Shown here: positions 1 through 64,000 of the stretch, one piece after another
Layout of the letters: the number at the start of each line of letters is the position of its first letter
How positions within the stretch are numbered: the first letter of the stretch is position 1
IMG/VR virus record: IMGVR_UViG_3300005856_000023
Coordinates: 32,001-96,000 of that record
Direction: 5' to 3' (one strand)
Length of the DNA: 64,000 bases
DNA from: a virus
Made by a program: the position numbers and the translations under genes
Notes under the pieces: model-generated
The model's input: the letters and a program-made list of their open reading frames with translations, nothing else
Database searches by the model: none
What the model was told of the DNA's origin: nothing

Positions 1-2
1 CA

Positions 3-272
3 AATACCTATATATGCTCTACATCAGATACCAGTTTAGCTTTTGCTCATCTACCATACATTCTATGTTCAAGAGGTGAAACCATATGTTATTATATTTG
101 TACAGGTGCATTTGACATACAACAGTTAGAAAACATGTTAAAAGATAATCTGTTAGTTTACATACATGAATTGTATAGACTTGTATCATCTGCTATGCTA
201 TTACCATACACAGATACAGAGATAAGAGACTTACAAATAAACCACAATACCTATTATGCAGTTAGAATGTAA
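3..272 (+). CDS. 3' end of hypothetical protein (partial, runs off window start)
   Basis: Frame 3 is open from base 3 to TAA at 270-272, followed by a T-run. Confidence 0.7.
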   Translation, partial: NTYICSTSDTSLAFAHLPYILCSRGETICYYICTGAFDIQQLENMLKDNLLVYIHELYRLVSSAMLLPYTDTEIRDLQINHNTYYAVRM

Positions 273-306
273 AATTTTTTTTATTTGAAAAGCGATTTCA
301 AATCTA

Positions 307-858
307 ATGAAAATTTTCTGCCCAGAGAATTTCATTAAGATAGGAACAAACTTTTACTTGGATAATAACTCTAACCTATTGCATATAGCAAATGCAGAGA
401 TCATACAGCTAGGTAATTTACTTTATCTCTCAGGTAGTATTCCTGTTGAAGTTAGGTATAATGTTTTTGAGATAGTAGATTATGAGGTAAAGTTTATCAA
501 AACTAAGTTCTATAAACTTAAGTTGTCAAACAATTTGGAAACATATATCAACTATATGAACAAAGATATTGATAAACTAAAACTAATACCTGTTGTTAAT
601 ATAGATAGAAATCAAAAAATTAGAACAAATACAATGCGTACAAAGATAGATAATATAGCAAAGTATAGAAGTTTGTTAAATCAGGGTTTACTGACTTATG
701 TGGGACAAAGCTATATAAGTACTAAACCAGATAACTACTTGATTGAGGATGATGGTGTTTATGTAAAAGTAGTTAGTAAGGAAGTAGTTGAATTTCCGTT
801 TATTATTGAATTCAGTAAAGATATAAGTTTGATTGATTGTCTCTACTATTTACAGTAA
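307..858 (+). CDS. hypothetical protein
   Basis: 183-aa ORF; AGC-N13-ATG upstream. Confidence 0.7.
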   Translation: MKIFCPENFIKIGTNFYLDNNSNLLHIANAEIIQLGNLLYLSGSIPVEVRYNVFEIVDYEVKFIKTKFYKLKLSNNLETYINYMNKDIDKLKLIPVVNIDRNQKIRTNTMRTKIDNIAKYRSLLNQGLLTYVGQSYISTKPDNYLIEDDGVYVKVVSKEVVEFPFIIEFSKDISLIDCLYYLQ

Positions 859-866
859 ACAAAAAA

Positions 867-2201
867 TCAGAATAGTTTGTATGGATCTCTATCAGCTTTA
901 ATGTTTATTATACTTTCGTATTTAATCCAAAGTGAATTCTTGGGAATAAAGACTATATCATTTCTATCAAACACAAAATCAGATATAAATATCATAACAT
1001 CATTATCATTCATTTCATTCTTTAAATGATTTAATACTTTTTTGGGACTTGTTCCGCCTCTTCCACGAACTTCAATATTTTCAAAATCTTTTTTGCTTCT
1101 TAATATCACTGGACCATAAAAGTCTACATCAAAGTAGTATACTTTTATTCTGCTCATCTTGATTAATTTTGAGAATTTACCAAACACATCCTCGAGAAAT
1201 TCTGTTGGAATTGACCCAGATGTATCTATTACTGCATAAAGGTATCTGGGATAACCTTTGTACATAAATTTTGTTCCCAATAGATCAGGATTTAGTTTAT
1301 TGATCTTCATAGGGGTTCTTCTCATATCATAAATTTTTTTACCATATAAATCATAATCTGTAGCAAATTTTTCAAGATATTTTTTCCAGTCGAATTGTGA
1401 ATGTTCTTTTGCTTTGACCAATTCTACAAAATTTCCTGGGTTAGTTCCTACATCTTTAATGCTTTCCAATACTCTATTAATCAAAACGAGTCTCATATTA
1501 TCTGTTATATCCGGAGCATCTTGTATCAATTCACCATCTATCATATTGTTAAAATCAAGTGTCATATAATTATAATGTTGTATATTATTTTCTTGTTTAA
1601 CGGAACATGTATTGCAATTACTTTCGCTATTTATAGACGCTCTTTTATCCTCTTTTTGTTGCATTCTTTTGTATATTTCATATGCTAATTGTTCTATTGT
1701 CATTGCTAAAGCATCTTCTATTTTAATATCAAATAGTTCTTCAATGTCATTTAGGAATATATCTTTCTTCAGAAAATCTCCCAAATCTGAAGATTTGCCT
1801 AGTTTAAACATTTTTTTGATATCTTCAATTTTTTCACTTTTGGTAGCATGAATTTTTGTAGTGTTAAATTTATCAATCTTATATGCTAACTGATATATGA
1901 TCTCATTAATAAATGCATTAGCGGCCATGTTGTAAATATCAGGTGGAATAATTTCTTTAACATTGTTATATCTCTTTATATGGTTGAAGATTATATGCAT
2001 TGCTCCATGAACTAGATATTTCAATAGTGTAGATTCATCCTTTATTGCATTTCTATTTACAATAATACAATCATCTTTTACTTTTATGGGAACACCAGAT
2101 AATGATGCTTCTGCAATCTTCATGAATTGTAGCATATGTCTGAGTTCAATCGGAATCTGATTCATTAAATAAATCTTTCTTACTGCGTTTCTGATATCCA
2201 T
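867..2201 (-). CDS. DUF2201-type metallopeptidase-like + vWA domain protein (MoxR partner)
   Basis: N-terminal HGAMHIIFNH and N-x-A-x-N-x-x-IN segment; C-terminal MIDAS IDTSGS, GRGGT, ISD. Confidence 0.85.
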   Translation of the reverse strand: MDIRNAVRKIYLMNQIPIELRHMLQFMKIAEASLSGVPIKVKDDCIIVNRNAIKDESTLLKYLVHGAMHIIFNHIKRYNNVKEIIPPDIYNMAANAFINEIIYQLAYKIDKFNTTKIHATKSEKIEDIKKMFKLGKSSDLGDFLKKDIFLNDIEELFDIKIEDALAMTIEQLAYEIYKRMQQKEDKRASINSESNCNTCSVKQENNIQHYNYMTLDFNNMIDGELIQDAPDITDNMRLVLINRVLESIKDVGTNPGNFVELVKAKEHSQFDWKKYLEKFATDYDLYGKKIYDMRRTPMKINKLNPDLLGTKFMYKGYPRYLYAVIDTSGSIPTEFLEDVFGKFSKLIKMSRIKVYYFDVDFYGPVILRSKKDFENIEVRGRGGTSPKKVLNHLKNEMNDNDVMIFISDFVFDRNDIVFIPKNSLWIKYESIINIKADRDPYKLF

Positions 2202-2207
2202 GACATT

Positions 2208-2246
2208 AAATTTAGATTAGTTGTTTCTAGCATCCACTCTAAATTT
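2208..2246. promoter_or_regulatory. back-to-back class-1 phage promoters (CTAAATTT-N6-ATG on each strand); representative of about 31 sites
   Basis: AAATTTAG at 2208-2215 is 6 nt from CAT 2199-2201; CTAAATTT at 2239-2246 is 6 nt from ATG 2253. Confidence 0.8.
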
Positions 2247-2252
2247 ATAATC

Positions 2253-3932
2253 ATGCTTGGTTTGCTAGAGTTATTGAAACCATCAACATATGTGATTGAA
2301 GTAACATTCTTCTGTGCATTACAAAATAAAAGGATGTTAGATTTAATCAAAAACATTTTACCCTATTGGAGTATGCTTGCAACTGAGGAGCAAAAACCTC
2401 TATTATCAATGTTAACTACATTTGTGAATAAGGGTATACCAGAACATGATTTCAAACTATCACAGCCATTGGAGTTTTATTACAAACTATTTGACGTAGC
2501 AAATCTCGATGAATTGCAATCAACAATACTGGATAGGTTATACAAAATACAATTTGTTGCTAAGGTATATGAGAAGATTCAACTATTCCAACATCCAATA
2601 CATGACTATGATAAAGTTGAAATGATTGTTAGTGAATTGTTATCTGATCTTAATGAAGTTAGAGACAAAGAACTAACAGAGAAAATCTTCAATGCAAAAG
2701 ATTTATTAAATGTAACAGAAATATCTGATTTGAAATTGGTTAGTTTGATACCAGAGTTAGATTTAGTATTGGGAGGATTTTATGTTAATAATCTTTATCT
2801 GTTTGCTGCAGGATTGGGACAGGGTAAATCATTTACATTACTTAACATGGCAGTAGGATTTTCAGTTTTCCTAAAAGCATTTGAAAACTACTATAAAGAT
2901 TGGTATGGTAAAAAACCAGTTGTTTTATACATATCACTGGAAAATACTAGCGTTCAGATCAGGAACAGATTATACACATTACTAAATGATTGTACATTAA
3001 CAATACCAAAAGAAAAAAATACTCCTTTGAAACAATTATTCCAAGCTGTGGATAACTTCTATATCATATCTTTATCAGATGAGATAGTGGATTATGTTTA
3101 CATAGAGAATATTGTGTTGTCGATGCAATCAAAAAATATGCATCCAGTTGTCATTGTGTTAGATTATATGGATGAGTTATATGCTCCTGCTAACATAAGT
3201 GAACATAGACATAAGTTAGGTTATAATGCTAGAATGTTAAGGAAGATAGCTATGAATCACAATCTACTAATTGTATCTGCTACACAGATAAACAGAAAAG
3301 GTATTGAAGAAGGTAATATATCCATTACACATTTATCAGAATCAATAGAACATGGTAAAGTAACAGATGTATTAGTCGGTTTAGTTCCAATAACAATAAA
3401 CAAAGGTTATATTATTACAAATCAACCTTTAACCAAAGATATTATTAAAAGCAATCTAGACAACAAAGCAGAAGCAATTGGAATGATAAATAGCATGTAT
3501 CTCAAAGTATTAAAGAATAGACCAAATCTATTAACAGGCTTTGGATATGCAATTAGTAATCAAAGTTTAACAGGATTTAGATCTCTCATATATGGATTGA
3601 ATTATGAAATCTCAATCTATCTTGTTCCGAGTTTACATTCATATTTAGGAGATGATTATATAACTACAAACTATGATGTATTGCATAGCAGCGTTACAAA
3701 TAGAATAGCACCATTCGTAAAAAATCTTGATGTTAAGGATTACAGTAAATATCAATACGGATTGGAGTTAATATCAAATCTACTTGGTATTGATATAAAA
3801 CAAATAAATGTAAACAATGAAAACATAGAAAATGACTTTGTAGTAAGTAATATCAATCAAAACATAGATGCACTTGATGTCATAGATGATTTTGAAACAT
3901 TCGAACAAAAAAGTTTAGATTTAGATATATAG
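2253..3932 (+). CDS. dnaB: DnaB-family (SF4) replicative helicase
   Basis: Walker A AAGLGQGKS, YISLEN, Walker B VLDYMD, SATQINR, VLKNR. Confidence 0.9.
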   Translation: MLGLLELLKPSTYVIEVTFFCALQNKRMLDLIKNILPYWSMLATEEQKPLLSMLTTFVNKGIPEHDFKLSQPLEFYYKLFDVANLDELQSTILDRLYKIQFVAKVYEKIQLFQHPIHDYDKVEMIVSELLSDLNEVRDKELTEKIFNAKDLLNVTEISDLKLVSLIPELDLVLGGFYVNNLYLFAAGLGQGKSFTLLNMAVGFSVFLKAFENYYKDWYGKKPVVLYISLENTSVQIRNRLYTLLNDCTLTIPKEKNTPLKQLFQAVDNFYIISLSDEIVDYVYIENIVLSMQSKNMHPVVIVLDYMDELYAPANISEHRHKLGYNARMLRKIAMNHNLLIVSATQINRKGIEEGNISITHLSESIEHGKVTDVLVGLVPITINKGYIITNQPLTKDIIKSNLDNKAEAIGMINSMYLKVLKNRPNLLTGFGYAISNQSLTGFRSLIYGLNYEISIYLVPSLHSYLGDDYITTNYDVLHSSVTNRIAPFVKNLDVKDYSKYQYGLELISNLLGIDIKQINVNNENIENDFVVSNINQNIDALDVIDDFETFEQKSLDLDI

Positions 3933-4008
3933 TTTTTTTGCTATGGAATACAATAAGTTTAATAACAAAAAAAGAGGGAGGAGGAGAGTAGCCATGAAGA
4001 GCTTCTAA

Positions 4009-5745
4009 TTACCTTTGAACGATAAGTCTACCTACTACATTAGGATAGATTACAGATGCTCCGAATCTATGAACAGCAGTCATTGCTTGACCAAGAGTAT
4101 TTGCAGGATAAGGTATCATATGGGTTGCATAAGGTGCATATATTGCAGTGGAGAAGAATTCTTGTTTGGATTTGAGTACAAGCAAGTTCCTACCAACAGG
4201 AAGTATAGGTGTAGGTAATACCTTTATCCACTCTTCAGATCCATCTTTGCTTCTGGTGTATATCTTGAATGGGTCTGCTTTCGTTACAGGATCGGATACC
4301 CACTTACCTATGTTAACAAGTAGTGAAGCATCTTCAACATTCATCACAAGTATGGGTTCTACTTCGGGAACAGGTGTATTCCTGAGTATCTTACCAAGCA
4401 GGTTAGATATTGCATAAGGGAAATGAGTCATAACGTACATGCCTGGTCCCCAACTGTAATCAGCAAGAGCATCAGCGGTCATATCTACAGATTCTTCTAT
4501 GTTATGAACAAGTGATGCATTATACAAGTTCATTAGAAGGAATGCATCAGTGTTAAGTGCAATTATAGAAGATAGTATGCTGCTTACTTCGCCGAGTATA
4601 TCGAGATTGAAGAGAACTTGAGCATCAAAAGCCATTTCAGGAGATACAAGTATTGTGCTTTCAAGTCTATTCTCCGCAAGAGTTTGTCTTGCAAGTTCAA
4701 GTCTGAGCTTCCTAGCAGGATCTCTCGATTCATAGGCTACTCTTGCATATACCTCTATACCTTGAATTGCAGGAGCAGTTCCACCAGTTGCTATAACAGT
4801 TATAGTGAAATCACCAGATTTGAAGTCTACTCTACCAGTTACATTAACAGTGTAGGTATTGGCACCAATGGTTGCAGTTCCAGCTCCGGTTATAGCACCA
4901 GACGATTCAATATTGGAAGATACATTTATTGTTCCAGATGTCGTATCATCAGTTATACGAACAGCTATTACTCTAAAATCAGGTGTTACCCTAAGCTTAT
5001 TGTCAGGAGCAACAGTCGCAGGAGGCAACAAGTTAGCCTCACGTAGAATGTTATACACATTACCTCTTATTATCTCTTCTGCAGCAGGAGTTGTAGCGGG
5101 AACAAATACACCCTGCCCAGGAGCTGTTCCGTAATAGCCGAGAGAATCTCCACTGAGAAGTCTACCAGTTGTCATGTCTACTGATAGATAGGATGAGAAT
5201 GGATAAGGATTTGTAGAGTTAGTTAATTCCTCATAAAACCTGAAGAAGTAAACATACGAACCTGGAGCAGACATATTCCTGACATCATATACTTGCGTTG
5301 CAACAAGTCTTGGATACATAAACCTTATCAGAGGAGCCAAATACATAAAGTATGGTATCACATTAGCAGATGTATTTTCTGTAGCTATAGCCCTAAGACT
5401 ATTTTCATACAAAGTTTTAATGGCTTTGGATAGTGAATATACTTCTGCCTCTGATAGATTACCTTGTTCTGCAACTATATCGGTTACTATTGCATTGGAT
5501 ATTAAATCAATTACAGTCCTATCACCTTGTAAAGCTCTTTTTGCTAGTTCTGATATTTTATCTACAAATTCTGATGGATTTTTAGATGCATTAACCTTAG
5601 TTATATCCGAATAAAATTCTTTCACTATTTTCTTGGCATCTTCAGCATTCTTATTTGCCATTTCCATTGCTAGACTGTAAATTCTTTTTGTAGATATAAT
5701 TGAGTCAGATGGGTAAAATCTTGATAGTCTTACGTCTTTATCCAT
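4009..5745 (-). CDS. major capsid protein, T4 gp23-like, with probable N-terminal propeptide
   Basis: LIRFMYPRLVATQVYDVRNMSAPGSYVYFFRF and SPEMAFDAQVLFNLDILGEVSSILSSIIALNTD parallel conserved gp23 blocks; possible protease site AIATE|N; AGC-N11-ATG. Confidence 0.85.
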   Translation of the reverse strand: MDKDVRLSRFYPSDSIISTKRIYSLAMEMANKNAEDAKKIVKEFYSDITKVNASKNPSEFVDKISELAKRALQGDRTVIDLISNAIVTDIVAEQGNLSEAEVYSLSKAIKTLYENSLRAIATENTSANVIPYFMYLAPLIRFMYPRLVATQVYDVRNMSAPGSYVYFFRFYEELTNSTNPYPFSSYLSVDMTTGRLLSGDSLGYYGTAPGQGVFVPATTPAAEEIIRGNVYNILREANLLPPATVAPDNKLRVTPDFRVIAVRITDDTTSGTINVSSNIESSGAITGAGTATIGANTYTVNVTGRVDFKSGDFTITVIATGGTAPAIQGIEVYARVAYESRDPARKLRLELARQTLAENRLESTILVSPEMAFDAQVLFNLDILGEVSSILSSIIALNTDAFLLMNLYNASLVHNIEESVDMTADALADYSWGPGMYVMTHFPYAISNLLGKILRNTPVPEVEPILVMNVEDASLLVNIGKWVSDPVTKADPFKIYTRSKDGSEEWIKVLPTPILPVGRNLLVLKSKQEFFSTAIYAPYATHMIPYPANTLGQAMTAVHRFGASVIYPNVVGRLIVQR

Positions 5746-5867
5746 AACGTTCTTCTGCTAAAAAGTTGTGAGTAAACAACTTTAAATATTAATGCAAAAA
5801 ATTTTTTACAAGTATGCTAAAGATAATACTATAAGAAAACAAACATTTTATTATTGAATGCTATCAT

Positions 5868-7190
5868 TTAGTCGATATTATTCTCAAATTGCCAAACAAG
5901 ATAGTTAACCGATCCAACCTTCTTTGATTCTGGTGTTACAATAGGGTCCAAGTATCCCAACATATCTGTTACAAGTCTTATTTTGTGACTTAATCTCTTC
6001 ATTGCAAATTTATGAGCATATGTAGCCTTTAACTGTAACATAACTTCTGATATAGGATTATGTATTTTATCCTCTACATATTCAACTTGCATTATCTTAT
6101 ACAAAATGGATAGAGATGTTGAATGCTTTCTGGGCAATTTTCGTGTTCTAATTCTCTCATACAACAAATGCATTAGTTGTCTAACCAATGGATGCAATAA
6201 GAATGTTTTGAATCTTACTGTTTTGCTTTTTAGTGAGCTATACAAACCACAATTCTTTATATAATTGTAGAAGTCATTGCTTGGAACAAATGTAAATAGA
6301 AAGTAATAGGGATCTTTAAACTCCTGTCTAACCAATGGATCAAATATAGCACTTATCTCTCCATATAATAATGTCATTATCTCAAAAGAATGTTTGCCCA
6401 TAAGTCTTTCTAATAACCTACTCCCACCATAGTCCTTGAATGATTTTGCAAATCTTCTCCTATAATTGCTTTCATATGTTACATCTACAATTAATTGTTT
6501 ATTGACTGATGTATCTGTATACACAATAGATGTTTCCGTTTCTTGTATTGTTATGTATTTAACTTTCTTTCCTTTTGTTACAGTAGTTACTTTGTTTGAT
6601 TGATTATTACCTAACTCTTGCATATCAACTTGAAAGCCAGTTTGTTGTAAAACCATATACAACAAATCTAACAAGGATAAATTACTTTCCAATAAACTTT
6701 CATCATTCTTGAGCAAATACAATATCAAAAAGTTCAATACAGGTAATGTTTTATGTTTTGATTCATATAAGATTGGTTTTGTTTCATCTAAAATATTTTT
6801 AAACACTACTTTCCTATACAGATTAGATAATTTTGCATCCATACTCTCTGTTCCAAATCTATCCAAGAACTTATCTGCGATTGAGTAAATAAATACATAT
6901 CGTTGTCCATTAACTATTATGTAGTTTCCAATAAACCTAGGAATGAATGTTTTGTAATTACAAATTGCTCCATCCTTTTTATCCTTCAAACTATATTTGA
7001 TAGTGTAAACAGATATTAATCCGTCTGTTGACATGAGATCTTCTTCCTCAATTTGTAAATCAATTAATTCAGCATCAATCAGATCACAAAACCAAATTAT
7101 GGTATTTTTAACATCTTCTGTAATATTGTTTAATACTTGTTTGCGATATGAAATGGGTTTGCTGTCTATGTTTAGGTTTATGAAATACAT
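5868..7190 (-). CDS. multisubunit RNA polymerase beta subunit, N-terminal fragment
   Basis: FIPRFIGNYIIVNGQRYV (beta IP..G.FIING.ER block); C-terminal GYLDPIVTPESKKVGSVNYL (beta CPxETPEG.N.GL block); start moved to fit CTAAATTT-N6-ATG. Confidence 0.85.
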   Translation of the reverse strand: MYFINLNIDSKPISYRKQVLNNITEDVKNTIIWFCDLIDAELIDLQIEEEDLMSTDGLISVYTIKYSLKDKKDGAICNYKTFIPRFIGNYIIVNGQRYVFIYSIADKFLDRFGTESMDAKLSNLYRKVVFKNILDETKPILYESKHKTLPVLNFLILYLLKNDESLLESNLSLLDLLYMVLQQTGFQVDMQELGNNQSNKVTTVTKGKKVKYITIQETETSIVYTDTSVNKQLIVDVTYESNYRRRFAKSFKDYGGSRLLERLMGKHSFEIMTLLYGEISAIFDPLVRQEFKDPYYFLFTFVPSNDFYNYIKNCGLYSSLKSKTVRFKTFLLHPLVRQLMHLLYERIRTRKLPRKHSTSLSILYKIMQVEYVEDKIHNPISEVMLQLKATYAHKFAMKRLSHKIRLVTDMLGYLDPIVTPESKKVGSVNYLVWQFENNID

Positions 7191-7238
7191 GATAGTAAAT
7201 TTAGTATGTGTGCTCAAAAAAAATGTTTTATTTTTTTG

Positions 7239-7862
7239 TTATAGTAATATATCATCTGAATCTGATGATACATTAACAGTCACATCGGATAGATCCAAAT
7301 CCAATTCATCTTCTATGGTTGTTTTAGCAGTTTCGGATACTTTCTTTTTAGATGGCACTTCTGTTGTATATTTATTGTATAGTTCCCAGAATCTTGTGGC
7401 ATCTCTTTCAATTCTTTTTAATGTGGCACCTTTTCTCATTAGTTCTTCAATTGCATTAATAACCCTATCAATCTCCTCTTTGACATTTTCCAATACTTCA
7501 TCATTTATCTCATTATCCATTTTTGTTCCAATTTCTCTTAGATATAATGTATGATTATCTTTTATCACTGCTATGTATGGAGATGTTTTTAATCCTGTAG
7601 CTGATGTCAATCTGTTTGAATAAATCAATGCTACTGTATATCCATTCATATCATACAATTTGGTTCCTAACAGCAAATTCTCTCTTTTCTTAATCACAAT
7701 TACATGATCTTTGGATATTGGCTCAACTATTTTGAATTTTTTATCCACTGGAAATCCGACTAAATTGCTACCTACTGTTGTACAATAATATGTTTGTTCA
7801 TCATACTTAATAGGTTTGAATATGCTTGATAATTTTTCTACAGAGATAACTCTGATCTTCAT
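7239..7862 (-). CDS. hypothetical protein with acidic C-terminal tail
   Basis: ORF; class-1 promoter at ATG 7862; ends EDELDLDLSD...SDDILL. Confidence 0.75.
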   Translation of the reverse strand: MKIRVISVEKLSSIFKPIKYDEQTYYCTTVGSNLVGFPVDKKFKIVEPISKDHVIVIKKRENLLLGTKLYDMNGYTVALIYSNRLTSATGLKTSPYIAVIKDNHTLYLREIGTKMDNEINDEVLENVKEEIDRVINAIEELMRKGATLKRIERDATRFWELYNKYTTEVPSKKKVSETAKTTIEDELDLDLSDVTVNVSSDSDDILL

Positions 7863-7892
7863 GTCTATAAATTTAGACAAGTTGTAAAAAAC

Positions 7893-9044
7893 TCAAAACC
7901 AATCGATTTCATTTGAAGTATCTTTAACTGGAGATCTACCCAAATACATAAACAAATACAAAACTAAATGCTTTGCTATGTTTGAATACGTTTGCAATGA
8001 ATACTTACTTAGTATATCCTCTCTAATCTTAGGTATTGATATTGTTACATTATATAGTTTATTTATCTGATTCATATTGGTAGCATCCAATGGAAATCCG
8101 ACTACACTTATGATTTTATTTACAATCAATTTTAATTCATCATAACTCAATTTTTGTAATTGTTGAATGTATTGTTTGAATGTTTGTTTTGATATTTTGT
8201 TTCCGAGCATCTCGATTATAGTATCAACTAAATCATCTATTGGTTCAGGTTCCATTTTGAAGTTAATTATTGCATCATGATAATACCTACTGTAATCCCG
8301 TTCAGCAATCTCATCTTTAGTAATTTTCTTCTCTTTTGCTATATGTATTAGATTGTTTTTCAATCTGTTAGCATAGTTATTAACTCTTGCCCGCAAATAA
8401 CCCGTCCATACATTATGTATTTTTTTGGGTTCTCTATCAACTAATATTAATTGAGCCTTTCTTTCTGCAATTGACTCTAATAATCCTGATATGGATGAGA
8501 AATTGCTTGGATGTAATAAGTTAGATCTGGGTAATAATCTTCTGGCTTGTTCAAGATCATGCTTGTTAACTATTACAACAGACTTAGTTACTTGAACTAT
8601 AAACATGATAGCAGAAAACATAAAATAAAGATTACGAAGTATAGCTAGCTTATCTATAACTGGAATGTTATCACAATCTACTAACGCAACAACATCAGCA
8701 TGTAAGACAATAGCCGCAAGATGCCATCTGTTCATATAGTAAATTGAATTAGATAAATTTGGGTCAAGGGTTTTATGAAGTTTGAATACTAATTCCCTTA
8801 GTTCTTTTTGAACTATGCTAGTATTCGTATGCATCTTATCAAATAGTAGAGGACGAAATTTTTCTACACTGATAACATTTAAGTTGTCAACGTATGGTCT
8901 TATTTGAGTTGTAATTCTATCGGTTGTACGATACAGAGTTAGCATATAATCTTCAAAATTTTGAAAACCAAAATAGCGCACAATATGCCCAATTAGTTCT
9001 TTTTGTTGATTATTTAACCAGTGAACATATTTACAGTTCGCCAT
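7893..9044 (-). CDS. hypothetical helical protein; candidate RNAP promoter-specificity subunit
   Basis: 383-aa ORF with class-1 promoter, two genes from the RNAP beta fragment; function is inferred from context only. Confidence 0.35.
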   Translation of the reverse strand: MANCKYVHWLNNQQKELIGHIVRYFGFQNFEDYMLTLYRTTDRITTQIRPYVDNLNVISVEKFRPLLFDKMHTNTSIVQKELRELVFKLHKTLDPNLSNSIYYMNRWHLAAIVLHADVVALVDCDNIPVIDKLAILRNLYFMFSAIMFIVQVTKSVVIVNKHDLEQARRLLPRSNLLHPSNFSSISGLLESIAERKAQLILVDREPKKIHNVWTGYLRARVNNYANRLKNNLIHIAKEKKITKDEIAERDYSRYYHDAIINFKMEPEPIDDLVDTIIEMLGNKISKQTFKQYIQQLQKLSYDELKLIVNKIISVVGFPLDATNMNQINKLYNVTISIPKIREDILSKYSLQTYSNIAKHLVLYLFMYLGRSPVKDTSNEIDWF

Positions 9045-9063
9045 AATAGCTAAATTTAGCTAC

Positions 9064-9189
9064 GTTGTGCATTACTAATACGTAAACAGTTGTGAACTAC
9101 TCTATCTTGTAGAAGATGGAGCTTCCTACTTCACAGGAGCTATACGCTCCCTCCCTATAGAGAATGGAGACTTCTTACCTGATTTTTTT
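9064..9189 (+). ncRNA. candidate structured small RNA
   Basis: Preceded by the palindromic promoter TAGCTAAATTTAGCTA (9047-9062); GC-richer than background; stems CTCTATCTT-GTAG-AAGATGGAG and AGCTTCCT..AGGAGCT; ends at T7. Confidence 0.4.
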
Positions 9190-9207
9190 AAAAGCACATA
9201 ATGAAAT

Positions 9208-10947
9208 ATGTTTATTCCAAATCAACTTGCACCTGGTGTTTACATCAATGTTGTATTTGCGCCTGAACCATTAATTGGATTACCTGAAAAATACAATGCA
9301 TTATTCTTTATTGTAGCAGAGAAAGGACCTGCAAATAAACCAGTGTACATAACATCAGCTCAAAGATTTCTTGATACTTTTGGTCAGCCAGATCCGAAAT
9401 TCCCATTAACATCACTTTACGCATATGAATATGTTAGGAATGGAGGACCAGCATATGTGGTTAGATTACTTCCGAGAAATGCTACAAAAGCTAATGCTAC
9501 CTTAGCTCTTGTTCCTGACCCAGTTGATGCAAATACCTATGTATGGGCATATGGGTATGTAGATTACTCTACTAATACATTTATTGGTCGCGATGAAATT
9601 AATAATAGAAGTATATCACTACCTGTATCTGCAACTTATGCTCCACCAGAACCTAACAAAGCAGTTATAATTGCACAGTTTGGTGAATACGGTATGTATT
9701 ATAACACCTATAGATTGAGATTTTTATTACCGTTACTTAGAACAAACAAAACATTTAATGTAGTTATAGAAAGAGTTGTAGGAACACAAACTGAAAATGT
9801 TGCGGTATTCAATGGTGTTACTTTTGAACCAAATGTAAATGAATTGGGATACCCAACACAAATTAATCATAGTCTTTACACATTTAACCAACCAGCATTT
9901 GAATACTTAAAGGCTAACTACATAATAAAGTATAAAGATTATGAAACGAATACTGTTACAGATACTAATACAAGACCAATAGATTCTGTTGACATAGTGT
10001 ATTCAACTAATACAATATGGAATTTTGCAGGTGGTTCTGATGGTGGATTAAGAGATCCGCTTACAGGTTCGGTAGATTTCTCATTGTTTGCCGATCTAGT
10101 TGTAGAAGCTGTATATGGTTATACTACATTACTTCCAAACAGAATACAAGGACTTATTGATGATGAAACAATATTCATCAAATACATTGTTGATCCCTGT
10201 GATGAGAGATTTCCCTATGCAAAGAGAAGATTAGTATGGAATGCTTTAGTTGATTTGGCTCAATCCAAGTATATGCTTAATGCTGGTGCTATAGTTCTGA
10301 GTAACATAGCTGATTTGTTTGACTGGTCAGATATAGGACTTTTAGATTCAACCAATCCTCCTATACCTAGACATTATCTACATGCAACTTACTATTCAAA
10401 AATTGAGGATGTTGATGGCAGAATATATCCTCACCTTAGATATGTAGTTCAAAATATTGCTAAATTAAGAGTACAACAACAAAGTATTGAACCACTTGCT
10501 GGTATTATTAATGCTACGATAACAACAGGAGTAGATGTTATACCGAGATTAACAGTTCCTGAGAGATCAAGACTGGTAGAACTTGGAATTAACTTTGCTC
10601 ACAAAGATCCTTTCTATGGTGTATTTACTGATCTTGATAGAACTACATCACTTGCTCTCGGTAAATTTCTGTATGTAATTGAGGACGTTGTTGATATTAA
10701 GAGAGAGCTAGTTAAATTGCTAAGACCGTTTGTACATAAATTAGAAACTTATGATTGGGAGAGCGTCAAAAGTTTAATCATAGACTTCATACTAAAACCA
10801 AGAGTAGCAAGTGGTTTAATAAAGGAATATGAAGTTAACTTGAGATTATCCGAAGAATTAACTAGACAAAATGTACTAGGCATAGATATGAATCTACGAT
10901 ATGCTCGCGAAATAGAACGTATTGCAGTAACAATATATGTGAGATAA
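9208..10947 (+). CDS. contractile tail sheath protein
   Basis: APGVYINV, AEKGPANKPVYITS..F...FG, YVVRL, FAGGSDG, LVELGIN and the typical sheath C-terminal domain. Confidence 0.92.
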   Translation: MFIPNQLAPGVYINVVFAPEPLIGLPEKYNALFFIVAEKGPANKPVYITSAQRFLDTFGQPDPKFPLTSLYAYEYVRNGGPAYVVRLLPRNATKANATLALVPDPVDANTYVWAYGYVDYSTNTFIGRDEINNRSISLPVSATYAPPEPNKAVIIAQFGEYGMYYNTYRLRFLLPLLRTNKTFNVVIERVVGTQTENVAVFNGVTFEPNVNELGYPTQINHSLYTFNQPAFEYLKANYIIKYKDYETNTVTDTNTRPIDSVDIVYSTNTIWNFAGGSDGGLRDPLTGSVDFSLFADLVVEAVYGYTTLLPNRIQGLIDDETIFIKYIVDPCDERFPYAKRRLVWNALVDLAQSKYMLNAGAIVLSNIADLFDWSDIGLLDSTNPPIPRHYLHATYYSKIEDVDGRIYPHLRYVVQNIAKLRVQQQSIEPLAGIINATITTGVDVIPRLTVPERSRLVELGINFAHKDPFYGVFTDLDRTTSLALGKFLYVIEDVVDIKRELVKLLRPFVHKLETYDWESVKSLIIDFILKPRVASGLIKEYEVNLRLSEELTRQNVLGIDMNLRYAREIERIAVTIYVR

Positions 10948-10968
10948 TTTTTTTTACTAACAAAAAAA
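10948..10968. terminator. bidirectional hairpin-less T-tract terminator (representative)
   Basis: T8 after the sheath TAA and T7 (minus strand) after the convergent gene's TAA. Confidence 0.6.
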
Positions 10969-11928
10969 TTAAGATAGATGGATAGTTTGAATTGTTGCAG
11001 GATAAACTTTTATTTTTTGATCTCCAAATGTTGTTAATATGCTTTCAAAGTAAAAGTTTGGAGCTAAGACCTGATTATCATTTTCAACAATCTTTAAAAT
11101 TGGTTTAATAATAGCAATTGGATAAAGTAAAGGTCTATTAACTTTGTTGTTTATAATGATGTCTATAATCAAGTTTTCATCTTCATTATAAAGAAAACCT
11201 GTTATATCAAAAACAGTGTAGGTTACGCCAGAACGATTTATTGTTATTAATTCATTAGTTGATTCAACAGGTAATGTATATCTGTTACGAAGCACATTAA
11301 AATCAGAAATTAGTTTTGCTTTCGATAAATTAATTGCATAACTATAAACTTCAACGTTCAAAAATCTGTTGCTTATCATTCTAGCAAACAATGATGAATT
11401 TTGTTCATAATCTATAACCAAATCTACTATTAAAGCATTTGTTTTTGGTAAACGAAATCTTAAAAAGTTTTGTTGTAATAGGGAATTAGCATAAAATACT
11501 GGAATCGCATCTATATTTAACAATATCCGGTGTGCTAGTATTGGTAAGTAAATATAATCCAAACTACTATTGATATTTAGTTCAGCTAAAGTATGCTCTT
11601 GTGTTGTATTTGTAATTATATCTTGATAAACTATTTTGTAGATTATTTTATTTAGTGTCCAGTTAAAATTATAGACTTGGCTAAAGAGATAAGGTGTATA
11701 ATATTCTGGTGTTGTTACTAACCTAGTATGTTTATCAAAAGTCAAAGTTGTATAAGACCTTAGCAGACTCGTAGGTATTTCCAAAAACAGAAGACGATAA
11801 GAATTTCTGAGTGTATTTATGTCATAGGTATAATCTGTATGTTCTGCGTATAGGTTAAAAGTTGTTGAAATTACATTTGCTTCTATTAGTTTGAGTAAAT
11901 TTTCCAGATGTCTATTAACAACATACAT
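10969..11928 (-). CDS. hypothetical, probable virion protein
   Basis: 319-aa ORF; AGC-N9-ATG. Confidence 0.6.
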   Translation of the reverse strand: MYVVNRHLENLLKLIEANVISTTFNLYAEHTDYTYDINTLRNSYRLLFLEIPTSLLRSYTTLTFDKHTRLVTTPEYYTPYLFSQVYNFNWTLNKIIYKIVYQDIITNTTQEHTLAELNINSSLDYIYLPILAHRILLNIDAIPVFYANSLLQQNFLRFRLPKTNALIVDLVIDYEQNSSLFARMISNRFLNVEVYSYAINLSKAKLISDFNVLRNRYTLPVESTNELITINRSGVTYTVFDITGFLYNEDENLIIDIIINNKVNRPLLYPIAIIKPILKIVENDNQVLAPNFYFESILTTFGDQKIKVYPATIQTIHLS

Positions 11929-11933
11929 TTGCT

Positions 11934-12767
11934 TTATGCTTTATCATCTATATTGCCAAGCAGAAATTTCTCAAATTCTGTTATACTATCTTGTTTACGT
12001 ACAAGTAAATTAGGTATTGCTAACTTGATATTCTCAAAATACAACTGTCGTATTGGATATAAATATTTTATGGCTTGCTTAAATCTTAGCATTTTAGCAT
12101 ACTTACAATTACTATTCCTATACAACTTAAATACATCATCATTACAAGTTAAAGTTTGAGCAAGCCAAGTCTCGATATAAACACTAGTTATATCCAAACC
12201 TAGTAGTTCTGCTAACTGTTGGATTCTGTCAAAAGCTTTTTGACCATTCAAGCCATTTATCATGTTAAGCCAATCTGCCATTTGCTCTAGTATTGACATT
12301 GCAATATCAGCAGTTAACGTTAGATTTTCCACTCTAGCAAATGGTGTTTGTTCTTCAGGATAATACAACAAAGCCAAATATACATTTTTATCTTTAATCC
12401 TGAGAGTCAAATTATCTGATTCAGTATCTTGAGATTCTGCTTCAGATAACAACCTAGACAAAGGTCTATTTGTTTTTTGTAAATTAGCTTCGTTCAAATA
12501 TACACATACATAATGTATACCAGTAGTGTAATAAACATTACTATATTTTACATCATGTAAATCTATAGTCTCTTCGTTATCTAGCAAATCATATATTTCC
12601 AGAGCAATATCTCTATCCTGTGTAAAATATAACAATGGTATACAATAAAGTTCGTTTTCCTGTTTTAATATATGTGTTGTTTTAAGAATGATATACAAAT
12701 TAGGTAAATTTGTTAGCAATGTTACATTATCGCTGTCTACAGTAATAGGAATTTTATCTTTGCTCAT
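11934..12767 (-). CDS. RNA polymerase beta' C-terminal fragment (possibly virion RNAP)
   Basis: SVYIETWLAQTL resembles HIEVIVRQM; LYFENIKLAI...KQDSITEFEKFLLG resembles ASFQETTRVL...GK.D.L.GLKENVIVG; AGC-class promoter. Confidence 0.6.
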   Translation of the reverse strand: MSKDKIPITVDSDNVTLLTNLPNLYIILKTTHILKQENELYCIPLLYFTQDRDIALEIYDLLDNEETIDLHDVKYSNVYYTTGIHYVCVYLNEANLQKTNRPLSRLLSEAESQDTESDNLTLRIKDKNVYLALLYYPEEQTPFARVENLTLTADIAMSILEQMADWLNMINGLNGQKAFDRIQQLAELLGLDITSVYIETWLAQTLTCNDDVFKLYRNSNCKYAKMLRFKQAIKYLYPIRQLYFENIKLAIPNLLVRKQDSITEFEKFLLGNIDDKA

Positions 12768-12783
12768 TCTAGTTAGGTGCTAT

Positions 12784-14817
12784 TTAACGTCTGGGAATTC
12801 CAGCAACTCTACTCAAATCTACTAATTCCCACTTACCATTATAATATTCAAAAACAGCTATATGAAAGTGATGTCCTGTAGACAGTCTGGATATGTATTT
12901 TGTTCCACTTATTTCATAATGTTTCATATCAACTATAACTATTTTACCATCACTGGTTTTTGCTTGTAATATGTAGTTTGCATCACTAGAACCAAAAGAA
13001 CAAATACCAAAATAGCGCCTTATTCTATTTGTAATATCTGTTCCCATATCTATTTTTGCACTTCCAGTTGGTATATCAGTACCTGCATGATGTCCTAGAC
13101 CAGGTCTTGCATCTAATGGAACTGATGATGCAAATCTGAATCTGTTGTCATATAGTATGCTAGGTATTTGAGATATTAAACTGGATGCACTATATTGTGT
13201 TGTTACAATATCTCCGTCACAGTACAATGAAACTTCATCCAAACATAATCTACCAGAACGACTAAGTTGTTGTTGTAATTGCTTACGTACATTATCATCT
13301 TCTGTAAGTTCCCACCTGTTATTTCTCAGAATGTAGGTTGTTATGCGACCTCTTTCATACTTTACCTTAACTGGAACTTGTTCTCCATTGATAATTACAT
13401 AATTATTACATCCGGTTGTTTTTATTGGTTTTCGTGTTTTTGCATTTGGTTTGGTATAAGTATCTTTTTTTGGTGGAGCAATCGGTCCAGTAGCTCCAGT
13501 TCCTGTTTCAATATTCAATCTATCCTTTGTTAGAGTCTTCAAAATTGGATGACCCATTGCTAACAGAATCTCTCTAGACTGAAATTCATTATCTAGTTCA
13601 GATATATTTTGCTCTAAAACATACTTAATGGGATCAAAGAAATATGCTCCGGTAAATAGTGGTGAAGTCGGTTGAGCAAGATACTTGAGATCCTTAGTTG
13701 CAACAACTATGTTTGCTATATCAGAGACAGTTAAGTTGATAGTTACTTTTTTAGGCCATCCGTTAGCAAAAGTTTCTTTGCTTGTTTGTAAATTAAAATC
13801 TGTTATAATTCCTAATGGTATGAATATTTTACCAGGAACTAAGAGTGTAACATAGTGAGGTTCACCAGCAAATAATTGAGAATAGTTTTGTAATATGGCT
13901 AATATATCTTTAATTAACCTATTTGTTGCTTCAAATCTATTTAGATAGTCAGGTCCAGCTTGTTGCAAAGTCATACCTGTTAGATACAAAGATGGAACAA
14001 ATATATTCTCGTAAAATTGTCTAGCAGAATTTGCTACCAAAGTTATTGTTATCGAGCATTGACAATTGTAAGAGGTAGATGTATACACTCTTGGTAGTTG
14101 TATGTTTTTAATTAACTTGGATAACAGTATGGCTAGAGTTGCTGTTTCCATAAGAGTTTCAGGTAGATTAGTTAGTATATTTGATGTTGGTTCATTTGTT
14201 GTAGTTGATTTATTAATTCCAATTAAATCGGTTATAGATTTTGCAAGACTACTACCTAGATAAACTGATATACCATATTGTCTGAGCAACTGAACAAACC
14301 GTTCATCTAGATCTAATTCAGAATCGCTATAACGATTAGTTATTGTCTGACTAATATCTACATCATCAGCTAAAAATCCTACCAAAACAGATTGCCTCAA
14401 GCTACTAACCAATTTATTAACATCAACTCCTCTTATTACATCCATTGTATCAAATCTTTTAAGTTTTTCTGAATTACCGGATAATGATAATATATACTGA
14501 GCAATTTTATCGTTATAATATCTGGCTCTGCCTCCAACAGACCTAATAAGCTTGTAAAATTCAAATACGTTGCTAGCAGATAGTTTAACTTTAGTTTTGT
14601 TCAAATCCAACGCTGTTAACAAACCGATCAGTAGAATTGATTGTATAGTTGTTAGTTGTCCTAAATTTATGTTTATAGGATCTAAGGGAAGTAAGTAACA
14701 AATGTCACTTGTTATAATTGTATCTTTATAAACTTGACTCATTAATACATCTGTATTTGAAGTCACATCTTTTCCGAAAACAGTGATAGTTCCATATCTG
14801 CTTTTTAGGGTGTACAT
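12784..14817 (-). CDS. baseplate hub-like protein with C-terminal M23-family peptidase
   Basis: Tube/hub-like segment GIITDFNL...NGWPKKVTINLTVSD; HHAGTD (HxxxD) and STGHHFH (HxH) zinc motifs. Confidence 0.65.
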   Translation of the reverse strand: MYTLKSRYGTITVFGKDVTSNTDVLMSQVYKDTIITSDICYLLPLDPININLGQLTTIQSILLIGLLTALDLNKTKVKLSASNVFEFYKLIRSVGGRARYYNDKIAQYILSLSGNSEKLKRFDTMDVIRGVDVNKLVSSLRQSVLVGFLADDVDISQTITNRYSDSELDLDERFVQLLRQYGISVYLGSSLAKSITDLIGINKSTTTNEPTSNILTNLPETLMETATLAILLSKLIKNIQLPRVYTSTSYNCQCSITITLVANSARQFYENIFVPSLYLTGMTLQQAGPDYLNRFEATNRLIKDILAILQNYSQLFAGEPHYVTLLVPGKIFIPLGIITDFNLQTSKETFANGWPKKVTINLTVSDIANIVVATKDLKYLAQPTSPLFTGAYFFDPIKYVLEQNISELDNEFQSREILLAMGHPILKTLTKDRLNIETGTGATGPIAPPKKDTYTKPNAKTRKPIKTTGCNNYVIINGEQVPVKVKYERGRITTYILRNNRWELTEDDNVRKQLQQQLSRSGRLCLDEVSLYCDGDIVTTQYSASSLISQIPSILYDNRFRFASSVPLDARPGLGHHAGTDIPTGSAKIDMGTDITNRIRRYFGICSFGSSDANYILQAKTSDGKIVIVDMKHYEISGTKYISRLSTGHHFHIAVFEYYNGKWELVDLSRVAGIPRR

Positions 14818-14860
14818 AAGCTGACTTGCTTGTTGTTTCAATTAAACGATAACAAAAAAA

Positions 14861-15289
14861 CTACATAACTACCTGAGCAATATAATCTACTCCATTAATT
14901 TTTACTCTCACTTCATAAAATGGTAGAGCATCAGATTGAGTTACTGCATTCACTTGATCATAGATAACATACTCATTTGTTGTTGGATCTTTAAGCAAAT
15001 ACTTTAAATTTAATTCCAGACTTTCAATTAGTAATAAGAGTTCGCGAGCTTCTGTTTCACTTAAACCATAATTAATCATGTTACGAACTATATCCTCTCT
15101 AAAATCATTAAGTGAAGGATAATGAGTTTTACCAAGCAAATTGTATAAATAACTACCTCCAGTTAAATCTATTATAAAAGCATTTTTTGGAAAACTTAAT
15201 GTTTTTATGATAAAGTATAATAACTTTAATGCTTTATCATCAATATCTCTTAAAATTGACCCATCATAAATGTTTTGTATTGGAAGCAT
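14861..15289 (-). CDS. putative baseplate wedge (gp25-like) protein
   Basis: Size, P.....D..GGSYLY.LLG pattern, adjacent to hub gene. Confidence 0.45.
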   Translation of the reverse strand: MLPIQNIYDGSILRDIDDKALKLLYFIIKTLSFPKNAFIIDLTGGSYLYNLLGKTHYPSLNDFREDIVRNMINYGLSETEARELLLLIESLELNLKYLLKDPTTNEYVIYDQVNAVTQSDALPFYEVRVKINGVDYIAQVVM

Positions 15290-15301
15290 CTACATAATGC
15301 T
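15285..15301. promoter_or_regulatory. interlocked divergent class-2 (AGC) promoters
   Basis: AGCAT-CTACATA-ATGCT: each gene's ATG-CT start supplies the AGC for the opposite gene, with a 9-nt spacer both ways. Confidence 0.65.
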
Positions 15302-16352
15302 AGATATTAAGAGAATATATGCCACAGATAATTCAGAGATTACAAACTTATTCAAAAAAGTTCCTTTAAAAAAAGATGAAACTTCTATTATGAAACTTTA
15401 CCAACTAACTTGTAAAGGTTCTGCTTCCGTTGACTATACAGAAACAGAAAAAAATAAATTAACTAGGATACCCATATTTACTTTATCTGTTAATAAAACA
15501 ATTATTTACATTCCAAAGTATGATTTATATAGCGTTGATGTTGTAACTCCTGTTAAACAGCTAGAAGAATATTTTGGAAAGTTTTATGCCAAGTTTTTAG
15601 CAACTCTATCAGATCAAGGAAAAATAGTTATAGTTAGAGATATCGTTTTACCCAGATTTATAGCCGTTCAATGTCTTACGTATGTAGCTGATAGATTTGT
15701 CTTGAATTCACTGCCCAAAATTGTTAGTGACTTATATATCATATCTAAAAGTAAAGATGAAGTCACTGTAGATGCTTTGTTATCTCCGATTAGTAAGATT
15801 AAATTGATGCTTGATATGTATAACAATATCAACAACAGGTTTGATATATTAGTAGAGTATTTATCCAGCAATATTGAAATATTTTTGGAACAAGTCTTGG
15901 AGATGTTTAAATACTTTCTATTTTCACAGAAAGGACTAAATGTTAGTCAAATCAAAGATGAAGTTCACGCTAAAATAATACTTTACATTTTACATCACTT
16001 TATATCTCCATTAATGTTTCCGAATTTGACTGATCAACAAAGAGAACAAATCATAAACAAGTTTTCAAAACGATTGAATTATAAATTTGTTTACAATCCA
16101 AATTACATACCAACGCTGGGAAATCTGTTCTCATCAATATCCAAGTTAGATAAAGAGTTATACTACTATCAAGATGTAACAAGAGTATTTGCTCGTGCCT
16201 ATAAAATACATCCGTATTTGATATGGACTTTAAGTAATATTTATGGTATGTTGCATACTCTTATTGCGAATCAATTCAACATACAAATAATGAAGATACC
16301 TTTGTTATCAAGGTTTATTACCTTACAACTTCCTCTAAAAAGAGGAGAGTAA
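15297..16352 (+). CDS. hypothetical protein
   Basis: ORF; start moved to AGC-N9-ATG. Confidence 0.7.
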   Translation: MLDIKRIYATDNSEITNLFKKVPLKKDETSIMKLYQLTCKGSASVDYTETEKNKLTRIPIFTLSVNKTIIYIPKYDLYSVDVVTPVKQLEEYFGKFYAKFLATLSDQGKIVIVRDIVLPRFIAVQCLTYVADRFVLNSLPKIVSDLYIISKSKDEVTVDALLSPISKIKLMLDMYNNINNRFDILVEYLSSNIEIFLEQVLEMFKYFLFSQKGLNVSQIKDEVHAKIILYILHHFISPLMFPNLTDQQREQIINKFSKRLNYKFVYNPNYIPTLGNLFSSISKLDKELYYYQDVTRVFARAYKIHPYLIWTLSNIYGMLHTLIANQFNIQIMKIPLLSRFITLQLPLKRGE

Positions 16353-16354
16353 AA

Positions 16355-17008
16355 ATGATTTACATAACTTATAAATACAACATGAGACAATCTCCTGCAA
16401 CTAAATCATTAAAACATTTCGAGCAAAGAATATTTGATCGCATACATCAGATCGAGAAAGGATTACTTGAATTACAAATATCTCCTTTGTTTAAGTTTAG
16501 CAAAAATGAGTTTAGATGGCTCTTGTTTTTGGATGTAGAAACCATCACTAAAATTAGAGAACCAAATAAAGGATTAACATTAAAAACTTTCACAGGTAGA
16601 GGCTTACATGTTTTCAATTTTGTTGCTTACAAGATTCGTGATATTATTAAAACTAGACAAATGTTAAAACAAAACGAATGCATAAAAAATAAGATTGATA
16701 TAACAACTACATTAAGAGTAACACCAATGAGATTTTTAGGTTGCTTTTCAACAAAACATAAAATATGGCTACATCCTTATTTAGTTGAACATGATGATTA
16801 CGAACAAATAAAATATCTTGCTTCCAAACCACCAAGTGTGTATTTACAAACAAAATTTGCAAAACAAGTTTGTGATTATTTATCCATATCATATAACAAA
16901 CACGATTTAGATACGTATGCTAGAATAATAGTTGAACCTTTCAAAAAAATTATTAAAAGCGAAAGTAACATTTTGGATATTGTAAATCATATGCTAAATT
17001 GTGTGTAA
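16355..17008 (+). CDS. archaeo-eukaryotic primase (AEP) catalytic-domain protein
   Basis: FLDVE (motif I), FTGRGLHV (motif II), KID...MRFLG (motif III); GAGGAG SD. Confidence 0.7.
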   Translation: MIYITYKYNMRQSPATKSLKHFEQRIFDRIHQIEKGLLELQISPLFKFSKNEFRWLLFLDVETITKIREPNKGLTLKTFTGRGLHVFNFVAYKIRDIIKTRQMLKQNECIKNKIDITTTLRVTPMRFLGCFSTKHKIWLHPYLVEHDDYEQIKYLASKPPSVYLQTKFAKQVCDYLSISYNKHDLDTYARIIVEPFKKIIKSESNILDIVNHMLNCV

Positions 17009-17028
17009 CAGAGCTAAATTTTTAAAAC

Positions 17029-17472
17029 ATGAGGAGCTTTGCCATACCTAGAAACCTATTGAACATACCTTTTAATGTTGTTTATGCAGATAAATTCATT
17101 ATTTGTAGCATGGAACCCAGTACTAATGATGAAGATAGTCTTCTGATTGCAGGATTAGATTTTACAGAAATTGCTGCTAATAATAAACGAGTAAAATTTT
17201 CCAACTTAGAAAAAGGTTTAAGATTGTATATAGGTAGTTCTTACTATGTTGTTAAGGATATCGTACATGTAAAACAAAATAATCTAGTTCCATTTTACAT
17301 TGCAAAACCATTTATGGAATTTGGAGAATTTAGAATCTTTGGTCCGTTTAGAGTTAATTTAGAAATAACAGAAAACGAAACTGAGGAATATGAAATAGCT
17401 AATCTAAAAATAAGTTTTGAAAAGAAATTTAATTTGTTAGAGGTATTAGATACTAACTTTAAGGTAAATTAG
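17029..17472 (+). CDS. hypothetical protein
   Basis: ORF with class-1 promoter. Confidence 0.7.
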   Translation: MRSFAIPRNLLNIPFNVVYADKFIICSMEPSTNDEDSLLIAGLDFTEIAANNKRVKFSNLEKGLRLYIGSSYYVVKDIVHVKQNNLVPFYIAKPFMEFGEFRIFGPFRVNLEITENETEEYEIANLKISFEKKFNLLEVLDTNFKVN

Positions 17473-17496
17473 CAAAATTGTCTAAATTTTTTTACA

Positions 17497-17733
17497 ATGA
17501 GGAAAGTGAAAGTTCCAAAGAGAGAATTTCCCAATTTAGATCAATTAATACTCGATTTCATGAATCTACCATCAATTGATAGAGTAAGAAGAATTATGCA
17601 TTGCATGTATAATGTAAATACATGTGATAAAGATACAATGAAAATTGATCCTTATTTAATACCAATGTTTAGAAAATTGAAATCTATGTATCCAACAGTT
17701 AGGGATGAAGTCTTATTAAGAGCAATTCTCTAA
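17497..17733 (+). CDS. small hypothetical protein
   Basis: 78 aa, class-1 promoter, T-run after stop. Confidence 0.7.
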   Translation: MRKVKVPKREFPNLDQLILDFMNLPSIDRVRRIMHCMYNVNTCDKDTMKIDPYLIPMFRKLKSMYPTVRDEVLLRAIL

Positions 17734-17765
17734 TTTTTTTGCTCAACGATGCTAAATTTATCAAA

Positions 17766-18371
17766 ATGAAAGAATTCTTGAGTATAGCAAAACAATTAGT
17801 AGATTTAACAAAAAATGATTCAATTGCAAATCATTTTACTGAATCTGCAGAGAGAGTATCAAAATACTGGACGGAGATCATGCAATTTGCTATTAATAGA
17901 AAAAATTTTGATTCTGATGCAGAATGTATTAAGCATCTACTAACTATCAAAACTTTTGAGGATAATTTTGAAGATGAAGATGTAAGCATGAACAAAAGCA
18001 AAAATTTGCTATTCGTTGGACCTATTAAAGTATATAGTGTATGTGCTCATCATTATGCTCCCATTATAGGTAATGTCTGGTGTGGATACAAGCCACAAAA
18101 CAAAATCATTGGCTTATCAAAATTATCACGTATTGCTAAACTATATGCAAGACAACCCATTGTACAGGAACTATATACTGATGGACTATTTGATTTGCTA
18201 AAGTATTTTACTGAATCGGACAGAATAGTAGTAATAACTTATATGAGACATTTATGTATGGAGTCTAGAGGAATAAACGATACAAACTCCATAACAACAT
18301 ACTACAAACATAATTTAGATGATGCGGAATTCCAAGCATTACTATCTACAATTAAGTTTGAGAAACCATAA
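17766..18371 (+). CDS. folE: GTP cyclohydrolase I
   Basis: SVCAHHYAP, IIGLSKLSR, QE, HLCMESRG. Confidence 0.95.
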   Translation: MKEFLSIAKQLVDLTKNDSIANHFTESAERVSKYWTEIMQFAINRKNFDSDAECIKHLLTIKTFEDNFEDEDVSMNKSKNLLFVGPIKVYSVCAHHYAPIIGNVWCGYKPQNKIIGLSKLSRIAKLYARQPIVQELYTDGLFDLLKYFTESDRIVVITYMRHLCMESRGINDTNSITTYYKHNLDDAEFQALLSTIKFEKP

Positions 18372-18401
18372 CTACCTTACAAGTAATCTAAATTTTTTGT
18401 T

Positions 18402-19460
18402 ATGAGGTTAAGTAGTTTGCTACAAATTAATATTGATCGAATGCTATTGCTAGGACCTCCAGGTATCGGTAAAACATCTATTATTAAGCAGATTGCAATA
18501 TCAGAATCTGAAAAGAGAAATAAAATATTTGTTGATCTGAATGAAAAATTTTCAGCAGATGAGATATTGAAAAATCCAGATAAATACTATGTATACTATA
18601 GGATTATTGCTCCGTATTTTAATAGTGATATCATAGAATTTCCAAAAATTGTTGATGGATATGTTAAATTATTTCCTGTAGAGGTATTTGAAGTATTACA
18701 GAAATGCGAAGGTATACTATTTGTTGATGAGATAACGAATGTTCAAATACCTCATATAAGAACATTGTTCTATTCATTACTTGATTCAAAGGAATTGGGT
18801 AGTCATATAAAATTGAGTCATTTGAAAATTGTAGCGGCTGGGAACAAAATTGAACATTCGGAAGATGCGGAAACATTACCAAAACCATTGAGAAACAGAT
18901 TAATAATTGTTAATGTAGAAGTAGATGCTAATGATTGGCTAAAGTGGTATACATCATCTAATTCATTCAATGAACATGTTGCCGCGTTTATACATGAACA
19001 TCCAGGATATTTGCTATATGATGTTGATCCAAAATATGATGATGGATACACTAATTTTGCATCACCAAGAACATGGGAACGAGTTGGATTATTGCTAAAT
19101 GAAACAAAAGATAATATTGATACAAAAATTAGGAGAGAATTGTTAATGGGATTGTTAGGACCAATTGTAGCTGATAAGTTTGACTCATTCTTAAAATATA
19201 ATGTTGACTATCATAGATTAAAGAATCACTATGAATATTGGAACTCATTACATAGATCACAGAAATTGATGGCAATATTCACGATTGCAGCTAACATCAA
19301 CAAAGAATGGATTAAATTTCTAATGTGGCTAATTGATCATGAACCGGAGATGGTTAAGATTTGTTTGGATAAGGTTAATACAAAACTAGATATGGATATA
19401 GTCAAAGATCTAACAATGCTTAATGTTCAACTATCAAAAAAGATTTCGCTATTGAGATAA
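18402..19460 (+). CDS. MoxR-like AAA+ ATPase
   Basis: GPPGIGKT, LFVDEI, VAAGN, PLRNR, FASPRTWE. Confidence 0.88.
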   Translation: MRLSSLLQINIDRMLLLGPPGIGKTSIIKQIAISESEKRNKIFVDLNEKFSADEILKNPDKYYVYYRIIAPYFNSDIIEFPKIVDGYVKLFPVEVFEVLQKCEGILFVDEITNVQIPHIRTLFYSLLDSKELGSHIKLSHLKIVAAGNKIEHSEDAETLPKPLRNRLIIVNVEVDANDWLKWYTSSNSFNEHVAAFIHEHPGYLLYDVDPKYDDGYTNFASPRTWERVGLLLNETKDNIDTKIRRELLMGLLGPIVADKFDSFLKYNVDYHRLKNHYEYWNSLHRSQKLMAIFTIAANINKEWIKFLMWLIDHEPEMVKICLDKVNTKLDMDIVKDLTMLNVQLSKKISLLR

Positions 19461-19832
19461 ATTGATCATTTTTTGCTTCCAGAACTCTATTAAATACTTC
19501 TTTTTAAATATGTGATTTCTGCTAGCATACAATTTCAGAGTATTTTTTATAATCCTCATTGTATATAATTTGAGACTAAAATATTTACCATCGGTTAGAT
19601 ACGAGATTAGCAGCCTATCTTTATAGATTTCAGAGCTCATCATTAATTCCTTTAAGCCAAGCCTGGTAAAATTTGATGCTAATTTATCACCTCCGTAAAC
19701 AGGCAATATATCCACATCGTCAATATCATAAAAGTTATCATCTTTTGCATATTTGATTTGATAGAATTTTTTTGCTTTCTCATGTTGTCCAAATAATATG
19801 TGTGCTGATACCTCCTTATGCTGATCTTGCAT
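19449..19832 (-). CDS. hypothetical protein
   Basis: 127-aa ORF with class-1 promoter. Confidence 0.65.
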   Translation of the reverse strand: MQDQHKEVSAHILFGQHEKAKKFYQIKYAKDDNFYDIDDVDILPVYGGDKLASNFTRLGLKELMMSSEIYKDRLLISYLTDGKYFSLKLYTMRIIKNTLKLYASRNHIFKKKYLIEFWKQKMINLSQ

Positions 19833-19862
19833 AACAAAAAATTTAGTATAATTGTAAAAAAA

Positions 19863-20897
19863 CTACCATCTTAATTCATTTCTCTTTGCATATGTTTGTG
19901 GTTTCTTTTGGAAGAAATCTGTTTTGGTATTGTTTATTGTCCTAAATTGATCAATCCAAGGTAATGGATTCTCTGTTATATGATATATTGGCTTGAAACC
20001 TAATTGAGTTATCCTCAAGTTAGCCAAATATTTTATATACTTCTCAATCAAATCATTGTTTATACCCAATATTTTGTTTTGCGTTACATATTGTCCCCAT
20101 CTAATTTCGTGATATGTAGCAAACTTAAAATATTCAACAATCCATTTCTCAAGTTCTTTAAATACATCCGGTTGCTCCTCTTTTAGGCTAAGTATTATAT
20201 TGCGAAACAATGTAACATGAGTTAACTCGTCTCTGTTTATGTATTTTATTTGTTGAACTGTGTTTAACATTTTGCCTTGTCTACCAAGTGTATAGAAGAA
20301 TGCAAAACCAGAATAGAAGTATAAGCTCTCAAGTACGTAGTTTGCAATAGTAGCTTTAACAAAGTTTTCAATACTTGGATTGAATCTCAAGTTATCATAA
20401 ATTTCAGCTATGACTTTTATACGTTCCTTCAATACTTCATCCTGTCTCCAGTAGTTGTATATTTCATCTGCTTTGATAGGATCTACAACACTTTCAAGTA
20501 TTAGTTGATAGGAATATGAATGTAGTGCTTCCTGAAACTCCTGTGCTGTTATAGCCATATGCAATTCTGGAGCAGTTAAATATCTTGTGAATTCTTTCAA
20601 ATTAACAACTTGAAAACTATCCAAAGCAATTAGAAAGCTTAACGCTAATTCATATGCTCGCTTCTCAGCTTCTGATAGTGATTTCTCATATTGTTTTTTG
20701 TCATCATTCATAGGTATTTCTTCAGGTATCCAAAAGTTGGTAAAGCCCATAGTCTTGTATAGGTCAAAAGCCCACTGATATTTGACGTTATTAAGTTCCA
20801 TAATGTTAGTTGTATTTCCGCCAATGATGCATCTGGCATTAATATTTCTTTCTCCAAATTCGTTAAATATTTTTGTTGGATTTAAATGTTTTTCCAT
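19863..20897 (-). CDS. nrdB: class I ribonucleotide reductase beta subunit
   Basis: NFWIPEEI, ALDSFQ, QEALHSYSY, LESLYFYSGF, RDELTH, KTDFF. Confidence 0.95.
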   Translation of the reverse strand: MEKHLNPTKIFNEFGERNINARCIIGGNTTNIMELNNVKYQWAFDLYKTMGFTNFWIPEEIPMNDDKKQYEKSLSEAEKRAYELALSFLIALDSFQVVNLKEFTRYLTAPELHMAITAQEFQEALHSYSYQLILESVVDPIKADEIYNYWRQDEVLKERIKVIAEIYDNLRFNPSIENFVKATIANYVLESLYFYSGFAFFYTLGRQGKMLNTVQQIKYINRDELTHVTLFRNIILSLKEEQPDVFKELEKWIVEYFKFATYHEIRWGQYVTQNKILGINNDLIEKYIKYLANLRITQLGFKPIYHITENPLPWIDQFRTINNTKTDFFQKKPQTYAKRNELRW

Positions 20898-20929
20898 AGT
20901 GATAAATTTAGCATAGGTGTAAAAAAATG

Positions 20930-21226
20930 TTAAAACTTCATTCTTCTTAATTTCAAAATACACTTCGGATGTACTTCATGCATGTAAAATTCAACAATTT
21001 TATTCTCTTTTTCCAATTCGCGTGGAATAAATTTTACTGGGACATAAAATAATTTTGGAGTTATTTGTAATTTAATCACATCTGAATTGTAATGTACGAG
21101 ATAGTTGGTATCATTTTTAAATACCATAATTTCAATTGATACAGATCCTGGTATCAATTCTTTCATGACAGCAGAAATTAAATCGTAATTTAGAATTCCT
21201 TCCTTGTCGTATATAAACACTTCCAT
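20930..21226 (-). CDS. hypothetical protein
   Basis: 98-aa ORF with class-1 promoter. Confidence 0.55.
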   Translation of the reverse strand: MEVFIYDKEGILNYDLISAVMKELIPGSVSIEIMVFKNDTNYLVHYNSDVIKLQITPKLFYVPVKFIPRELEKENKIVEFYMHEVHPKCILKLRRMKF

Positions 21227-21256
21227 GTTTATAAATTTAGATTGGTTGTAAAAAAA

Positions 21257-21841
21257 TTAAACTAATCTAAATAAACTGTAGCTATCATATCTTCCAATCA
21301 ATATTATATGTTCATCATCTGCATATATGTCGATTACCTCTGGATCAAAGTCAAGTATTGTGTTTAATGGAACTTCTAATTTTGTTTCTGCATCCAGATA
21401 TATTTCTGATTCAAAATCAATCGTTGAACATACTATTTTATCATTTTCAATGTTTACATTCAATCCTTTCATAACAGAAGTTAGTTCATAAACCTTGCTT
21501 AGAATACCTGTATCAATTCTATAGTTGTACACATTGTTGGTATATAGATTTATAATCTTCTTGAGCAAATCATTTTTATCTTCATTTTTCATTACAGTGA
21601 ATTTAAACTTTCCAAAATTTGTTTCAATTACTAACTCATTTGAATCATAATTTACAGCAATGTTTTTGATTGCATCTTTCTCAAGAATTTGTAGTGGAGT
21701 GTAATTAACAATTGAACAGTTGGGTAGAAAATCATTTGCTCCGACTAATACAAAATCATTGTTGTAAGCATACATAATATTATCATCAATTGTAATAAAG
21801 AATGCTCCAATTTTAGTTGCCGTCTTAATGAATTCCTTCAT
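21257..21841 (-). CDS. putative DNA sliding clamp (PCNA/gp45-like)
   Basis: Acidic 194-aa protein with two helix/strand repeats; RFC-like loader elsewhere in window. Confidence 0.45.
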   Translation of the reverse strand: MKEFIKTATKIGAFFITIDDNIMYAYNNDFVLVGANDFLPNCSIVNYTPLQILEKDAIKNIAVNYDSNELVIETNFGKFKFTVMKNEDKNDLLKKIINLYTNNVYNYRIDTGILSKVYELTSVMKGLNVNIENDKIVCSTIDFESEIYLDAETKLEVPLNTILDFDPEVIDIYADDEHIILIGRYDSYSLFRLV

Positions 21842-21872
21842 TTTAATAAATTTAGCCTGGTTGCATAAAAAA

Positions 21873-22985
21873 TCATATATCTATATCCAATTCATCAAGT
21901 TGATGATTTTTCTTTTTTGTTTTTTTGTTTATGTCTGTATCCTCTATTGATAATACATCTTCAGTTTTCTGCATATTAGCGAGTATGTCCATTTCTGTTT
22001 GACTATCAGAAACATTATCTTCAAACATATATGGTTTGACTAATATCTCGTATGTACTATTGTTAATTAAGTTATCAAGCTGTTCTCTGAACTTTGTATC
22101 ATTTTTGTATAGAGTTATAACATCTTTTATTAATAAACCTTTGTCTGTAAATGGAAACTTTAATCTTCCTTGTTTTGATTCAATTACATTATAATCAACT
22201 AGAAATTGTAATGATGATAGCAAATCAAAGAACCCGTATTTATCGGAGAATGCTATTTTTACATTTTTTCCACTAGTAAACAATCTGTTCTTTATAATAC
22301 CAACCTCGACGAATCTTATTTGAACATTACCTGCTAACTCTTTTGTTTCTTTTGCTATTAGATACAGCATTTGATTTGCTGCGTACAGTAATGCAGCTCC
22401 ACCCGGTATCCTGTATTTTCCCTTTATTGTCAGTAACCCAGTTGTTCCAAAGGGAGTTAAACTTATGTTCTCTTTCATGTGAGCAGTTATAACAACGGTT
22501 AGATTATAGTCAATTTTATATCTAAACAGTTTGTTTATTAGTCTGGTTAACAGATTTGCTTTTATACCTAGTGCTATACTATCTGTTAGTGAACTAAATT
22601 CTTGTTTCGTTGATAGTGCTGATATACTATCTATAACTAACAAAGTTTTCTTATCTTGTAATTTCGGTAATAATTCTGATTCAATTGCTTCATCCAATTC
22701 TTCTATAGTTGGAGCATATTGTATGAGATCATTCAAATCTAATCCAAATGCTTTAGCTCTTGTTTCTGTTACAGCAATTTCTGTGTCCAAATAGAATATT
22801 TGATAACCCTGCTTCTTAAATTGTGATGCAATTTGAATAGATAATTGTGTCTTACCTGCACCCGGAGTTCCTACGATCAGTACTATTCCTCTTTCTTCTA
22901 TTCCACCTCCTAATATACTATCCAATACTTTAATTTGAGTGGGTATAATTCTTCTCTCTACAAATCTACCTGTTTTTGTAAACAT
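21873..22985 (-). CDS. recA: RecA/UvsX-like recombinase
   Basis: LDSILGGGI, GTPGAGKT, YLDTE, VIDSI, PGGAAL, KNR. Confidence 0.92.
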   Translation of the reverse strand: MFTKTGRFVERRIIPTQIKVLDSILGGGIEERGIVLIVGTPGAGKTQLSIQIASQFKKQGYQIFYLDTEIAVTETRAKAFGLDLNDLIQYAPTIEELDEAIESELLPKLQDKKTLLVIDSISALSTKQEFSSLTDSIALGIKANLLTRLINKLFRYKIDYNLTVVITAHMKENISLTPFGTTGLLTIKGKYRIPGGAALLYAANQMLYLIAKETKELAGNVQIRFVEVGIIKNRLFTSGKNVKIAFSDKYGFFDLLSSLQFLVDYNVIESKQGRLKFPFTDKGLLIKDVITLYKNDTKFREQLDNLINNSTYEILVKPYMFEDNVSDSQTEMDILANMQKTEDVLSIEDTDINKKTKKKNHQLDELDIDI

Positions 22986-23007
22986 AAACAAAAATTTAGA
23001 CTGAGTG

Positions 23008-24282
23008 CTAAACACTAATTGTTAGTTTATCTCTACTAATATGTACAAACAATTTAACATTAATTAATCTATTGTAGATATTAAATGTAAACAAAAGTTC
23101 AATGTATACTAAACCAAGTGCTTCCACATGTTCTATGTTTAGTATTTGAAAATCTTGTACAATTTCTTTCAGATACAAATTTATATCATTTACGGATGCA
23201 TTAAGCGCATCCAAAACCCTATTTATACTAAGCGAATGTAGAGCCCTTAATAAATAGACTCTTAATATTTTCTTCAAAATAGATATTCCTGCTATGAAGT
23301 ATTCTTGATAAAATTTGTGCTTGTGTGTGTAAAGATAATCTGTTAATACATCTTCAGCAATTAACCGAGTTGTATATGTATTCGGATCAATTAAATACTT
23401 AAAATCAACATGATCAACTGTTAAAGTTTTTTGTTGTAATCTTGCTTGTAGTAACAGAGCATAGTATATGTAAGACAATAAAATATCTTTATCTCTAAAG
23501 TAAGGAAGGTAATTAAATTGAAAGACTTCATGTGTCAAAGAATCATTATCTAGTCTGCGTAAAGCAAATAGGTATTCCTTCTGATTCACTTCAGGATAAT
23601 GATGTGAAGCATAAACAACAAAACCAGAACCGTAAACTTCCTTATATTCATAGTATAGTTTGTTTAGCCAATCGTTTATAATAGGTATTTGTTCTGCATC
23701 TAATTGTTCAGGTAAAACTATAAATGTAATATCATGACCAGCTGTTAATGTTCTGTGCAAGTTATATAATAAATCTTCAAGCTGAATCACCTCAATTGTA
23801 TAAGTTAAAGCTTGATCATCCAAATCATTTATGTTTATGTTATTTAAACTTTCCCTATCTATAAAAAATGCATCCGTGATATCTCTGTGATTTGTGTAAT
23901 CAATCAATCTTAATTGAGATGATAATATCTTTGCTCTTATGTTAAGATCTGCTGGTAAAGTTCTTATTGAGTATGCAATAGTTTGATTACTTATTGATAG
24001 TTTGTAGTAGACTACTGTGCTTGTTCTTGTTTCTGGTAGAACATACACATAGAAGGGTAAGTTGTTACTTGCTAACTTCCAAGCAACAAAATAAGAACTG
24101 TAGCTATTACTATTAATTATCTCAATGGGAATTTTACTTACTAATTTATTCAAACTATTAACAAAGATTAAATCTTTTGTGTATGCTTTACCCTTAACAA
24201 AAATAATAGTTGTTAGCGGATCAAATTTTGGTTCTTCTACTTTTTCTTCTATAAATGTGTTAAGCTGCAAAGCATAAAACAT
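23008..24282 (-). CDS. divergent tail-sheath-like protein
   Basis: C-terminus LKEIVQDFQI...LVYIELLFTF..RLINVKLFV mirrors the sheath C-terminal domain; AGC-class promoter. Confidence 0.5.
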   Translation of the reverse strand: MFYALQLNTFIEEKVEEPKFDPLTTIIFVKGKAYTKDLIFVNSLNKLVSKIPIEIINSNSYSSYFVAWKLASNNLPFYVYVLPETRTSTVVYYKLSISNQTIAYSIRTLPADLNIRAKILSSQLRLIDYTNHRDITDAFFIDRESLNNININDLDDQALTYTIEVIQLEDLLYNLHRTLTAGHDITFIVLPEQLDAEQIPIINDWLNKLYYEYKEVYGSGFVVYASHHYPEVNQKEYLFALRRLDNDSLTHEVFQFNYLPYFRDKDILLSYIYYALLLQARLQQKTLTVDHVDFKYLIDPNTYTTRLIAEDVLTDYLYTHKHKFYQEYFIAGISILKKILRVYLLRALHSLSINRVLDALNASVNDINLYLKEIVQDFQILNIEHVEALGLVYIELLFTFNIYNRLINVKLFVHISRDKLTISV

Positions 24283-24304
24283 TTATTTGTTAGCTCAAGT
24301 CAAA
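24283..24304. promoter_or_regulatory. single palindromic AGCT shared by two divergent genes
   Basis: CAT-N9-AGCT(24292-24295)-N9-ATG, exactly symmetric. Confidence 0.65.
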
Positions 24305-24523
24305 ATGCTTTTCACAGAAATGCAAATATACCTTGACTTAAACAATGAAGAGGTTATCACTTTACCTTCATACACTATATATCAATACAGACCTGAGATC
24401 ATGGCTTTAAGAGAAAAAAATATAGTTTATCATGATCAGATAAATGATTACATAAAGTTTAACATACTAATAAATACGAAGAAGAAGTTTATATCTGATC
24501 TTGAATTTGTAGATAGATTTTAA
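24305..24523 (+). CDS. small LysM/gp53-like baseplate protein
   Basis: YQYRPEIMA motif; size. Confidence 0.45.
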   Translation: MLFTEMQIYLDLNNEEVITLPSYTIYQYRPEIMALREKNIVYHDQINDYIKFNILINTKKKFISDLEFVDRF

Positions 24524-24551
24524 CAGAATTCAAGCAAGAAGTGGAAGTAGT

Positions 24552-24941
24552 TCACTCCAAATCAACGCCAAATCTAAAGGCCACGTAGTAATGTAGAAGT
24601 TTTGTGTATATGAGATCTAAAACTAATGCTTCACTTCCAAAACATTCAATTAAAATATCGTATGTTTCCTCGTTTATAACATTTTTAAAGTTACGAGTTA
24701 ATCTTACTATCTCGTTTGATACATATGATTCAAAATCTACAAAATTACCGACTATTGTATCATTAAATTGTGATAGAGCCAAAGCATTAGCTATACAATA
24801 ATTTTCTACTATCTCCATACAAATTTGTTTTTTAAAATTGTCATCCATGTACATTTCCAATTCATATTCTTGATCTATATCCTCATCTACAAAATCATTA
24901 GTTTTGTCTCTCATAAAGATTTTTTTTAGCCAATCAAACAT
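24552..24941 (-). CDS. hypothetical acidic protein
   Basis: ORF; AGC-N10-ATG. Confidence 0.65.
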   Translation of the reverse strand: MFDWLKKIFMRDKTNDFVDEDIDQEYELEMYMDDNFKKQICMEIVENYCIANALALSQFNDTIVGNFVDFESYVSNEIVRLTRNFKNVINEETYDILIECFGSEALVLDLIYTKLLHYYVAFRFGVDLE

Positions 24942-24973
24942 ACTCCTAACAGCTGTTACAAAAAAATAAAAAA

Positions 24974-25633
24974 CTAACATTTAGCGACGCTAGGGAATAA
25001 TTTATCACGATAATATAATCCTTTCGGATCCCACTTTGGATTAAAACAAGGAACTGCTGCTACATATCTGAACGATACACTGAACTGAGCTAAATCAGTT
25101 GCAGATACGTCTCCTGCTATAGCATCATTCGATATTGATTCTGGGTAAACATTGTAGAATATGATTTTCAAATCTATTGCAGATAGGTCTGGTATTAGGT
25201 AATAGATTGTTAATCTACCAGACATTTTTGGTGGATCATAGTATATGGCTTTGCCTGAGAAGTCATCCCAAGTTTTTCTCCAAAGCAAGAAGAAATCTCT
25301 AGCAGAAGGTTTTCTTGTTTCCAGAAATTGTAAGGTTATGGTTCCTGGCTCTTCATGCTTAGGAGCAGATATAGCATATCTACCACCATACACTTGTTGC
25401 TTTGCATAAGTAGATCTCGGTATCCAGTCTGAAATAGATATGGTTCTAGCAGCTAGTTTTACACCAAAATCTTTGTCACCACCATATTTTGTTATGTAGT
25501 TAAATAAATCTCTATTAACATCTGGAACTATTCTTGGTAATTCTATTACAGCGAATGCAAAATTTGTTGTGGGTATTATGTCTGGTTCTGTTATTGATTT
25601 CTTTAATCCTGTCGCACCTGGAACATAAGGCAT
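24974..25633 (-). CDS. tail tube protein
   Basis: GTITLQFLE...FFLLW; IIFYNVYPESI...LAQFSVSFRY, typical of gp19-like tubes. Confidence 0.8.
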   Translation of the reverse strand: MPYVPGATGLKKSITEPDIIPTTNFAFAVIELPRIVPDVNRDLFNYITKYGGDKDFGVKLAARTISISDWIPRSTYAKQQVYGGRYAISAPKHEEPGTITLQFLETRKPSARDFFLLWRKTWDDFSGKAIYYDPPKMSGRLTIYYLIPDLSAIDLKIIFYNVYPESISNDAIAGDVSATDLAQFSVSFRYVAAVPCFNPKWDPKGLYYRDKLFPSVAKC

Positions 25634-25696
25634 AAAGAATTTATGCTTTTGAGATCACAATATATCAAATTACTCAACCACTCTAAATTTTAGAGT

Positions 25697-26299
25697 ATGC
25701 GTATAGTAATAGATGGACTTTCAAAAATTGGTAAATCATTTCTATTCAATGAACTTATGAAATATACAAAAAAGATTATATTCATAGAACCCAAGTACAA
25801 TGAATGTGAGTTACAAAATTTACCAATAATTGATAGGCAGAAAAAATTTATTGAGACATATTCCAAAATTACAAAAAATGCAATGAAATTTAATTCATTT
25901 GTAATGTATAGAAGTATTGTATCCGTTGATGTTTATAACACTCATTATTTCAAACTTAGATTGAAGGATGATATTGATAACAATAGTATTTTGAATAACA
26001 TAGCTATTCTACAAAAGTTATCACCATTAGTTATATTTCTGCACTGTTCAGATATTAACATTTTGAAAGACATTTATTACTACATGATTTATAATGTTCC
26101 ATCAGAAAGCATGTTCTTCAAATCACTAAAATCATTCACAGAAGATAATCTTGAGATAGGTTATAAGTTGCTAGAAAGTTACAATAAGTTTATGTTTACA
26201 ACTAAAATTTATGATTTAAAAGATTTCTATAATGGTAATGTGGTAGATTCTTTTACAAAGAGAAATGAATCAATTTTGAAAGATATTCTGTTAAAGTAA
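25697..26299 (+). CDS. deoxynucleoside monophosphate (thymidylate-type) kinase
   Basis: IVIDGLSKIGKS P-loop, VMYRS, LVIFL. Confidence 0.65.
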   Translation: MRIVIDGLSKIGKSFLFNELMKYTKKIIFIEPKYNECELQNLPIIDRQKKFIETYSKITKNAMKFNSFVMYRSIVSVDVYNTHYFKLRLKDDIDNNSILNNIAILQKLSPLVIFLHCSDINILKDIYYYMIYNVPSESMFFKSLKSFTEDNLEIGYKLLESYNKFMFTTKIYDLKDFYNGNVVDSFTKRNESILKDILLK

Positions 26300-26402
26300 A
26301 AGTTTTTTGATGATTCAAAGTATACACAAAAAAACAAATTGCTTACTATAAAATATTTCTCGTAGATCTTATTTGTATTACCATTAAGCACAATTGTAAA
26401 GT

Positions 26403-26746
26403 ATGGCTTGGACTTGGATAGAAAACGGAAATATTTGTTTCCGATTCAAAGGATATAGCTACGAAAGATATAGCAATTGAAGTTCCTGATGGAACTCTAC
26501 CACAAGATTTAACAATTGAGAATGGAAATATAGTTTTCAAAACCGAAGCAAAGAAAACTCGCAGAACTCAAGAACTATGTTGCAACATTGCTTGTTCAAA
26601 CTGATTATGTAATTGTAAAGATTGCAGAAGCAGAAGTTATCGGAGACATGGATACAGTAGCACAGCTTAAACAGAAATATACAACTCAACTCCAACAGAG
26701 AGAAACAATACGAGCTTGAAGTGAGCAGATGAAGCAAGCAATGTAA
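26403..26746 (+). pseudogene. tail-fibre assembly/chaperone pseudogene, paralog of 61720-62316
   Basis: AGC-N13-ATG, then AIEVPDGTLPQDLTIENGNIVFKTEA/KLAELK, similar to AIELEVSSPDDVILDNGQIRVKTEAEKLAEVK; two frameshifts and an internal TGA. Confidence 0.75.
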
Positions 26747-26831
26747 TTTTGCAGACGGGCAGGGTGTTCCACTTTTTTTGTCAAATTACAAGTAGTTAAC
26801 CTACTAACATTAACTAGATTAAGATAAAAAA

Positions 26832-27380
26832 TTACACTGCCACTTTTCCACTAGTCCAATCAAGTAAATGCACTTTTATATCTTTTTTTGTTGATTTCAA
26901 ATACTTTTCAAAATCCAAATCATATAAAAGATATGTATGCCAAGCATCCAATCTATCAATATAGGGTAATTTATCTCTTATAATCTCGAAAACTTTTAGT
27001 TGTTCAAAATCTATTTGTTTTTGCTCAAGGTTCCTAAAATCAATATTCTCCTGATAAGCTCTAAACAATATCTCAGGATCAATTAATTTCTCACTATCAG
27101 TGTATTGCAATCCATACTTTAATATGTATGGAATTAAATCCAATTGTTCATTTGTAATTGCTTTGTATAGAATTTTGAAGATGGTTTGATTAGTTAGAAT
27201 ATAGTATGCTAACAATATTCTGGCTATGCTTGTTTGCATATTTTGCTTAATTGATTCAAAAACAATAGGAATTTTACTTTCATCTTTAACTATCAATAGT
27301 GTTATAATTTGTAGTAATGTAGCAAATGGATTTGTTGTAACTGAATTCAGACTTGTTCCATATCTTTGTTTTATGTTCAT
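26832..27380 (-). CDS. hypothetical protein
   Basis: ORF with class-1 promoter. Confidence 0.7.
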   Translation of the reverse strand: MNIKQRYGTSLNSVTTNPFATLLQIITLLIVKDESKIPIVFESIKQNMQTSIARILLAYYILTNQTIFKILYKAITNEQLDLIPYILKYGLQYTDSEKLIDPEILFRAYQENIDFRNLEQKQIDFEQLKVFEIIRDKLPYIDRLDAWHTYLLYDLDFEKYLKSTKKDIKVHLLDWTSGKVAV

Positions 27381-27412
27381 AATCATAAATTTAGATTAGA
27401 TGCAAAAAAACA

Positions 27413-28093
27413 TTATTGAGCAAAAGGTTTAAACCAAACAGTCCATATAACTTCTATTCTTTTCAAATCATATTTATAAACAGGAACAGGTAGTGTTGTG
27501 TAAGCTATCATCTTAGGAGTTTGATTATTTATTGACACTAACAAATCTAATTCAGTTATAGCTACGTATCTTCTATCACCACTTTTACAATATCCTGTAA
27601 ATGATGAATCTTGGATATCTATATTTGCTTCTGTGTAATCTATATCAAACAGTAATTGTATTCCTCCAATGGTAGCGGTATAGCTACCGCAATTACTTGA
27701 TTGTTCAACAAATCTTACTTTGCTTACAATTTTTAGATCTGAACTGCTAGTAATACGAATTATGTTATTGCGAGACGGATTATCTGATAAGTAACTTGTT
27801 GGTATAGTAAGAACAGGGTTATAAGAACAACTAGAGGAATTAAATCCTGTATGACCTAAACTCAAATACCAAACTAAATTATTCACATTATTTGTAGGGT
27901 TGTAACTAGAAAAGTCTGTTTCCTTTCCTGGCCAAGCACCAAATATTTGTTTGCCTAGTAACATAGATAGAAAGTAAGAGAATGATGGCAATGTTGCATT
28001 GGCTGTAACTATATAATCCATCAATTCATTCTCTTTATTATAGGTGTAAACATAAACTAAGTTTAATATCTCCGAATGATCTACTATTTTCAT
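27413..28093 (-). CDS. putative baseplate/tail-collar protein
   Basis: YLSLG...ITELDL...MIAYTTLPVPVYK...IEVIWTVWF pattern; AGC class. Confidence 0.55.
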   Translation of the reverse strand: MKIVDHSEILNLVYVYTYNKENELMDYIVTANATLPSFSYFLSMLLGKQIFGAWPGKETDFSSYNPTNNVNNLVWYLSLGHTGFNSSSCSYNPVLTIPTSYLSDNPSRNNIIRITSSSDLKIVSKVRFVEQSSNCGSYTATIGGIQLLFDIDYTEANIDIQDSSFTGYCKSGDRRYVAITELDLLVSINNQTPKMIAYTTLPVPVYKYDLKRIEVIWTVWFKPFAQ

Positions 28094-28106
28094 TGTTTAA
28101 ACGATG

Positions 28107-28649
28107 CTAGCGTAATTCAATAATTGTCTTTTGTTTGTTGTGCTTATCATAAACTACTTTTAATAGTTTTATGGGTTCAGCTTTCATAGTTATTAGTAAT
28201 TGTTTTAGCATATCGGGATTTATTTTCCAACCTTTAATTTCATTAGATAATATACCTCCAAACTTCAATCCTTCAACAACACCTTCTGAACAAAAGTATC
28301 CACCATTACTAGTAAACACAGGTATCACAAAACCAATAACACCAAGCCAATTATATGGCACATTATTCGTTGCAAGATAGTTATAAAATCTCATAGCATA
28401 ATCATATTCCTGATCACTAACACTTAATTTATATACTTCTACAATAGTATCATCAGAATGATCAAGCAATGTAAAATAATTCCAATATATTCTGCATAAA
28501 CTACCATTTGGATAGACTTCAATAGTTTTGTAGGGATACTCCAATTCCAATATTATACCTGCATGACTAATATCTGATCTTGTCCAAAATTCTATTAGTC
28601 TGGAAAATAGAGATCTACCCTTAAAGAGACCGATGTATATGTCTTGCAT
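28107..28649 (-). CDS. permuted papain-like (YaeF/YiiX, C92) amidase
   Basis: LIEFWTRSDISHAGI ... PYNW.G ... YFCSE. Confidence 0.8.
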   Translation of the reverse strand: MQDIYIGLFKGRSLFSRLIEFWTRSDISHAGIILELEYPYKTIEVYPNGSLCRIYWNYFTLLDHSDDTIVEVYKLSVSDQEYDYAMRFYNYLATNNVPYNWLGVIGFVIPVFTSNGGYFCSEGVVEGLKFGGILSNEIKGWKINPDMLKQLLITMKAEPIKLLKVVYDKHNKQKTIIELR

Positions 28650-28739
28650 TTATAGTATACGCTCACAAAATAAAATCTAAACATCACTGATAAGTTATCG
28701 TTAGCTTACATAACTTAAAAGCAATCTAAATTTTTTTCT

Positions 28740-29264
28740 ATGAAATGTTTGTTACAAGACGAGAAATTAACGTTTATATTTAGACACTATTATGTTTCAT
28801 GTTATAATTATAGTTATAGTAATTATCAAGCCAATGGAATATTATCTTTCGCTGCCATGGATTTATCTTTTAAAATTATAAAGGAACAAAAAAGAAAATC
28901 TATTATTTTAAAAAAGAGGAAACCGATCATACATTTATTAAATTACATTGATATACTCAATTTCAATCTCAATAGTAATAAATTTGACATTACCTTTTTC
29001 TCAATAAATAACTACAAAATAAAATTAGTATATAACTTGTATTTATACCGAAGAAGACCCTTTAAGGACTTTGCTTATAAAGATAGCCTAAAAGTTATTG
29101 AACGCGAAAACCTATGTGTCATTAGATTTGAAGATGATTTTGCTAGTAGAGTACAGCCAAAGAATGTAAATTTATCCGCTATGGTAATGCATATACTTGA
29201 GAAGGAAAAGAGTTATGAGATAGATGTAGGTAGTATAATATTTTATTGTGTACTTCTAATGTGA
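28740..29264 (+). CDS. paralog family protein, copy 1
   Basis: MKCLL...IIFYCVLLM. Confidence 0.85.
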   Translation: MKCLLQDEKLTFIFRHYYVSCYNYSYSNYQANGILSFAAMDLSFKIIKEQKRKSIILKKRKPIIHLLNYIDILNFNLNSNKFDITFFSINNYKIKLVYNLYLYRRRPFKDFAYKDSLKVIERENLCVIRFEDDFASRVQPKNVNLSAMVMHILEKEKSYEIDVGSIIFYCVLLM

Positions 29265-29326
29265 TAAACATTACTGATATGTTATCGTTAGCTTACATAA
29301 CTTAAAAACAATCTAAATTTTTTTCT

Positions 29327-29845
29327 ATGAAATGTTTGTTACACGACGAGAAATTAACCTTTGTATTTAAACACTATTATATTTCATATTATAATTGTGG
29401 TTTTAGGAATTATCAAATCAATGGAGTATTATCTTTTGCTATCATGGATTTAGCTTTTAAAATTATAAAGGAGCAAAAAAGAAAATCTATTACTTTAAAA
29501 AAGAGAAAACCAATTATACATTTGTTAAATTATATTGATATACTCAATTTCAATCTCAATAGTAACAAATTTGGCATTGACTTTATCTCAGAAAATAACT
29601 ACAAAACAGAATTAGCACGTAACTTGTATTTATACCGAACAAGACCCTTTAAGGACTTTGCTAAAGATAGCCTAGAAGTTATTGAATACGAAAACTTATG
29701 TGTCATTAGATTTACATATGATTATGCTAGTAGAATACAGCCAAAGAATGTAAATTTAGCTGCTATGGTAATACATATACTTGAGAAGGAAGAGAGTAAG
29801 ATAGATGTAGGTAGTATAATATTTTATTGTGTACTTCTAATGTGA
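29327..29845 (+). CDS. paralog family protein, copy 2
   Basis: MKCLL...IIFYCVLLM. Confidence 0.85.
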   Translation: MKCLLHDEKLTFVFKHYYISYYNCGFRNYQINGVLSFAIMDLAFKIIKEQKRKSITLKKRKPIIHLLNYIDILNFNLNSNKFGIDFISENNYKTELARNLYLYRTRPFKDFAKDSLEVIEYENLCVIRFTYDYASRIQPKNVNLAAMVIHILEKEESKIDVGSIIFYCVLLM

Positions 29846-29907
29846 TAAGCATTTCTGATATGTTATCGTTAGCTTACGTAGCTTAAAAACAATCTAAATT
29901 TTTTTCT

Positions 29908-30432
29908 ATGAAATGTTTGTTACACGACGAGAAATTAACCTTTGAATTTAGAAACAATTATGTTTCATGTGATAATTATACTTATAGTAATTATCAAGCC
30001 AATGGAATATTATCTTTTGCTGTCATGGATTTACTTATTAAAATTATAAAGGAACAAAAAAGAAAATCTATTGTTTTAAAAAAGAGGAAACCGATCATAC
30101 ATTTATTAAATTACGTTGATATACTCAATTTCAATCTCAATAGTAACAAAGTTGACATTACCCTTTTCTCAAAAAATAACTACAAAACAAAATTAGTATA
30201 TAACTTGTATTTATACCGAACAAGACCCTTTAAGGACTTTGTTTATAAAGATAGTCTAAAAGTTATTGAACGTGAAAACTTATGCATCATTAGATTTGAA
30301 TATGATTATACTACTATAGTACAGCTAAAGAATGTAAATTTAGCCGCTATGGTAATGCATATACTTGAGAAGAAAAAGAGTCGTGTGATAGATGAAAGTG
30401 GTATAATATTTTATTGTGTATTTCTAATGTGA
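29908..30432 (+). CDS. paralog family protein, copy 3
   Basis: MKCLL...IIFYCVFLM. Confidence 0.85.
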   Translation: MKCLLHDEKLTFEFRNNYVSCDNYTYSNYQANGILSFAVMDLLIKIIKEQKRKSIVLKKRKPIIHLLNYVDILNFNLNSNKVDITLFSKNNYKTKLVYNLYLYRTRPFKDFVYKDSLKVIERENLCIIRFEYDYTTIVQLKNVNLAAMVMHILEKKKSRVIDESGIIFYCVFLM

Positions 30433-30493
30433 TAAACATCACTGATAAGTTGTCGTTAGCTTACGTAGCTTAAAACAATCTAAATTTTTTTTT

Positions 30494-31012
30494 ATGAAAT
30501 GTTTGTTATACGACTATAAATTAACCTTTACATTTAGAAACGATCATGTTACATTTTGTATTCATGTTTATGGTGATTATCAAGCCAATGAAATATTATC
30601 TTTTGCTGTCATAGATTTATTTATTAAAATTATAAAGCAACAAAAAAGAAAACTTATTATTTTAAAAAAGAGAAAACCGATCTTACATTTGTTAAATTAC
30701 ATTGATATGCTCAATTTCATTAGTAATGAATTTAACATTACCTTTTTCTCAAAAAATAAATACAAAGCAGAATTATTATATAACTTGTATTCATACCGAA
30801 CAAAACCCTTTAAGGACTTTGGTCGTAAAAATGGTCTAAAAGTTATTGAAAACGAAAACTTTTGTGTCATTAGATTTGAATATGATTATGTTAATATAGT
30901 AAAGCCAAAGAATGTAGATTTAGCCGCTATGGTAATGCATATACTTAAGAAGGAAGAGAGTGATGAGATAGATGTAAGTAGTATAATATTTTATTGTGTA
31001 CTTCTAATGTGA
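30494..31012 (+). CDS. paralog family protein, copy 4
   Basis: MKCLL...IIFYCVLLM. Confidence 0.85.
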   Translation: MKCLLYDYKLTFTFRNDHVTFCIHVYGDYQANEILSFAVIDLFIKIIKQQKRKLIILKKRKPILHLLNYIDMLNFISNEFNITFFSKNKYKAELLYNLYSYRTKPFKDFGRKNGLKVIENENFCVIRFEYDYVNIVKPKNVDLAAMVMHILKKEESDEIDVSSIIFYCVLLM

Positions 31013-31057
31013 TAAGCATTTTTTTATACGTTTTACAATCTGTCTAAATTTAGTGAT

Positions 31058-31786
31058 ATGATTATAATCCCTTTTAGAAAGAACATTTCCGTTATCAATT
31101 TAATTCCATCACCAAAATATGGTTCTGCAATATTGTTTTATATTATTCCATTAAACAAAGAATTGAGTAGTATAACTGAAAGACAGTACGAAGAAAAAAT
31201 CGTCGATTCGGTTAATGCAAAAATAAGAGAATTCAGGCCAATAAATTTCATCGGAGCAAATATAATCAAGAAACCGATAAGAGATGTGTTCATTGAATTA
31301 GCTGAATTCATGAATAAAGAAGCAGGAACATTTGAACTACCAATTACAATTAAAAACATTATGTTTAAAATGATTAAAAGTGGAAACACATTCACTATAA
31401 TAACAACAGATAAAGATGGTAATGTAAAAGATTTTACTGATCAGATAGTTGTTGACACATCAGTAATTGTCAATAAAATAAATCAGTTGCTAGCAAATCT
31501 TGATAGTGATCAATCAAATAACAATATGTCAGCAAATCAATTGGATACAATTATAAAATTGTTGGAAAGGTTAAACTTAACTATGGAAAAGATAAACAAT
31601 AATCTAGAAAAGATTTTAGCTAATAAGGAAACAATTGGATATGAGATTGCGAAAGAGACATCACCTATTGAACTTGTTACAAATGTAGAGAAAGATAATC
31701 AAAAAGATATTGCTCAAGATGATATTAGTTTATTCCAAGATCAATTAGATTTACAAAACATTAGTGTTAATGATCTACTATCATAA
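31058..31786 (+). CDS. hypothetical protein with coiled coil and acidic tail (possible SSB-like replication factor)
   Basis: Class-1 promoter; acidic C-terminus; function speculative. Confidence 0.5.
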   Translation: MIIIPFRKNISVINLIPSPKYGSAILFYIIPLNKELSSITERQYEEKIVDSVNAKIREFRPINFIGANIIKKPIRDVFIELAEFMNKEAGTFELPITIKNIMFKMIKSGNTFTIITTDKDGNVKDFTDQIVVDTSVIVNKINQLLANLDSDQSNNNMSANQLDTIIKLLERLNLTMEKINNNLEKILANKETIGYEIAKETSPIELVTNVEKDNQKDIAQDDISLFQDQLDLQNISVNDLLS

Positions 31787-31827
31787 TTTTTTTATAGAAT
31801 GTTAGCTGTTATGACAGCACTTTGAGA

Positions 31828-33000
31828 ATGCTTAAGAGATTAAGATTACACGATGATAAGATTATTGCTCACAGATACTATCAGAATTACTATGAGCTAT
31901 TACTCTCTTACTTACCCTATGTTAAAAGAGTATTTGCAAGACTTTATATGCCTTACATACAAGCAGCATCTTCTAACAGAGCCTATTTAAATCTTAATTT
32001 ACCAACTGTTGCAGATATTTTGGAAAATAGTTTATATAATACTGTTGTAGATAATTCAACAGAAATAAAAACTGGAATGGTTCAATCTCCATATGCATTA
32101 ACAGGTATACAATACCTAACTATAGATGATTTTCCAATCTATTTAATTGATACAAATATTGCTGCAAATCCTTTACGTATTTCTGATTCAACTGTATCCT
32201 ATGATAATAATTCAACAATGATGCTGTTACGCAAATTCCCTAAAGATGATTATACCTTCAATATATTTCCTGGTATCAAATCCTTTCTTGATTGTGTGAT
32301 AGAATTTTATGATGATACAAGCAACATTAGAAGATATAAAATCGTTGCCGAAAGTAAATATAATGCTCTCGGAGATAAGATTGATACGCTATACCAATGT
32401 ACAACAACTCTGCTAACCGATGAATTCTCACCTAGCATATATACCACAAGATATTTATATAATCAGAATGTAGATCGCATATTGGACACAGATACAAATC
32501 AGTTACTAGAGAATGCACTAACAATAATAAACAATGTTGATAAAGATTTCAAAACAGGCACTAGATTGTTTGGATATAAAAATGAAAGTATAGTTCTTGA
32601 TGCTTATGTTTTAACTCGTTTATTGGACTTAAGCTACAACAGTTATAATTTTAGTTCTTGGCCATATATTGATCAACCAACTATAGATGTTTTAATATCT
32701 ACGGCCAATGTCAAGTATGCAAACTTAGCTAATACAATTAGAAACTTAAATATAGACTTAGATAGCATAACATTATCGACATATTATATTTATCCTGTAA
32801 AACAGCATTATAGAAACTTTGTTGGAAACAGAATTAGTTTTGTTGAATCAATAATAGTACCTGATTTGATAAAATTAACTAGTTTATCTGTTTTGTTGAA
32901 TGTAGATGATCATGTGTCAGGTACAGATGCTATAACACCAAACATGAAGTATTGGTTCAAATTCATTCGTAGCATATACATAACAAAACTACTACAATAA
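31828..33000 (+). CDS. hypothetical, probable virion (neck/head-closure-like) protein
   Basis: ORF; AGC-N9-ATG. Confidence 0.55.
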   Translation: MLKRLRLHDDKIIAHRYYQNYYELLLSYLPYVKRVFARLYMPYIQAASSNRAYLNLNLPTVADILENSLYNTVVDNSTEIKTGMVQSPYALTGIQYLTIDDFPIYLIDTNIAANPLRISDSTVSYDNNSTMMLLRKFPKDDYTFNIFPGIKSFLDCVIEFYDDTSNIRRYKIVAESKYNALGDKIDTLYQCTTTLLTDEFSPSIYTTRYLYNQNVDRILDTDTNQLLENALTIINNVDKDFKTGTRLFGYKNESIVLDAYVLTRLLDLSYNSYNFSSWPYIDQPTIDVLISTANVKYANLANTIRNLNIDLDSITLSTYYIYPVKQHYRNFVGNRISFVESIIVPDLIKLTSLSVLLNVDDHVSGTDAITPNMKYWFKFIRSIYITKLLQ

Positions 33001-33020
33001 CATGTGAGCATGTTATTTAT

Positions 33021-33728
33021 ATGGTTAGCTGGCTTATTGGTGTTGGAGACATAGGAGATGAAACAGATTTTGCAAAAATCAGGCAATACGGATTTGTTTA
33101 TGTTTTTAAATTGGGTTCAGGTAATAATCCAGTAGCAACAGAAATAAAAAACAATCTAAACGAGGTTTTATTCAAAACATTTCAGAGAATAACATTACCG
33201 GAATGGCCGCAACAATTTGCTACACAAGATGTATATACACTTAGAATAGAACAACCAGTTATAACTGGTATTGGTGAGCAATTTACTGTTGAATATTTAT
33301 CTGTTTTCAAAAAAGTAGGAGCGGATACAGCATACAATTTTGTAGTTAATAGTTTGCTAAAATGGAAGTATTATTTGGATACATCTATTGAGAAAGGTTG
33401 GATGCCACATACAATAGATCCCAGAGAGCGAACTGCTGTAATAGGATATGTTTTATTATCTCCTGATCTGAGTGAGATATGGGGCGGAGAAATATTCGGT
33501 GGATGTAATTTAACTGAAATTGATACAGGACATAGATATACGGCGGGACAAGTAGAGTTAGCTGTAGCAAGAGCTACATTTGAATTCACTGAGAGAATTC
33601 CATTATTAACTGCGATAAGAGGACAATTAAGAGACACTCTATTTAATCCTGATATAGATTATTTAGCAGATATCCAAAGAGTTATTGAGAAAGCAAAGTC
33701 TATATTCACATTTGCAGATCAGGGATAG
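33021..33728 (+). CDS. second tail tube-like protein
   Basis: FTVEYL...W; YVLLSPDLS...IFGGCNLTEID...ARATFEF, parallel to 24974-25633. Confidence 0.7.
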   Translation: MVSWLIGVGDIGDETDFAKIRQYGFVYVFKLGSGNNPVATEIKNNLNEVLFKTFQRITLPEWPQQFATQDVYTLRIEQPVITGIGEQFTVEYLSVFKKVGADTAYNFVVNSLLKWKYYLDTSIEKGWMPHTIDPRERTAVIGYVLLSPDLSEIWGGEIFGGCNLTEIDTGHRYTAGQVELAVARATFEFTERIPLLTAIRGQLRDTLFNPDIDYLADIQRVIEKAKSIFTFADQG

Positions 33729-33738
33729 TTTTTTTGCC

Positions 33739-33760
33739 AAAAAAAGCCCCGCGAGGGGGG
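33739..33760 (-). terminator. classical intrinsic terminator
   Basis: Minus strand CCCC-TCGC-GGGG-C-T7 right after the 33762 stop. Confidence 0.75.
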
Positions 33761-33761
33761 A

Positions 33762-34064
33762 TCAAGCTTTTTTGTGCTTAGCAATCAATTCACTCAATGT
33801 AAAACCATGTTGCGTGGGCTCTTGCTTGGCTTGCTTGAGTTCTTCCTTGGAGTCTTCCTTCTTGGAACCTTCTTGTTTGGAACCTTGACCAGGAATTGTT
33901 AAGATGATGATTTCTCCAACAAGCTCTAGAATCAGCTTTCTTCCCCTGGGTGGTCTTGGCGAAAATACAAACGTCTGCCCTGGATAAAGCCTACGCAATT
34001 CATCGATAATTTGCTTTGCTCTTTCCTTGCTAACTTTGTTGGCAAAGGTAATAAAGTATACCAT
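33762..34064 (-). CDS. small hypothetical protein, SD-led and GC-richer
   Basis: AAGGAGGT SD; class-1 motif plus 26-nt leader; own hairpin terminator. Confidence 0.8.
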   Translation of the reverse strand: MVYFITFANKVSKERAKQIIDELRRLYPGQTFVFSPRPPRGRKLILELVGEIIILTIPGQGSKQEGSKKEDSKEELKQAKQEPTQHGFTLSELIAKHKKA

Positions 34065-34183
34065 GTTACACCTCCTTAAAAGTTTTTCTTGTATATAAAT
34101 TTAGGCAGTTTTTTAACACATTCTTAAAGTGGATTATAAGCAAAAATTTCATGAATGAACTACAACATATAATAAACTACATT
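34062..34183. repeat. ~120-bp promoter/SD-leader cassette, donor copy
   Basis: Near-identical to 47398-47509 and 51071-51190. Confidence 0.95.
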
Positions 34184-34564
34184 AACGAAGCAAAACAAGA
34201 CCTCGGTAAAACAAAAAAGATTATTGAACAACTACAAAATCGTATAGAGCAAATTCTCAACAAAGAGAAACTATCTACATTTGATTTACATCAACTTAGA
34301 ATATTTAGTGAATTGCTTGATAGCATAAACAATAGAGAAAACAACATAAACAATGCTATCATAAAGAAGATTGAAGTATTGGTTAAATACTCAGAGCAAC
34401 TTGGCATATCTGCTTCCAGCTTGGATTTGAATGAATTGTTAAAAACAGAAAAGATTAATTTGTTTGTTGATAAGGATATAACAGATCCTAAAACTTTTAC
34501 TGAAGAGAGAATAAAGAACACAATCTTTGTGAATGATGATAATGAGGAAAATTTTACTGGCTAG
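34151..34564 (+). CDS. coiled-coil hypothetical protein
   Basis: 137 aa; AGC-N9-ATG. Confidence 0.7.
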   Translation: MNELQHIINYINEAKQDLGKTKKIIEQLQNRIEQILNKEKLSTFDLHQLRIFSELLDSINNRENNINNAIIKKIEVLVKYSEQLGISASSLDLNELLKTEKINLFVDKDITDPKTFTEERIKNTIFVNDDNEENFTG

Positions 34565-34587
34565 CAACATGACTAAAATTATAGATT

Positions 34588-35805
34588 ATGGATTTGTTAA
34601 ACAGCTTTGTAAACAATTGGAATACGAAAATATTTTATGCTCACAATATGAGTTCATTTGACAAGTATGTTCCTGAGAATGTATTCAAAGAATTGGGAAT
34701 TGGTTATCTCATATCATTGGGAACATATCTATCAAGTAAAGTGGATTTAAACACCTTCATAACAATTATTAAAAATCTTGAGAAATTACCGTATGCAGCT
34801 ATTTATATTGACAGTGGCGGATTTCAGTACATAAAAGGTAAACTAACAAAAAAAGATATTGATAGCCATATTAAAGTTTATTTTGAGTTAATTGACTATA
34901 TAGATGCTCAATACAAGCAACAAAACATATCCAAACCAATCTTCATATTCAGCTTGGATATTCCTGCATGCAGAGCTAACAATACAGATGATGTTGTAGA
35001 TGAACAAACAAGTATTAGCGCATCATATGATGTCTACTCAGAAATTGCTAGAAGATTTAAGGAATATGAAACTCAAAGACAATTTATAATAACCGTATTA
35101 CATTTTTCACCAAGTATAGTCTATCAAAATTGGAAGCAAATATATCAACTTCCAAATTTGAATATGGCTCAGTATGTAGCAACTGGATCATCATGGTGGA
35201 TGCACAAAAAGCCAATTTCAGTCGGAGCATATAATGTCTTACATTACTGTTTATTAAGAGCAAACGGATTTAAAAACATAAAATTATACCATATACTAGG
35301 AACAAAAAGCTTGGATAGGTTATATCCTTCTTATGATGTGCTAACAATGTATAACATAAGTATAACACATGATACAACACCATATACTTATTACAGACCA
35401 TTACTAGTTCCCATCTACAATAAAAAGACGAATAGATATAATGTAACAAAATTGGATATACGTAGCAATAAACTACAGTTAATCAAAATTGTCGATGAAT
35501 TGCTCGGAGATAATGTTGCAAAATGGGTTGAAAGTATGTTTGATGAGTTAAATGATTTGAGCAATGTCAAGCATATAACCAAAACAAAAAACATAAAAGT
35601 AAGTAAAATGATGTATGTATCTTTGCTTGATATTTTATCAACGTTATTGATAAACAAGGTTATTGATAAGATTGATAGAAGCATATACACAGAATTTAAA
35701 ATCAACAGAGATTATCAATTTAAATTATTGGAGTTAGCAGATCAGGACCCAGAGAAATTAGAACAATTATTATTGCCATATCTGGATAAGTTTATTGAGG
35801 ATTAG
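34588..35805 (+). CDS. dpdA: DpdA/TGT-like 7-deazaguanine DNA transglycosylase
   Basis: IYIDSGGFQ, FSLDIP, TVLH, YHILG, ITHDTT; FolE, QueE and QueC in the same window. Confidence 0.75.
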   Translation: MDLLNSFVNNWNTKIFYAHNMSSFDKYVPENVFKELGIGYLISLGTYLSSKVDLNTFITIIKNLEKLPYAAIYIDSGGFQYIKGKLTKKDIDSHIKVYFELIDYIDAQYKQQNISKPIFIFSLDIPACRANNTDDVVDEQTSISASYDVYSEIARRFKEYETQRQFIITVLHFSPSIVYQNWKQIYQLPNLNMAQYVATGSSWWMHKKPISVGAYNVLHYCLLRANGFKNIKLYHILGTKSLDRLYPSYDVLTMYNISITHDTTPYTYYRPLLVPIYNKKTNRYNVTKLDIRSNKLQLIKIVDELLGDNVAKWVESMFDELNDLSNVKHITKTKNIKVSKMMYVSLLDILSTLLINKVIDKIDRSIYTEFKINRDYQFKLLELADQDPEKLEQLLLPYLDKFIED

Positions 35806-35851
35806 TTTTTTTACTTTAAGATCAAAATAAAATCTGTCTAAATTTATATTA

Positions 35852-35896
35852 ATGAGAGTAAGGCTTAAAGTTCGCAAAGGTAAATGCTCGAAGTAA
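35852..35896 (+). CDS. 14-aa basic mini-ORF MRVRLKVRKGKCSK
   Basis: Exact CTAAATTT-N6-ATG; T7 at 35934-35940. Confidence 0.4.
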   Translation: MRVRLKVRKGKCSK

Positions 35897-35953
35897 TCGG
35901 TTTGATCACTATTTTGACTATTTATATTTCTTATTTTTTTGCAAAAAACTAGC

Positions 35954-37321
35954 TTACGTTGCTATAACATATCCTGCTAGTGAATCATACAATATGTTAA
36001 CATTTAAACCTCCATGTGGAACAAATAAATGTTTTGTTACATCAAACTTATCATTTTTGCTATCAAGATAGAATAAGACAACTGTATCACCATCAGCATC
36101 TGCATTGTATCCTTCCCATACCAGTTGATTCATTTGTATTGCAAATCCATCGTATGCTCCAGCTATTTTGAATTGCATTGTAGAAGGCAAATGTAATACA
36201 GGTTGTCTCATAAGCAATACATAAACATCTTCTTTGTTTATTATCTCATCAATTATTTTTTTGATTGTTTCATCTACCTTTAAAGTTTGGTAGACATAAT
36301 CAATTCTTTCAGTTATATTACTTTGTTTCTGCTCAATTAGTTTGGATATGATTTTGTCCTCTAGCAACATGAAAGCACAAATATAAGGAACAACTACTTC
36401 ATTTGGTTTGATAGCAGGATTTCCAACCAAAACAGCCCTAGTGCTTAAATCAATTCTTCTACCTAGCGTTTTACCTCTAATTGGACCTGTTTTCTTTTTT
36501 ATGAAGGATGATATTATTTTATGCTCTATTTTGTATAGTTTATGTAACATATTACCATATATAAAGTATTTTGTAGATGTTTCATCTATATCAAGTTTCT
36601 TGTTTGCAGATAAGAGATCAAGATAATCTCTGTTGATCTCATGCAAATTTAAAACGGTTAGATTTTTACCAAATGCAATATTAATATCTCTGACTCCAGC
36701 AGGTAATACATTAATATATTCCACAAAAGCATTGTCAAAGCTAACATTGTTTCTGATGGCTTGTACTAGTTGTATGTTATCATTCAGTTTATTATAAATG
36801 AGCGATGAAACTTGTTCATATAAATCCAAATCCTGATCCAAATATAAACCTTTCTCCAAAGCAATTGAACCAAATTTATCAATCATTGTTTGTATGGACG
36901 CATTATATATCTTAGCAAGTAAATGAAGCCATATACCAAAAGGAGATAAAACCTTCTTCTCAATATACAAACCAAGTGATTTATCCTGTATACCATTATT
37001 CTCATCATAAGCATACATTCCAAATAAACTTTCATACCTATGAAGTATTAACAATATTAATGGATGTGGAACAGGAACATTCAATTTAATTTTACCGATT
37101 GTGTATGCTCTCATGTATGCAGGTTTAGATTCAACATTGCAAACAGGACAAATATATTTTGGTGGGCGAATTATATTGCAAGCACAAGTATAATCATATA
37201 CTGGACCAAATATAGTCTCACTAAATATACCTAATGGATGAAATCTCCACGTTAATCCATAATTTTCTGGCTTAATATTTGATCCCTCAAATATAAGTGG
37301 TTCTGTGATAAATAAACTCAT
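35954..37321 (-). CDS. RNA polymerase beta' N-terminal/catalytic fragment
   Basis: GIFSETIFGP..DYTCAC..CPVC zinc finger, LGRRIDLSTRAV, MRQPVLH, catalytic YNADADGD. Confidence 0.92.
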   Translation of the reverse strand: MSLFITEPLIFEGSNIKPENYGLTWRFHPLGIFSETIFGPVYDYTCACNIIRPPKYICPVCNVESKPAYMRAYTIGKIKLNVPVPHPLILLILHRYESLFGMYAYDENNGIQDKSLGLYIEKKVLSPFGIWLHLLAKIYNASIQTMIDKFGSIALEKGLYLDQDLDLYEQVSSLIYNKLNDNIQLVQAIRNNVSFDNAFVEYINVLPAGVRDINIAFGKNLTVLNLHEINRDYLDLLSANKKLDIDETSTKYFIYGNMLHKLYKIEHKIISSFIKKKTGPIRGKTLGRRIDLSTRAVLVGNPAIKPNEVVVPYICAFMLLEDKIISKLIEQKQSNITERIDYVYQTLKVDETIKKIIDEIINKEDVYVLLMRQPVLHLPSTMQFKIAGAYDGFAIQMNQLVWEGYNADADGDTVVLFYLDSKNDKFDVTKHLFVPHGGLNVNILYDSLAGYVIAT

Positions 37322-37453
37322 AACAAAAAAATTTAGCATACGTGCAAATAACTACTATCTCAGTAGCAGACTATATAATAACAATTTTTGTTTAGTTTTT
37401 GATCATAGTTTTTGTTTATATAAGTATACAAAAAAATTTAGATGATTTGTTCG

Positions 37454-38020
37454 TTATCTCAAGAGCAAATTATATATCACCGTAAATATAAGTTCTTTCT
37501 CTATTCTATTCCATTGAGCTATCTCGTAAACCATATTTATCAAATCCTGATTTGCAAAATCTATGATTTTACGTTCTTTGTTATAGTGATCGTGAACATC
37601 AATACACACTCTATCTAACCCAATAAAACTAACCCCGATATTGCAGTTAAAATTGTAATTCCATATCAGAATATCATAAATACAATCTAATATAAGCTTG
37701 TTTTGTTTCTCGTGACGCCAGGTTTTGTTACTATCAAAATAACTTAAACCGAATTCTGTGGGATTGTAGTACAAACAATTATGATAATTTAAAAGAGCGA
37801 TAATACTATTTACATTTTTTGGGAAATTATCTACAATCAATGACATAAGATGCAAACTGAAAGAATCTTTGAATTGATAATTATATTGCAATTTATACGC
37901 TGATTTATTACTGGATGTTATGTAAGTGTTGTAAAATACGCCGAACTTATAAACTCGATTTTGAAAATTACCAACAGTAAAATATCTTAATTGATTTGTT
38001 CTTGTGTGAATGAGTTTCAT
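37454..38020 (-). CDS. distant member of the 28.7-31.0 kb paralog family
   Basis: SIIALLNY..LYYN resembles PIIHLLNY..LNFN; NQDLINMVYEI resembles NVNLAAMVMHI; class-1 promoter. Confidence 0.65.
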   Translation of the reverse strand: MKLIHTRTNQLRYFTVGNFQNRVYKFGVFYNTYITSSNKSAYKLQYNYQFKDSFSLHLMSLIVDNFPKNVNSIIALLNYHNCLYYNPTEFGLSYFDSNKTWRHEKQNKLILDCIYDILIWNYNFNCNIGVSFIGLDRVCIDVHDHYNKERKIIDFANQDLINMVYEIAQWNRIEKELIFTVIYNLLLR

Positions 38021-38322
38021 GCAAAAAAATTTAGATATGTTTTTTTTGCTCATAACAATAACATAAGATAAAGTAGCAACGACTGCGGCAAATGCTTTTC
38101 ATTTGGACGATTCTCTATCATAGGCGGAAGTGAGTTAAATTTATAATTTCGATGTAACAATTGAAATCAACACACGTAGCAAAAAATTAGACTATTTTTT
38201 GTTACTTAATCAAAATACAAATAATCTCACTGATCAATAACATACTCGCTTTTCTTCTATCCAAACCAGATTGTTATTGCTATAGTAACGAACTTTTACT
38301 AATTTACTTAGACAGTTTTTGT

Positions 38323-40623
38323 TTATACGCTACAGCTTTCACATTCCTCTATCTCTGTTAAGCTTTTACTTCTGCAGTAATACACGGTTTTTAACCCAAG
38401 TTCCCAAGCAAGTTCATAAAGTCTTGAGAGCTTAGGTCCATCAATCTGCTCTGGGTCTATAAACAAGTTCAAAGATTGGGCTTGGTCTATCCATTTTTGC
38501 CTTTCGGCAGCAGCCCTTATTACCCACTCTTGGTCTATATTGTATGCAGACTTATAATGCCAGAAGTATTTGTCTATTTCTGGTGGAACTTGTGGGAGAA
38601 TGCCAGACATATTTTCTTCCTTGTAGTATTTGGCAAAGATAGGATCAATGGACGGAGTGGCTCCTATTATCAGAGATGTGGAGCCTGTGGGCATCAAGGC
38701 AAGCAAGTAGGCATTTCTCAGTCCATATCTCTTGACATCCTCCGCAAGTCCTATCCAGTCTAAGTTATTGCCATTTTCTTCAGATATTTTTTGGTTTTCT
38801 TCTGGCTCTCTTCCAAAGAATATGCCTTTGCTCCAATCTGAACCTTCAAATAAAGGATAAGCTCCTCTTTCTTTTGCCAATTGCATAGAGCCTTTTATAG
38901 CATAGTAAGCTATCCTTTCAAACAAGGCATTGGCAAACCTGAGGTGTTCCTCTGACTCCCATTGGATGCCATTTTTGACCAGACAGTAGTGGTAGTTGCT
39001 TACTCCTATGCCTATGGCTCTGTAGCGTTTGTTGGTATATTCCGCTTCCTTTATGGCATAGTAGTTCATCTCTATCACATTGTCCAGCATCCTCACAAGG
39101 ATAGGAACTACCCTTTCCAAGTCCTCTTTTGTCCAAATCTTGCCAAGGTTTATAGAACCCAGATTACAAACCACCACATCTCCGGACTTTTTCACATGAG
39201 TTATAGTGCCATCTTCTGCTACAGTTTCTGAAATATGCGTTGATACACTTTGATTTTGCACTATCTCGTGGCAAAGATTGGACGAGTAGATCATACCACA
39301 ATGCTTGTTAGGGTTTAACCTGTTGGCGGTGTCCCTAAAGAATATGTAAGGCTCTCCCGTTTCAAAAATCACAGTAAGCAGTCTCTTCCATAGCTCAAAG
39401 GCATCCACTTCTTTTTTGGTGTTTGGCGGAAGTTCTCTCTCAAGCCTTTCATAAAGCTCTTCAAACTCTTGACCGTAGAAGTCCTCCAGGTTTTTGCCAT
39501 CTTTTACATTCTTGCAGTAGTAGGGATCAAAGAGCGTCCACTTTTGTCTGTTTTTCAGTCTTTTCATAAACAGATCTGGTATGGATATGGCAGGATGTAT
39601 GTCGTGAGCCTTCTTTCTCTCGTCTCCTACATTGGTTTTGACCTCCAGAAAGTCCAATACATCCTTATGCCATATGTCAAGGGTTATGGATGCGGAGCCT
39701 TTCCTCATGCCAAGCTGGTCCACATACACCATCACATCGTTGAGAATTTTAACCACAGGTAAAACACCAGAGCTTGCTCCTTTGAATTTCCTTATAGGAG
39801 AACCTGCAGCTCTAATTTTGCCAAGGTATATACCAAGACCTCCTGCAAACTTGGATATTTGTCCTGCCTTTTGCACATTGTCAAAGATATCATAAAGGTC
39901 ATCATCTACTGTTAAAACAAAACAAGAAGAAAGTTGACTATGTGGTCTTCTTGCATTCATAAGTGTAGGAGTTGCCAGAGAGATTTCATGGTTTGATATA
40001 AGGTCATAAAAGAGTTTTGCATATTTTAGCCTTTCCTCCTTCTTTTCAGGAATAGCCAAAGTCATAGCAATAAGCATATACATCTCTTGTGGAAGCTCTA
40101 TAACATTTCCATTCTCATCCCTTACTAAATACCTATCGTAGAGTACTTTTATACCCGTATAGTTGAAAAGAAGGTCTCTGTCTGGATTTATGTAGCTGGC
40201 AAGAGTATCAAACTCTTCTTTGGAGTATTCCCTTAGCAAATACTCGCCGTATATACCTCTGTCTGTGTAGGTCTTCACAAGAGTGTAAAAGCTTTCTGTG
40301 TTGTAAGGCTTGTATTTACCATTTATCTTGTCTTTTATCTTGTAGCCTCTTATATACGCCACATCCTTATAAAGATCGTAAAGAAGAAGTCTTGCTGCCA
40401 CATACTGCCAATCTGGATTTTCTGGAGATACCTTTTCCGCGGCAGTTCTTATGAGCAGCTGCTGTATTTCTTTGGTGGTGATGTCCTCTCTGAATTGTAT
40501 GCGAGCATCCATCTCAAGCTCATAAGGATCAACTCTAAGCCCATTGCAAGCAAAATTGACAATAGATCTGATTTTATTAATTGATAATGGTTCTGTATAA
40601 CCAGTTCGTTTTACAACTCTCAT
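38323..40623 (-). CDS. nrdA: class I ribonucleotide reductase alpha subunit
   Basis: ATP cone, [43 protein letters not shown]-terminal CESC. Confidence 0.97.
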
Positions 40624-40663
40624 TCTTAGTTTTGCTCAAAGCGTTCAGTAAGAACAAAAAAAG

Positions 40664-41602
40664 TTAAAGCTTTAAATTATAGCATTCTTTATATCCGATT
40701 ATTTGTTCGATAGCTTCAGCAAATTCTCTTATCTCAAATTGAGCGTGTTTATGTTTACGTAACTTTATAAAATTGTCTACAGATATTCTTGGAACTGTCC
40801 AGTAAAATCTTGTTTTCATAAATTGTGGCAAAACACCACGAGCTATCTCTTTAGCAACATCTAATTCTCTTAATAAATTGTAAGTAACTTTCATAGTTTT
40901 AACACTTGTTTGTAATAAGCTAACTAGCAAAGTATTTTGTTCATCGTCTAGATAATTATCATCTGAAGCTTGCTTATTGTTTTTTGATTGCAGTCTCAAC
41001 TTTTCTGGAATATAGAAATCCAAATCAACATCCGTATATCTTCTGCTGACTTCATTAAAAGAACCAAATCTATGTCTGAACCATTGTCTTGCAACAAACA
41101 ATGGACATTCTACAATAAATGTATAGTGATCTAAGCATGTTCCAAGTTCTAGTTTGTCCAATAATTTTATCCAACCACTGCTTGTTGTTATAATTTGATC
41201 GTTTTGATCTTTATCTATTGTGTAATTATTTACATTACTTTTGTGTAAAACAAAGCTCATCGTAGTCGGTATTATTTGCTGGGCGTATTCAACTAACTTA
41301 TAAGGCAATTGATCAATAAAATTAATTAATGTGCGAGCATTAAGCCATATATAACTTCCATCATAATAGATGTTAACAACAGGATAAGATATTTTTGATA
41401 TGAGATTTATATATTCTTTTTTATTTGCTTTGAATGCAAATATAACATGTTCAAAAGGAGAAGCGTGCTTATTATCAAGCAAATATTTTATCAATTTTTT
41501 GTCTCTTTCAACATCAATAACAGATGATAAATCTTTAGCAAATGATACTCTTGCAGCTTTAACAATACGTTGATCGCTACCCATTGAAAATAGTTGACTC
41601 AT
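40664..41602 (-). CDS. thyX: flavin-dependent thymidylate synthase, long Aquifex-type
   Basis: AARVSF, HASPFEH, QWFRHRFGSFNEVSRRY, HAQFEIR; MGSDQRIV start recalls Aquifex ThyX. Confidence 0.95.
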   Translation of the reverse strand: MSQLFSMGSDQRIVKAARVSFAKDLSSVIDVERDKKLIKYLLDNKHASPFEHVIFAFKANKKEYINLISKISYPVVNIYYDGSYIWLNARTLINFIDQLPYKLVEYAQQIIPTTMSFVLHKSNVNNYTIDKDQNDQIITTSSGWIKLLDKLELGTCLDHYTFIVECPLFVARQWFRHRFGSFNEVSRRYTDVDLDFYIPEKLRLQSKNNKQASDDNYLDDEQNTLLVSLLQTSVKTMKVTYNLLRELDVAKEIARGVLPQFMKTRFYWTVPRISVDNFIKLRKHKHAQFEIREFAEAIEQIIGYKECYNLKL

Positions 41603-41645
41603 TTGATCTTTTACGCTAATAAAAAAGCTCAAAAAATAAAAACTT

Positions 41646-43331
41646 TTATATTTTCAGCTGGCTTAATGTTAGCAATATATCTTTATCGTTTATTGTTCCT
41701 GCTATTTTAGCTAAATCCTCTAATAATTGTTCTTCTGTTTGGTGAACATTCTGAGCAACCTTTTGATAGATCAATAATTGACTGAATGCTGCTACTTCAT
41801 TTACTGTTGTTTGTTCATTATCCTGATTAATATTTTCTAGCATACTATCATTCTTTATTGCATATAGAGCAATACAGTAAGCCATTAATAAGTCATCATG
41901 TTCAAGTTCAGATACAATTTTTCCTTTTCTCTTTTTAAGTGATAGTATTTGTATGGCTAGGTTTTTGCTTTTGATTGCATCTGGATTTTGATTAACAACA
42001 TCATATAAAATAGAGAACATTTTCTCTTTACTTTTTTGTGTAGTGTAGACACCCGGTTTTTGATCATTTAGATTATCTATATAAATTTTCTCTGCATATG
42101 TTTGCTGCAAAATTTCAATAATATGTGAGCCTAGATTCCTCTCTATAACCAATTTACAGTTACGAAACTGTTTAGCTATTTCTGATAATATTCTCAAAAC
42201 AAATGTTACGTCTATGTTACTAGCTTGCCATTCAAATACTAAATCACCATTCTGTGGATCAACACCAACAATAGCATAGCTATCCTTACCATAAGCAGTG
42301 GCTATGTCAACTCCAATATAAATTGGTTTTTGAAACATATACAATTCTATATCACTATACACATTTAAAGCAGTTATAACTTCTCCAAAATCATCTTTCA
42401 AAAAGTATGTTTTTTGTTTAATATTATTGTTAATCCTAACTAATTTGTTCAAAACCTCATCATCATCAATGAAACTATCGCTATCAGGTAAGAACATACA
42501 TTCATAGTTTATTAAAATCTGCCTGAGGTTTCTTGTTCTCTTATATTCCTCTTCAATGTGTTTGTTAGCTTGTTCGTCATCTAGTAAGTCTCTATAGTAG
42601 AATAGTATAGGAGTATATGCTGTTAGACCTTGTGTGCTATCATACCATAATTTGAATGCAAATCTAGCTTCATCATTAATCAAAGCAGCAGCATTAGACA
42701 ATAATATTAATGATGTTGGAAATATATTGCGCATCATACTACGTGTAGCAGCTAATCTTGTTGTTGCTAATTCCAACATTCTCCAATTATTCTTAATGTT
42801 AGCAAACTCATCTATAATCAATATTTGAACAGTTAATTGTTTGAATAGATAGCTTGGATCTTTGTAGTGTTTATTGATACCACTAACTCTGAAAACTGAA
42901 TTATTCTCAAACAATATAACTTTGTTTTGAAACGGTTGTCTTTTGTACTCAACCTTTATAGCGGGAAACATATTATCAATGATACGCAAAACTCTGCTCT
43001 GGAAGTCCATAGCCAATTCATCTTTTAACGATAGATAGTAGACGTGTATTCCTGGATATGCAACTAAAACATATGCTGTTAGTAAAGCAGCAGCTGTAGT
43101 TTTGCCAGCTATCTGAGTTGAACCTAGTGCATATATATCATTAGATTGTAGTGCATTAGTTATTAACAATTTTTGAGGAACGTTTAATGTTATACGAACT
43201 TTTTTGTTATCATCTGTTGGAGCAGGCATTAAAAACAAATTCTCTATGGTCTCAATAGGATGCTGCCTAATATATTGTAACAACAAATCTTTGTTTTGTA
43301 TGTAGTTTTTTAATCCATCTATAAAATTCAT
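41646..43331 (-). CDS. terminase large subunit
   Basis: LNVPQ, GSTQIAGKTT, ILIIDEFA, YECMF, IGVDIA, IERN, HDDLLMA. Confidence 0.9.
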   Translation of the reverse strand: MNFIDGLKNYIQNKDLLLQYIRQHPIETIENLFLMPAPTDDNKKVRITLNVPQKLLITNALQSNDIYALGSTQIAGKTTAAALLTAYVLVAYPGIHVYYLSLKDELAMDFQSRVLRIIDNMFPAIKVEYKRQPFQNKVILFENNSVFRVSGINKHYKDPSYLFKQLTVQILIIDEFANIKNNWRMLELATTRLAATRSMMRNIFPTSLILLSNAAALINDEARFAFKLWYDSTQGLTAYTPILFYYRDLLDDEQANKHIEEEYKRTRNLRQILINYECMFLPDSDSFIDDDEVLNKLVRINNNIKQKTYFLKDDFGEVITALNVYSDIELYMFQKPIYIGVDIATAYGKDSYAIVGVDPQNGDLVFEWQASNIDVTFVLRILSEIAKQFRNCKLVIERNLGSHIIEILQQTYAEKIYIDNLNDQKPGVYTTQKSKEKMFSILYDVVNQNPDAIKSKNLAIQILSLKKRKGKIVSELEHDDLLMAYCIALYAIKNDSMLENINQDNEQTTVNEVAAFSQLLIYQKVAQNVHQTEEQLLEDLAKIAGTINDKDILLTLSQLKI

Positions 43332-43380
43332 CAATTATGTGTGCTATGATATATTTTCCTTACTTCAAGCTGCTGTAAAA

Positions 43381-45081
43381 ATGCAACCTAGCAATAAGGA
43401 TTTTGAAAAGCTATCCAATGTTGAAAGATTGCTTAAAGGTTTAGTTCAAAATAAGTTAGAACAACAAGACGCTGGTATATCAGAAAGATTGTTAAGAGTT
43501 TTAGAAGAAATAGCTCCCACTCTGAAATCTGATTTGAGCAATATATTAAGAAGCACAAATCAAACAAGCATAACAATTGAAACACTAAATGGAAATCCTA
43601 TATTGCAAAGAATATTTGAAATATATATGACCAATTTAGCACCTCAACTATATAATGGCGATAGATATATCATAACTCTTGATATGGAAGTAGACAAAGA
43701 TATAGTATTTAACTTAGCAAAATCACTAGACTTAAACAATATAATCTATGAAGTACTATCTACACTTATAGTAGATGGAAAATGTTATGTTTGGCTAGTT
43801 GACTACAGTAACATTGAGAAACTACTAAATGTAAACAAAGAAAGTTATGTTTATATAGAGAATACACAAGATTATGATTTTGCCTTCATGCAATTGCGAA
43901 ATCTACAGAATAGTAGCAAAAAAAACGAAAACATTAAAGTCACAATAAGCAATAATAAGTTTCACAGACACACAATGCTATATAAAGCACATATTGTTAA
44001 CAAAACAAGAGTTAAAGCTCTTACTTTAGGTAAATTAACAATTGCTTATCTTGTTGTGGGTAATCCATTTACTCAAGATTTGCATACACCTATTAACAGA
44101 GAACAAAATAATCCAGAAAGAGAGCAATTACTAAGGAATATAACAAATGCTCTTGCGAATGCTATATTTGAACACAATGAAGAAATGCTAAGGAAAATTA
44201 AACAAGATTTAGCAGATCATTTTAGTGAGAGCATCTTTTTAGTTCCTGTAAATAAGATTGTTGAGTTTAAATTTCCTAAACCTTATGATGAAGGTTTAAT
44301 AAAAGACATTATTAGTCTGAGTAACTTGTATAATTTATTGTTACAGAAGATAGCTACAGACATTGTCAACGAAAGAAAGGTATTAAATGTTACTGTGGAA
44401 GTTTCTAATCTATCTAATGCTCATGTATCACATTATCTGCAACAAGCACTCACAATGTTTAAAAGCGAATTAATTCCAGTTAATGATATTATACCAGCTC
44501 AGACATTTCCCAAATTCTTAACACCATACAACATACTTATCATACCAACAAAGAATGGACAAAAATATTTTAACATTGAAGGTTTTACACCTATGGGAGA
44601 ATATAATCCAAACTTACAATCTTTATTCGATATGCTACAAAGTATTATAGGCAAGGTAGCTGGCTTACCAGCTTCACATCTAATACAAGAAACAGAAACG
44701 GCTCTATTAGGAATAGTGTCTAGCTACTTTCTAGAGAAAATAATAATGTTACAAGAACCAATTAATCAAGCACTAACAAAACTTATGTTGTACTATATGT
44801 ATTTGCTAGATAAAGATCTTTACTATATGTATGCAGAACTACTCAAAATTGAATTAACGAAACCTGTAAGTCTGATATTTAGCACACTGTCTGAGATATT
44901 TTCATCTCTATCTACAATGCAGTCTATACAATTGCAAAAGAATGTTAATTTTGATAATCTCATAAAGCAAATACTCGGAGAAAAGTTTTATGAGATGTTA
45001 ACAAAAGAAAGCATAAACCTTAATACAAATAATACTGAAGTAGACGAAACTTTTACAACTGAACAATTTCCTTATTCCTAA
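43381..45081 (+). CDS. portal protein
   Basis: Size, LIVDGKCYV and GLPASHL motifs, divergent from terminase. Confidence 0.7.
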   Translation: MQPSNKDFEKLSNVERLLKGLVQNKLEQQDAGISERLLRVLEEIAPTLKSDLSNILRSTNQTSITIETLNGNPILQRIFEIYMTNLAPQLYNGDRYIITLDMEVDKDIVFNLAKSLDLNNIIYEVLSTLIVDGKCYVWLVDYSNIEKLLNVNKESYVYIENTQDYDFAFMQLRNLQNSSKKNENIKVTISNNKFHRHTMLYKAHIVNKTRVKALTLGKLTIAYLVVGNPFTQDLHTPINREQNNPEREQLLRNITNALANAIFEHNEEMLRKIKQDLADHFSESIFLVPVNKIVEFKFPKPYDEGLIKDIISLSNLYNLLLQKIATDIVNERKVLNVTVEVSNLSNAHVSHYLQQALTMFKSELIPVNDIIPAQTFPKFLTPYNILIIPTKNGQKYFNIEGFTPMGEYNPNLQSLFDMLQSIIGKVAGLPASHLIQETETALLGIVSSYFLEKIIMLQEPINQALTKLMLYYMYLLDKDLYYMYAELLKIELTKPVSLIFSTLSEIFSSLSTMQSIQLQKNVNFDNLIKQILGEKFYEMLTKESINLNTNNTEVDETFTTEQFPYS

Positions 45082-45099
45082 TTATTTTTTTGCAAAAAA

Positions 45100-45669
45100 T
45101 TATGGATACAACTCAGCTGTCAGTGGAATATTAACAGATGCATTATATATAGTTGTAGAAGTGTCTATATCTAGTGCTAGTATAGGTATTCTACAATTTG
45201 GAGTATTACTTAAGTTAAATATTTTACTTTCAGATCCAGTAGATAGAACCCATTCCATGTTCGTTGTTTTGATACCATCATTACATCTTATTATATTTGT
45301 TTGTACACAGAGATAAGTTCTAAATAGAGTTGCTGTTATATTGTTTGCTGTTTTGTAACTATCTATCTCACTTTTTGTTATTGTAATTGCTTTTGGTTTA
45401 GATATTATTAGTCCAAAACTTTCACATTGTGCTAGCCCAGGTTGTATTGTAACAACAATATCATTTGGAGAAGATGTCACAACCGCAGGTAGAAATCCTT
45501 TTAATGGTCCTATGAAGTCAAAACGACCTGTAATAGCAAAACCTGGAAAGAGATACTTTATTCTATCAGGTGTATATTTATAAACCTCATCAAAGACAAA
45601 TAAATAATCTTCATTATTCATTAGTTGATCTAGCGTTCTTATATCCTGTTGAACAATTGCCACAGACAT
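45100..45669 (-). CDS. probable tail/baseplate structural protein
   Basis: VTIQPGLA..., IPILAL pattern; AGC class. Confidence 0.5.
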   Translation of the reverse strand: MSVAIVQQDIRTLDQLMNNEDYLFVFDEVYKYTPDRIKYLFPGFAITGRFDFIGPLKGFLPAVVTSSPNDIVVTIQPGLAQCESFGLIISKPKAITITKSEIDSYKTANNITATLFRTYLCVQTNIIRCNDGIKTTNMEWVLSTGSESKIFNLSNTPNCRIPILALDIDTSTTIYNASVNIPLTAELYP

Positions 45670-45703
45670 ATCAAATTTTTGTGCTTACAATAAACAAAAA
45701 ATT

Positions 45704-46465
45704 TTATCCTATGAATTCTTTCTCTTTAAAATCCTGTAAAATATGTAATCTGGGACTGAATATCAAATTATGTTTTGCGCAGAATAATAGTGTCTCATAA
45801 CTATTGTTTAATTGTTTTTCTCTTGTTGCTCCTTCTGGCATAACAAATATGCCAATTGCTTTATTTCTTACTTTTTCTACCAATGACAATATAAATTCCT
45901 GGGTTTGTGAACTTTCATAAACAAATTTAAGGGAAAAGCTTATGTTGTTTACATTCATATTGTTTAACTGATCTACGAGTTTTGGATACGTATCTACATA
46001 TTTATGTTGATATCTCGTTTCTTTTGGTGATATGCTAAAATGAAATTTTATGTTATTACAATGAACAAAGTCATCTATTATAGGGTTTGTTCCATTTGTT
46101 TCTATTATGACAAAATCTTTTCCACTATATTCATTCCATAGTTTTGATACTTCAATTATAAATGCTTGTCTATCTTCTGTCATTAAAGGTTCTCCACCAG
46201 TAAACATAAGCAAATAATCTTTTAGCTCATAACTAACATTCTGAACAGAATCAACTATATAGTTTGCTAATATGTAGTTTATCAGTTCCTCTGGACTAAA
46301 ATCTTTACCTGGATTTGACCAATTCTCATAGCTATCACAAAATTTACATCTTAGATTACAACTAGCAAATCTGATTAACAATACAGGTAACCCTATATAT
46401 GCTCCTTCTCCTTGCAATGTCTTGAAAATTTGATAAATACGCTGTTTATTAACTTTGGTTGTCAT
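45704..46465 (-). CDS. queE: 7-carboxy-7-deazaguanine synthase (radical SAM)
   Basis: TLQGEG, CNLRCKFCD, TGGEP, IETNG, ISPK, SPRLH. Confidence 0.93.
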   Translation of the reverse strand: MTTKVNKQRIYQIFKTLQGEGAYIGLPVLLIRFASCNLRCKFCDSYENWSNPGKDFSPEELINYILANYIVDSVQNVSYELKDYLLMFTGGEPLMTEDRQAFIIEVSKLWNEYSGKDFVIIETNGTNPIIDDFVHCNNIKFHFSISPKETRYQHKYVDTYPKLVDQLNNMNVNNISFSLKFVYESSQTQEFILSLVEKVRNKAIGIFVMPEGATREKQLNNSYETLLFCAKHNLIFSPRLHILQDFKEKEFIG

Positions 46466-46511
46466 GCTAATAAATTTAGGTATATTGTAGCAAAAAAAAC
46501 TAATCTAAAAG

Positions 46512-46874
46512 TTAATCTTTGTAGATGTTGTAATACGAGAGCAAGTCAATAAACATTAGAAAATCATTTTCGTACGCTTGGAGTTTGTAAATATACTCTC
46601 TGTGAACATAATCATAATCGTTATACACTAGCTCTATACCTATCAAAATCCAAACACTTTCACCACTTTCCTCCGTTTTTCTATGTAAGAATTGTTCGTT
46701 ACTTAGTATATACAGCTCAGAGTATCCTCTCATGTAATCGTCATTTCTCTTAACCAGAGACGGTTCAGGTAAAAGCATCTCTTCTTCTGTTAATTCTCTA
46801 TCAAGCACTTCCATAAACCAGAAAAACTTCTTTCTAAGCTCACTATAAAACTTTCCTTTTTTTGCTAAAGGCAT
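46512..46874 (-). CDS. hypothetical protein
   Basis: AAGGAGGT SD; 120 aa. Confidence 0.75.
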   Translation of the reverse strand: MPLAKKGKFYSELRKKFFWFMEVLDRELTEEEMLLPEPSLVKRNDDYMRGYSELYILSNEQFLHRKTEESGESVWILIGIELVYNDYDYVHREYIYKLQAYENDFLMFIDLLSYYNIYKD

Positions 46875-46889
46875 AGCACCACCTCCTTT

Positions 46890-47390
46890 TTAGGTTTGAT
46901 TATGATTTTTTTCTCTTTGGATATGCGTGTAGAATAGAGAACTTAGTGTTATGTCTTCGTATCTTTTCCAAACGAGTTTCAAAAACTCCCGTTTTGGCTT
47001 TATTGCAGACCACGTGGGTGATCTATCTACAGCCCTTAGTACTTTTTCTATAGTTTCTTGCCTGACCATTGCAATAGGATAACTTTCTTGTTCCAGTAGT
47101 TCTCTTCTAAGATACACAATAAAAGGCAAAGGTGCAAAGGTGTAATGTCTTATGTGTATCCTAATAGAACACGTAGTAAGACTTACCCACTCCGTTAGAG
47201 GAACTGCATGAACAAGTCCCTCGTCTTCTATATGGAAAATTAGCACGTATTCTTCGGGCATCCAGAAAAGAACTCTAATTTGTCCAACCTGAACAGGGAC
47301 CCTTGCTTCTTCCTTTACTTTAAGCCTTTCTGTCCCCAAACTGTCTTTATAGAATTTCAGAGAAGCCTTAAGCTCTTTTATATCCCTCAT
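46890..47390 (-). CDS. hypothetical protein, paralog of 49838-50350
   Basis: Shared LFWMP.EYVL, GLVHAVPLT.WVSLTTCSI, SPTWSAIKP. Confidence 0.85.
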   Translation of the reverse strand: MRDIKELKASLKFYKDSLGTERLKVKEEARVPVQVGQIRVLFWMPEEYVLIFHIEDEGLVHAVPLTEWVSLTTCSIRIHIRHYTFAPLPFIVYLRRELLEQESYPIAMVRQETIEKVLRAVDRSPTWSAIKPKREFLKLVWKRYEDITLSSLFYTHIQREKNHNQT

Positions 47391-47657
47391 ATCCAACCAC
47401 CTCCTTTAAAAGTTTTTCTTGTATACAAATTTAGATAGTTTTTTAACACATTCTTAAAGTGGATTATAAGCAAAAATTTCATGAACTACAACATATAATA
47501 AACTACATTTTACCAAAGATTTAAAGGTTCAACAACTAAAATGTAATAGTCATAGCGAAAGAAAAAGAAAAATCTATCCTTTCTGTTGCAAGGTATTACA
47601 TATTTGCAATCTACATAATCTATCAAGTAAAGTAAAGCGTTCTTCTCATCATTAGGT

Positions 47658-47783
47658 TTAGTCAATCTTCTCAAAAATACGTCTCCACCAAATCTCCCTG
47701 TCATCAACATGTTCTACCACGACCTTGCCTCCTTGCTTGTTTTCAATTTGCTGGGCTTCGCCCCTGGTTTGTAACTCTTTCAT
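47658..47783 (-). CDS. 41-aa ORF MKELQTRG..., possibly the frameshifted 5' part of a gene ending at 47510
   Basis: GGAGGTG SD, ATGA overlap with upstream stop; identical copy at 51339-51464. Confidence 0.5.
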   Translation of the reverse strand: MKELQTRGEAQQIENKQGGKVVVEHVDDREIWWRRIFEKID

Positions 47784-48394
47784 GATTTCACCTCCTGTAA
47801 TTTTTCTTTTATGAGATTTATTACCTCCTCAGCCAACTCCTTTCTTTCTCTCCTTGGCATCCAATCCCAGTCTGGGTTCCCTTTAAATACAATGTTTAGG
47901 ATTTCATCAGGTTCCAGCCTATCAATGTAATATTTCAACCAGTTTTTCCACAAGTCCAAAACCCACTGATCTGTATCTTTTATCTCCTTCCTTGCAATCA
48001 GTTCTTTCTTAAGAAGGTCTAACCACTCCTCCACACTTAGCCCTGCCCATTTCTCCTCCTTTCCTGCTAACTCTTCAATTCTTTCATAAATTTCCCAAGC
48101 TAACTCCTTCCTTTCCTCAGCCTCTAAATTGTTCCACTCGTCCATTCCACTCAAGAATGTGTCCATAATGGAAGCCAAACTCCACCCCCAACTCCTTTCA
48201 GGAGTAGTATCTAACCAAATCAGTAGTCCTTTTGCCCAGTTTCTTGGCTTTCTAAGATAGTCATAGTAAAGACTGTCCCTTAGAAATTCAATAAATTGAT
48301 TGACCAAAGCTTCCCTATCCATATCACCACCTCCTTTTTGGCTTTGCTGGGATACCCTCCCAGCGGGGGTTTGAACTTGCTCCTTCTTTTCCAT
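47780..48394 (-). CDS. hypothetical protein (copy A), with in-frame upstream ATG at 48421
   Basis: SD AAGGAGGTG; two internal W....ERKELA.E repeats. Confidence 0.8.
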   Translation of the reverse strand: MEKKEQVQTPAGRVSQQSQKGGGDMDREALVNQFIEFLRDSLYYDYLRKPRNWAKGLLIWLDTTPERSWGWSLASIMDTFLSGMDEWNNLEAEERKELAWEIYERIEELAGKEEKWAGLSVEEWLDLLKKELIARKEIKDTDQWVLDLWKNWLKYYIDRLEPDEILNIVFKGNPDWDWMPRRERKELAEEVINLIKEKLQEVKS

Positions 48395-48428
48395 GGCTTC
48401 ACCTCCTTTTAAAGTTTTCATAGTTTTA

Positions 48429-48457
48429 ATTATATACTTAGTCTAAAACTCTGTCAA
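48429..48457 (-). promoter_or_regulatory. consensus sigma70 promoter
   Basis: TTGACA-N17-TATAAT, exact. Confidence 0.85.
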
Positions 48458-48483
48458 GGACTTTTTTATGATTTCCATCATAA

Positions 48484-49242
48484 TTAAAGATTAAAGATAG
48501 CTTGCAAGTATGCAAGGTAGATGCTGTCTCCTAAACCTGCCCCCACCATGAGGTTAGCCAAAAAGGACAAAAGCCCAGCCTTTGAAACCTTGACTTCCCT
48601 CCATCTTTCATTTTCCAAGTCTATAAAAAGCTCTCCCGGAATTTCCGCCCCCATCCCTATAGTTCCAGCGTAAAGCTGATAAGCGTAGATGTGCGGGGAC
48701 ACGGGCAGGTTCAGCTTTGAAAGTTTTCTCACAATCTCTTCTGCCACCTCTTCCACTTGCCCCTGCAAAACCTTCCTCAACCATGAGTGATACTGAAAAA
48801 TTGCAAGTTCGTTCAAGGGTAAATCGTTTCTAATGATCAGCCAGAACAAAGCTTCTCCACCGCCATATGAAGCATTCCATATCTGATCTGGTTCTCGGAA
48901 ATAACAATGCCCTACTTCATGAATGATTATGTGCTCTGCCGGGTTTTCATCTCTGAATGACACCACCCCCTCTTCTATGAAAGCCACCCCGCCCGTCCTG
49001 CTGGCATAGGCGGGGAGCTTAGCAGTCTCTCTTTCAAACTCTTCTTTTGTAATAGCCTTCATCTCAAAAAGCATCTCAAGGAATGCAAGATGATCTACCG
49101 CTTCAGGATTGCGGTCTGCCACGGCAAACTCCTCTTTCCACGGGATGACTTCTACGCTTTTAGAAAATTCAACGAAGTCTTGAAATTTCCTCTTGATAAG
49201 AGGAAAGCTTGGGCATCTCACGAGGTAGTCGTAAGCTTTCAT
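48484..49242 (-). CDS. HExxH zincin-like metallopeptidase domain protein
   Basis: IIIHEVGHCYF; SD GGAGG. Confidence 0.65.
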   Translation of the reverse strand: MKAYDYLVRCPSFPLIKRKFQDFVEFSKSVEVIPWKEEFAVADRNPEAVDHLAFLEMLFEMKAITKEEFERETAKLPAYASRTGGVAFIEEGVVSFRDENPAEHIIIHEVGHCYFREPDQIWNASYGGGEALFWLIIRNDLPLNELAIFQYHSWLRKVLQGQVEEVAEEIVRKLSKLNLPVSPHIYAYQLYAGTIGMGAEIPGELFIDLENERWREVKVSKAGLLSFLANLMVGAGLGDSIYLAYLQAIFNL

Positions 49243-49254
49243 CTTGTCCCCTCC

Positions 49255-49776
49255 TTATTCAAGTTCTTTCAAAAGTTCTTCATCTTCAACGGGCAATTCT
49301 TCTACTCTACCGTCTATATGAAGTATAGTTATGCCTCTTGGCGGTGCTCCATATAGCCTCCCCGTTCTGCTCCATTTAATTTTTATTGCTTCGCTTGATG
49401 TTTCTACCAACACGCCCTCACTCACTCCCAAAGATCCTCTTGGTGACGAATATTCCCAAAACTTATACACTTTACAGTCTTCACAATCATACACTTCTAA
49501 GCTACTATCTCCCCTATAACCACACCCTTTGATGTAATAAAAAACATTTTTATTCGTGTCGGGTTTGAGTATAAGGGTTCTATCGCTCTTTCCCTGTTCT
49601 ATTCTTGCACCTTTGGCTGGAAAGATGAACCTTCTCGCTTCAATAAGTTCTTCGCTCAGAAGCTTTCTATTGATCCATAGCAGATAAGTAGGTCTGCCGT
49701 GAGTTTCTGCACCGATTTCCACATAATAAAACACCTTACCGTCCGCTTCCTTCTCATAAAGATATAGCTTTACCAT
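49255..49776 (-). CDS. hypothetical protein
   Basis: SD AAGGAGGTGA; 173 aa. Confidence 0.8.
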   Translation of the reverse strand: MVKLYLYEKEADGKVFYYVEIGAETHGRPTYLLWINRKLLSEELIEARRFIFPAKGARIEQGKSDRTLILKPDTNKNVFYYIKGCGYRGDSSLEVYDCEDCKVYKFWEYSSPRGSLGVSEGVLVETSSEAIKIKWSRTGRLYGAPPRGITILHIDGRVEELPVEDEELLKELE

Positions 49777-49837
49777 TGCATCACCTCCTTTCCCTTGTTT
49801 TAATCATCTACTAAGTTATATATAACCCCCCCTTCCC

Positions 49838-50350
49838 TCATTTCCTGACACTCTCCCTAAGGCTATACGTGTAGAATAGAGAATTTAGTATTATGTCTTC
49901 GTATCTTTTCCAGACGAGCTTTAGAAAGTCCCTTATGGGTTTTATGGCGGACCAGGTGGGAGAGGTCTCTACGTCCTTTAAAACCTTTTCTATTGTGTCT
50001 GGACGGACTTTGTAGACGGGGACTCCCTCTTCTTCCAGAATTTCCTTTCTGATATAGACCACAAAGGGCAAGGGTGCATAGAGTTTGGGAAAGCCCACCA
50101 CATACTCGGGAAGATGAATTTTGATGGAACAGGTGGTGAGGCTGACCCACACAGTCAAGGGCACCGCATGGACAAGGCCATCCTCTTCCACATGGAACAC
50201 AAGGACATATTCATTGGGCATCCAGAAGAGGTTTCTGAGCTGGCCTATCTCAACGGGTTGTCTTTTATCTTCCTTGACCCTTAACCTTTCCTCTCCTAAG
50301 CTCTCCTTGTACAGTTTCAGAAACATTCTCAGTTCTTCCTTGTCTAACAT
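49838..50350 (-). CDS. hypothetical protein, paralog of 46890-47390
   Basis: SD AAGGAGGTGA; shared motifs. Confidence 0.85.
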   Translation of the reverse strand: MLDKEELRMFLKLYKESLGEERLRVKEDKRQPVEIGQLRNLFWMPNEYVLVFHVEEDGLVHAVPLTVWVSLTTCSIKIHLPEYVVGFPKLYAPLPFVVYIRKEILEEEGVPVYKVRPDTIEKVLKDVETSPTWSAIKPIRDFLKLVWKRYEDIILNSLFYTYSLRESVRK

Positions 50351-50419
50351 GGCTTCACCTCCTTTTAAGTTTTTTTGCTAGGCTTAAATAACCCACCCCA
50401 CTGCGGCGGTGGGATAAAA

Positions 50420-51073
50420 TTAAGGGTAATAGACATACATGTCATAGCCTTCCTCAAAACCTTCTTTCTCTAAATTCACCTTTAAATCCTCCAATAGTCC
50501 TTTTCTCTCCTGTGGTTTCAGCGTTGCAAGTTTCTCAAAGAGGTCGCCAAACTCCTTCAACCACTTCTGATAATATCTTTCTATGTATGCCCTGAAAGCC
50601 CTTTCTCCGCTCTCTAAAACATCTTCATCCTTTAGAAGCATTCTTATCACCCAAACCAACTTGTGCCATTTCTCCGCCTTTTCTTTTTCCTCCTGAGTCC
50701 AGTTCTCCTCTACCGCTACACCCGACAGTCTTCTGTCTCTCACATCTTTAAAGAGGGATAAGACCGATTCCTTGTTCCAAATCTGGATAACCTCATTGTT
50801 CCATTCGGGTTCCACATAAACCAAGTTCCCTCCTATTTCAACTCCAATATAATCCAATCTTTCTAATGCATAAGGATTATCTGGACTTACCCTTTTTACT
50901 AACCAAACATTCCTAGCATCATCAAGTGGACAAAGCCACCAACGGATTGGCCAATACCAGTCCAAGTTTTGAATGGTAAATTTCCAGGGTACAGAAGGAA
51001 CTTGTGGCTTCTCATCATACAAACGGACAAGCATAACATCTACTTCAAATTGGATTTGTTGCAACTCTTTCAT
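50420..51073 (-). CDS. hypothetical protein
   Basis: Driven by cassette copy 51071-51190; SD. Confidence 0.8.
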   Translation of the reverse strand: MKELQQIQFEVDVMLVRLYDEKPQVPSVPWKFTIQNLDWYWPIRWWLCPLDDARNVWLVKRVSPDNPYALERLDYIGVEIGGNLVYVEPEWNNEVIQIWNKESVLSLFKDVRDRRLSGVAVEENWTQEEKEKAEKWHKLVWVIRMLLKDEDVLESGERAFRAYIERYYQKWLKEFGDLFEKLATLKPQERKGLLEDLKVNLEKEGFEEGYDMYVYYP

Positions 51074-51077
51074 GTTA

Positions 51078-52108
51078 CACCTCCTTTAAAAGTTTTTCTT
51101 GTATACAAATTTAGACAGTTTTTTTAACACATTCTTAAAGTGGATTATAAGTAAAAATTTCATGAACTACAACATATAATAAACTACATTTTACCAAAGA
51201 TTTAAAGGTTCAACAACTAAAATGTAATAGTCATAGCGAAAGAAAAAGAAAAATCTATCCTTTCTGTTGCAAGGTATTACATATTTGCAATCTACATAAT
51301 CTATCAAGTAAAGTAAAGCGTTCTTCTCATCATTAGGTTTAGTCAATCTTCTCAAAAATACGTCTCCACCAAATCTCCCTGTCATCAACATGTTCTACCA
51401 CGACCTTGCCTCCTTGCTTGTTTTCAATTTGCTGGGCTTCGCCCCTGGTTTGTAACTCTTTCATGATTTCACCTCCTGTAATTTTTCTTTTATGAGATTT
51501 ATTACCTCCTCAGCCAACTCCTTTCTTTCTCTCCTTGGCATCCAATCCCAGTCTGGGTTCCCTTTAAATACAATGTTTAGGATTTCATCAGGTTCCAGCC
51601 TATCAATGTAATATTTCAACCAGTTTTTCCATAGGTCCCTAACCCACTCTTCCGAATCTCTTATCTCCTTCCTTGCAATCAGTTCCTTCTTCAGAAGGTC
51701 TACCCACTCCTCCACACTTAGCCCTGCCCATTTCTCCTCCTTTCCTGCTAACTCTTCAATTCTTTCATAAATTTCCCAAGCTAACTCCTTCCTTTCCTCA
51801 GCCTCTAAATTGTTCCACTCGTCCATTCCACTCAAGAATGTGTCCATAATGGAAGCCAAACTCCACCCCCAACTCCTTTCAGGAGTAGTATCTAACCAAA
51901 TCAGTAGTCCTTTTGCCCAGTTTCTTGGCTTTCTAAGATAGTCATAGTAAAGACTGTCCCTTAGAAACTCAATAAATTGATTGAGTAGGGCTTCCCTATC
52001 CATATCAACATCTCCTTCATCGGTTTGGCTTTGCTGGGATACACTCCCAGCGGGGGTTTGAACTTGCTCCTTCCTTTCCATGACTTTACCTCCTCTTAAG
52101 GTTTTCAT
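51078..52108. repeat. ~1-kb direct repeat, copy B
   Basis: Matches 47398-48420. Confidence 0.95.
51461..52081 (-). CDS. hypothetical protein (copy B), with in-frame upstream ATG at 52108
   Basis: Near-identical to 47780-48394. Confidence 0.8.
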   Translation of the reverse strand: MERKEQVQTPAGSVSQQSQTDEGDVDMDREALLNQFIEFLRDSLYYDYLRKPRNWAKGLLIWLDTTPERSWGWSLASIMDTFLSGMDEWNNLEAEERKELAWEIYERIEELAGKEEKWAGLSVEEWVDLLKKELIARKEIRDSEEWVRDLWKNWLKYYIDRLEPDEILNIVFKGNPDWDWMPRRERKELAEEVINLIKEKLQEVKS

Positions 52109-52173
52109 AATTTTAATTTTAGACAAGTTTAGACGTAGTCAAGGTTTTTTTATGATTTTTATCATGTTTCCTT

Positions 52174-52257
52174 TCATGGTAGAAAAATAGCCTGCAAGTA
52201 TGCAGAATATATGCCGTCTCCCAAGCCCGCCCCAACTATGAGATTAGCAAAGAAGGA
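52174..52257 (-). pseudogene. 3' remnant of a paralog of 48484-49242
   Basis: SFFANLIVGAGLGDGIYSAYLQAIFLP* versus SFLANLMVGAGLGDSIYLAYLQAIFNL*. Confidence 0.85.
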
Positions 52258-52259
52258 AC

Positions 52260-52560
52260 ATACTATGCGGGCAAGCAACTTCTGAAAGAGATTGAAGATG
52301 CACTGCGAGAAGGGAAAACGGAACTTGTGAATAAAGCGGTCAAATGGTGGGTCTACGATAAGCAGCTATACAGGCTAAAAACGATTGCATGGACGGAGAC
52401 TGCACATGCTTATATGAAAGCAACGGTGGAACTCATAAAGGATGAAGAAGAGATAGTGGGCTATCAGTGGAGGCTGTCAAAAAGCCATCCGAGGGCAGAT
52501 ATCTGCGATGTTTATGCAAACGTGGATTATGGGCTTGGTAGAGGCGTGCATCCAAAAAAA
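52260..52560 (+). pseudogene. internal fragment of a Mu gpF/SPP1 gp7-like head morphogenesis gene
   Basis: RLKTIAWTETAHAY...GYQWRLSKSHPRADICD.YA.VDYGLGRGVHP; no proper start or end. Confidence 0.7.
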
Positions 52561-52582
52561 ACAGTAACCCTTTCCTTCTTCT

Positions 52583-53347
52583 TCATACTAACTCTTCAGC
52601 TGATCTTTCAATACATGATTTATCATACTTTAGACGGCTTCTTATGGTATCGCTCGCTGAAATTAGACATACTTCCCTGCTCCACCATGCTTCTTCTACG
52701 CAATTCTTCAATTTCTTGTGAAGGTAGATATACCCCCACCGCTCAGGTTCATCCTCATCTATCTCCACCTTTTCTATATATTTCTTTAAAAGCAACGGGC
52801 TTATTTCATACAGCATATTCAAAAACTCTTCTATTCTACCGCTTGAGCTTTCTATTAACTTGCTATTAATATTCTTGTTCCTGTAATCAAACCAGAAAGG
52901 ATTATAAAATGTAGTATGAGGATGGAACATTCTCGGTTCTCTTTTTACCATTAAACTTTTCCATCCATCTTGTCCATCTTGATTCTTGTGTTCTGGATGC
53001 AGTAGTTTTATGAAATCTTCTAAATTCATCGCTTCATCTAGCTCTACACTTCTTAGCCTTATGTGATAATCATCAGGGAAAATATAAGAGGCAAGAGTGA
53101 TGAAATCTTCTATACGCAGATGTCCAACGCCTTTCCAGTTGCTTTTTGTGAAATTTAGACTTAGCAACCAATCCAACAAATATTCGCGATTTAATTTCCA
53201 TTTGTAAGGGTTCTTGCGCAGACTATTCCTCATAAATGTTATTTCAACATGTTTTTCTGTTAAATTAAGCTCATAATCTGGGTATTTATATTCACAGTTT
53301 GGGTCTCCACATCTGTGTGTTAGCAAAGATATGTTTACTTTTTTCAT
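52583..53347 (-). CDS. hypothetical protein
   Basis: AAGGAGGT SD 7 nt before ATG 53347. Confidence 0.75.
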   Translation of the reverse strand: MKKVNISLLTHRCGDPNCEYKYPDYELNLTEKHVEITFMRNSLRKNPYKWKLNREYLLDWLLSLNFTKSNWKGVGHLRIEDFITLASYIFPDDYHIRLRSVELDEAMNLEDFIKLLHPEHKNQDGQDGWKSLMVKREPRMFHPHTTFYNPFWFDYRNKNINSKLIESSSGRIEEFLNMLYEISPLLLKKYIEKVEIDEDEPERWGYIYLHKKLKNCVEEAWWSREVCLISASDTIRSRLKYDKSCIERSAEELV

Positions 53348-53367
53348 CTCTGACACCTCCTTGTCTG

Positions 53368-53729
53368 TTAAGCTTCTTGGTAGTGAATGCTATAGCCCTC
53401 CTCTTCATAGCCTTTCAGAAAGCCCTCCATTTCCTCTCTTTTCAGCAGATGGCATGGGTAATCTCATAAACCCTAATCCTTGAGTGATAATTCCCACCAT
53501 CATTATGCATAATCCGGTCGTATTTCCAACAATCACACGGTTCTTCTACTATCACACACTCCTCTAATACTTGTAGGTTGTCTATCAACTCCGCCAAGCC
53601 CTCATCACCATTTATCCCATACACCTCATCATACCCAAAGCTTTCCACAACCACATTGCCAAGCACTCCGCGGTCGCAATACTCTCTCATGTCCCTTTCG
53701 TATTTGCACATGGTTTGCAACTCTTTCAT
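53368..53729 (-). pseudogene. frameshifted/internally deleted hypothetical gene (ORF stops at 53442)
   Basis: Protein-like tail LLKREEMEGFLKGYEEEGYSIHYQEA* continues in another frame. Confidence 0.5.
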
Positions 53730-53813
53730 GACTTCACCTCCTCTTAAGGTTTTCATAATTTTAATTTTAGACAAGTTTTAGACTTATCATGTGTAGTATG
53801 CTTAAAGTATATT

Positions 53814-54371
53814 TTACTCAACCTGTATAGCATAAAGATCTTTTAAGTTGCGATACATGCCCATGTAATCCAAGCCATATCCGATAATCCAGATGTTTTC
53901 ATTGTCTATGGTGAACAGACTGAAATCTGGCTTGTAGACATTATCTTTAGTTACGTTTGCCAGCAATGTAGCTGTTATTATTTGTTTAGCTCCTTTATTT
54001 TGTAAATGTTCTGTTACAAAATACAATGTTTTGCCCGTTGCCACTATATCATCAAGCAATAATACAACTTGATCTTTTATATTGTGATTTATGTCTTTAA
54101 TGAATTTAATGTTTCCGGATGTGAATGAGTTTCCATAACTGCTTACTTGGATGAAATCCAAAACAACAGGTATTTTGCTGAAAGCAGATGCTACATCTAT
54201 TGTGAAATAAATTGCTCCAGTTAGTATACCGATAATGAATAGTTTATTGATATTGTTTGTAATTAATTCTCTTTCTAAGTCGTTTACAAATTCGTTAATA
54301 CTTGATGTTATTTGTTTGTTATCAATAAACAAATGAGCTAATTTACCATCAGGTAAATGTATATATGACAT
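53814..54371 (-). CDS. hpt: hypoxanthine/guanine phosphoribosyltransferase
   Basis: GILTGA, VSSYG, VLLLDDIVATGKTL, IGYGLDY...YRNL; SD AGGAGGT before ATG 54371. Confidence 0.92.
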   Translation of the reverse strand: MSYIHLPDGKLAHLFIDNKQITSSINEFVNDLERELITNNINKLFIIGILTGAIYFTIDVASAFSKIPVVLDFIQVSSYGNSFTSGNIKFIKDINHNIKDQVVLLLDDIVATGKTLYFVTEHLQNKGAKQIITATLLANVTKDNVYKPDFSLFTIDNENIWIIGYGLDYMGMYRNLKDLYAIQVE

Positions 54372-54530
54372 AGTCCACCTCCTAATGCGTTTTGTAGCAA
54401 TAACAATTTGTATATAACCTTCTCTAGCCAATCTCTCTATAAATCTTCTTTCTGTGAATGTTAATTTGGAGTGATATCTTGCAATACCGCAACGTACTTC
54501 AGGGAATTTGTACTTAGATTTCTAGCAAAT

Positions 54531-55154
54531 CTACTTGTAAACTAAAATCTCTTTGAGATCAATAACTTTAACACTATATGGTTGCATACTACAGAATCTA
54601 TCATCAGGTTTATATGCAACATATATATACATATCATCAATAATGGTGTAATATAGAGGCATAAATGTATTTGCAATAACTAGCTTATCATTTTCTACGT
54701 CATAAACTATTTCTACACTTGATCTTGGATATTTTTTTACTGATTGCATAAACCATTTGTTAATGTTCTCATAATCAATAGTCTCATATATATCAAGCAA
54801 AGCCTGACTATCAATCTTAATGTTTTTGTTTATTTGTTCTGCATTTGGTATTATTCCATGATGTGCTACATAAAATCTATTGTTTGTGTAAATATTCGGT
54901 CCATTGTATGTATTTGTTTCTGTTTCTGGTATTGCTCTACTATGTAGTAATAACAACTTAGTTGGCATATATAAATCAACTAGTGTTTTGAATGTATCAT
55001 AATCTTTGTTATGTATTAAGCGAACATTAAAATCATCATCAACAATCAATGCACTGTAATTATCTCTACCTTTTGTTGGCAATATATCAAGCATATAATC
55101 AACTAAATCAGGCTCCAAATAATTCTTGCTGTAGGATAAAACTATGTTACACAT
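54531..55154 (-). CDS. class II (Ntn) glutamine amidotransferase, Gat
   Basis: N-terminal MC, HSRA, VAHHGII, IDSQ; overlaps the queC stop. Confidence 0.85.
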   Translation of the reverse strand: MCNIVLSYSKNYLEPDLVDYMLDILPTKGRDNYSALIVDDDFNVRLIHNKDYDTFKTLVDLYMPTKLLLLHSRAIPETETNTYNGPNIYTNNRFYVAHHGIIPNAEQINKNIKIDSQALLDIYETIDYENINKWFMQSVKKYPRSSVEIVYDVENDKLVIANTFMPLYYTIIDDMYIYVAYKPDDRFCSMQPYSVKVIDLKEILVYK

Positions 55155-55965
55155 GGCTTGCTCCTAAGGTAAGTCCAAATTTCTCAAGTTTTTGTTCTAG
55201 TTTCTGTTTATCCTGTAATGCTACATCCAAGAGCATTTTAACATCTTCATAACTTACCGGTTGAGAATCAAAATCTATTTCAATAGCATAATCTATTTGA
55301 TCTTTAACTTTGGCTCTTTTGAATGCTTCTATTCTAAATCTACATGAGTTACATACTCCACATGCTAAGTTGTTAACAGGATAATAGCAAGATGTTGAAT
55401 TTTTGAAATCTGCTCCAAGATATGCTCCAATCTTTACCAATTCTGTTTTTGTGAATCTTATTGTTGGACTTATGAAGAAGATTGGTTGCTCATAGGGATA
55501 GTATGTAGTAGCAAGAAACATTTCATTCAAATTCTCAAGAAATCTATCTGTGTTATCTGGGTATGCTCCCATTTCACTAATATTGAATGCAAATGATACT
55601 ATGTTAATGTTTAATTTGCGAGCATATTGTGCTCCTATCAGTGCAAACTGTAAATTCCTGTATGGAACTAAATCTACAGGAGCCTCTCTGCCATCAGATA
55701 CATCTACATCAATATCACTATTTCCATCTGTCAATTTTGAACCAAGTATTCTATCACTAATTTTATGCGTGATTAATTTTAATCCATTTGCAGAAGCAAA
55801 TCTTTTTGTAGATTGTAATTCAGCTTCTAATGCTTTTTGTCCATAATCAATAAACAACAATATAGGTTCAATCTTGTAAATATGTTGTAATATGCTAACA
55901 TTAACAACAGAATCTAATCCTGAACTGAATAGTACAATTGCTTTTTGGTTAGTTACGTTTGTCAT
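55147..55965 (-). CDS. queC: 7-cyano-7-deazaguanine synthase
   Basis: SSGLDS, DYGQ, VPYRN, YPD, SCY..ACGVCNSC..R. Confidence 0.95.
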   Translation of the reverse strand: MTNVTNQKAIVLFSSGLDSVVNVSILQHIYKIEPILLFIDYGQKALEAELQSTKRFASANGLKLITHKISDRILGSKLTDGNSDIDVDVSDGREAPVDLVPYRNLQFALIGAQYARKLNINIVSFAFNISEMGAYPDNTDRFLENLNEMFLATTYYPYEQPIFFISPTIRFTKTELVKIGAYLGADFKNSTSCYYPVNNLACGVCNSCRFRIEAFKRAKVKDQIDYAIEIDFDSQPVSYEDVKMLLDVALQDKQKLEQKLEKFGLTLGASHV

Positions 55966-55979
55966 AATGATAAATTTAG

Positions 55980-57300
55980 TTTACCTGCTAACTATCTTAA
56001 TCCAGTAAGCAATAACATTACAATAGATGTTTCAGAGTTTTGTACAATAAAATTGCTAACGATACTAGCTATGTCTTTTCTTATGATATCCTCCCTCTTT
56101 GTTTTCTTTACAGTGAACAGAATCTAGACATGCAAACAGTATAAAACTAAATGTAAACTGCAAACGATAAGTTGTCAAAATAAATTCTCCCTCTTTTTTT
56201 GTTTGGTTTTCTAAGACTATGGACTATAAATTTAAGCACGAATGCAATCAAACTATATCATAATTGTAATAATGTAAAATGCAACTAATGATATAGAACT
56301 GCAAAAGGAAACTTGAAGATTTCCTCCCTCTTTTTGTTTTACTGAACAGTCTATAAGTAAGTTTAGGCATAGTGAATAAAACTTTTACTACACTATAGCT
56401 AAACTATATAGTAAGTATATAGACGATATTTACTATGTATGATACACATATAAAATCAGCATACATTCATAAGCAATATTCAAAATACAGAATACAAAAT
56501 ATAGACAATAAGTCAAATAAGTATATAACATACTAACAGATATTATATAACTGATTTAACAATAGTATTTCTTTGTTTTGTAATACAGTATCTATATTCT
56601 GTATTCTGTTTAATTGTTACATTGTTATCTTCTTTTTCTGATAATCTATCTGTTTTACAATAACGTTATAGATAATATGTATACTGTATTGTTATTATTC
56701 CGTTCCGATATAGTAACAATATTTATAGCTTATTTATCCTCTATACGTTATGTGTACAACATATACCAAATATATAATTTAGCATTGCATGACAAACAGT
56801 GAAATAGAAAGACAAAACAATTAACAGATCAGATACAAAACGATACAATAGTTTCTATGCAATCAAATTTTACTTTTTGTTCTTTGCAGTAGAAATTTAG
56901 CTATTGTGATTACAGATTATAAAGAAAACTATTTTCTGTTTTTTGCAAACATATAATACCGTATTCTGTTATGCTATAGATCATAATCTGTTTACAGAGA
57001 AATATTTCTTTTTTTGTCTATTGCAATAGAATTCATTTTATTTCGATACAACTGTATTTGCAATCGGATTTAAAGAATCTTTCTGCTAACAGATATTTAG
57101 AAACAGTGTATCATATACATTTAAAATGTTTTCTGCAAACAAATATATTAGACTTACATCTATTGTTTAGAAGTTTTAATGCAATGCAATTCAAAAACAG
57201 TAGATAAGAAAGCAATAAGATTTAAGAAATGTATTGCATACAAAAAAAGCAAAATATTCACTAAGTCCACTTTTATAGTATGTGTTATCAAATGTATATT
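55980..57300. other. 1.3-kb non-coding AT-rich region, candidate replication origin or genome-end region
   Basis: No credible ORF; many TGCAA motifs; inverted repeat 56486-56505/56591-56610; three CTCCCTCT(n)GTTT copies. Confidence 0.5.
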
Positions 57301-57314
57301 GTAGCTATCATTTT

Positions 57315-57845
57315 ATGTTTTCATATGAAAGTTTTGATAGCAGCATAAAAAAGATAGATAACATCATAATCTTTTTGGAGTCTAAAGGAAATAAAACAGA
57401 AAGCACAAATTTAAACAATAATGAAAACAGTTTGAAAAACAATGATTTAAGTTTAACGGATTTTAGTTTGAATGAACAAGAAAACAGTTTAAAAAACAAC
57501 GATGATAGTTTAATAGATTTGGATGCAGAGTTAGATATAAATAAAGTTCAATCCAATATAGATGATATAAGTGCTATCAATGTAAATGATATAGATGAAC
57601 AACTATATAAAGAGACATTGCTCTCAAAAATAGATTATATTGTAACTCTGATACAGATATTACATAGGAAACTAATAAATGATCTAGAGAAAAAGTATAT
57701 GTTAAAATTCTTGCAAAAAGAGTTAAGTAAAATTGCAACTGCTATGAACAGCGAAACCAGTATAAACAATGTTGATGAATATCTTGATGCTATCATTCAG
57801 AAATTGGAAGCATTTATTGCAGAGCAAATAACAAAAAAAATCTAA
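57315..57845 (+). CDS. acidic hypothetical protein, possible head/scaffold component
   Basis: AGC-N9-ATG; internal ENSLKNND duplication. Confidence 0.65.
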   Translation: MFSYESFDSSIKKIDNIIIFLESKGNKTESTNLNNNENSLKNNDLSLTDFSLNEQENSLKNNDDSLIDLDAELDINKVQSNIDDISAINVNDIDEQLYKETLLSKIDYIVTLIQILHRKLINDLEKKYMLKFLQKELSKIATAMNSETSINNVDEYLDAIIQKLEAFIAEQITKKI

Positions 57846-57854
57846 TAGTACTGG

Positions 57855-58550
57855 TTAGGTTTTATTTTTGTATACGAGTTTAACTCCATCTAGTTTCTTT
57901 ATATCTTCTGCGGTTAAATATTTGTTGTTTTTGGCTTGCTTTCTATCAACACCAAGATACATAGAACCGTTATTGAACTCTATTATTTTGTAGCGGTATA
58001 ATAAAGGTTTTAGTTTACTTAGTTTTGCTACTAATTCTTTGTCTTGCTGTAAAGCTTTAATTTTTTGTTCTGTAGCAATAACATCAAATGATATATTGTT
58101 ATTCTTTTTAGTGTTTGTTTCTGCATCCACTTTTGGTGTTTCTTCATTATTATTATTAGCAGACTCTAGGTTCAATTGTACTTGTTTGTTTTCTGTATTA
58201 CTCAATATGTAAGCAATTATACTTGGTAAAACAAGGTTAGCAAAAGGAACAAATATAGTTATTGATACTGAGAGTAAAGAGACATCTGTCCATAGTTTTG
58301 TAGTTGCAGTCATAACTAAAAACCAAACAAATGCTCCAAATGATAAAGCAATAATCTTTAGAATTAATTTACGATAATAGATAGCTACAAACGAAAAGTA
58401 TGCTGCTAATAATTCTACACCTAACGATAATGGTATTGTCTGTAACGTATGCACAGCAAAATATCTATAGACATAAACCAGATCTACAAATATGAACATG
58501 AGTATTAGTGTGTATATAGTTAAGCCAGAAATCATAAAGAATTTCTGCAT
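57855..58550 (-). CDS. membrane protein with about four N-terminal TM helices
   Basis: Four hydrophobic stretches in the first 115 aa; basic soluble C-terminus. Confidence 0.75.
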   Translation of the reverse strand: MQKFFMISGLTIYTLILMFIFVDLVYVYRYFAVHTLQTIPLSLGVELLAAYFSFVAIYYRKLILKIIALSFGAFVWFLVMTATTKLWTDVSLLSVSITIFVPFANLVLPSIIAYILSNTENKQVQLNLESANNNNEETPKVDAETNTKKNNNISFDVIATEQKIKALQQDKELVAKLSKLKPLLYRYKIIEFNNGSMYLGVDRKQAKNNKYLTAEDIKKLDGVKLVYKNKT

Positions 58551-58576
58551 TTAGTTTAGCTAATAAAAACAAAAAA

Positions 58577-59368
58577 TTATTTGTTAAATAAACTGCATTT
58601 GCTTTGATATTTACAAAACCTACATAGAGGGTTTTTTCTTGGTTCGTATTCTGATCTTAATACTTTATCTGTAAGCTCATTAATAGTCTCTAATACCTCC
58701 GTCTTACTTTTTTGTTCAGTATTATTCACTATCCTTACATCCATATCAGCAAATGATACATAGATAAAATATGATTTCTCTACATCAAATAGAGAGGTAT
58801 AAATACTTAGTTGCCAGTTATAATCATCGTAAATATATAGATTTGATAATGGTTTGCTAGTTGTTTTTAAATCAACAATTGCATTTGATAAAATAAGATC
58901 TGGTGTTAACTTGAGTATGAATTTATCATTTTCAAACAGATAAACACTTTCAACTTCTATTATTTTTTGATTAAAACTTAGTATGGCTTGAAATGCTTTC
59001 TTAGCTAAATATCCATACTCTATAGAGTCTTTAAATAACTTTTTATTCTCTATATTGTTTGTTTCTTCTAATATCTCAGCTATCGTATTATCAATAACTT
59101 CAAGCAGTAATTGATTTGTTCTTCCATTTAAACCAAATAGATATGATCTCAATAAGAATTCAACTGCCCTATGAATAATAATTCCATGTGCTAAAGCTAT
59201 ATTCCTGGGTAAGTCTAGTTTTTGTTCCTTCTGATCCATGATAAATAGTTTGAAATATAATGGACATCTCTTATACGTAAGCAATGAGTTTGTTCTCCAA
59301 AATACCTTGTTATTTTCCAATATGCTAAATCCATTACTTTTTCTATCCAGCAATCTAGAGATATTCAT
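58577..59368 (-). CDS. Cas4/AddB-like PD-(D/E)XK exonuclease with 4Fe-4S cysteines
   Basis: CP..G.IIH..PD..VDLKT..QLSIY..CRFCKY...C. Confidence 0.88.
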   Translation of the reverse strand: MNISRLLDRKSNGFSILENNKVFWRTNSLLTYKRCPLYFKLFIMDQKEQKLDLPRNIALAHGIIIHRAVEFLLRSYLFGLNGRTNQLLLEVIDNTIAEILEETNNIENKKLFKDSIEYGYLAKKAFQAILSFNQKIIEVESVYLFENDKFILKLTPDLILSNAIVDLKTTSKPLSNLYIYDDYNWQLSIYTSLFDVEKSYFIYVSFADMDVRIVNNTEQKSKTEVLETINELTDKVLRSEYEPRKNPLCRFCKYQSKCSLFNK

Positions 59369-59441
59369 AATCTCAAATTTAGCTGTGATGTCTAAACATT
59401 CATAATCAAACAATTTATACAACTAAACTAAAATTATAGTT

Positions 59442-60380
59442 ATGGGTTTGCTTGTTGAGAAATACAGACCAGATTCACTCGAACATGTTGTACTCCCTTA
59501 TTATGTAAAGGAGAAAATAAAACAAATGATTGATAGCAAGGATATACCAAATTTGCTTTTGTATGGTCCACCAGGAACAGGTAAAACAACCATAGCCAGA
59601 ATAATAATCAAAAACATTCTAACCAATGAGAAGAATGCTCTAATATTGAATGCTTCTGATGACAGAGGCATAGATGTTATACGTAACAAAATTACTCCTT
59701 TTATATCTGTTAAACCTGCAAATGATAATTTTAGGATTGTATTCATGGAAGAAGTAGGTGCACCACAGGGTGGCTTAACAATGGCAGCACAATCAGCATT
59801 ATTGAATATAATTGAAGATAAGCATACTTATGCTAGATTTATAATGACAACAAATTTTCCTGAAAGATTATTGCCATCCTTAAGATCTAGATTTGTTCAA
59901 ATAAAAATAGAAGAAATGCAAAAAAATGATATGCTTGATAGATTGAGATATATATGCGAACAAGAACAAATACAATATGATGATCAACAATTAATGAGAA
60001 TAATAAACACTACATATCCGAATATGAGAAATGCTCTACAACTATTAGAAGGATGTATTGTGCAGAGAGCAAATGTTAAGTTAATTGATGATAATCTGTT
60101 AACAAAAGCAATAGCCGAAATTTATAGTATTAATAGAATTGAACTCAGCAAACAATTCATAGTTGCATTATGGAAAAACAGAAAGAATTTCACGAAAGAA
60201 ACAATCAAAACTTTACCGTTTGTTATTGATAAAATTGAGGATATTCCTATTGAAACTGTTATGCAATTACTAGACAAGAAGGATGAACTTGAATTGATTG
60301 AGATGATGATAGATTTAAGAAAAAAGAATAAAGATGCTAGCTTGATAGATTTGATTGCTCAGATACTTAATAGTGATTAG
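59442..60380 (+). CDS. clamp loader subunit (RFC small/gp44-like)
   Basis: VEKYRP, GPPGTGKTT, LNASDDRGIDVIR, LRSRF. Confidence 0.92.
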   Translation: MGLLVEKYRPDSLEHVVLPYYVKEKIKQMIDSKDIPNLLLYGPPGTGKTTIARIIIKNILTNEKNALILNASDDRGIDVIRNKITPFISVKPANDNFRIVFMEEVGAPQGGLTMAAQSALLNIIEDKHTYARFIMTTNFPERLLPSLRSRFVQIKIEEMQKNDMLDRLRYICEQEQIQYDDQQLMRIINTTYPNMRNALQLLEGCIVQRANVKLIDDNLLTKAIAEIYSINRIELSKQFIVALWKNRKNFTKETIKTLPFVIDKIEDIPIETVMQLLDKKDELELIEMMIDLRKKNKDASLIDLIAQILNSD

Positions 60381-60439
60381 TTGATGCATTTAAAAATATT
60401 AGACTTTTTGAACCTTAAATCGTCAAGCTATAACTTCAG

Positions 60440-60465
60440 GCATGGCTTTATGCCATGCGGTTTTT
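60440..60465 (+). terminator. hairpin terminator
   Basis: GCATGGC-TTTAT-GCCATGC-GG-T5. Confidence 0.6.
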
Positions 60466-60551
60466 ACCTCTGTGTTAACTAACTCTTTACAAAAACTTCT
60501 TTACTTAGTTAACTCCCTCTTAACAATTTAGTTTAGAAGGAGGTGGCTGGC

Positions 60552-61715
60552 ATGGATGCTAAGAACTTGCAAGTTAGAGATGTAATTGATAGCAAGACCG
60601 TATTTGAAACTAAAGATGGCAAAATTGTGGAAACCTCTGCTTTTCCTTTCTGGAGGCTGGCGTTCAATGTAAAACATGAACTTTCAGATAAGACTTGGCG
60701 GTATGCTGCGGGCTGGAGTGAAGAATACCCTCTAAAGTTTGCACAGGTTCATGTGGAAAGGGACTTGGAAAAGGATGAATTTGCAAATGGCAAAGAGTTT
60801 CAGGAGTTTGTGGAAAAACTGACGAACGGGACTTTTTACGATATGAGTTTCACTTGGGCTGGGTCTGAATGGCTAAAAGGCTACTTTAAGATGGACGAAC
60901 CTTTCAAAATGGAAGTGTGGTCTTATTGGATAAAGGGAGTGCTGATAGGCTTGAGGTTCATTCGCTGGGGCAACTCCACTTACGCATCCAACATCAAAAA
61001 ATTCACAATAGAAACTCCAAGCGGTGTTCTCTTTGAAAAGGAAAGACCGATGCTTAAGGCTTCTCCATATCCTCATAAAGACTGGTATATCATCCACGAG
61101 GTCTCTCAGAAAGACCTTGTAAGAAGTGCAAGGCTGAAAATGGCACATGAATACGGCAGTGCAGTGGGCTATCACACCGCAGGCTTGGCCTCAAGGCTTC
61201 TAAGGGACAAGGGCGTGCTTGGAAAGGTTCTACCTCTAAAGCCCATTGACTTTCAACCTTCTGAAAAGGGAGGCTATATTGTCAAAGGCTACGGCAAATA
61301 CATAATCACAGATGCAAACAAGTTTGGCTATTACCTCATCACAGAAGAACTTGAGAGGGTAAAGTTTGCTAAACTTGTAAAAGAAGTGGATGATGTGGAA
61401 GAGGAAATAAGAGCTTGGGAGAAGATAAAGGCAGAAAGAGAGGAAGAACTAAAGGAGAAACTTCTAAAAGGAGAAGCTTATGTGGTGAGTGTTTCTTATG
61501 TGATGAATGAGAAGAAAATCACAAAATTCTACTACTTAGAAAGGGAAAACGGAAAGCTGGTTCTCAGAGTTCCCAAATGGATGGCAGGACATGTGATAGG
61601 AAAAGGAGGGCAAAGGATAAAGAGATTGCAGGAGGTCTTGGGAGAAAAGGTGTACATAGAGACTTATGATGATGGTGTGATGCCCGAAAAAATTGAGTTG
61701 AGTTTTGGGTGGTAG
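60552..61715 (+). CDS. KH-domain RNA-binding protein, horizontally acquired
   Basis: C-terminal VP..MAGHVIGKGGQRIKRLQ; higher GC; AAGGAGGT SD. Confidence 0.8.
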   Translation: MDAKNLQVRDVIDSKTVFETKDGKIVETSAFPFWRLAFNVKHELSDKTWRYAAGWSEEYPLKFAQVHVERDLEKDEFANGKEFQEFVEKLTNGTFYDMSFTWAGSEWLKGYFKMDEPFKMEVWSYWIKGVLIGLRFIRWGNSTYASNIKKFTIETPSGVLFEKERPMLKASPYPHKDWYIIHEVSQKDLVRSARLKMAHEYGSAVGYHTAGLASRLLRDKGVLGKVLPLKPIDFQPSEKGGYIVKGYGKYIITDANKFGYYLITEELERVKFAKLVKEVDDVEEEIRAWEKIKAEREEELKEKLLKGEAYVVSVSYVMNEKKITKFYYLERENGKLVLRVPKWMAGHVIGKGGQRIKRLQEVLGEKVYIETYDDGVMPEKIELSFGW

Positions 61716-61719
61716 CAAG

Positions 61720-62316
61720 TTAAACTCCTTCGGGCCAGGGTTCAGTAAATGTTAATGAATCTGGAGCAGGTAAATCTTTTTTACTGGTAGCATTTTCAAT
61801 CTTTTGTTTCATTTGATGATATTGTTGTTTAACTCTGTGAACAAAGTATTGTCTGAAAGCAACCTTCATTAATTGTGTAAGCCAGTGATTAATGTAAGGA
61901 TCTTGTGTTGAGCCATAAACTGCTAGTATATTGTTCAAAGCAGTAGTGAAATCAGGATAATATGCTAAAACTTGAGCTGCTATATCTGCTCTTAATTGTG
62001 TTGTATTGATCTGTTTATATGCTAGGTAAGTTTCTCCTACTTCCTTATCAGATATATCAGATTTCTGTTTCGAATCAGGATAGTATGTATTTATATAAGC
62101 CGTTGCTCTGTTTTGTAATAATTTGATTAAGTCTGCTTTGACTTCTGCGAGTTTTTCTGCTTCTGTTTTTACTCTGATTTGTCCGTTGTCAAGAATTACA
62201 TCATCAGGAGATGATACTTCAAGTTCTATTGCTTGGACGCCTTCAGGAACCGCTTCAGGCAACAAAGCACAACAAAGTATGTTTAATTGTGGATGTATGT
62301 AAGCCCAGACTTTCAT
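61720..62316 (-). CDS. tail fibre assembly/chaperone protein
   Basis: Coupled (TAATG) to the fibre gene; ends IENATS..DL....WP. Confidence 0.65.
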   Translation of the reverse strand: MKVWAYIHPQLNILCCALLPEAVPEGVQAIELEVSSPDDVILDNGQIRVKTEAEKLAEVKADLIKLLQNRATAYINTYYPDSKQKSDISDKEVGETYLAYKQINTTQLRADIAAQVLAYYPDFTTALNNILAVYGSTQDPYINHWLTQLMKVAFRQYFVHRVKQQYHQMKQKIENATSKKDLPAPDSLTFTEPWPEGV

Positions 62317-63320
62317 TATGCTAACCTCCTGACTAAGATATAACCTGAAGTTGGTTGTGGAAAAGTAATAGTTCCGAGCGAAGTCCAGACTGTTGTACTA
62401 TCTTTCCAATCTGTAGAAAAAACTACAATAGTTGGGGTATCAATACTACTTCCATATACATCGTAAACACCCTTCACATTTTTATATTGAGTGAAATTTG
62501 TGATAAAAAACGTACAATTAGAAAAAAGCCATCCGCATCTGAATGCTGAATAAGTAGAATAATGGTGGCCAAGATCAATAGAATTTCTATATATAGTTGC
62601 ATATACAAAAGCATTTGTATATTGTGTATTATTAGGGTTTAGAAAAATTGGGTCAAAATTTGCACTTTCATCATAAGCATTACTACAAATCAAATGACAT
62701 TCATAATAAGTCCCGCTTTGCGTTGCTATTCTTAACGGCACACTCGTTGCGTTGCTAAAACTTATATAAGCCTCTTCTCCAACCTGCAACTCATAATCAC
62801 TCGTCGCATTAGTTAAATCAACTCTACGAAATGTATAAACATCGCTTTTCACATAAGTTGCGCTCAAATCTAAAATTCCATTCGCATTGAGAGGGACTAT
62901 CACATTCGGTGCTGGAGTAAGACTTGCATGAAATCCATCAACTTTGTCCGCATTTAGCTGTGTAAGTATATAGTTTAAGTCTATAGCTGTATCCATTTCA
63001 TACGAACTAATTCTATAAATAATAACCTTATCCATATCGTATTCAGCATTAATCGGCGATGTTACATACACTTTTGAATTGCTAACCCTATAGGTTGGAG
63101 GATCTGTACTTACATTAAATATTCCAGTTTGTAAGTCATATATGACATACAACGAACTATTCGGTGGAGGTGTTGTTGGTAGATTATAAGAGTCAACTAA
63201 AGTTCGAGCTGTAACATGATTCTTATAATACAGGAGTATTCTATTATTTCGAGAATCGTAAAAGCATTTTGCTTCATAAATTTTTGCTAGAATCGGAATA
63301 TCTTTTTGTAACAAGTCCAT
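62316..63320 (-). CDS. tail fibre / receptor-binding protein
   Basis: LNADKVDGFHAS fibre motif; beta-rich C-terminal domain; AGC class. Confidence 0.75.
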   Translation of the reverse strand: MDLLQKDIPILAKIYEAKCFYDSRNNRILLYYKNHVTARTLVDSYNLPTTPPPNSSLYVIYDLQTGIFNVSTDPPTYRVSNSKVYVTSPINAEYDMDKVIIYRISSYEMDTAIDLNYILTQLNADKVDGFHASLTPAPNVIVPLNANGILDLSATYVKSDVYTFRRVDLTNATSDYELQVGEEAYISFSNATSVPLRIATQSGTYYECHLICSNAYDESANFDPIFLNPNNTQYTNAFVYATIYRNSIDLGHHYSTYSAFRCGWLFSNCTFFITNFTQYKNVKGVYDVYGSSIDTPTIVVFSTDWKDSTTVWTSLGTITFPQPTSGYILVRRLA

Positions 63321-63392
63321 AAAACGTTTAATTGCTTATTAAAACATAAAATGAAAATAATTTTTGTTTAGTTTATACAGCATTGTCTAAGT

Positions 63393-64000
63393 ATGAACAA
63401 TCTTAAACAAAAACTTGAACTGGAAAAGATTAAAAAGAAGGAAAGAGAAATTAGAAAGATATTTAAACATGCTAATTTGAAAGATTTTAATGTAGACGAT
63501 TTTAGTAAGAACGTAAACAACATTCCTTATCTTCAATATGCTCTCAACTTGGAAATGTATAACGATATGCTTTTTAAAATCAAATATGTAAATAAAGATC
63601 TATCAAATCTTGTATTTACAGTAGATAAGGATTATGAAGTTGAGATTTTAACAATAAACCTTAATGGACAATTAAGATGGTCAAAAATAGTAGAAGTAAG
63701 TGTACATCTAAATTTGGATGGATATAGCATACAACTAAAAGATGAATATGCTAACAATCTAAAAATGAAACAAACTAATTTTAAAGTATCTAGTGATCAT
63801 TCTTTACTTGTTTATGATGTTAGCAAACAGAAAATAATCAAAGCTACACCAAAGAAAATTTCTCGCAATCTAGACAACTATTGTTTTATTGGTTATCCAA
63901 AGAAACTATTCAACAATTATATAGAGATAGAGCGGTACGAAGATTTAGCTTTCATACCTTGTTCTTGGTTTGAATTTAAACCAGAACAAAAGTTAACTTT
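63393..64000 (+). CDS. partial ORF containing a Hint/intein-like domain
   Basis: Open to window end; EILTINLNGQLRWSKIVEVSVH...FKVSSDHSLLVYD...IKATPKKI resembles intein blocks including TxDH. Confidence 0.55.
   Translation, partial: MNNLKQKLELEKIKKKEREIRKIFKHANLKDFNVDDFSKNVNNIPYLQYALNLEMYNDMLFKIKYVNKDLSNLVFTVDKDYEVEILTINLNGQLRWSKIVEVSVHLNLDGYSIQLKDEYANNLKMKQTNFKVSSDHSLLVYDVSKQKIIKATPKKISRNLDNYCFIGYPKKLFNNYIEIERYEDLAFIPCSWFEFKPEQKLT

Follow-up and report, generated by a model that had tools for sequence, protein, structure and literature searches.

Termination at T-runs in described systems

Runs of T are counter-selected within the genes of archaea, as they are in the phage considered here. 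The early terminator of poxviruses is U5NU in the nascent RNA, read by the capping enzyme together with the SNF2-type ATPase NPH-I, and African swine fever virus uses poly-T terminators. These two resemble the phage in encoding a multisubunit polymerase of their own and in having a T-rich hairpin-less signal after genes and many short units on both strands, but they are eukaryotic viruses with Pol II-like enzymes. According to a review, the RNA polymerase (RNAP) of Methanothermobacter terminates intrinsically at oligo-T tracts (Santangelo and Reeve, 2006, via PMC13675443), and archaeal termination shares with the phage a non-template T-run at gene ends with no need for an upstream hairpin (PMC13675443). 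A compact genome and very short 3' UTRs are further common traits, whereas the phage differs in its jumbo-phage-type beta/beta' homologues instead of the archaeal 12-subunit RNAP, in its likely host, which is a bacterium, and in the narrow length of its run (6-8) with a fixed purine-pyrimidine on the 3' side. Pol III, in the same review, stops at bare poly(dT) with the weak rU:dA hybrid as the proximal cause and leaves RNA ending in oligo-U; the bare T-run stop and the oligo-U RNA end are what the proposal for the phage shares with it (PMC13675443). The phage enzyme is of a different lineage, and Pol III serves short non-coding genes, whereas the phage signal follows protein-coding genes and abuts their stop codons. 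For the jumbo phages 201phi2-1 and phiKZ, 132 mapped termination sites are reported with conserved stem-loop motifs, 52 being classed as intrinsic hairpins (PMC11512511). The phiKZ-like phages rely on two split-subunit polymerases of their own and have many terminators, some of them bidirectional (PMC11512511); the present phage would resemble them in this, but their stem-loops contrast with the T-run alone found here.

The phage record and its polymerase genes

The analysed record, IMGVR_UViG_3300005856_000023, comprises 129,010 bp, and the window, that is the whole 64,000-nt stretch presented here, corresponds to its positions 32,001-96,000; coordinates below refer to the window unless marked as genome. 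The genome has about 30% GC, its intergenic DNA being 72% A+T, and a bacterium of the family Aquificaceae is its likely host. The habitat of the phage is a hot spring. Two sets of split beta/beta' RNAP subunits are encoded in the record; they belong to the phage beta/beta' homologues and share about 25% identity with the AR9, phiR1-37 and YerA41 enzymes. The relevant genes are as follows:

Genome 21644-23236 and 104165-106909: RNAP beta genes
Genome 16788-18083 and window 35954-37339: RNAP beta' N-part genes
Window 35954..37339, minus strand: RNAP beta' N-terminal part (PF00623), present twice in the record; candidate subunit of the signal-reading enzyme
Genome 107594-109231: RNAP beta' C-part gene, plus a weak second match
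Genome 8655-10577: SNF2-family ATPase gene

The initial annotation had read the gene ends as an archaea- or eukaryote-like transcription logic; given phage-type polymerases and a likely bacterial (Aquificaceae) host, this reduces to a functional analogy. Poxviruses and the phage both have an SNF2-type ATPase, although the similarity is generic: the phage protein matches only Rad54/chromatin-remodeller ATPases (best PDB entry 1z63, E = 5e-15), and its similarity search gave no specific link to any termination factor.

T-runs following stop codons

The gene set consisted of 142 greedy ORF calls over the whole 129,010-bp record, 73 of them in the window. A run of at least six T starts 0-8 nt past the stop of 51 of the 142 genes, against 6 of 142 for runs of at least six A in the same place (sign test p = 6e-10); in the window alone the counts are 27/73 and 3/73. 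Lengths are narrow (20 T6, 27 T7 and 4 T8), and 22 of the 51 runs directly abut the stop codon. The next base is G in 32 cases, A in 18 and C in one, and the second is T in 24, C in 21, A in 4 and G in 2, so that the typical element is T6-8, purine, pyrimidine (TTTTTTTGC, TTTTTTTAC, TTTTTTGT). The sites in the window are listed below (coordinates, strand, run, position).

275..282, plus: T8, 2 nt past the stop at 272
861..866, minus: T6, then GT; abuts the stop of gene 867-2201
3933..3939, plus: T7, then GC; abuts the stop of the DnaB-like helicase gene 2253-3932; X15 record 1 contig ends at 3939
3967..3973, minus: T7, then G; 35 nt past the stop of the major capsid gene 4009-5745; X18 adapter-tagged end at 3977
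7886..7891, minus: T6, 1 nt past the stop of gene 7893-9044; opens a 30-nt spacer; X17 record 17 contig 7892-9026
10948..10955, plus: T8, abuts the stop of gene 9208-10947; end of an X18 contig at 10955
10962..10968, minus: T7, abuts the stop of convergent gene 10969-11928; T8-N6-A7 double tract with 10948-10955
14854..14860, minus: T7, then GT; abuts the stop of gene 14861-15289
17734..17740, plus: T7, then GC; abuts the stop of gene 17497-17733
19436..19441, minus: T6, 7 nt past the stop of gene 19449-19832
19469..19474, plus: T6, then GC; 8 nt past the stop of gene 18402-19460, within the convergent gene's 3' end; X18 contig 18395-19474
19856..19862, minus: T7, then AC; abuts the stop of gene 19863-20897; opens a 30-nt putative terminator-promoter spacer
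20921..20927, minus: T7, 2 nt past the stop of gene 20930-21226
21250..21256, minus: T7, abuts the stop of gene 21257-21841
21867..21872, minus: T6, abuts the stop of the RecA-like gene 21873-22985
24968..24973, minus: T6, then A and T7; abuts the stop of gene 24974-25633
26303..26308, plus: T6, 3 nt past the stop of gene 25697-26299
26826..26831, minus: T6, abuts the stop of gene 26832-27386
27404..27410, minus: T7, then GC; 2 nt past the stop of gene 27413-28093
31019..31025, plus: T7, 6 nt past the stop of gene 30494-31012, which closes an array of four tandem paralogues
31787..31793, plus: T7, abuts the stop of gene 31058-31786
33729..33735, plus: T7, then GC; abuts the stop of gene 33021-33728; spacer shared with an opposite-strand hairpin terminator
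35806..35812, plus: T7, then AC; abuts the stop of gene 34588-35805
35943..35948, minus: T6, then GC and A7; 5 nt past the stop of the RNAP beta' N-part gene
40656..40662, minus: T7, then GT; 1 nt past the stop of the ThyX gene 40664-41602
45085..45099, both strands: near-palindromic T7-GC-A6, common to convergent genes 43381-45081 (plus) and 45100-45669 (minus); T-run then GC either way
45696..45701, minus: T6, then GT; 2 nt past the stop of the radical-SAM gene 45704-46465
58571..58576, minus: T6, then GT; abuts the stop of the PD-(D/E)XK nuclease gene 58577-59368

All 20 stops for which the initial annotation had named a T-run do carry one (T6-T8, coding strand, 0-3 nt past the stop), and the T/A double tracts that it ascribed to convergent ends are seen at 10948-10968, 45085-45099 and 33729-33745. 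Its wording that almost every native gene ends in this way was too strong: runs at 0-8 nt occur in 36% of genes only (51/142), and with runs further out included, 68 of the 99 native gene ends separated from the following gene by more than 5 nt carry one, the other 31 native, uncoupled ends having none within reach. Convergent and tandem ends have runs equally often (18/50 and 33/91). Some runs lie within the opposing gene's 3' end (e.g., 19469-19474), and most sites are half-sites rather than palindromes.

Hairpins at the runs

Folding energies of the 45-nt segments preceding the runs are no more favourable than those of random 45-mers from coding sequence (mean -3.20 versus -3.74 kcal/mol, Mann-Whitney p = 0.27), and only 2 of the 51 runs have next to them a stem at or below -6 kcal/mol, which bears out the view of the runs as hairpin-less. 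Canonical Rho-independent terminators share with them a transcript-terminal U-tract of 6-8 nt but have the GC-rich hairpin that is missing at 49/51 phage sites. A consensus hairpin-terminator scan of window positions 1-20000 found none in these 20 kb, against 6.0 (sd 2.6) expected from shuffles. A scan of the 129 kb for intergenic hairpins plus T returned only two sites, at about 33745 (minus) and 60461 (plus); they are the very two hairpins proposed from initial inspection, both adjoining GC-rich genes (GC 0.42):

33739..33761, minus: canonical GC hairpin with T7, after the GC-rich gene 33762-34064 (GC 0.42)
60440..60466, plus: canonical hairpin with T5, flanked by the clamp-loader gene 59442-60380 and by the GC-rich gene 60552-61715 (GC 0.42)

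Counter-selection within genes and conservation among relatives

Sense-strand T-runs are strongly selected against within genes. Runs of at least six T number 18 in the sense strand of coding sequences, while 65.0 (sd 6.2) are expected from synonymous-codon shuffles, and none of the 100 shuffles reached so few; for runs of at least six A the same shuffles give 226.7 expected against 204 observed. The observed/expected ratios are thus 0.27 for T and 0.91 for A; 16-18 runs of at least six T are still left within sense coding sequence. In 60 equally AT-rich loci of distant RNAP-encoding phages, pooled, the ratios are 0.82 (T) and 0.86 (A).

The motif is conserved within the lineage at about 45% beta identity. 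Two contigs with an RNAP beta of that identity carry a run after 12/14 genes (L096) and 12/17 genes (L103), mostly as TAA + T7-8 + GC, and their pre-ATG motif differs from that of this phage; L100, which is the same phage as L096, has 9/11. Among close relatives the count is 36/133, and a second group at about 45% beta identity (L095, L097, L098, L102) is mostly devoid of runs (3/23 genes). In a 97%-identical relative, 2/49 run positions were changed against 73/598 other intergenic positions, a difference that is not significant (p = 0.10). None of 80 loci of distant RNAP-encoding phages, many with 24-33% GC, had more than one such gene, and a second distant set had T-runs after 23/749 genes and A-runs after 39/749. 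Since distant phages this AT-rich lack the pattern, the run is not a by-product of AT-richness. In Aquificota loci representing the likely host family, Aquificaceae, only 4 of 193 stops had a run, i.e., the pattern is not in use there.

Junctions and transcription units

Tandem arrays often show a fixed 30-nt spacer in which the run precedes CTAAATTT by 10 nt (e.g., after gene 7893-9044: T-run, 9 nt, CTAAATTT, 6 nt, ATG), and in some very short spacers the stop codon and the run form part of the promoter-like string. Nevertheless, the run is statistically independent of the promoter motif CTAAATTT: tandem pairs with a gap of more than 5 nt have run plus CTAAAHTT in 15 cases, run alone in 17, CTAAAHTT alone in 19 and neither in 24. 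Among the 30 junctions of class A, 2 have a run ahead of the promoter as well as one embedded in it, 11 have only the preceding run, 10 only the embedded run and 7 neither; this tendency of the two positions to exclude each other (Fisher p = 0.026) is consistent with a single run at each junction, placed upstream of the start site. By promoter class, runs follow 26/50 and 19/54 genes in the two native classes and just 1/17 genes with a Shine-Dalgarno-like leader. Where the tandem gap is 5 nt or less, only 1/16 pairs has a run and 14/16 have neither run nor promoter motif; operons therefore exist, and the claim of one promoter per gene with monocistronic units is overstated, the more so as RNA contigs bridge several runs.

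RNA contigs

The RNA evidence consists of assembled contigs from four metatranscriptome runs and is a weak hint at most. Among the 32 pieces listed (589 further pieces exist), three stop exactly at the final T of a run that follows a stop codon (3939, 10955 and 19474) and one ends 1 nt short of a run (7892). Strain differences in homopolymer length could be a source of such ends, and X15 has a 1-nt deletion at 10948. Seven of the 24 loose ends listed (24 further ones exist) carry letters that we take to be sequencing adapter: those at 10944 and 3977 fall 3-4 nt short of a run, those at 7847, 9226 and 21822 fall within an ORF, 15-19 nt from its 5' end, a 3' end at 20964 precedes its run by 37 nt, and the one at 4726 is internal to the capsid gene. 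The X17 contig 9226-10944 corresponds to precisely one gene, with adapter-like letters on both sides. Several runs are bridged by the contigs X16 9185-13598 (10948-10968), X16 18453-20875 (19436-19474 and 19856-19862), X17 4865-7847 (the T8 at 7214-7221) and X17 17502-19816 (17734-17740); therefore either read-through or DNA in the libraries is present.

Interpretation

The observed motif, polarity, in-gene counter-selection, conservation and hairpin absence, together with the polymerase genes of the phage, support the view that the run behaves as a strand-specific signal at transcript ends, and we consider it probable (about 0.6) that T6-8 followed by purine-pyrimidine is a hairpin-less terminator read by the phage's own RNA polymerases. 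The run presumably brings about termination rather than marking a processing site; its presumed readers are the phage multisubunit polymerases, not the host (Aquificaceae) enzyme, and they would need no factor. As the polymerase transcribes the run, a 6-8 bp rU:dA hybrid would become too weak to hold the complex, all the more at hot-spring temperature, and the RNA would be released with a short U tail. Since no hairpin is needed, the signal can abut the stop codon. In E. coli, a hairpin terminator a few bp past a gene is reported to be repressed (PMC4824070), a limit that a hairpin-less signal would escape. A palindromic T7-GC-A7 would serve both convergent genes, and in tandem arrays the next near-leaderless promoter (CTAAATTT, 6-7 nt, ATG) would follow 10 nt past the run, giving 30-nt stop-start cassettes. 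The purine-pyrimidine after the run is unexplained by a simple weak-hybrid model and may point to a sequence-specific factor.

Among the other readings, an RNA processing or stability signal, with a host or phage endonuclease cutting read-through RNA or a protein-bound U tail protecting the 3' end, is unlikely. Such an endonuclease would prefer single-stranded AU-rich RNA and cut at or beside the U-run; the same polarity, post-stop position and sense-strand counter-selection would be predicted, the fixed purine-pyrimidine resembles a recognition site more than a weak hybrid, and the bridging contigs imply that longer precursors may exist. Yet downstream genes with a promoter-like motif of their own directly past the run need no processing, convergent ends, with only antisense RNA downstream, have runs as often as tandem ends, just 4/193 stops of the likely host family show the pattern, and no nuclease is linked to the signal. 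Rather unlikely, too, is reading by the host polymerase or with the aid of a phage or host protein that recognises T6-8 plus purine-pyrimidine in DNA or nascent RNA and releases the polymerase, on the model of poxvirus U5NU with its SNF2-type ATPase or of protein roadblocks at palindromic T7GCA7. The two conserved bases after the run, the palindromic convergent sites and the SNF2-family gene (genome 8655-10577) would suit it, but the SNF2 protein is of generic Rad54/chromatin-remodeller type, half-sites predominate over palindromes, and neither the likely host family loci nor the genes with host-like leaders (1/17) share the pattern.

That the run belongs to the next gene, as an upstream promoter element or a U-rich translation enhancer, is suggested by the fixed 30-nt spacer with CTAAATTT 10 nt on and by the very short spacers in which stop and run enter the promoter-like string. 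This seems very improbable, considering that 18/50 convergent ends carry a run without any downstream gene, that run and motif are independent (15/17/19/24), that relatives with a different pre-ATG motif retain the run, and that it is tied to the upstream stop codon (22/51 abutting); the sense-strand depletion would be left unexplained as well. A by-product of AT-richness or a strand-neutral DNA structure (A-tract bending) with no role in transcription could be imagined in a genome of about 30% GC with 72% A+T between genes, but is hardly tenable against the narrow length (6-8) and flanks of the run and its conservation at about 45% protein identity; it is contradicted by the 51 to 6 polarity of T over A and by equally AT-rich distant phage loci, which lack the pattern.

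Termination at the runs by the phage polymerases would result in many short units of one to a few genes, not strictly monocistronic, and such logic might plausibly explain the scrambled gene order. Termination at a bare T-run in the manner of archaea or Pol III would be a mode not described before for a phage.

Oligo-T runs at the ends of phage genes

Gene ends were analyzed on 142 greedy ORF calls covering 94% of the whole virus record of 129,010 bp, in which the window occupies bases 32001-96000 (coordinates marked as genome refer to this record, the others to the window). Runs of T6-T8 on the coding strand, 0-3 nt past the stop codon, were confirmed at 20/20 of the stops for which the initial annotation had listed bare oligo-T termination. 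Throughout the record, a run of at least six T begins 0-8 nt past the stop of 51/142 genes, and a run of at least six A in the same place was found at 6/142; the window alone gave 27/73 and 3/73 genes, respectively. The runs comprise T6 (n = 20), T7 (n = 27) and T8 (n = 4), 22 of them abutting the stop codon, and their length agrees with the U-tract (about 7-9 nt) of a bacterial intrinsic terminator. The first base past the run is G in 32 cases, A in 18 and C in one, while the second is C in 21 and T in 24; the motif is T6-8, purine, pyrimidine. The poxvirus signal TTTTTNT is contained in every T6-8 run, this match being trivial. Certain runs lie farther from the stop, as exemplified by the T7 run 35 nt behind the capsid gene. 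With these farther runs included, a run is present at 68/99 native gene ends for which the distance to the neighbouring gene exceeds 5 nt. Of the tightly coupled gene pairs, 1/16 has a run. Termination of this kind after almost every native gene, as initially claimed, was too strong a statement.

Absence of hairpins and compositional controls

The hairpin-less character of the sites held, as a stem next to the run with a folding energy of at most -6 kcal/mol was detected at 2/51 sites only. Folding of the 45 nt upstream of the runs was no stronger than that of random coding 45-mers (-3.20 vs. -3.74 kcal/mol, p 0.27). A consensus scan of positions 1-20000 of the window recognized no hairpin terminators (6.0 in shuffles, sd 2.6), and the same scan revealed no enrichment of sigma-70-like promoter matches (101 vs. 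128.4). Within the entire 129 kb only two intergenic hairpin-plus-T terminators were found, at ~33745 (minus strand) and ~60461 (plus strand); both adjoin genes of 0.42 GC. In the initial annotation, real hairpin terminators had been placed only beside acquired genes. The T-run sites thus differ from canonical bacterial intrinsic terminators in the defining feature of the latter, the GC-rich hairpin, which they lack.

Runs of at least six T number 105 in 8,040 intergenic nucleotides, and within coding sequences there are 202 antisense runs as compared with 16-18 sense runs; the comparison of the two coding strands, a check proposed in the initial annotation, therefore gave far from equal counts. 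In synonymous-codon shuffles, 65.0 (sd 6.2) sense-strand T-runs were expected within coding sequence vs. 18 seen, and 226.7 A-runs of at least six vs. 204 seen. The observed-to-expected ratios are accordingly 0.27 for T and 0.91 for A, compared with 0.82 and 0.86, respectively, in 60 AT-rich loci of distant polymerase-encoding phages. None of 80 distant polymerase-phage loci from the viral collection has a post-stop run at more than one gene, and in a second distant set the T-run was found at 23/749 genes and the A-run at 39/749. Aquificota loci around the reductase gene, a weak sample as the loci are orthologous, have a run at 4/193 stops and possess GGAGG leaders. Two features expected of an oligo-T terminator are present in this phage: the runs are enriched at gene ends, relative both to chance and to A-runs as a control, and they are avoided in the sense coding strand.

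Promoter-like motifs, gene classes and operons

The promoter-like motif CTAAAHTT begins 14-15 nt upstream of 50 called start codons. Among tandem gene pairs separated by more than 5 nt, 15 have both the run and this motif, 17 the run alone, 19 the promoter motif alone and 24 neither, so the two elements are independent of each other. At the 30 class-A junctions, a run before the promoter and an embedded run (CTAAATTTTTTG) tend to avoid each other (both 2, before 11, embedded 10, neither 7; p 0.026). This pattern points to a need for a single run at each junction, placed upstream of a start site that coincides with the ATG or is close to it. Runs stand behind 26/50 and 19/54 genes of the two native promoter classes, behind 1/17 genes with a Shine-Dalgarno-like leader and behind 1/25 genes in the genome region 80-100 kb. 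Tandem pairs with a gap of at most 5 nt have neither run nor promoter motif in 14/16 cases, so short operons exist, and the initial proposal of one promoter per gene and monocistronic transcription is overstated.

The phage, its polymerase genes and likely host

The record is linear according to IMG/VR and ~50% complete according to CheckV. The window has a GC content of ~30% and contains neither tRNA genes nor Rfam matches. Its genes include those for a major capsid protein of the gp23 type and for a DnaB-like helicase. Two copies of each of the split RNA polymerase subunits are present in the record:

RNA polymerase genes of the phage
RNAP beta: genome 21644-23236; genome 104165-106909
RNAP beta' N-part: genome 16788-18083; window 35954-37339
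RNAP beta' C-part: genome 107594-109231; a second, weak match at genome 99453-100379

The larger beta shares ~25% identity with its counterparts in the phages YerA41, phiR1-37 and AR9, which places this phage in the broad group bringing their own multisubunit polymerases. Searches of the phage collection with 6.8 kb of the window (megablast) and with the capsid protein (tblastn) gave no match, and the word-indexed protein search returned two capsid relatives only.

The large subunit of ribonucleotide reductase (window 38323-40623, GC 0.40) is 82-88% identical to genes of Hydrogenobacter, Thermocrinis and other Aquificaceae, and judging from its sequence looks like a recent acquisition from the host. 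Near-identical DNA is present in hot-spring, hydrothermal-vent and microbial-mat metagenomes; these habitat data serve as context only, four rows with almost no shared words being disregarded. Considering the Aquificaceae-like reductase and this occurrence, a thermophilic bacterium is the most likely host. Contig L209 (94 kb, assigned to Thermodesulfobacteriaceae by binning) shows 92% identity; it may come from a relative of the phage and have been placed in the wrong bin.

Several other loci of the window deserve description. A GC-rich island (~46890-53800; GC 0.40-0.46) is marked by a strongly negative GC skew and by Shine-Dalgarno leaders, and its GC hairpins have no T-runs; its module 47510-48421 is repeated at 51191-52108, and most of its ORFs lack a Pfam family (none was found for 8 of 10 island proteins searched). 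Genes for a radical-SAM protein (45704-46465), a phosphoribosyltransferase (53814-54431) and QueC (55147-55965) together point to a 7-deazaguanine pathway of the preQ0 type, and perhaps to DNA modification in this phage. Four tandem paralogues of 172-174 aa (28740-31012) are separated by conserved spacers of 61-62 nt, with a T7 run behind the last one only.

Conservation of the runs among relatives

Related metagenome contigs were put in three groups by identity of the beta subunit. Close relatives (beta 97-99%) have the run at 36/133 genes. Among mid-distance relatives (beta ~45%), it is found at 12/14 genes of contig L096 and 12/17 of L103, the beta genes of which are 81.5% identical; L100 (9/11 genes) is the same phage as L096, with 99.9% identity over 11.4 kb. 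In L096 and L103 the run is mostly TAA + T7-8 + GC, and a palindromic T7-GC-A7 is common to convergent genes. The pre-ATG motif of these two contigs is unlike CTAAATTT of the phage studied here while the run stays, hence retention of the run does not depend on the promoter. In the second group at ~45% (L095, L097, L098 and L102) the run occurs at 3/23 genes. Comparison with the 97%-identical L005 revealed changes at 2/49 run positions vs. 73/598 other intergenic positions, the difference being not significant (p 0.10). At the left end of L095 (1-33), a tRNA-like GC-rich stretch, judged by eye, lies just behind a stop codon.

Ends of metatranscriptomic contigs

The phage is present in six metatranscriptomes, and contigs of four of them (X15-X18) were compared with positions 2001-22000 of the window. 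Assembled contigs cannot prove RNA ends, their depth is one figure per contig, and uncovered parts were not counted as evidence. Among the 32 contig pieces listed (589 more exist), three reach exactly to the last T of a post-stop run (3939, 10955 and 19474) and one stops 1 nt short of a run (7892). Among the 24 contig loose ends listed (24 more exist), seven presumably represent library adapter. Such adapter-like ends lie 3-4 nt short of a run at 10944 and, behind the capsid gene, at 3977, and also 37 nt short of a run (20964) and inside the capsid gene (4726). Exactly one gene is covered by the X17 contig 9226-10944, which bears adapter-like letters at both ends. Contig 5' ends located 15-19 nt inside ORFs were observed at 7847, 9026, 9226 and 21822 (adapter-like at 7847, 9226 and 21822), and these ORFs have a promoter-like motif 6-13 nt before the ATG. 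The 5' ends of transcripts are usually lost in library making, and given this loss the positions fit leaderless or near-leaderless mRNAs.

Contigs bridging the runs (X16 9185-13598 and 18453-20875; X17 4865-7847 and 17502-19816) count against the terminator reading. Read-through across T-runs, regarded in the initial annotation as decisive against it, or else DNA in the libraries, is thus visible in some contigs, while others end at the runs. The run at 10948 shows a 1-nt length polymorphism, so breaks of assembly at homopolymers are a possible artefact.

Two variable sites were also noticed. An insertion hot spot (3937-3956) immediately follows the helicase-gene T-run, in the interval where the helicase and capsid genes converge: an X16 RNA contig has 562 extra letters there, and L005 carries ~2.9 kb extra (11801-14717) with pieces resembling the GC-rich island. 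Between the divergent genes 7893-9044 and 9208-10947, 63 nt (9121-9185) are swapped for 14 letters in X16 and X18 contigs; a T7 run (9183-9189) immediately precedes the promoter-like motif, of AGC type, that belongs to gene 9208.

Possible functions of the T-run

In our view, the T-run is probably a terminator that the phage polymerases use without the need for a hairpin, with a probability of about 0.6. That it is instead a signal for processing or stability of RNA seems unlikely. A factor-dependent signal, or one read by the host, is rather improbable as well; a SNF2-family ATPase of 640 aa is indeed encoded in the record (genome 8655-10577, outside the window), but as a candidate termination factor it gave generic Rad54/remodeller matches only (best PDB 1z63). 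It is very doubtful that the run belongs to the downstream gene, as a promoter upstream element or a translation enhancer, since it is independent of CTAAAHTT (15/17/19/24) and is retained where the pre-ATG motif differs; this reading was rejected. A mere by-product of base composition it can hardly be: AT-rich loci of distant phages do not display the pattern (23/749 genes; ratios of ~0.8), and this explanation was rejected.

The T-run resembles the U5NU signal of poxviruses and the poly-T signals of African swine fever virus. Its behaviour also matches oligo-T termination in archaea and poly(dT) termination by Pol III, as described in PMC13675443. The archaea/eukaryote-like logic proposed initially is therefore apt for the behaviour and not for the enzyme, a phage-type split beta/beta' polymerase related at ~25% to those of AR9, phiR1-37 and YerA41, which places the system outside the archaeal, Pol III, poxvirus and African swine fever virus ones. 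The stem-loop terminators of 201phi2-1 and phiKZ-like phages differ, too: mapped termination sites of 201phi2-1 carry a conserved stem-loop motif according to PMC11512511, and the T-run sites have none. In the literature searched we found no account of a phage multisubunit polymerase that terminates at oligo-T tracts lacking a hairpin, although the supplementary terminator tables of PMC11512511 could contain such sites, and nothing on this hot-spring phage lineage; terms for terminator, promoter and hot spring are absent from PMC7481178. A 2020 review of phage multisubunit RNA polymerases states only that their termination properties must differ from those of canonical enzymes (PMC7598289).

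Tentatively, and at somewhat less than even odds, we propose that a lineage of thermophilic Aquificaceae phages with jumbo-type machinery has evolved its own polymerase punctuation: a bare T6-8 followed by purine and pyrimidine, hairpin-free and perhaps factor-free, which forms stop-start cassettes of ~30 nt by fusion with near-leaderless promoters, so that most genes would be self-contained on either strand. This would represent a convergent re-invention of archaeal, Pol III and poxvirus-style termination by the polymerase of a bacterial virus.

Almost nothing is known about termination by phage-encoded multisubunit RNA polymerases. If the terminator reading is true, the T-run would be the first defined non-hairpin terminator for these enzymes and a testable handle on termination by a minimal two-barrel polymerase, and synthetic biology might gain from it bidirectional terminators that are compact and heat-proof. 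Oligo-U release would then reach beyond archaeal and eukaryotic enzymes, and the extreme compaction (3' UTRs of 0-3 nt) and mixed gene orientation of these genomes would be explained. For this lineage, the T-run would offer a practical rule for annotating gene ends and transcription units.

What the first reader, a model, noticed from the sequence alone, without database searches (positions are those of the whole stretch)
2201..59442. Window-wide leaderless class-1 promoter CTAAA(T/A)TT-N6-7-ATG
The octamer sits 6-7 nt before the ATG of about 31 genes: 2201, 2253, 7190, 7862, 9044, 17029, 17497, 17766, 18402, 19832, 20897, 21226, 21841, 22985, 25697, 27380, 28740, 29327, 29908, 30494, 31058, 34588, 35852, 37321, 38020, 46465, 52108, 53756, 55965, 59368 and 59442. 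There is no SD or evident -35, even for closely co-oriented neighbours. The set covers RNAP beta/beta', replication and deazaguanine genes and no recognisable virion gene. The spacing places the TSS at or next to the ATG. Inference: an early promoter of a virion-packaged RNAP, or a -10-only element as in leaderless Deinococcus-Thermus genes. With the AGC class and T-tracts it forms a complete two-stage, SD-independent expression system.
Basis: partly seen in the sequence, partly recalled or inferred. Interest (0 to 1): 0.92.

Follow-up and report, generated by a model that had tools for sequence, protein, structure and literature searches.

The report
Phage promoter fused to start codons
A hot-spring phage that carries two RNA polymerases of its own places one invariant eight-base signal exactly six bases before the start codon of about 55 early-type genes, so these messages should begin on the AUG with no ribosome-binding leader.

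Summary
Observation confirmed. All 31 listed sites exist. In the window, 31 of 50 CTAAAWTT copies have ATG 6 or 7 nt downstream. In the whole 129-kb record the figure is 58 of 89, against about 3.5 expected by chance. 55 of the 58 ATGs open ORFs of 50 codons or more.

The octamer is nearly invariant among strains: 4 of 376 site-positions vary, against 8% in the flanks. Two relatives at 35-37% beta' identity keep the same TAAATT-N7/8-ATG geometry.

The signal is very probably a promoter whose start site is the A of the ATG, giving leaderless mRNA. No RNA 5' end was mapped.

Which enzyme reads it is inferred. The phage has two sets of split beta/beta' genes. One set, with replication and nucleotide genes, carries this motif. 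The other set, with capsid, sheath and terminase genes, carries the AGC motif. That is the phiKZ/AR9 logic, so I take this to be the early promoter of a virion-delivered polymerase (about 0.5). The main rival is the host sigma-A enzyme reading a -10-only promoter (about 0.25).

This scan has noted promoter-to-AUG fusions in other phages before. Verdict: a new variant of a known kind.

The parts
2199..2215 (-). Octamer-N6-ATG; DUF2201 metallopeptidase/VWA gene (867-2201); divergent partner of 2253
2239..2255 (+). Octamer-N6-ATG; DnaB-like helicase (2253-3932)
7188..7204 (-). Octamer-N6-ATG; 440-aa protein (5868-7190). An Atlas lead places it near an RNAP Rpb2_3 cluster.
7860..7876 (-). Octamer-N6-ATG; 207-aa unknown (7239-7862)
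9042..9059 (-). Octamer-N7-ATG; 383-aa unknown (7893-9044). The octamer is part of the palindrome CTAAATTTAG.
17014..17031 (+). Octamer-N7-ATG; 147-aa unknown. A strain variant loses one T here, giving N6.
   Evidence: (table 4)
17482..17499 (+). Octamer-N7-ATG; 78-aa unknown. N6 in a strain variant.
   Evidence: (table 4)
17752..17768 (+). Octamer-N6-ATG; GTP cyclohydrolase (17766-18371)
18388..18404 (+). Octamer-N6-ATG; AAA ATPase (18402-19460)
19830..19846 (-). Octamer-N6-ATG; 127-aa unknown
20895..20911 (-). Octamer-N6-ATG; NrdB (19863-20897). The gene is host-derived. Its N-terminus lies within 4 codons of those of the SD-led Aquificaceae homologues.
21224..21240 (-). Octamer-N6-ATG; 98-aa unknown
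21839..21855 (-). Octamer-N6-ATG; 194-aa unknown
22983..22999 (-). Octamer-N6-ATG; RecA/UvsX-like (21873-22985)
25683..25699 (+). Octamer-N6-ATG; 200-aa unknown
27378..27394 (-). Octamer-N6-ATG; 182-aa unknown
28726..28742 (+). Octamer-N6-ATG; first of four tandem paralogues (172-174 aa), each with its own copy
29313..29329 (+). Octamer-N6-ATG; second tandem paralogue
29894..29910 (+). Octamer-N6-ATG; third tandem paralogue
30480..30496 (+). Octamer-N6-ATG; fourth tandem paralogue
31044..31060 (+). Octamer-N6-ATG; 242-aa unknown
34573..34590 (+). CTAAAATT-N7-ATG; 405-aa unknown
35838..35854 (+). Octamer-N6-ATG opening only a 14-codon ORF between convergent genes. It is preceded by an ACTTTAAGA box. 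It may drive a small peptide or a small RNA.
37319..37336 (-). Octamer-N7-ATG; RNAP beta' N-terminal part, set A (35954-37321). The homologous gene in relatives L098 and L099 also has TAAATT 7-8 nt before its ATG.
38018..38034 (-). Octamer-N6-ATG; 188-aa unknown
46463..46479 (-). Octamer-N6-ATG; radical-SAM, QueE-like (45704-46465)
52106..52122 (-). CTAAAATT-N6-ATG, with TTGACT 15 nt upstream and an in-frame SD-led ATG 27 nt downstream. Possible dual start, in the high-GC insert.
53754..53770 (-). CTAAAATT-N6-ATG, with an in-frame SD-led ATG 27 nt downstream. Paralogous 5' region to 52122.
55963..55979 (-). Octamer-N6-ATG; QueC (55147-55965). The Pfam domain starts at residue 8.
59366..59382 (-). 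Octamer-N6-ATG; Cas4-like exonuclease (58577-59368); divergent partner of 59442
59428..59444 (+). CTAAAATT-N6-ATG; clamp-loader AAA+ (59442-60380)
34097..34104 (-). Octamer without an adjacent ATG. A at N6+1, then a leader of about 32 nt with AAGGAGGT before the ATG at 34064. Cassette copy 1.
47427..47434 (-). Octamer without an adjacent ATG; same leader with SD before 47396. Cassette copy 2.
51107..51114 (-). Octamer without an adjacent ATG; same leader with SD before 51073. Cassette copy 3.
37434..37441 (-). Intergenic octamer with a good upstream flank, followed by TTTTGT-ATA rather than ATG. Candidate promoter with a leader, or a decayed site.

Best explanation
CTAAAWTT, together with a CA about 7 nt upstream of it, is the core of a phage-specific promoter. 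Transcription starts on the seventh base after the octamer. In 58 copies that base is the A of the start codon, or the base just before it in the N7 variants. Each of these genes is therefore made as a leaderless mRNA, which the host's ribosomes translate without a Shine-Dalgarno sequence.

The class drives the early programme: replication, recombination, nucleotide and deazaguanine metabolism, and one of the phage's two multisubunit RNA polymerases (set A). By the logic known from phiKZ and AR9, it would be read by the other polymerase (set B). Set B's genes carry the AGC motif together with the capsid, sheath and terminase genes, so set B would be made late, packaged and injected.

What is shown: the motif, its coupling to real start codons, its invariance, its conservation, and the two polymerase sets with opposite motif classes.

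What is inferred: the exact start site, the timing, packaging of set B, and which enzyme reads the motif.
For: (1) Coupling. 58 of 89 copies have ATG at +6 or +7, and 55 of the 58 open ORFs of at least 50 codons.

(2) Real starts. Phage NrdB begins within 4 codons of the SD-led start of its Aquificaceae homologues (71-79% identity). Pfam domains begin at residues 5-18 in QueC, the clamp loader, the AAA protein and the radical-SAM protein.

(3) A promoter, not an RNA signal. The four uncoupled copies with the best upstream flank are intergenic and point at a downstream gene. All four have A at N6+1, and three are followed by a leader of about 32 nt with AAGGAGGT. The flank score is +4.55 bits for coupled copies against -6.3 for the others (P = 1.5e-10).

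(4) Sharpness. At offset 6 there are 45 exact matches. The 7 one-mismatch sites before long ORFs all vary only at octamer position 6. Two-mismatch sites are at the level of the control offsets. Before long ORFs, TAAATT occurs 53 times and TATAAT twice, although both hexamers are about equally common in the genome (362 against 292).

(5) Purifying selection among strains. Variable site-positions are 4 of 376 in the octamer and 0 of 141 in the ATG. They are 19 of 282 in the spacer, 110 of 1363 in the flank and 112 of 940 at third codon positions (Fisher P = 3e-8 against the flank).

(6) Relatives. At 35-37% beta' identity, L099 has TAAATTAT-N5-ATG in 7 of 9 copies, and L098 has GTAAATTA-N7-ATG, including before the beta' gene itself.

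(7) Two RNAP sets with opposite classes.

(8) Geometry matches known vRNAP promoters. AR9's early promoter is AAATATATATTAT-(6N)-G+1. In phiKZ and phiR1-37 the start site is 6 nt after the consensus (PMC5312081, passages). A review describes these motifs as roughly 10-nt AT-rich sequences centred at -10 (PMC7598289, passages).

(9) No sign of a host-type programme. Sigma-70 consensus sites number 12, against 13.55 in shuffles. No sigma r2 or r4 domain was found in six frames. The pattern is not enriched in four Aquificaceae genomes: 2, 2, 4 and 5 copies, against 2, 2, 3 and 0 for the reversed control.

(10) The likely host phylum translates leaderless mRNAs. Predicted leaderless genes reach 20.7-32.4% in 2 of 5 Aquificae genomes (PMC3160421, passages).
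Against: No transcript 5' end is mapped. The four metatranscriptome runs I laid are kept as assembled contigs, which cannot show starts, and no pile-up of ends was reported.

TAAATT fits the TANNNT -10 pattern, and its 7-8 nt distance to the ORF is close to the 6-7 bp reported for sigma-A-dependent leaderless genes of Deinococcus-Thermus (PMC12340547, passages). Geometry alone therefore cannot tell a phage polymerase from the host holoenzyme.

Both phage beta' fragments hit bacterial beta' best among solved structures; the 60 rows shown per search list cellular enzymes only (bacterial beta', plastid-type gamma, one archaeal Rpo1N) and no phage polymerase. Membership of the phiKZ/AR9 polymerase clade is thus not shown, and a sigma-like partner is conceivable.

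AR9 5' UTRs are 26-491 nt, and no leaderless transcript was found in phiKZ. The model systems do not do this.

The AGC class also holds NrdA, thymidylate synthase and an SNF2 helicase, so 'early against late' is an idealisation.

20 of the 31 window genes of this class have no named function: 13 gave no hit and 7 were not scanned.
Confidence: 0.5

Rival explanations
1. Host sigma-A holoenzyme, perhaps modified by a phage protein, reads TAAATT as a -10-only promoter. This is what happens at the leaderless genes of Deinococcus-Thermus, Actinobacteria and some Aquificae. The phage polymerases would then take over only the AGC class or other tasks.
For: TAAATT matches TANNNT. It lies 7-8 nt from the ATG, against the 6-7 bp reported for D. 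radiodurans and a first-T position about 12 nt upstream in Aquifex aeolicus. In the high-GC insert, a perfect TTGACA-N17-TATAAT promoter occupies exactly the position that CTAAAATT holds in two paralogous 5' regions. Five copies have an ACTTTAAGA box at about the -35 position. Both phage polymerases look bacterial-like.
Against: 7 of the 8 positions are invariant, with no tail of degenerate variants. The sigma-70 consensus hexamer TATAAT is used only twice, against 53 uses of TAAATT. Zheng et al. report the Aquificae signal as TAtaaT. The flanking C and TT and the upstream CA are not sigma-A elements. There is no excess of sigma-70-type promoters. Under this reading the late-class polymerase set B has no promoter class left to read.
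Confidence: 0.25
2. The motif is a middle-class promoter. It would be read by polymerase set A, or by host core enzyme, together with an unrecognised phage-encoded specificity factor, formally a sigma like AR9 gp226 or T4 gp55. A very early class is then still to be found.
For: The TAAAT core is shared with the T4 late box TATAAATA (recalled, not from a call). AR9 nvRNAP needs a fifth, sigma-like subunit without sequence similarity to sigma. Many phage proteins here have no family: for example 13 of the 24 scanned window proteins of this class.
Against: The set A genes themselves carry the motif, so something else must read it first. Almost all of the 145 crude gene calls are accounted for by three classes, with only 7 unclassified, so no further early class is visible. 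No sigma r2 or r4 domain was found. No virion gene carries the motif, unlike T4 late promoters.
Confidence: 0.15
3. The octamer acts in RNA, not DNA. It would be a fixed-distance translation enhancer on longer, polycistronic transcripts that start elsewhere.
For: There is a fixed distance to the AUG and no SD. Median gaps between co-oriented genes are only about 31 nt. One RNA-library contig (X17, record 19, spanning 19871-21235) runs across the octamer at 20904-20911.
Against: Four copies stand well upstream of the next start codon, and in three of them that start has its own SD. The motif looks like a -10 box and has an upstream DNA-type element. It occurs before divergent gene pairs, where no upstream transcript can supply it (16 sites). 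AU-rich enhancers are not known to need an exact 8-mer (established knowledge, recalled).
Confidence: 0.05

Closest known systems
Early (virion RNA polymerase) promoters of phages with two multisubunit RNAPs: AR9 AAATATATATTAT-(6N)-G+1; phiKZ, phiR1-37 (PMC5312081, PMC8244752, PMC7598289; passages read)
   Same: The phage has two sets of split beta/beta' genes. There is one short, AT-rich, almost invariant motif, followed by six unspecified bases and then the presumed +1. The motif stands before replication genes and before one polymerase set, and not before virion genes or the other set. No host-type promoter set is present. The phage has a split family-B DNA polymerase and a DnaB-like helicase, which the review lists among core genes of RNAP-encoding jumbo phages.
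   Different: The +1 coincides with the start codon, so there is no 5' UTR. AR9 UTRs are 26-491 nt and phiKZ has no leaderless transcript. Nearly every gene has its own copy, rather than one copy per operon. The genome is 129 kb, not over 200 kb. The 60 PDB rows shown per search for the beta' fragments list cellular enzymes only, no phage polymerase. Packaging and timing are untested.
-10-only promoters of leaderless genes read by sigma-A (TANNNT 6-7 bp before the ORF in Deinococcus-Thermus, PMC12340547; 'TA-led' genes incl. Aquifex aeolicus, PMC3160421; passages read)
   Same: A -10-like hexamer (TAAATT fits TANNNT) lies at about the same distance from the start codon. There is no -35 and no SD. 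The likely host phylum is one in which such genes are predicted.
   Different: The motif is an exact 8-mer, not a degenerate hexamer. TATAAT itself is avoided (2 against 53). Flanking C, TT and an upstream CA are conserved. The exact pattern is not enriched in four Aquificaceae genomes.
Phage T4 late promoters (TATAAATA at about -13 to -6, gp55/gp33/gp45; recalled, not from a call) and the promoter-to-AUG fusions this scan noted in other uncultured phages
   Same: A single AT-rich box near -10 without a -35; the core TAAAT is shared; the box abuts the start codon.
   Different: Here the box marks replication and nucleotide genes, not virion genes. No sigma-like gene was found. The phage has its own polymerases.

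Membership tests
vRNAP early promoters of two-msRNAP phages (phiKZ/AR9 type) | The phage encodes two separate sets of split beta/beta' subunits | tested here: met
   Set A: Rpb1_2 (window 35954-37321), Rpb2_6 (genome 21644-23236), Rpb1_4/5 (genome 107594-109231). Set B: Rpb1_2 (genome 16788-18083), Rpb2_6 (genome 104165-106909)..
vRNAP early promoters of two-msRNAP phages (phiKZ/AR9 type) | A roughly 10-nt AT-rich, highly conserved motif centred near -10, intolerant of deviations | tested here: met
   An 8-nt motif with 7 invariant positions. It would span -14 to -7 if +1 is the A of the ATG. Strain polymorphism is 4 of 376.
vRNAP early promoters of two-msRNAP phages (phiKZ/AR9 type) | The transcription start lies 6 nt downstream of the consensus | not testable with these tools
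   Only contigs of RNA libraries were available. The geometry N6-A holds in 51 coupled copies and in all 4 leader-type copies.
vRNAP early promoters of two-msRNAP phages (phiKZ/AR9 type) | The motif stands before the non-virion polymerase genes and early genes, and not before the virion polymerase or structural genes | tested here: met
   All three set A genes carry it. The set B genes, the MCP, the sheath and TerL carry AGC instead. Which set is packaged is itself inferred.
vRNAP early promoters of two-msRNAP phages (phiKZ/AR9 type) | Early transcription is independent of host RNAP and of protein synthesis, and the polymerase is present in virions | not testable with these tools
   This needs infection experiments or virion proteomics.
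vRNAP early promoters of two-msRNAP phages (phiKZ/AR9 type) | The polymerases belong to the phiKZ/AR9 clade and the genome is jumbo (over 200 kb) | tested here: not met
   The record is 129 kb, and a relative's contig bridges its two ends. The top 60 PDB matches of both beta' fragments are cellular enzymes. A tblastn search of phage records found no phiKZ or AR9 hit at E <= 1e-5.
Sigma-A -10-only promoters of leaderless genes | TANNNT 6-7 bp upstream of the ORF, without a -35 or SD | tested here: met
   TAAATT lies 7 nt (N6 sites) or 8 nt (N7 sites) before the ATG.
Sigma-A -10-only promoters of leaderless genes | The hexamer is degenerate around TAtaaT and is shared with host genes | tested here: not met
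   TAAATT 53, TAAAAT 8, TATAAT 2. There is no tail of variants. The exact pattern is at control level in four Aquificaceae genomes. Host TANNNT use itself was not measured properly: the loci scanned are not independent.
Sigma-A -10-only promoters of leaderless genes | Recognition by the host primary sigma factor | not testable with these tools
   This needs in vitro transcription.
T4-type late promoters (gp55) | The box precedes late (virion) genes, and a gp55-like sigma is encoded | tested here: not met
   No virion gene is among the 15 named proteins of this class (11 in the window, 4 outside). The MCP, sheath and TerL are in the AGC class. No sigma r2 or r4 domain was found. A very divergent gp55 could be missed.

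The most novel reading that the evidence does not exclude
A 129-kb phage of Aquificaceae runs its whole genome as roughly 120 one-gene, leaderless transcription units. Two private polymerases, bacterial-like and outside the phiKZ/AR9 clade, read them. A 17-nt signal (octamer, six bases, ATG) fixes the transcription start and the translation start together. Injected polymerase set B reads it, and the set A it produces then reads the AGC class. Expression would need neither host sigma nor SD pairing. Captured host genes are converted by swapping their SD leader for one of the two signals, as seen for the host nrdA-nrdB operon, which is split into two units of different class.
Probability: 0.35. 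Interest if true: 0.8.

Novelty: new variant of a known kind. Interest (0 to 1): 0.62.

Why it matters
If the start sites are confirmed, several things follow.

- The two-polymerase, host-independent transcription strategy, known so far from jumbo phages, would extend to a 129-kb phage of a deep-branching thermophilic phylum. No virus infecting Aquificae had been isolated as of a 2020 paper (abstract of PMC7689252, listing).
- Such a polymerase could be coupled to leaderless translation genome-wide, which AR9 and phiKZ do not do.
- It yields a compact, portable expression signal for thermophiles.
- It gives a rule for correcting start codons in this clade. In my crude gene call, 17 of the 55 class-1 genes were first given a start further upstream.
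- It offers a clean substrate, an exact 8-mer plus a CA, for asking how a sigma-less or privately specified multisubunit polymerase finds promoters.
- It shows how captured host genes are re-fitted. NrdB lost its SD leader and gained the octamer.

Tried and rejected
Metatranscriptomes. One search listed six RNA libraries holding 37-42% of the sampled words of window 16500-26400. I laid four of them on window 16501-36500. All are kept as contigs. No place where molecules begin was reported. One contig (X17, record 19) spans the site at 20897. Two contigs from different studies stop at 20873-20875, and one begins at 20900, bracketing that predicted start. No DNA run was laid beside them, so I count this as no evidence either way.

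Distant relatives. I scanned 80 IMG/VR loci with beta' at 26-31% identity for any k-mer coupled to ATG. Only L001, a near-identical strain, showed the motif. This says nothing about other motifs in those phages.

Phage record searches. A megablast of 20 kb and a tblastn of the capsid protein found nothing. A tblastn of beta' gave 8 weak hits.

Host initiation signals. A k-mer scan of 53 Aquificaceae loci was dominated by the shared nrd genes and is not usable.

Other searches.
- First strain-conservation run: only 8 sites, superseded.
- Rfam: no hit in the window.
- tRNA genes: none.
- Pfam TGT/DpdA: none in six frames.
- Protein Atlas: nothing usable for 7239-7862.
- A literature search for the octamer returned only unrelated papers among the 15 of 709 listed.
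- No paper on a two-polymerase phage of Aquificae appeared among the 15 of 211 listed.

Supplementary tables of the AR9 paper (S2, S3) were not opened because supplements are closed. They may hold individual UTR lengths.

Rejected readings. Chance or a dispersed repeat is rejected because the flanks differ between copies. An archaeal TATA box is rejected because the position is wrong: -14 to -7, not about -26.

Full report

CTAAAWTT occurs 50 times in the window, against 22.55 +/- 4.46 in dinucleotide shuffles. In 31 of the 50 copies an ATG follows after 6 nt (26 copies) or 7 nt (5 copies).

The window is bases 32001-96000 of a single 129,010-bp virus record. In the whole record, 58 of 89 copies are coupled, 51 at +6 and 7 at +7. 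The only other offsets within 0-9 nt that hold an ATG are 0, 1 and 2, with 2-3 copies each. With ATG at 1.98% of positions, the binomial P is 1e-58.

The ATGs are gene starts. 55 of 58 open ORFs of at least 50 codons (median 198.5), against 15.5% of all 5116 ATGs. 38 of 58 have no in-frame start codon further upstream. The exceptions are a 14-codon ORF at 35852, a 15-codon ORF outside the window, and one ORF cut by the contig end.

Independent checks on the start codons agree. Phage NrdB (class 1) is 71-79% identical to Aquificaceae NrdB and begins within 4 codons of their starts. Pfam domains begin at residues 5-18 in QueC, the clamp loader, the AAA protein and the radical-SAM protein.

ANATOMY

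In the 51 N6 sites, the octamer is preceded by a second element. C lies 8 nt (35 of 51) and A 7 nt (48 of 51) before the octamer's C, with A and C preferred at the next two positions. Over 54 gene starts, the A is present in 52.

T-runs further upstream occur in 14 of 38 sites that follow a co-oriented gene, but in only 1 of 16 divergent sites (P = 0.02). They probably belong to the end of the upstream gene, not to the promoter.

Nothing is conserved at the canonical -35 position, and the spacer is T-rich without SD.

The consensus is unusually sharp. At offset 6 there are 45 exact copies. The 7 one-mismatch copies before long ORFs all differ only at octamer position 6 (six with A, one with C). 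Two-mismatch copies are no more frequent than at the control offsets.

N7 sites look like slippage in the T-run. The two N7 sites at 17014 and 17482 are N6 in other strains (table 4).

IT ACTS AS DNA, AS A PROMOTER

A score built only from the 16 nt upstream of the octamer separates coupled copies from uncoupled ones. The leave-one-out median is +4.55 bits for coupled copies and -6.3 for the rest (P = 1.5e-10).

The four best-scoring uncoupled copies are all intergenic and co-oriented with the next gene. Three (34104, 47434, 51114) are copies of one cassette, in which the octamer is followed by GTATAC/ATATAC, an A, and a leader of about 32 nt with AAGGAGGT. The fourth (37441) also has A at N6+1. 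So the octamer works away from a start codon, and what stays constant is 'six bases, then A'.

Sixteen coupled sites sit in divergent gene pairs, where no upstream transcript could carry an RNA signal.

SELECTION AND PHYLOGENETIC DEPTH

Strain-level relatives were available for 47 of the 57 sites examined. They comprise contigs of one MAG that are 93.5% identical to the phage over 123.5 kb, plus 19 near-identical loci (18 from metagenomes and L001 from IMG/VR).

| Region | Variable site-positions |
|---|---|
| Octamer | 4 of 376 (three at the W position) |
| ATG | 0 of 141 |
| Spacer | 19 of 282 |
| Upstream flank | 110 of 1363 |
| Third codon positions | 112 of 940 |

These figures come; the Fisher test of octamer against flank gives 3e-8. 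The events are not phylogenetically independent.

Two metagenome contigs whose beta' N-terminal fragment is only 35-37% identical keep the geometry with altered flanking bases. L099 has TAAATTAT-N5-ATG in 7 of 9 copies, before ORFs of 118-473 codons. L098 has GTAAATTA-N7-ATG. In both, the beta' gene itself is among the genes so marked. Eighty more distant loci showed no such motif.

THE REST OF THE GENOME GIVES THE LOGIC

A crude call of 145 ORFs falls into four groups:
- Octamer class: 55.
- AGC 8-14 nt before the ATG: 62. Only 5% of random ATGs have this, and the distance peaks at 9-11 nt.
- SD-led: 21.
- Unclassified: 7.

Twenty of the 21 SD-led genes follow a co-oriented gene. That is what one expects if only the first cistron of an mRNA can be leaderless.

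Named octamer-class proteins are DnaB, NrdB, a RecA-like protein, AAA, clamp loader, GTP cyclohydrolase, QueC, a QueE-like radical-SAM protein, a Cas4-like exonuclease, a DUF2201 peptidase, both pieces of a split family-B DNA polymerase, and three RNA polymerase pieces (beta' N-terminal, beta C-terminal, beta' C-terminal).

Named AGC-class proteins are the gp23-like capsid protein, tail sheath, large terminase, NrdA, thymidylate synthase, an SNF2 helicase, and a second beta' N-terminal fragment and second beta.

The phage therefore has two polymerase sets with opposite promoter classes. That is the arrangement of phiKZ and AR9. There, the virion polymerase, made late and packaged, reads a short, AT-rich, deviation-intolerant early motif followed by six bases and +1, and the non-virion polymerase reads the late promoters (PMC5312081, PMC7598289; passages).

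The phage shows no excess of sigma-70-type promoters: 12 sites with at most one mismatch, against 13.55 in shuffles. The one perfect site lies in a high-GC insert. No sigma region 2 or 4 was found in six frames.

THE HOST QUESTION AND THE MAIN RIVAL

NrdA is 82-88% and NrdB 71-79% identical to proteins of Hydrogenobacter, Thermocrinis and other Aquificaceae. The DNA is held by hot-spring runs. An Aquificaceae host is therefore likely, but this is inferred.

In those bacteria nrdA and nrdB are adjacent and nrdB is SD-led. In the phage they lie 17 kb apart, one in each promoter class, without SD.

Zheng et al. predicted 20.7-32.4% leaderless genes in 2 of 5 Aquificae genomes, with a TAtaaT signal (PMC3160421, passages). 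In Deinococcus, a sigma-A-read TANNNT lies 6-7 bp before the ORF (PMC12340547, passages). The host can thus probably translate such mRNAs, and a host-enzyme reading of TAAATT is geometrically possible.

Four points argue against that reading:
- The exact 8-mer, with no degenerate variants.
- The near-absence of TATAAT at the same position: 2 against 53, although TATAAT is nearly as common in the genome.
- The conserved non-sigma flanks.
- The pattern is at control level in four Aquificaceae genomes: 2, 2, 4 and 5 copies against 2, 2, 3 and 0. It occurs 55 times, against 2 for the control, in the MAG that holds phage contigs.

None of this is decisive without RNA ends or biochemistry.

WHAT DIFFERS FROM THE KNOWN SYSTEMS

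AR9 5' UTRs are 26-491 nt, and phiKZ showed no leaderless transcript. Here the presumed +1 is the start codon, and almost every gene has its own promoter.

The genome is 129 kb. A relative's contig joins its two ends, so it is probably complete despite CheckV's 50% estimate.

Among the 60 solved-structure rows shown per search, both beta' fragments match only cellular enzymes, mostly bacterial beta', and no phage polymerase. I therefore do not file the polymerases in the phiKZ/AR9 clade, only the strategy.

This scan has already noted promoter boxes abutting start codons in several other uncultured phages, of T4-late, sigma-28 and private types (unchecked notes). The layout as such is therefore not unique.

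VERDICT

That it is a promoter giving leaderless mRNA is very likely (about 0.85). That it is read by an injected phage polymerase is the best-supported reading but remains inferred (about 0.5). It is a new variant of a known kind, of solid interest to phage-transcription specialists, and directly testable.

Noticed in passing
whole record; window 35954-37321, 63393-64430; genome 16788-18083, 21644-23236, 104165-106909, 107594-109231: Two full sets of split beta/beta' RNA polymerase genes sit in a genome of only about 129 kb. The last 121 nt of the contig repeat bases 981-1101. A 94-kb contig of a relative (G001:C110) joins the two ends directly, so the genome looks complete and is not jumbo.
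   Followed up: partly
window 19863-20897 (nrdB) and 38323-40623 (nrdA): Both RNR subunits are close to Aquificaceae genes: 71-79% and 82-88% identity. In those genomes they are adjacent and nrdB is SD-led. In the phage they lie 17 kb apart, with nrdB behind the octamer and nrdA behind AGC, and neither has an SD.
   Followed up: yes
window 46500-53800, minus strand: This is a high-GC stretch (42% in 48-52 kb) of SD-led genes. Ten proteins scanned there had no Pfam family. It holds repeated promoter-leader cassettes and duplicated 66-aa ORFs (47510-47710 and 51191-51391). It also holds the record's only perfect TTGACA-N17-TATAAT site (48429-48457).
   Followed up: partly
window 48394-48421, 52081-52108, 53729-53756, minus strand: Three paralogous 5' regions have an ATG 7 nt after the -10-type box and, 27 nt further on and in frame, a second ATG with AGGAGGT. 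This is a possible dual start, leaderless and SD-led.
   Followed up: no
window 34104, 35838, 47434, 51114; genome 118765: Five octamer copies share an ACTTTAAGA box 16-17 nt upstream, at about the -35 position. It may mark a sub-class or a regulator site.
   Followed up: no
window 33725-33734: RNA-library contigs of two studies (X17, X18) end at 33725 with sequencing adapter, and a third (X16) ends at 33734. The stop codon of gene 33021-33728 lies here. This may be a transcript 3' end without a hairpin.
   Followed up: no
window 5868-7190: This 440-aa octamer-class protein has no Pfam or PHROG hit. By language-model features it lies near a viral cluster in which 72% of members carry RNA_pol_Rpb2_3 (score 0.95). 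It may be the missing beta N-terminal piece of set A. This is only a lead.
   Followed up: partly
window 28740-31012: Four tandem paralogues of 172-174 aa each have their own octamer and a conserved TTAGCTTAC box upstream. RNA-library contigs hardly cover this stretch, possibly because the repeats collapse in assembly.
   Followed up: no
window 56130-57280: A stretch of about 1.1 kb has no ORF of 63 codons or more, no Rfam hit and no tRNA. It holds one uncoupled octamer copy (56900).
   Followed up: partly
whole record: QueC, a QueE-like radical-SAM protein and GTP cyclohydrolase are present, all in the octamer class. No TGT/DpdA-type transglycosylase was found by Pfam in six frames, so DNA modification with a deazaguanine is not established.
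   Followed up: partly
L160 = G001:C110 and other G001 contigs: A MAG labelled Thermodesulfobacteriaceae holds contigs that are 93.5% identical to this phage over 123.5 kb. This probably reflects a binning error and not a host link.
   Followed up: partly

Follow-up and report, generated by a model that had tools for sequence, protein, structure and literature searches.

A hot-spring phage genome with two multisubunit RNA polymerases and an RFC-like clamp loader, a probable deep branch of the phiKZ/AR9 supergroup

Introduction

Phages that encode split multisubunit RNA polymerases (RNAPs) form a supergroup that includes phiKZ, AR9/PBS1 and YerA41. Chimalliviruses have two RNAP sets (PMC12908238), and according to Iyer et al. 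2021 (PMC7824862) the phiKZ-like group has no classical clamp and neither type of primase (DnaG or AEP). Among described viruses of the Aquificae, the uncultivated Thermocrinis Octopus Spring virus group has circular dsDNA genomes and a family-A polymerase (Palmer et al. 2020, PMC7689252).

We analysed a window of 64,000 nucleotides, half of a 129,010-bp IMG/VR virus contig (31% GC). The first-pass annotation, delimited by the start of a DnaB gene (2253) and the stop of an RFC gene (60380), had described a T4/phiKZ hybrid with an apparent Aquificaceae host. Our analysis indicates that this is most probably the complete ~128.7-kb genome of a virulent, contractile-tailed, thermophilic Aquificaceae phage on a very deep branch of the split-RNAP supergroup. 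The apparent hybrid would then be a single old lineage with a replication module more conventional than that of phiKZ, and not a recent mosaic.

Results

Comparison with described phages

At most 15 of the 142 ORFs matched any one of five reference phages. The highest count was for the Bacillus phage AR9, which (with PBS1, Takahashivirus) resembles the present phage in having two split multisubunit RNAP sets. Its gp105 and gp225 are homologous to the RNAP betaN piece and the primase candidate found here. Also common to both are a family-B DNA polymerase (PolB) that is split, one half being the exonuclease, a MoxR-type ATPase, a RecA-like protein, a prohead protease, the virion protein gp112 and a capsid protein that weakly matches Gp23. 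AR9 differs in being mesophilic, in its 251-kb genome and in having no RFC-like gene, and identities are only 22-37%; relative to AR9/PBS1, one beta subunit is unsplit here (914 aa), and ThyX and a uracil-DNA glycosylase (UDG) domain are encoded. YerA41 (Yersinia, 145.6 kb) and Carin-5 (Cobetia, 154.6 kb) are likewise small supergroup genomes with an unsplit beta of ~925 aa (best matches, 1e-41 and 5e-40). Both also encode beta' pieces, a sheath and a capsid protein of the Gp23 type, but each has only 9 of the 142 ORFs in common with this phage, no RFC and, by phmmer, one RNAP set.

phiKZ and the Chimalliviridae are alike in the concept of virion and non-virion RNAPs, the S80 prohead protease family and an SNF2 helicase homologue (8e-26), whereas phiKZ has just 7 ORFs in common, a capsid protein without a Pfam Gp23 match and no counterpart to the RFC-like loader. 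T4-like phages (Straboviridae and kin) share an RFC/gp44-type loader (T4 gp44, 4.7e-19), a family-B polymerase, a UvsX-like recombinase, class I ribonucleotide reductase (RNR), a gp21-like protease and the Gp23 capsid family; the present phage differs in its own RNAPs, a TerL that is not T4-like and no detected gp45, with 7 of 142 ORFs in common. The Octopus Spring viruses share host group, habitat and uncultivated status, but the present phage differs in its family-B polymerase and in encoding RNAPs, and we found no link between the two.

Genome completeness and assembly integrity

Repeats at the contig ends (1-174 matching 128731-128903, and 981-1101 matching 128890-129010) form an overlap whose sole interruption is an 806-nt insert, and a second assembly links 128768 straight to 1018, joining end to start. 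Because the ends overlap, the genome is probably complete, at ~128.7 kb with a circular map. CheckV completeness (50%) and the IMG/VR label "linear" count against this and would fit a contig holding roughly half of a jumbo genome (~250 kb), with the clamp, chimallin and other absent genes off the contig; cultured relatives with two RNAP sets have genomes of 220-280 kb. We regard this as unlikely given the end overlap and the end-to-start join, the presence of all expected modules (head, tail, packaging, replication and two RNAP sets), and the small genomes of YerA41 and Carin-5.

An alternative assembly (G001/G002:C110) has four segments in another order and 6.4 kb of host-like DNA (47.7% GC) fused within the RNR gene, for which reason we consider it more suspect than the IMG/VR contig. 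Its joins and the host-DNA fusion show that misassembly is possible in this population, and the gene mix could accordingly be a chimera of two phages, an objection that the first-pass annotation had itself raised. We consider this extremely improbable, and saw no sign of it in the IMG/VR contig, which closes on itself, is even in GC apart from cargo islands and has RNAP pieces scattered over all of its segments. The RFC gene is tied to structural genes in independent data: RFC-spanning contigs from runs X6 (4,972 nt) and X8 (5,434 nt) reach the tail-fibre region downstream, and in assembly G001 the gene lies alongside the capsid gene, TerL and RNAP pieces. None of the comparison assemblies gave independent support for window segment 26333-38331, where the beta'N piece lies.

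Two regions vary within the population:

46509-53784, minus strand: hypervariable, GC-rich (40-47%) cargo island with an internal duplication, outside the conserved genome
60383-61721, plus strand: insertion polymorphism; its GC-rich gene (60543-61715) encodes a KH domain at the C-terminus (Pfam KH_1, 1.6e-6)

Both are missing from G001. The cargo island is almost without coverage in four runs and is bypassed by one run-X1 contig connecting 46891 to 53766, and the insertion is bypassed by contigs from X1, X6 and X8. A Pfam scan of 60 window ORFs returned a family match for 18 and none for 42.

Head, packaging and tail genes

4009-5745, minus strand: major capsid protein, gp23 family, HK97 fold (Pfam Gp23 7.3e-9, 35.9 bits, cut-off 24.4; PHROG major head protein)
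9208-10947, plus strand: contractile tail sheath (PHROG 23, 1.1e-8; phmmer matches in YerA41 and Carin-5)
12784-14841, minus strand: 685-aa virion-type protein with C-terminal M23-peptidase-like motifs, seen by eye
41646-43334, minus strand: terminase large subunit, TerL (PHROG 2, 1.8e-17)
43339-45081, plus strand: probable portal protein, 580 aa, from position and size only, divergently oriented from TerL

The T4-like head of the first-pass annotation held up as a gp23-family capsid protein but not as a hybrid signal, as Pfam Gp23 matches the capsid proteins of AR9, YerA41 and Carin-5 about as weakly (6e-8 to 2e-13, and 7e-9 here, versus 1e-122 for T4). The phiKZ capsid protein had no Pfam Gp23 match. 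By tblastn the capsid protein had no match in 50,697 phage records, and among 1.84 billion representative proteins it had 52 relatives, only 5 of them at E<=1e-30. This, with the low ORF sharing above, bears out the suggestion of an undescribed lineage, one that is deep and very isolated. Metagenome contigs with 32-36%-identical capsid proteins also have homologues of the unsplit beta (44%), beta'N (36%), RecA-like protein, DnaB and QueE.

TerL matched 21 records by tblastn, every one 22-30% identical: BpSp, Goe21, phiR1-37, the Staphylococcus S6 group, LPJP1, Fusobacterium JD-Fnp, Synechococcus S-CREM1 and two Pseudomonas phages. These matches are restricted to RNAP-encoding jumbo phages and their kin, with no T4-like match at E<=1e-3. 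The prohead protease is a Peptidase_S80 (Pfam, 8e-8), which we take to be of the phiKZ gp175 type. A T4/phiKZ hybrid was therefore an overstatement, as TerL, the S80 protease and the RNAP pieces point to the phiKZ/AR9 supergroup. The probable portal had no family or PDB match. The 685-aa protein had no family match and has a paralogue outside the window (genome 121142-122410; 26% identical, E 4e-26).

RNA polymerases

5868-7217, minus strand: RNAP beta N-terminal piece of the split set (phmmer E 0.0012 to AR9 gp105 among ~880 ORFs)
35954-37339, minus strand: RNAP beta' N-terminal piece with the catalytic double-psi barrel region (Pfam Rpb1_2, 1.8e-17; PHROG 2987, 2e-23)

These two pieces and five genes outside the window make up two RNAP sets, which bears out the earlier claim that the phage has its own multisubunit RNAP. 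Set one consists of an unsplit beta, beta'N (461 aa) and beta'C (545 aa), and set two of betaN (449 aa), betaC (530 aa), beta'N (431 aa) and beta'C (308 aa). Pfam matched two each of beta'N, beta and beta'C, and the copies are mutually paralogous. The beta'N piece in the window matched PDB beta'/gamma chains at ~1e-20 and has a 36% homologue in relative L185. The betaN piece had no match in Pfam, PHROG or PDB; its AR9 counterpart, gp105, is annotated as the non-virion RNAP beta N-terminus, and a C-terminal fork-like motif (PIVTPESKKVG) was seen by eye.

The best phage matches of the RNAPs were to AR9/PBS1, YerA41, Carin-5, phiR1-37 and S6, at 22-37%. In small trees of the beta'C and beta pieces the one supported grouping was that of YerA41 with Carin-5, apart from the present phage. 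As these trees yield no supported clade for it, its placement in the supergroup is drawn from best matches and gene content. By analogy with phiKZ and AR9, one RNAP may be packaged and transcribe early genes while the other transcribes later genes, which would allow transcription without dependence on the host.

Two RNAP sets, an S80-type prohead protease and several large ORFs with no annotated function would also suit a divergent member of the nucleus-forming Chimalliviridae whose chimallin has diverged past detection. Such a placement seems quite unlikely for a genome of ~129 kb that shares 15 ORFs with AR9 and 7 with phiKZ, the latter all general and none in the chimallin region; an Atlas search with the 704-aa ORF gave no match, and neither chimallin nor PhuZ was detected in the genome.

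Replication genes and the clamp loader

867-2201, minus strand: DUF2201 metallopeptidase-like and VWA-like protein (Pfam DUF2201_N, 1.7e-7; DUF2201, 1.3e-5)
2253-3932, plus strand: DnaB-like replicative helicase without a fused primase domain (Pfam DnaB_C 2.3e-9, 37.5 bits, cut-off 27; PHROG 19, 2e-28)
16355-17008, plus strand: candidate archaeo-eukaryotic-type primase (AEP), unproven, 217 aa (three short AEP-like motifs only)
18402-19460, plus strand: MoxR-like AAA+ ATPase (PHROG 1297, 3e-43; Pfam AAA and AAA_5; AR9 homologue, 1.3e-8)
21873-23015, minus strand: RecA/UvsX-type recombinase (Pfam RecA, 3.4e-15)
58577-59422, minus strand: PD-(D/E)XK nuclease (Pfam PDDEXK_1, 3.1e-11)
59442-60380, plus strand: RFC small-subunit-like clamp loader ATPase (Pfam AAA, 8e-15; DNA_pol3_delta2, 1e-9; RFC and gp44 lid domains)

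The DnaB call of the first-pass annotation was upheld by both family searches; among distant relatives, a 33%-identical homologue adjoins the capsid gene in L183, as do RecA/UvsX homologues (41-47% identical) in L181, L185 and L186. The AEP call was not confirmed. Its basis is three motifs seen by eye in one ORF (LFLDVE, GRGLHVF and D..LRV..R.LG..S.K), all kept in a 55-58%-identical homologue (P0056), and Pfam, PHROG, PDB, Atlas and fold tests of this ORF were negative or uninformative. Outside the window, a homologue of AR9 gp225 is a candidate Zn-ribbon primase. PolB is split into a UDG-plus-exonuclease half and a polymerase half, which match T4 gp43 (1e-14 and 1e-4) better than the AR9 or phiKZ polymerase. 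The MoxR-like ATPase is not a clamp loader; the DUF2201/VWA protein is likely its partner.

In PDB the RFC-like protein matched archaeal RFC-S (1iqp, 3.8e-34), eukaryotic RFC2-5 (1e-30 to 1e-24), T4 gp44 (1.3e-16) and E. coli gamma (3e-9). Its six homologues (44-51% identity, 94-99% coverage) form a cluster of their own, far from the next tier, and the nearest cultured-phage matches are gp44 of T4-like phages (29-36%, E to 1e-32, 2,677 records). An RFC-type loader had no real match in any of ten RNAP-encoding phages tested, so the expected rarity of such loaders in phages with their own RNAP held, in agreement with Iyer et al. 2021 (PMC7824862). The gene has a GC3 of 0.233 (core genes, 0.18-0.27; recently acquired genes, 0.41-0.49). 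The clamp loader is the genuine oddity of this genome, yet its base composition is like that of core genes. The clamp half of the proposed RFC/clamp pair did not stand: neither Pfam DNA_PPF (gp45) nor PCNA_N matched anywhere in the contig at E<=1, and T4 gp45 matched none of its ORFs. An ORF beside RFC (57855-58550), considered as a clamp, looks by eye like a membrane protein. The RFC-like ATPase may load a ring clamp, either an unrecognised phage one or that of the host, onto primed DNA for PolB.

The gp44 matches of the loader, the preference of both PolB halves for T4 gp43 and the Gp23 match of the capsid protein could be read as true modularity, in which a phiKZ/AR9-type phage recently gained its head and/or clamp loader from a T4-like phage by recombination. 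We judge this highly unlikely. T4 matches at E<=1e-3 cover 7 of the 142 ORFs and leave out the capsid protein, Gp23 is equally matched by AR9, YerA41 and Carin-5, and TerL has no T4-like match at that threshold; moreover, the loader matches archaeal RFC-S (3.8e-34) no less closely than any phage gp44, sits in its separate homologue cluster and has core-like GC3. With the clamp not found and the AEP unproven, the Gp23, TerL, S80 and gp225-like primase evidence argues for a small phage that diverged far within the phiKZ/AR9 supergroup and has an RFC-like loader in addition.

Nucleotide metabolism and DNA modification

17739-18371, plus strand: GTP cyclohydrolase I (FolE), step one of 7-deazaguanine synthesis (Pfam, 2e-30)
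19863-20963, minus strand: RNR small subunit (Pfam, 1.9e-73)
34588-35805, plus strand: candidate DpdA-type DNA transglycosylase (DSGGFQ motif only, by eye)
38323-40623, minus strand: class I RNR large subunit with ATP cone (Pfam, 2e-174)
40664-41632, minus strand: ThyX thymidylate synthase (Pfam Thy1, 4.6e-43)
45704-46465, minus strand: radical-SAM enzyme (Pfam Radical_SAM, 1.5e-11; Fer4_12, 4.5e-7; 35% homologue in L185)
53814-54431, minus strand: phosphoribosyltransferase, purine-salvage type (Pfam Pribosyltran, 5.5e-23)
54531-55965, minus strand: QueC (55147-55965; Pfam QueC, 4.3e-40), overlapped by a 207-aa ORF

Residues 1-766 of the RNR large subunit are 82-88% identical to Hydrogenobacter, Thermocrinis and Aquificaceae genomes, and its GC3 is 0.41 against 0.18-0.27 in core genes; on these sequence comparisons, the gene was taken from an Aquificaceae host. 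The 3' end of the small-subunit gene has 71-82% DNA identity to many Aquificaceae genomes. The radical-SAM enzyme is probably QueE, and the 207-aa ORF, which starts Met-Cys, is by eye a possible Ntn amidotransferase partner. The DpdA candidate had no match in Pfam, PHROG or phage tblastn. With this 7-deazaguanine gene set, the phage DNA may carry a 7-deazaguanine base that would protect it from host restriction. AR9/PBS1 DNA contains uracil; the ThyX and UDG domain encoded here argue against uracil DNA of that style.

Host and habitat

7095-7135, no strand assigned: protospacer identical at 41 of 41 nt to a CRISPR spacer from Aquificaceae-family genome G054

The first-pass annotation had proposed an Aquificaceae host and a search for Aquificota CRISPR spacers; the search, among 90 Aquificaceae-family genomes, found this 41/41-nt match in a 12-repeat array of G054, although only one of the nine spacers extracted from that array matches the phage. 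A host in the Aquificaceae (Hydrogenobacter/Thermocrinis-like) is well supported by this spacer, RNR similarity, habitat and proteome composition. Among RNR loci, 58 of 73 were labelled Aquificota, the best rows being 82-88% identical, and those of other phyla were 42-49% identical, two outlier rows excepted. The sequence was present in 20 metagenome runs from 17 studies (hot springs, 16; microbial mat, 3; mixed culture, 1). The IVYWREL fraction of 0.432 corresponds to ~69 C, versus 26-44 C for the five reference phages.

The phage encodes two sets of RNA polymerase genes

The first-pass annotation had described this DNA, within limits running exactly from the DnaB start (2253) to the RFC stop (60380), as a hybrid gene set with a T4-like head, its own multisubunit RNA polymerase (RNAP), a DnaB helicase with an AEP-type primase, and an RFC-like clamp loader with a sliding clamp. 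Four of these six items proved real (DnaB, the gp23 capsid, the RNAP and RFC) and two, the clamp and the AEP, were not confirmed. The RNAP is represented in the window by beta'N and betaN pieces, and across the whole contig the RNAP genes number seven and form two sets.

RNAP genes (genome coordinates refer to the whole contig)
Set 1, genome 104165-106909: beta, unsplit, 914 aa
Set 1, genome 107594-109231: beta'C, 545 aa
Set 1, window 35954-37339: beta'N, 461 aa (Rpb1_2 1.8e-17; PDB beta'/gamma ~1e-20)
Set 2, window 5868-7217: betaN, 449 aa (fork-like C-terminal motif; phmmer E 0.0012 to AR9 gp105)
Set 2, genome 21644-23236: betaC, 530 aa
Set 2, genome 16788-18083: beta'N, 431 aa
Set 2, genome 99453-100379: beta'C, 308 aa

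Split beta and beta' genes in two sets define the supergroup of phiKZ/AR9-type phages, and the seven genes fit this description. AR9 gp105, the match of the betaN ORF, is annotated as the N-terminus of the non-virion RNAP beta subunit; a phmmer search of PDB with the same ORF (5868-7217) gave nothing useful. The best phage matches of the beta pieces are in AR9/PBS1, YerA41, Carin-5, Vibrio D69, phiR1-37 and S6, with identities of 22-37%. By analogy with phiKZ and AR9, whose two-RNAP biology is among the subjects reviewed in PMC12908238, one RNAP would enter the cell with the DNA and carry out early transcription, and the other would be made for the later genes.

By gene content, the phage belongs to the phiKZ/AR9 supergroup but to none of its described groups

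A gp23-family capsid protein is encoded at 4009-5745 (Pfam Gp23 7.3e-9), but the proposed T4 origin of the head did not hold up: the match is equally weak in AR9 (6.4e-8), YerA41 (1.6e-13) and Carin-5 (2.6e-11), and scores 35.9 bits here compared with 405 in T4 (1.6e-122), with phiKZ unmatched in the same control. As the capsids of AR9, YerA41 and Carin-5 match likewise, weak matches to Gp23 are what is usual among the AR9/YerA41-like members of the supergroup. The large terminase subunit (TerL) matched 21 phage records, all at 22-30% identity (BpSp, Goe21, phiR1-37, the Staphylococcus S6 group, LPJP1, Fusobacterium JD-Fnp, one Synechococcus and two Pseudomonas phages), and no T4-like terminase was among them. 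A Peptidase_S80 prohead protease is also present on the contig (8e-8), which we take to be of the phiKZ gp175 family.

Across the 142 ORFs of the contig, homologues (phmmer, E<=1e-3) are shared with AR9 for 15 ORFs, with YerA41 and Carin-5 for nine each, and with phiKZ and T4 for seven each. Trees of beta'C (eight rows) and beta (six rows), built without a cellular outgroup, were star-like with terminal branches of more than one change per site, and grouped only YerA41 with Carin-5 (100/100 support). Gene content places the phage in the supergroup, yet in none of its described groups. The T4/phiKZ hybrid reading is therefore mostly incorrect, and the phage is a new, deep variant within a known kind of RNAP-encoding phage.

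The phage differs from Straboviridae in its weak Gp23 match, its TerL, the lack of a detected gp45 and the presence of its own RNAPs. Takahashivirus (AR9/PBS1) comprises closely related genomes, and uracil-containing DNA is a trait of this genus; our phage falls outside it, with only 15 of 142 ORFs in common, at 22-37% identity, and encodes ThyX and a UDG domain. Chimalliviridae are described in the available text of PMC12908238 as having a 68-gene core genome in conserved blocks, whereas phmmer found a phiKZ homologue for just seven of the 142 ORFs. These seven general ORFs were the only matches to the phiKZ proteome at E<=1e-3 and chimallin was not among them, at a divergence too high to show its absence; an Atlas search with a 704-aa ORF returned nothing.

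A deep lineage with uncultivated relatives

The view that this is a deep, undescribed lineage is upheld by the isolation of the capsid protein and by the 15 or fewer of 142 ORFs in common with any reference phage. The capsid protein had no tblastn match among 50,697 phage records, and among 1.84 billion representative proteins it had 52 relatives at E<=1e-3, five of them at E<=1e-30. JGI metagenome contigs yielded 11 near-identical copies (92-98%) and three short fragments, as well as eight contigs with capsid proteins that are 33-36% identical. The latter contigs also encode homologues of the unsplit beta (44%), beta'N (36%), the RecA-like protein (41-47%) and DnaB (33%), along with ligase-like, QueE and small-subunit ribonucleotide reductase (RNR) homologues. 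The presence of capsid and RNAP homologues on these fragments indicates a wider uncultivated clade of RNAP-encoding phages around this genome.

To our knowledge, nearly all known phages with multisubunit RNAPs of their own are mesophilic jumbo phages. A thermophilic relative of 129 kb that carries both RNAP sets broadens this strategy in genome size, temperature and host range, and would be a source of heat-stable, minimal, sigma-independent RNAPs for structural work. We found no description of such a phage in the literature; the 'moraphage' paper (PMC12619734), in its available text, deals with phages that lack an RNAP.

An RFC-like clamp loader in an RNAP-encoding phage

The gene at 59442-60380 encodes an RFC-like loader with Pfam matches to AAA, DNA_pol3_delta2, RCF1-5-like_lid and Gp44_lid. 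In PDB it matches archaeal RFC-S (3.8e-34), eukaryotic RFC2-5 (1e-30 to 1e-24), T4 gp44 (1.3e-16) and E. coli gamma (3e-9), which makes it a member of the RFC/gp44 AAA+ family. The protein contains the motifs EKYRP, GPPGTGKTT, NASDDRGID, MTTN and SRF (at the SRC position), among what we take to be the Walker A, sensor 1, SRC-type arginine finger and lid boxes; its Walker B reads MEEV, not DEAD. Judged on its sequence, it is a full look-alike of an RFC small subunit.

The loader had been flagged as odd for such a phage, and rightly so: protein searches found a true RFC match in none of 10 RNAP-encoding phages. AR9, YerA41, Carin-5, phiR1-37, BpSp, JD-Fnp1, S6 and LPJP1 gave no match, and Vibrio D69 (E 0.0035) and phiKZ (E 0.0012) gave short P-loop matches alone. 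The GC3 of the gene (0.233) lies within the range of the core genes (0.18-0.27), compared with 0.41 for the RNR large subunit, 0.45 for a KH-domain gene and 0.49 for an island gene, all recently acquired. Six homologues have 44-51% identity over 94-99% coverage, one of them on a 125.6-kb contig, and the next tier is well apart (<=43% identity across 64-75% of the length). One member of the homologue cluster is from a Thermoplasmatales-labelled MAG, and the cluster names are uninformative. Scans of viral contigs with the capsid protein, a capsid alignment and one RFC homologue (P0062) returned either a near-identical record only or nothing.

The sliding clamp, in contrast, was not recovered: Pfam DNA_PPF and PCNA_N had no match on the contig at E<=1, and no ORF matched T4 gp45. 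The 231-aa ORF adjoining the RFC gene (57855-58550) has the look of a membrane protein. According to the available part of Iyer et al. 2021, phages of the phiKZ-like group have no classical clamp and neither type of primase, and RFC plus clamp are assigned to T4-like groups; a subset of myoviruses is also described there in which an RFC-like loader is present but no clamp could be detected, which gives an orphan loader a precedent. An RFC-like loader in a lineage reported to be clamp-less bears directly on the route to processive replication.

Primase candidates and a split family-B polymerase

The DnaB-like helicase is encoded at 2253-3932 (Pfam DnaB_C 2.3e-9; PHROG 19 2e-28). The AEP that had been paired with it is not established. 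ORF 16355-17008 (217 aa) has AEP-like strings that we identified by eye (LFLDVE for motif I, GRGLHVF for II and D..LRV..R.LG..S.K for III), and these are kept in all three available sequences, namely this ORF and the just two homologues found among 5.8 billion proteins (96% and 55-58% identity). Searches of Pfam including Prim-Pol, PDB by phmmer, a profile search and the ESM Atlas gave nothing relevant or usable. AlphaFold models had a pLDDT of 36.5 from the single sequence, and a pLDDT of 48.2 and pTM of 0.43 from three sequences; the best Foldseek hit in PDB had an E of 0.88, and VIA a best Z of 3.1 with no primase. On its motifs, we consider this ORF a reasonable AEP candidate, somewhat better than an even bet.

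Outside the window, a 344-aa protein matches the 'DNA primase' gp225 of AR9 (5e-7), and a candidate of this type is also found in YerA41 and Carin-5. Visual inspection of its sequence shows a zinc-ribbon of Cys/His type and an acidic pattern like that of TOPRIM; Pfam Toprim_2 and Toprim_4 had no match on the contig, so the TOPRIM reading is one made by eye only, and phmmer against PDB gave nothing useful. With this protein, the phage does have a candidate for a conventional primase.

The family-B DNA polymerase (PolB) is split into an exonuclease half with a UDG domain (genome 122421-124241) and a polymerase half (genome 18117-19673). The UDG domain is N-terminal on the exonuclease half (Pfam UDG 1.2e-23), and the two genes are far apart. 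Both halves resemble T4 gp43 (1e-14 and 1e-4) more closely than they do the polymerases of AR9 or phiKZ, so the replication module is more conventional than that of phiKZ, in keeping with clamp-dependent synthesis. 'Group 1' of Iyer et al. 2021, as characterised in the available text, has PolB with a separately encoded exonuclease and no classical clamp or DnaG/AEP primase; in our phage PolB is split and the searches detected no clamp, but an RFC-like loader and two primase candidates are present. The contig also encodes an SNF2 helicase and a ligase-like ORF. Replication would involve the split PolB, DnaB, the gp225-like primase (perhaps with the AEP-like protein), a RecA-like recombinase, and the RFC-like loader with a putative clamp.

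Taken jointly, these features allow a tentative reading, which we regard as possible but rather doubtful, in which the phage would be the first thermophilic one (~70 C or above) to have two RNAPs of its own, its genome the smallest complete one to bear both sets, and its lineage a basal one that keeps a conventional replisome (PolB with exonuclease, an RFC-type loader, a clamp that is cryptic or supplied by the host, and perhaps a primase of AEP type). If the lineage were basal in this sense, the phiKZ/AR9 ancestor would have replicated in a T4-like manner and the clamp system would have been lost later in the jumbo lines.

A well-supported Aquificaceae host in hot springs

The proposed Aquificaceae host is corroborated by a CRISPR spacer, RNR similarity, occurrence in hot springs and proteome composition. 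A comparison of window 1-20000 with 90 genomes of the family revealed a 41/41-nt match that corresponds exactly to one spacer in the array of an Aquificaceae genome (G054; 12 copies of a 29-nt repeat), the only one of nine spacers extracted from this array to match the phage. The protospacer (7095-7135) lies inside the betaN gene. A spacer scan of window 21000-38300 gave two weak matches (87-90%), in a search that scored three candidates per genome and can miss spacers. Along its full length, the large subunit of RNR has 82-88% identity to those of Hydrogenobacter, Thermocrinis and other Aquificaceae genomes, and 58 of 73 RNR loci are labelled Aquificota; loci from other phyla have 42-49% identity, save a mis-binned phage contig (92%) and one Acidobacteria-labelled MAG (84%).

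Between 0.30 and 0.36 of the 31-mers from window 53000-62000 were present in 20 runs from 17 studies, labelled as hot springs metagenome (16), microbial mat (three) and mixed culture (one). The IVYWREL fraction of the proteome (0.432) corresponds to ~69 C under the Zeldovich relation between IVYWREL and growth temperature, against 26-44 C for AR9, phiKZ, YerA41, Carin-5 and T4. Large virulent phages that a perfect CRISPR spacer links to Aquificaceae, as here, are rare; the abstract of PMC7689252 states that, as of 2020, the phylum had no isolated virus.

A hairpin-bearing intergenic element lies at window 9091-9195, between ORF 7893-9044 and the sheath gene. It is 88-93% identical to both ends of a ~240-nt multi-copy intergenic element found in many Aquificaceae and lacks the middle. 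A host copy searched against Rfam gave a sub-threshold match to RAGATH-18 only (32.8 vs 44.9 bits).

Genome completeness and assembly

The contig (129,010 bp, an IMG/VR virus record), of which the window spans bases 32001-96000, has a GC content of 30.7%, zero N and no tRNA genes. A simple non-overlapping call gave the 142 ORFs, which cover 95% of it, and the window has 71 ORFs of at least 100 aa. Most genes are orphans, as 42 of the 60 window ORFs scanned have no Pfam family (18 have a match).

Terminal repeats (contig 1-174 with 128731-128903, and 981-1101 with 128890-129010) show that the contig wraps around a circle, with an 806-nt insert at the start as the sole difference. The insert, with a 127-aa ORF (37.5% GC), occurs neither in the end copy nor in a second assembly of the phage population (G001, 88 kb, 95-98% identical), which links 128768 straight to 1018. 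The insert probably explains the 'linear' class and 50% completeness of the record, and we read the genome as complete at ~128.7 kb, against the 50% given by CheckV.

Four segments are ordered differently in G001. Its 94.4-kb parent contig, G002:C110, was binned as a Thermodesulfobacteriaceae MAG; in its first 8700 nt, phage sequence is fused within the RNR gene to 6.4 kb of 47.7%-GC DNA, and GC falls gradually across that gene. This parent is likely a host/phage assembly chimera at the shared RNR gene as well as a mis-binned phage contig, and the high-GC DNA inside the RNR gene makes the second assembly itself suspect. Window 44001-47400 and 53339-64000 are also covered by contigs of other data sets (four runs in four studies), most of them with 90-99% identity, and two of these contigs (runs X6 and X8) extend from 56633 and 56987 across the RFC gene to the downstream tail-fibre region. 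Chimeric assembly, which would have undermined the gene combination, left no sign in the studied contig, within which window 26333-38331 is without independent assembly support.

Nucleotide supply and possible DNA modification

Nucleotides would be supplied by the host-derived RNR and ThyX. The window also carries a 7-deazaguanine gene set:

17739-18371: FolE
34588-35805: candidate transglycosylase with a DSGGFQ motif
45704-46465: QueE-like radical-SAM protein
54531-55965: QueC and an overlapping ORF with a Met-Cys start

FolE, the QueE-like protein, QueC with a possible amidotransferase, and the DSGGFQ-motif protein could together place 7-deazaguanine in the phage DNA. The gene set suggests modified DNA in a thermophilic phage, with a candidate transglycosylase (DpdA) that had no tblastn match in phages.

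Mobile genes, repeats and paralogues

A GC-rich (40-47%), internally duplicated island at window 46509-53784 lies entirely on the minus strand and encodes proteins rich in E/K/R/W. Its duplications pair 47510-47710 with 51191-51391 (100% aa), 47780-48421 with 51461-52126 (92%) and 46890-47396 with 49838-50350 (65%). The island is absent or different in other assemblies, with contigs of other runs diverging after 46509, and copies of its genes lie between DnaB and the capsid gene in two other strains (L189 and L190) and in G001 (54479-57395). The island has the look of a site where small mobile genes gather as in a hotspot. A ~120-nt repeat (92-93% identical) occurs twice in the island (47398-47509 and 51071-51190) and once upstream of ORF 34151-34564 (34062-34183).

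Directly after the RFC gene, a 1.3-kb insertion polymorphism (window 60383-61721) encodes a GC-rich protein of 390 aa that ends in a KH domain at its C-terminus. It is skipped in contigs of three runs (X1, X6 and X8) and absent from G001; a close-match pattern search of genome contigs found no relative of the protein.

Four tandem paralogues of 172-174 aa (64-82% identical) lie at window 28740-31012, and the one copy scanned had no family match. Searches of PDB by phmmer gave nothing useful for ORFs 12784-14841, 43339-45081, 57855-58550 and 23008-24282. The first of these is the longer of two large paralogous proteins with 26% identity (the other at genome 121142-122410), and its C-terminal M23-peptidase-like His motifs suggest that it may be a tail-associated cell-wall hydrolase.
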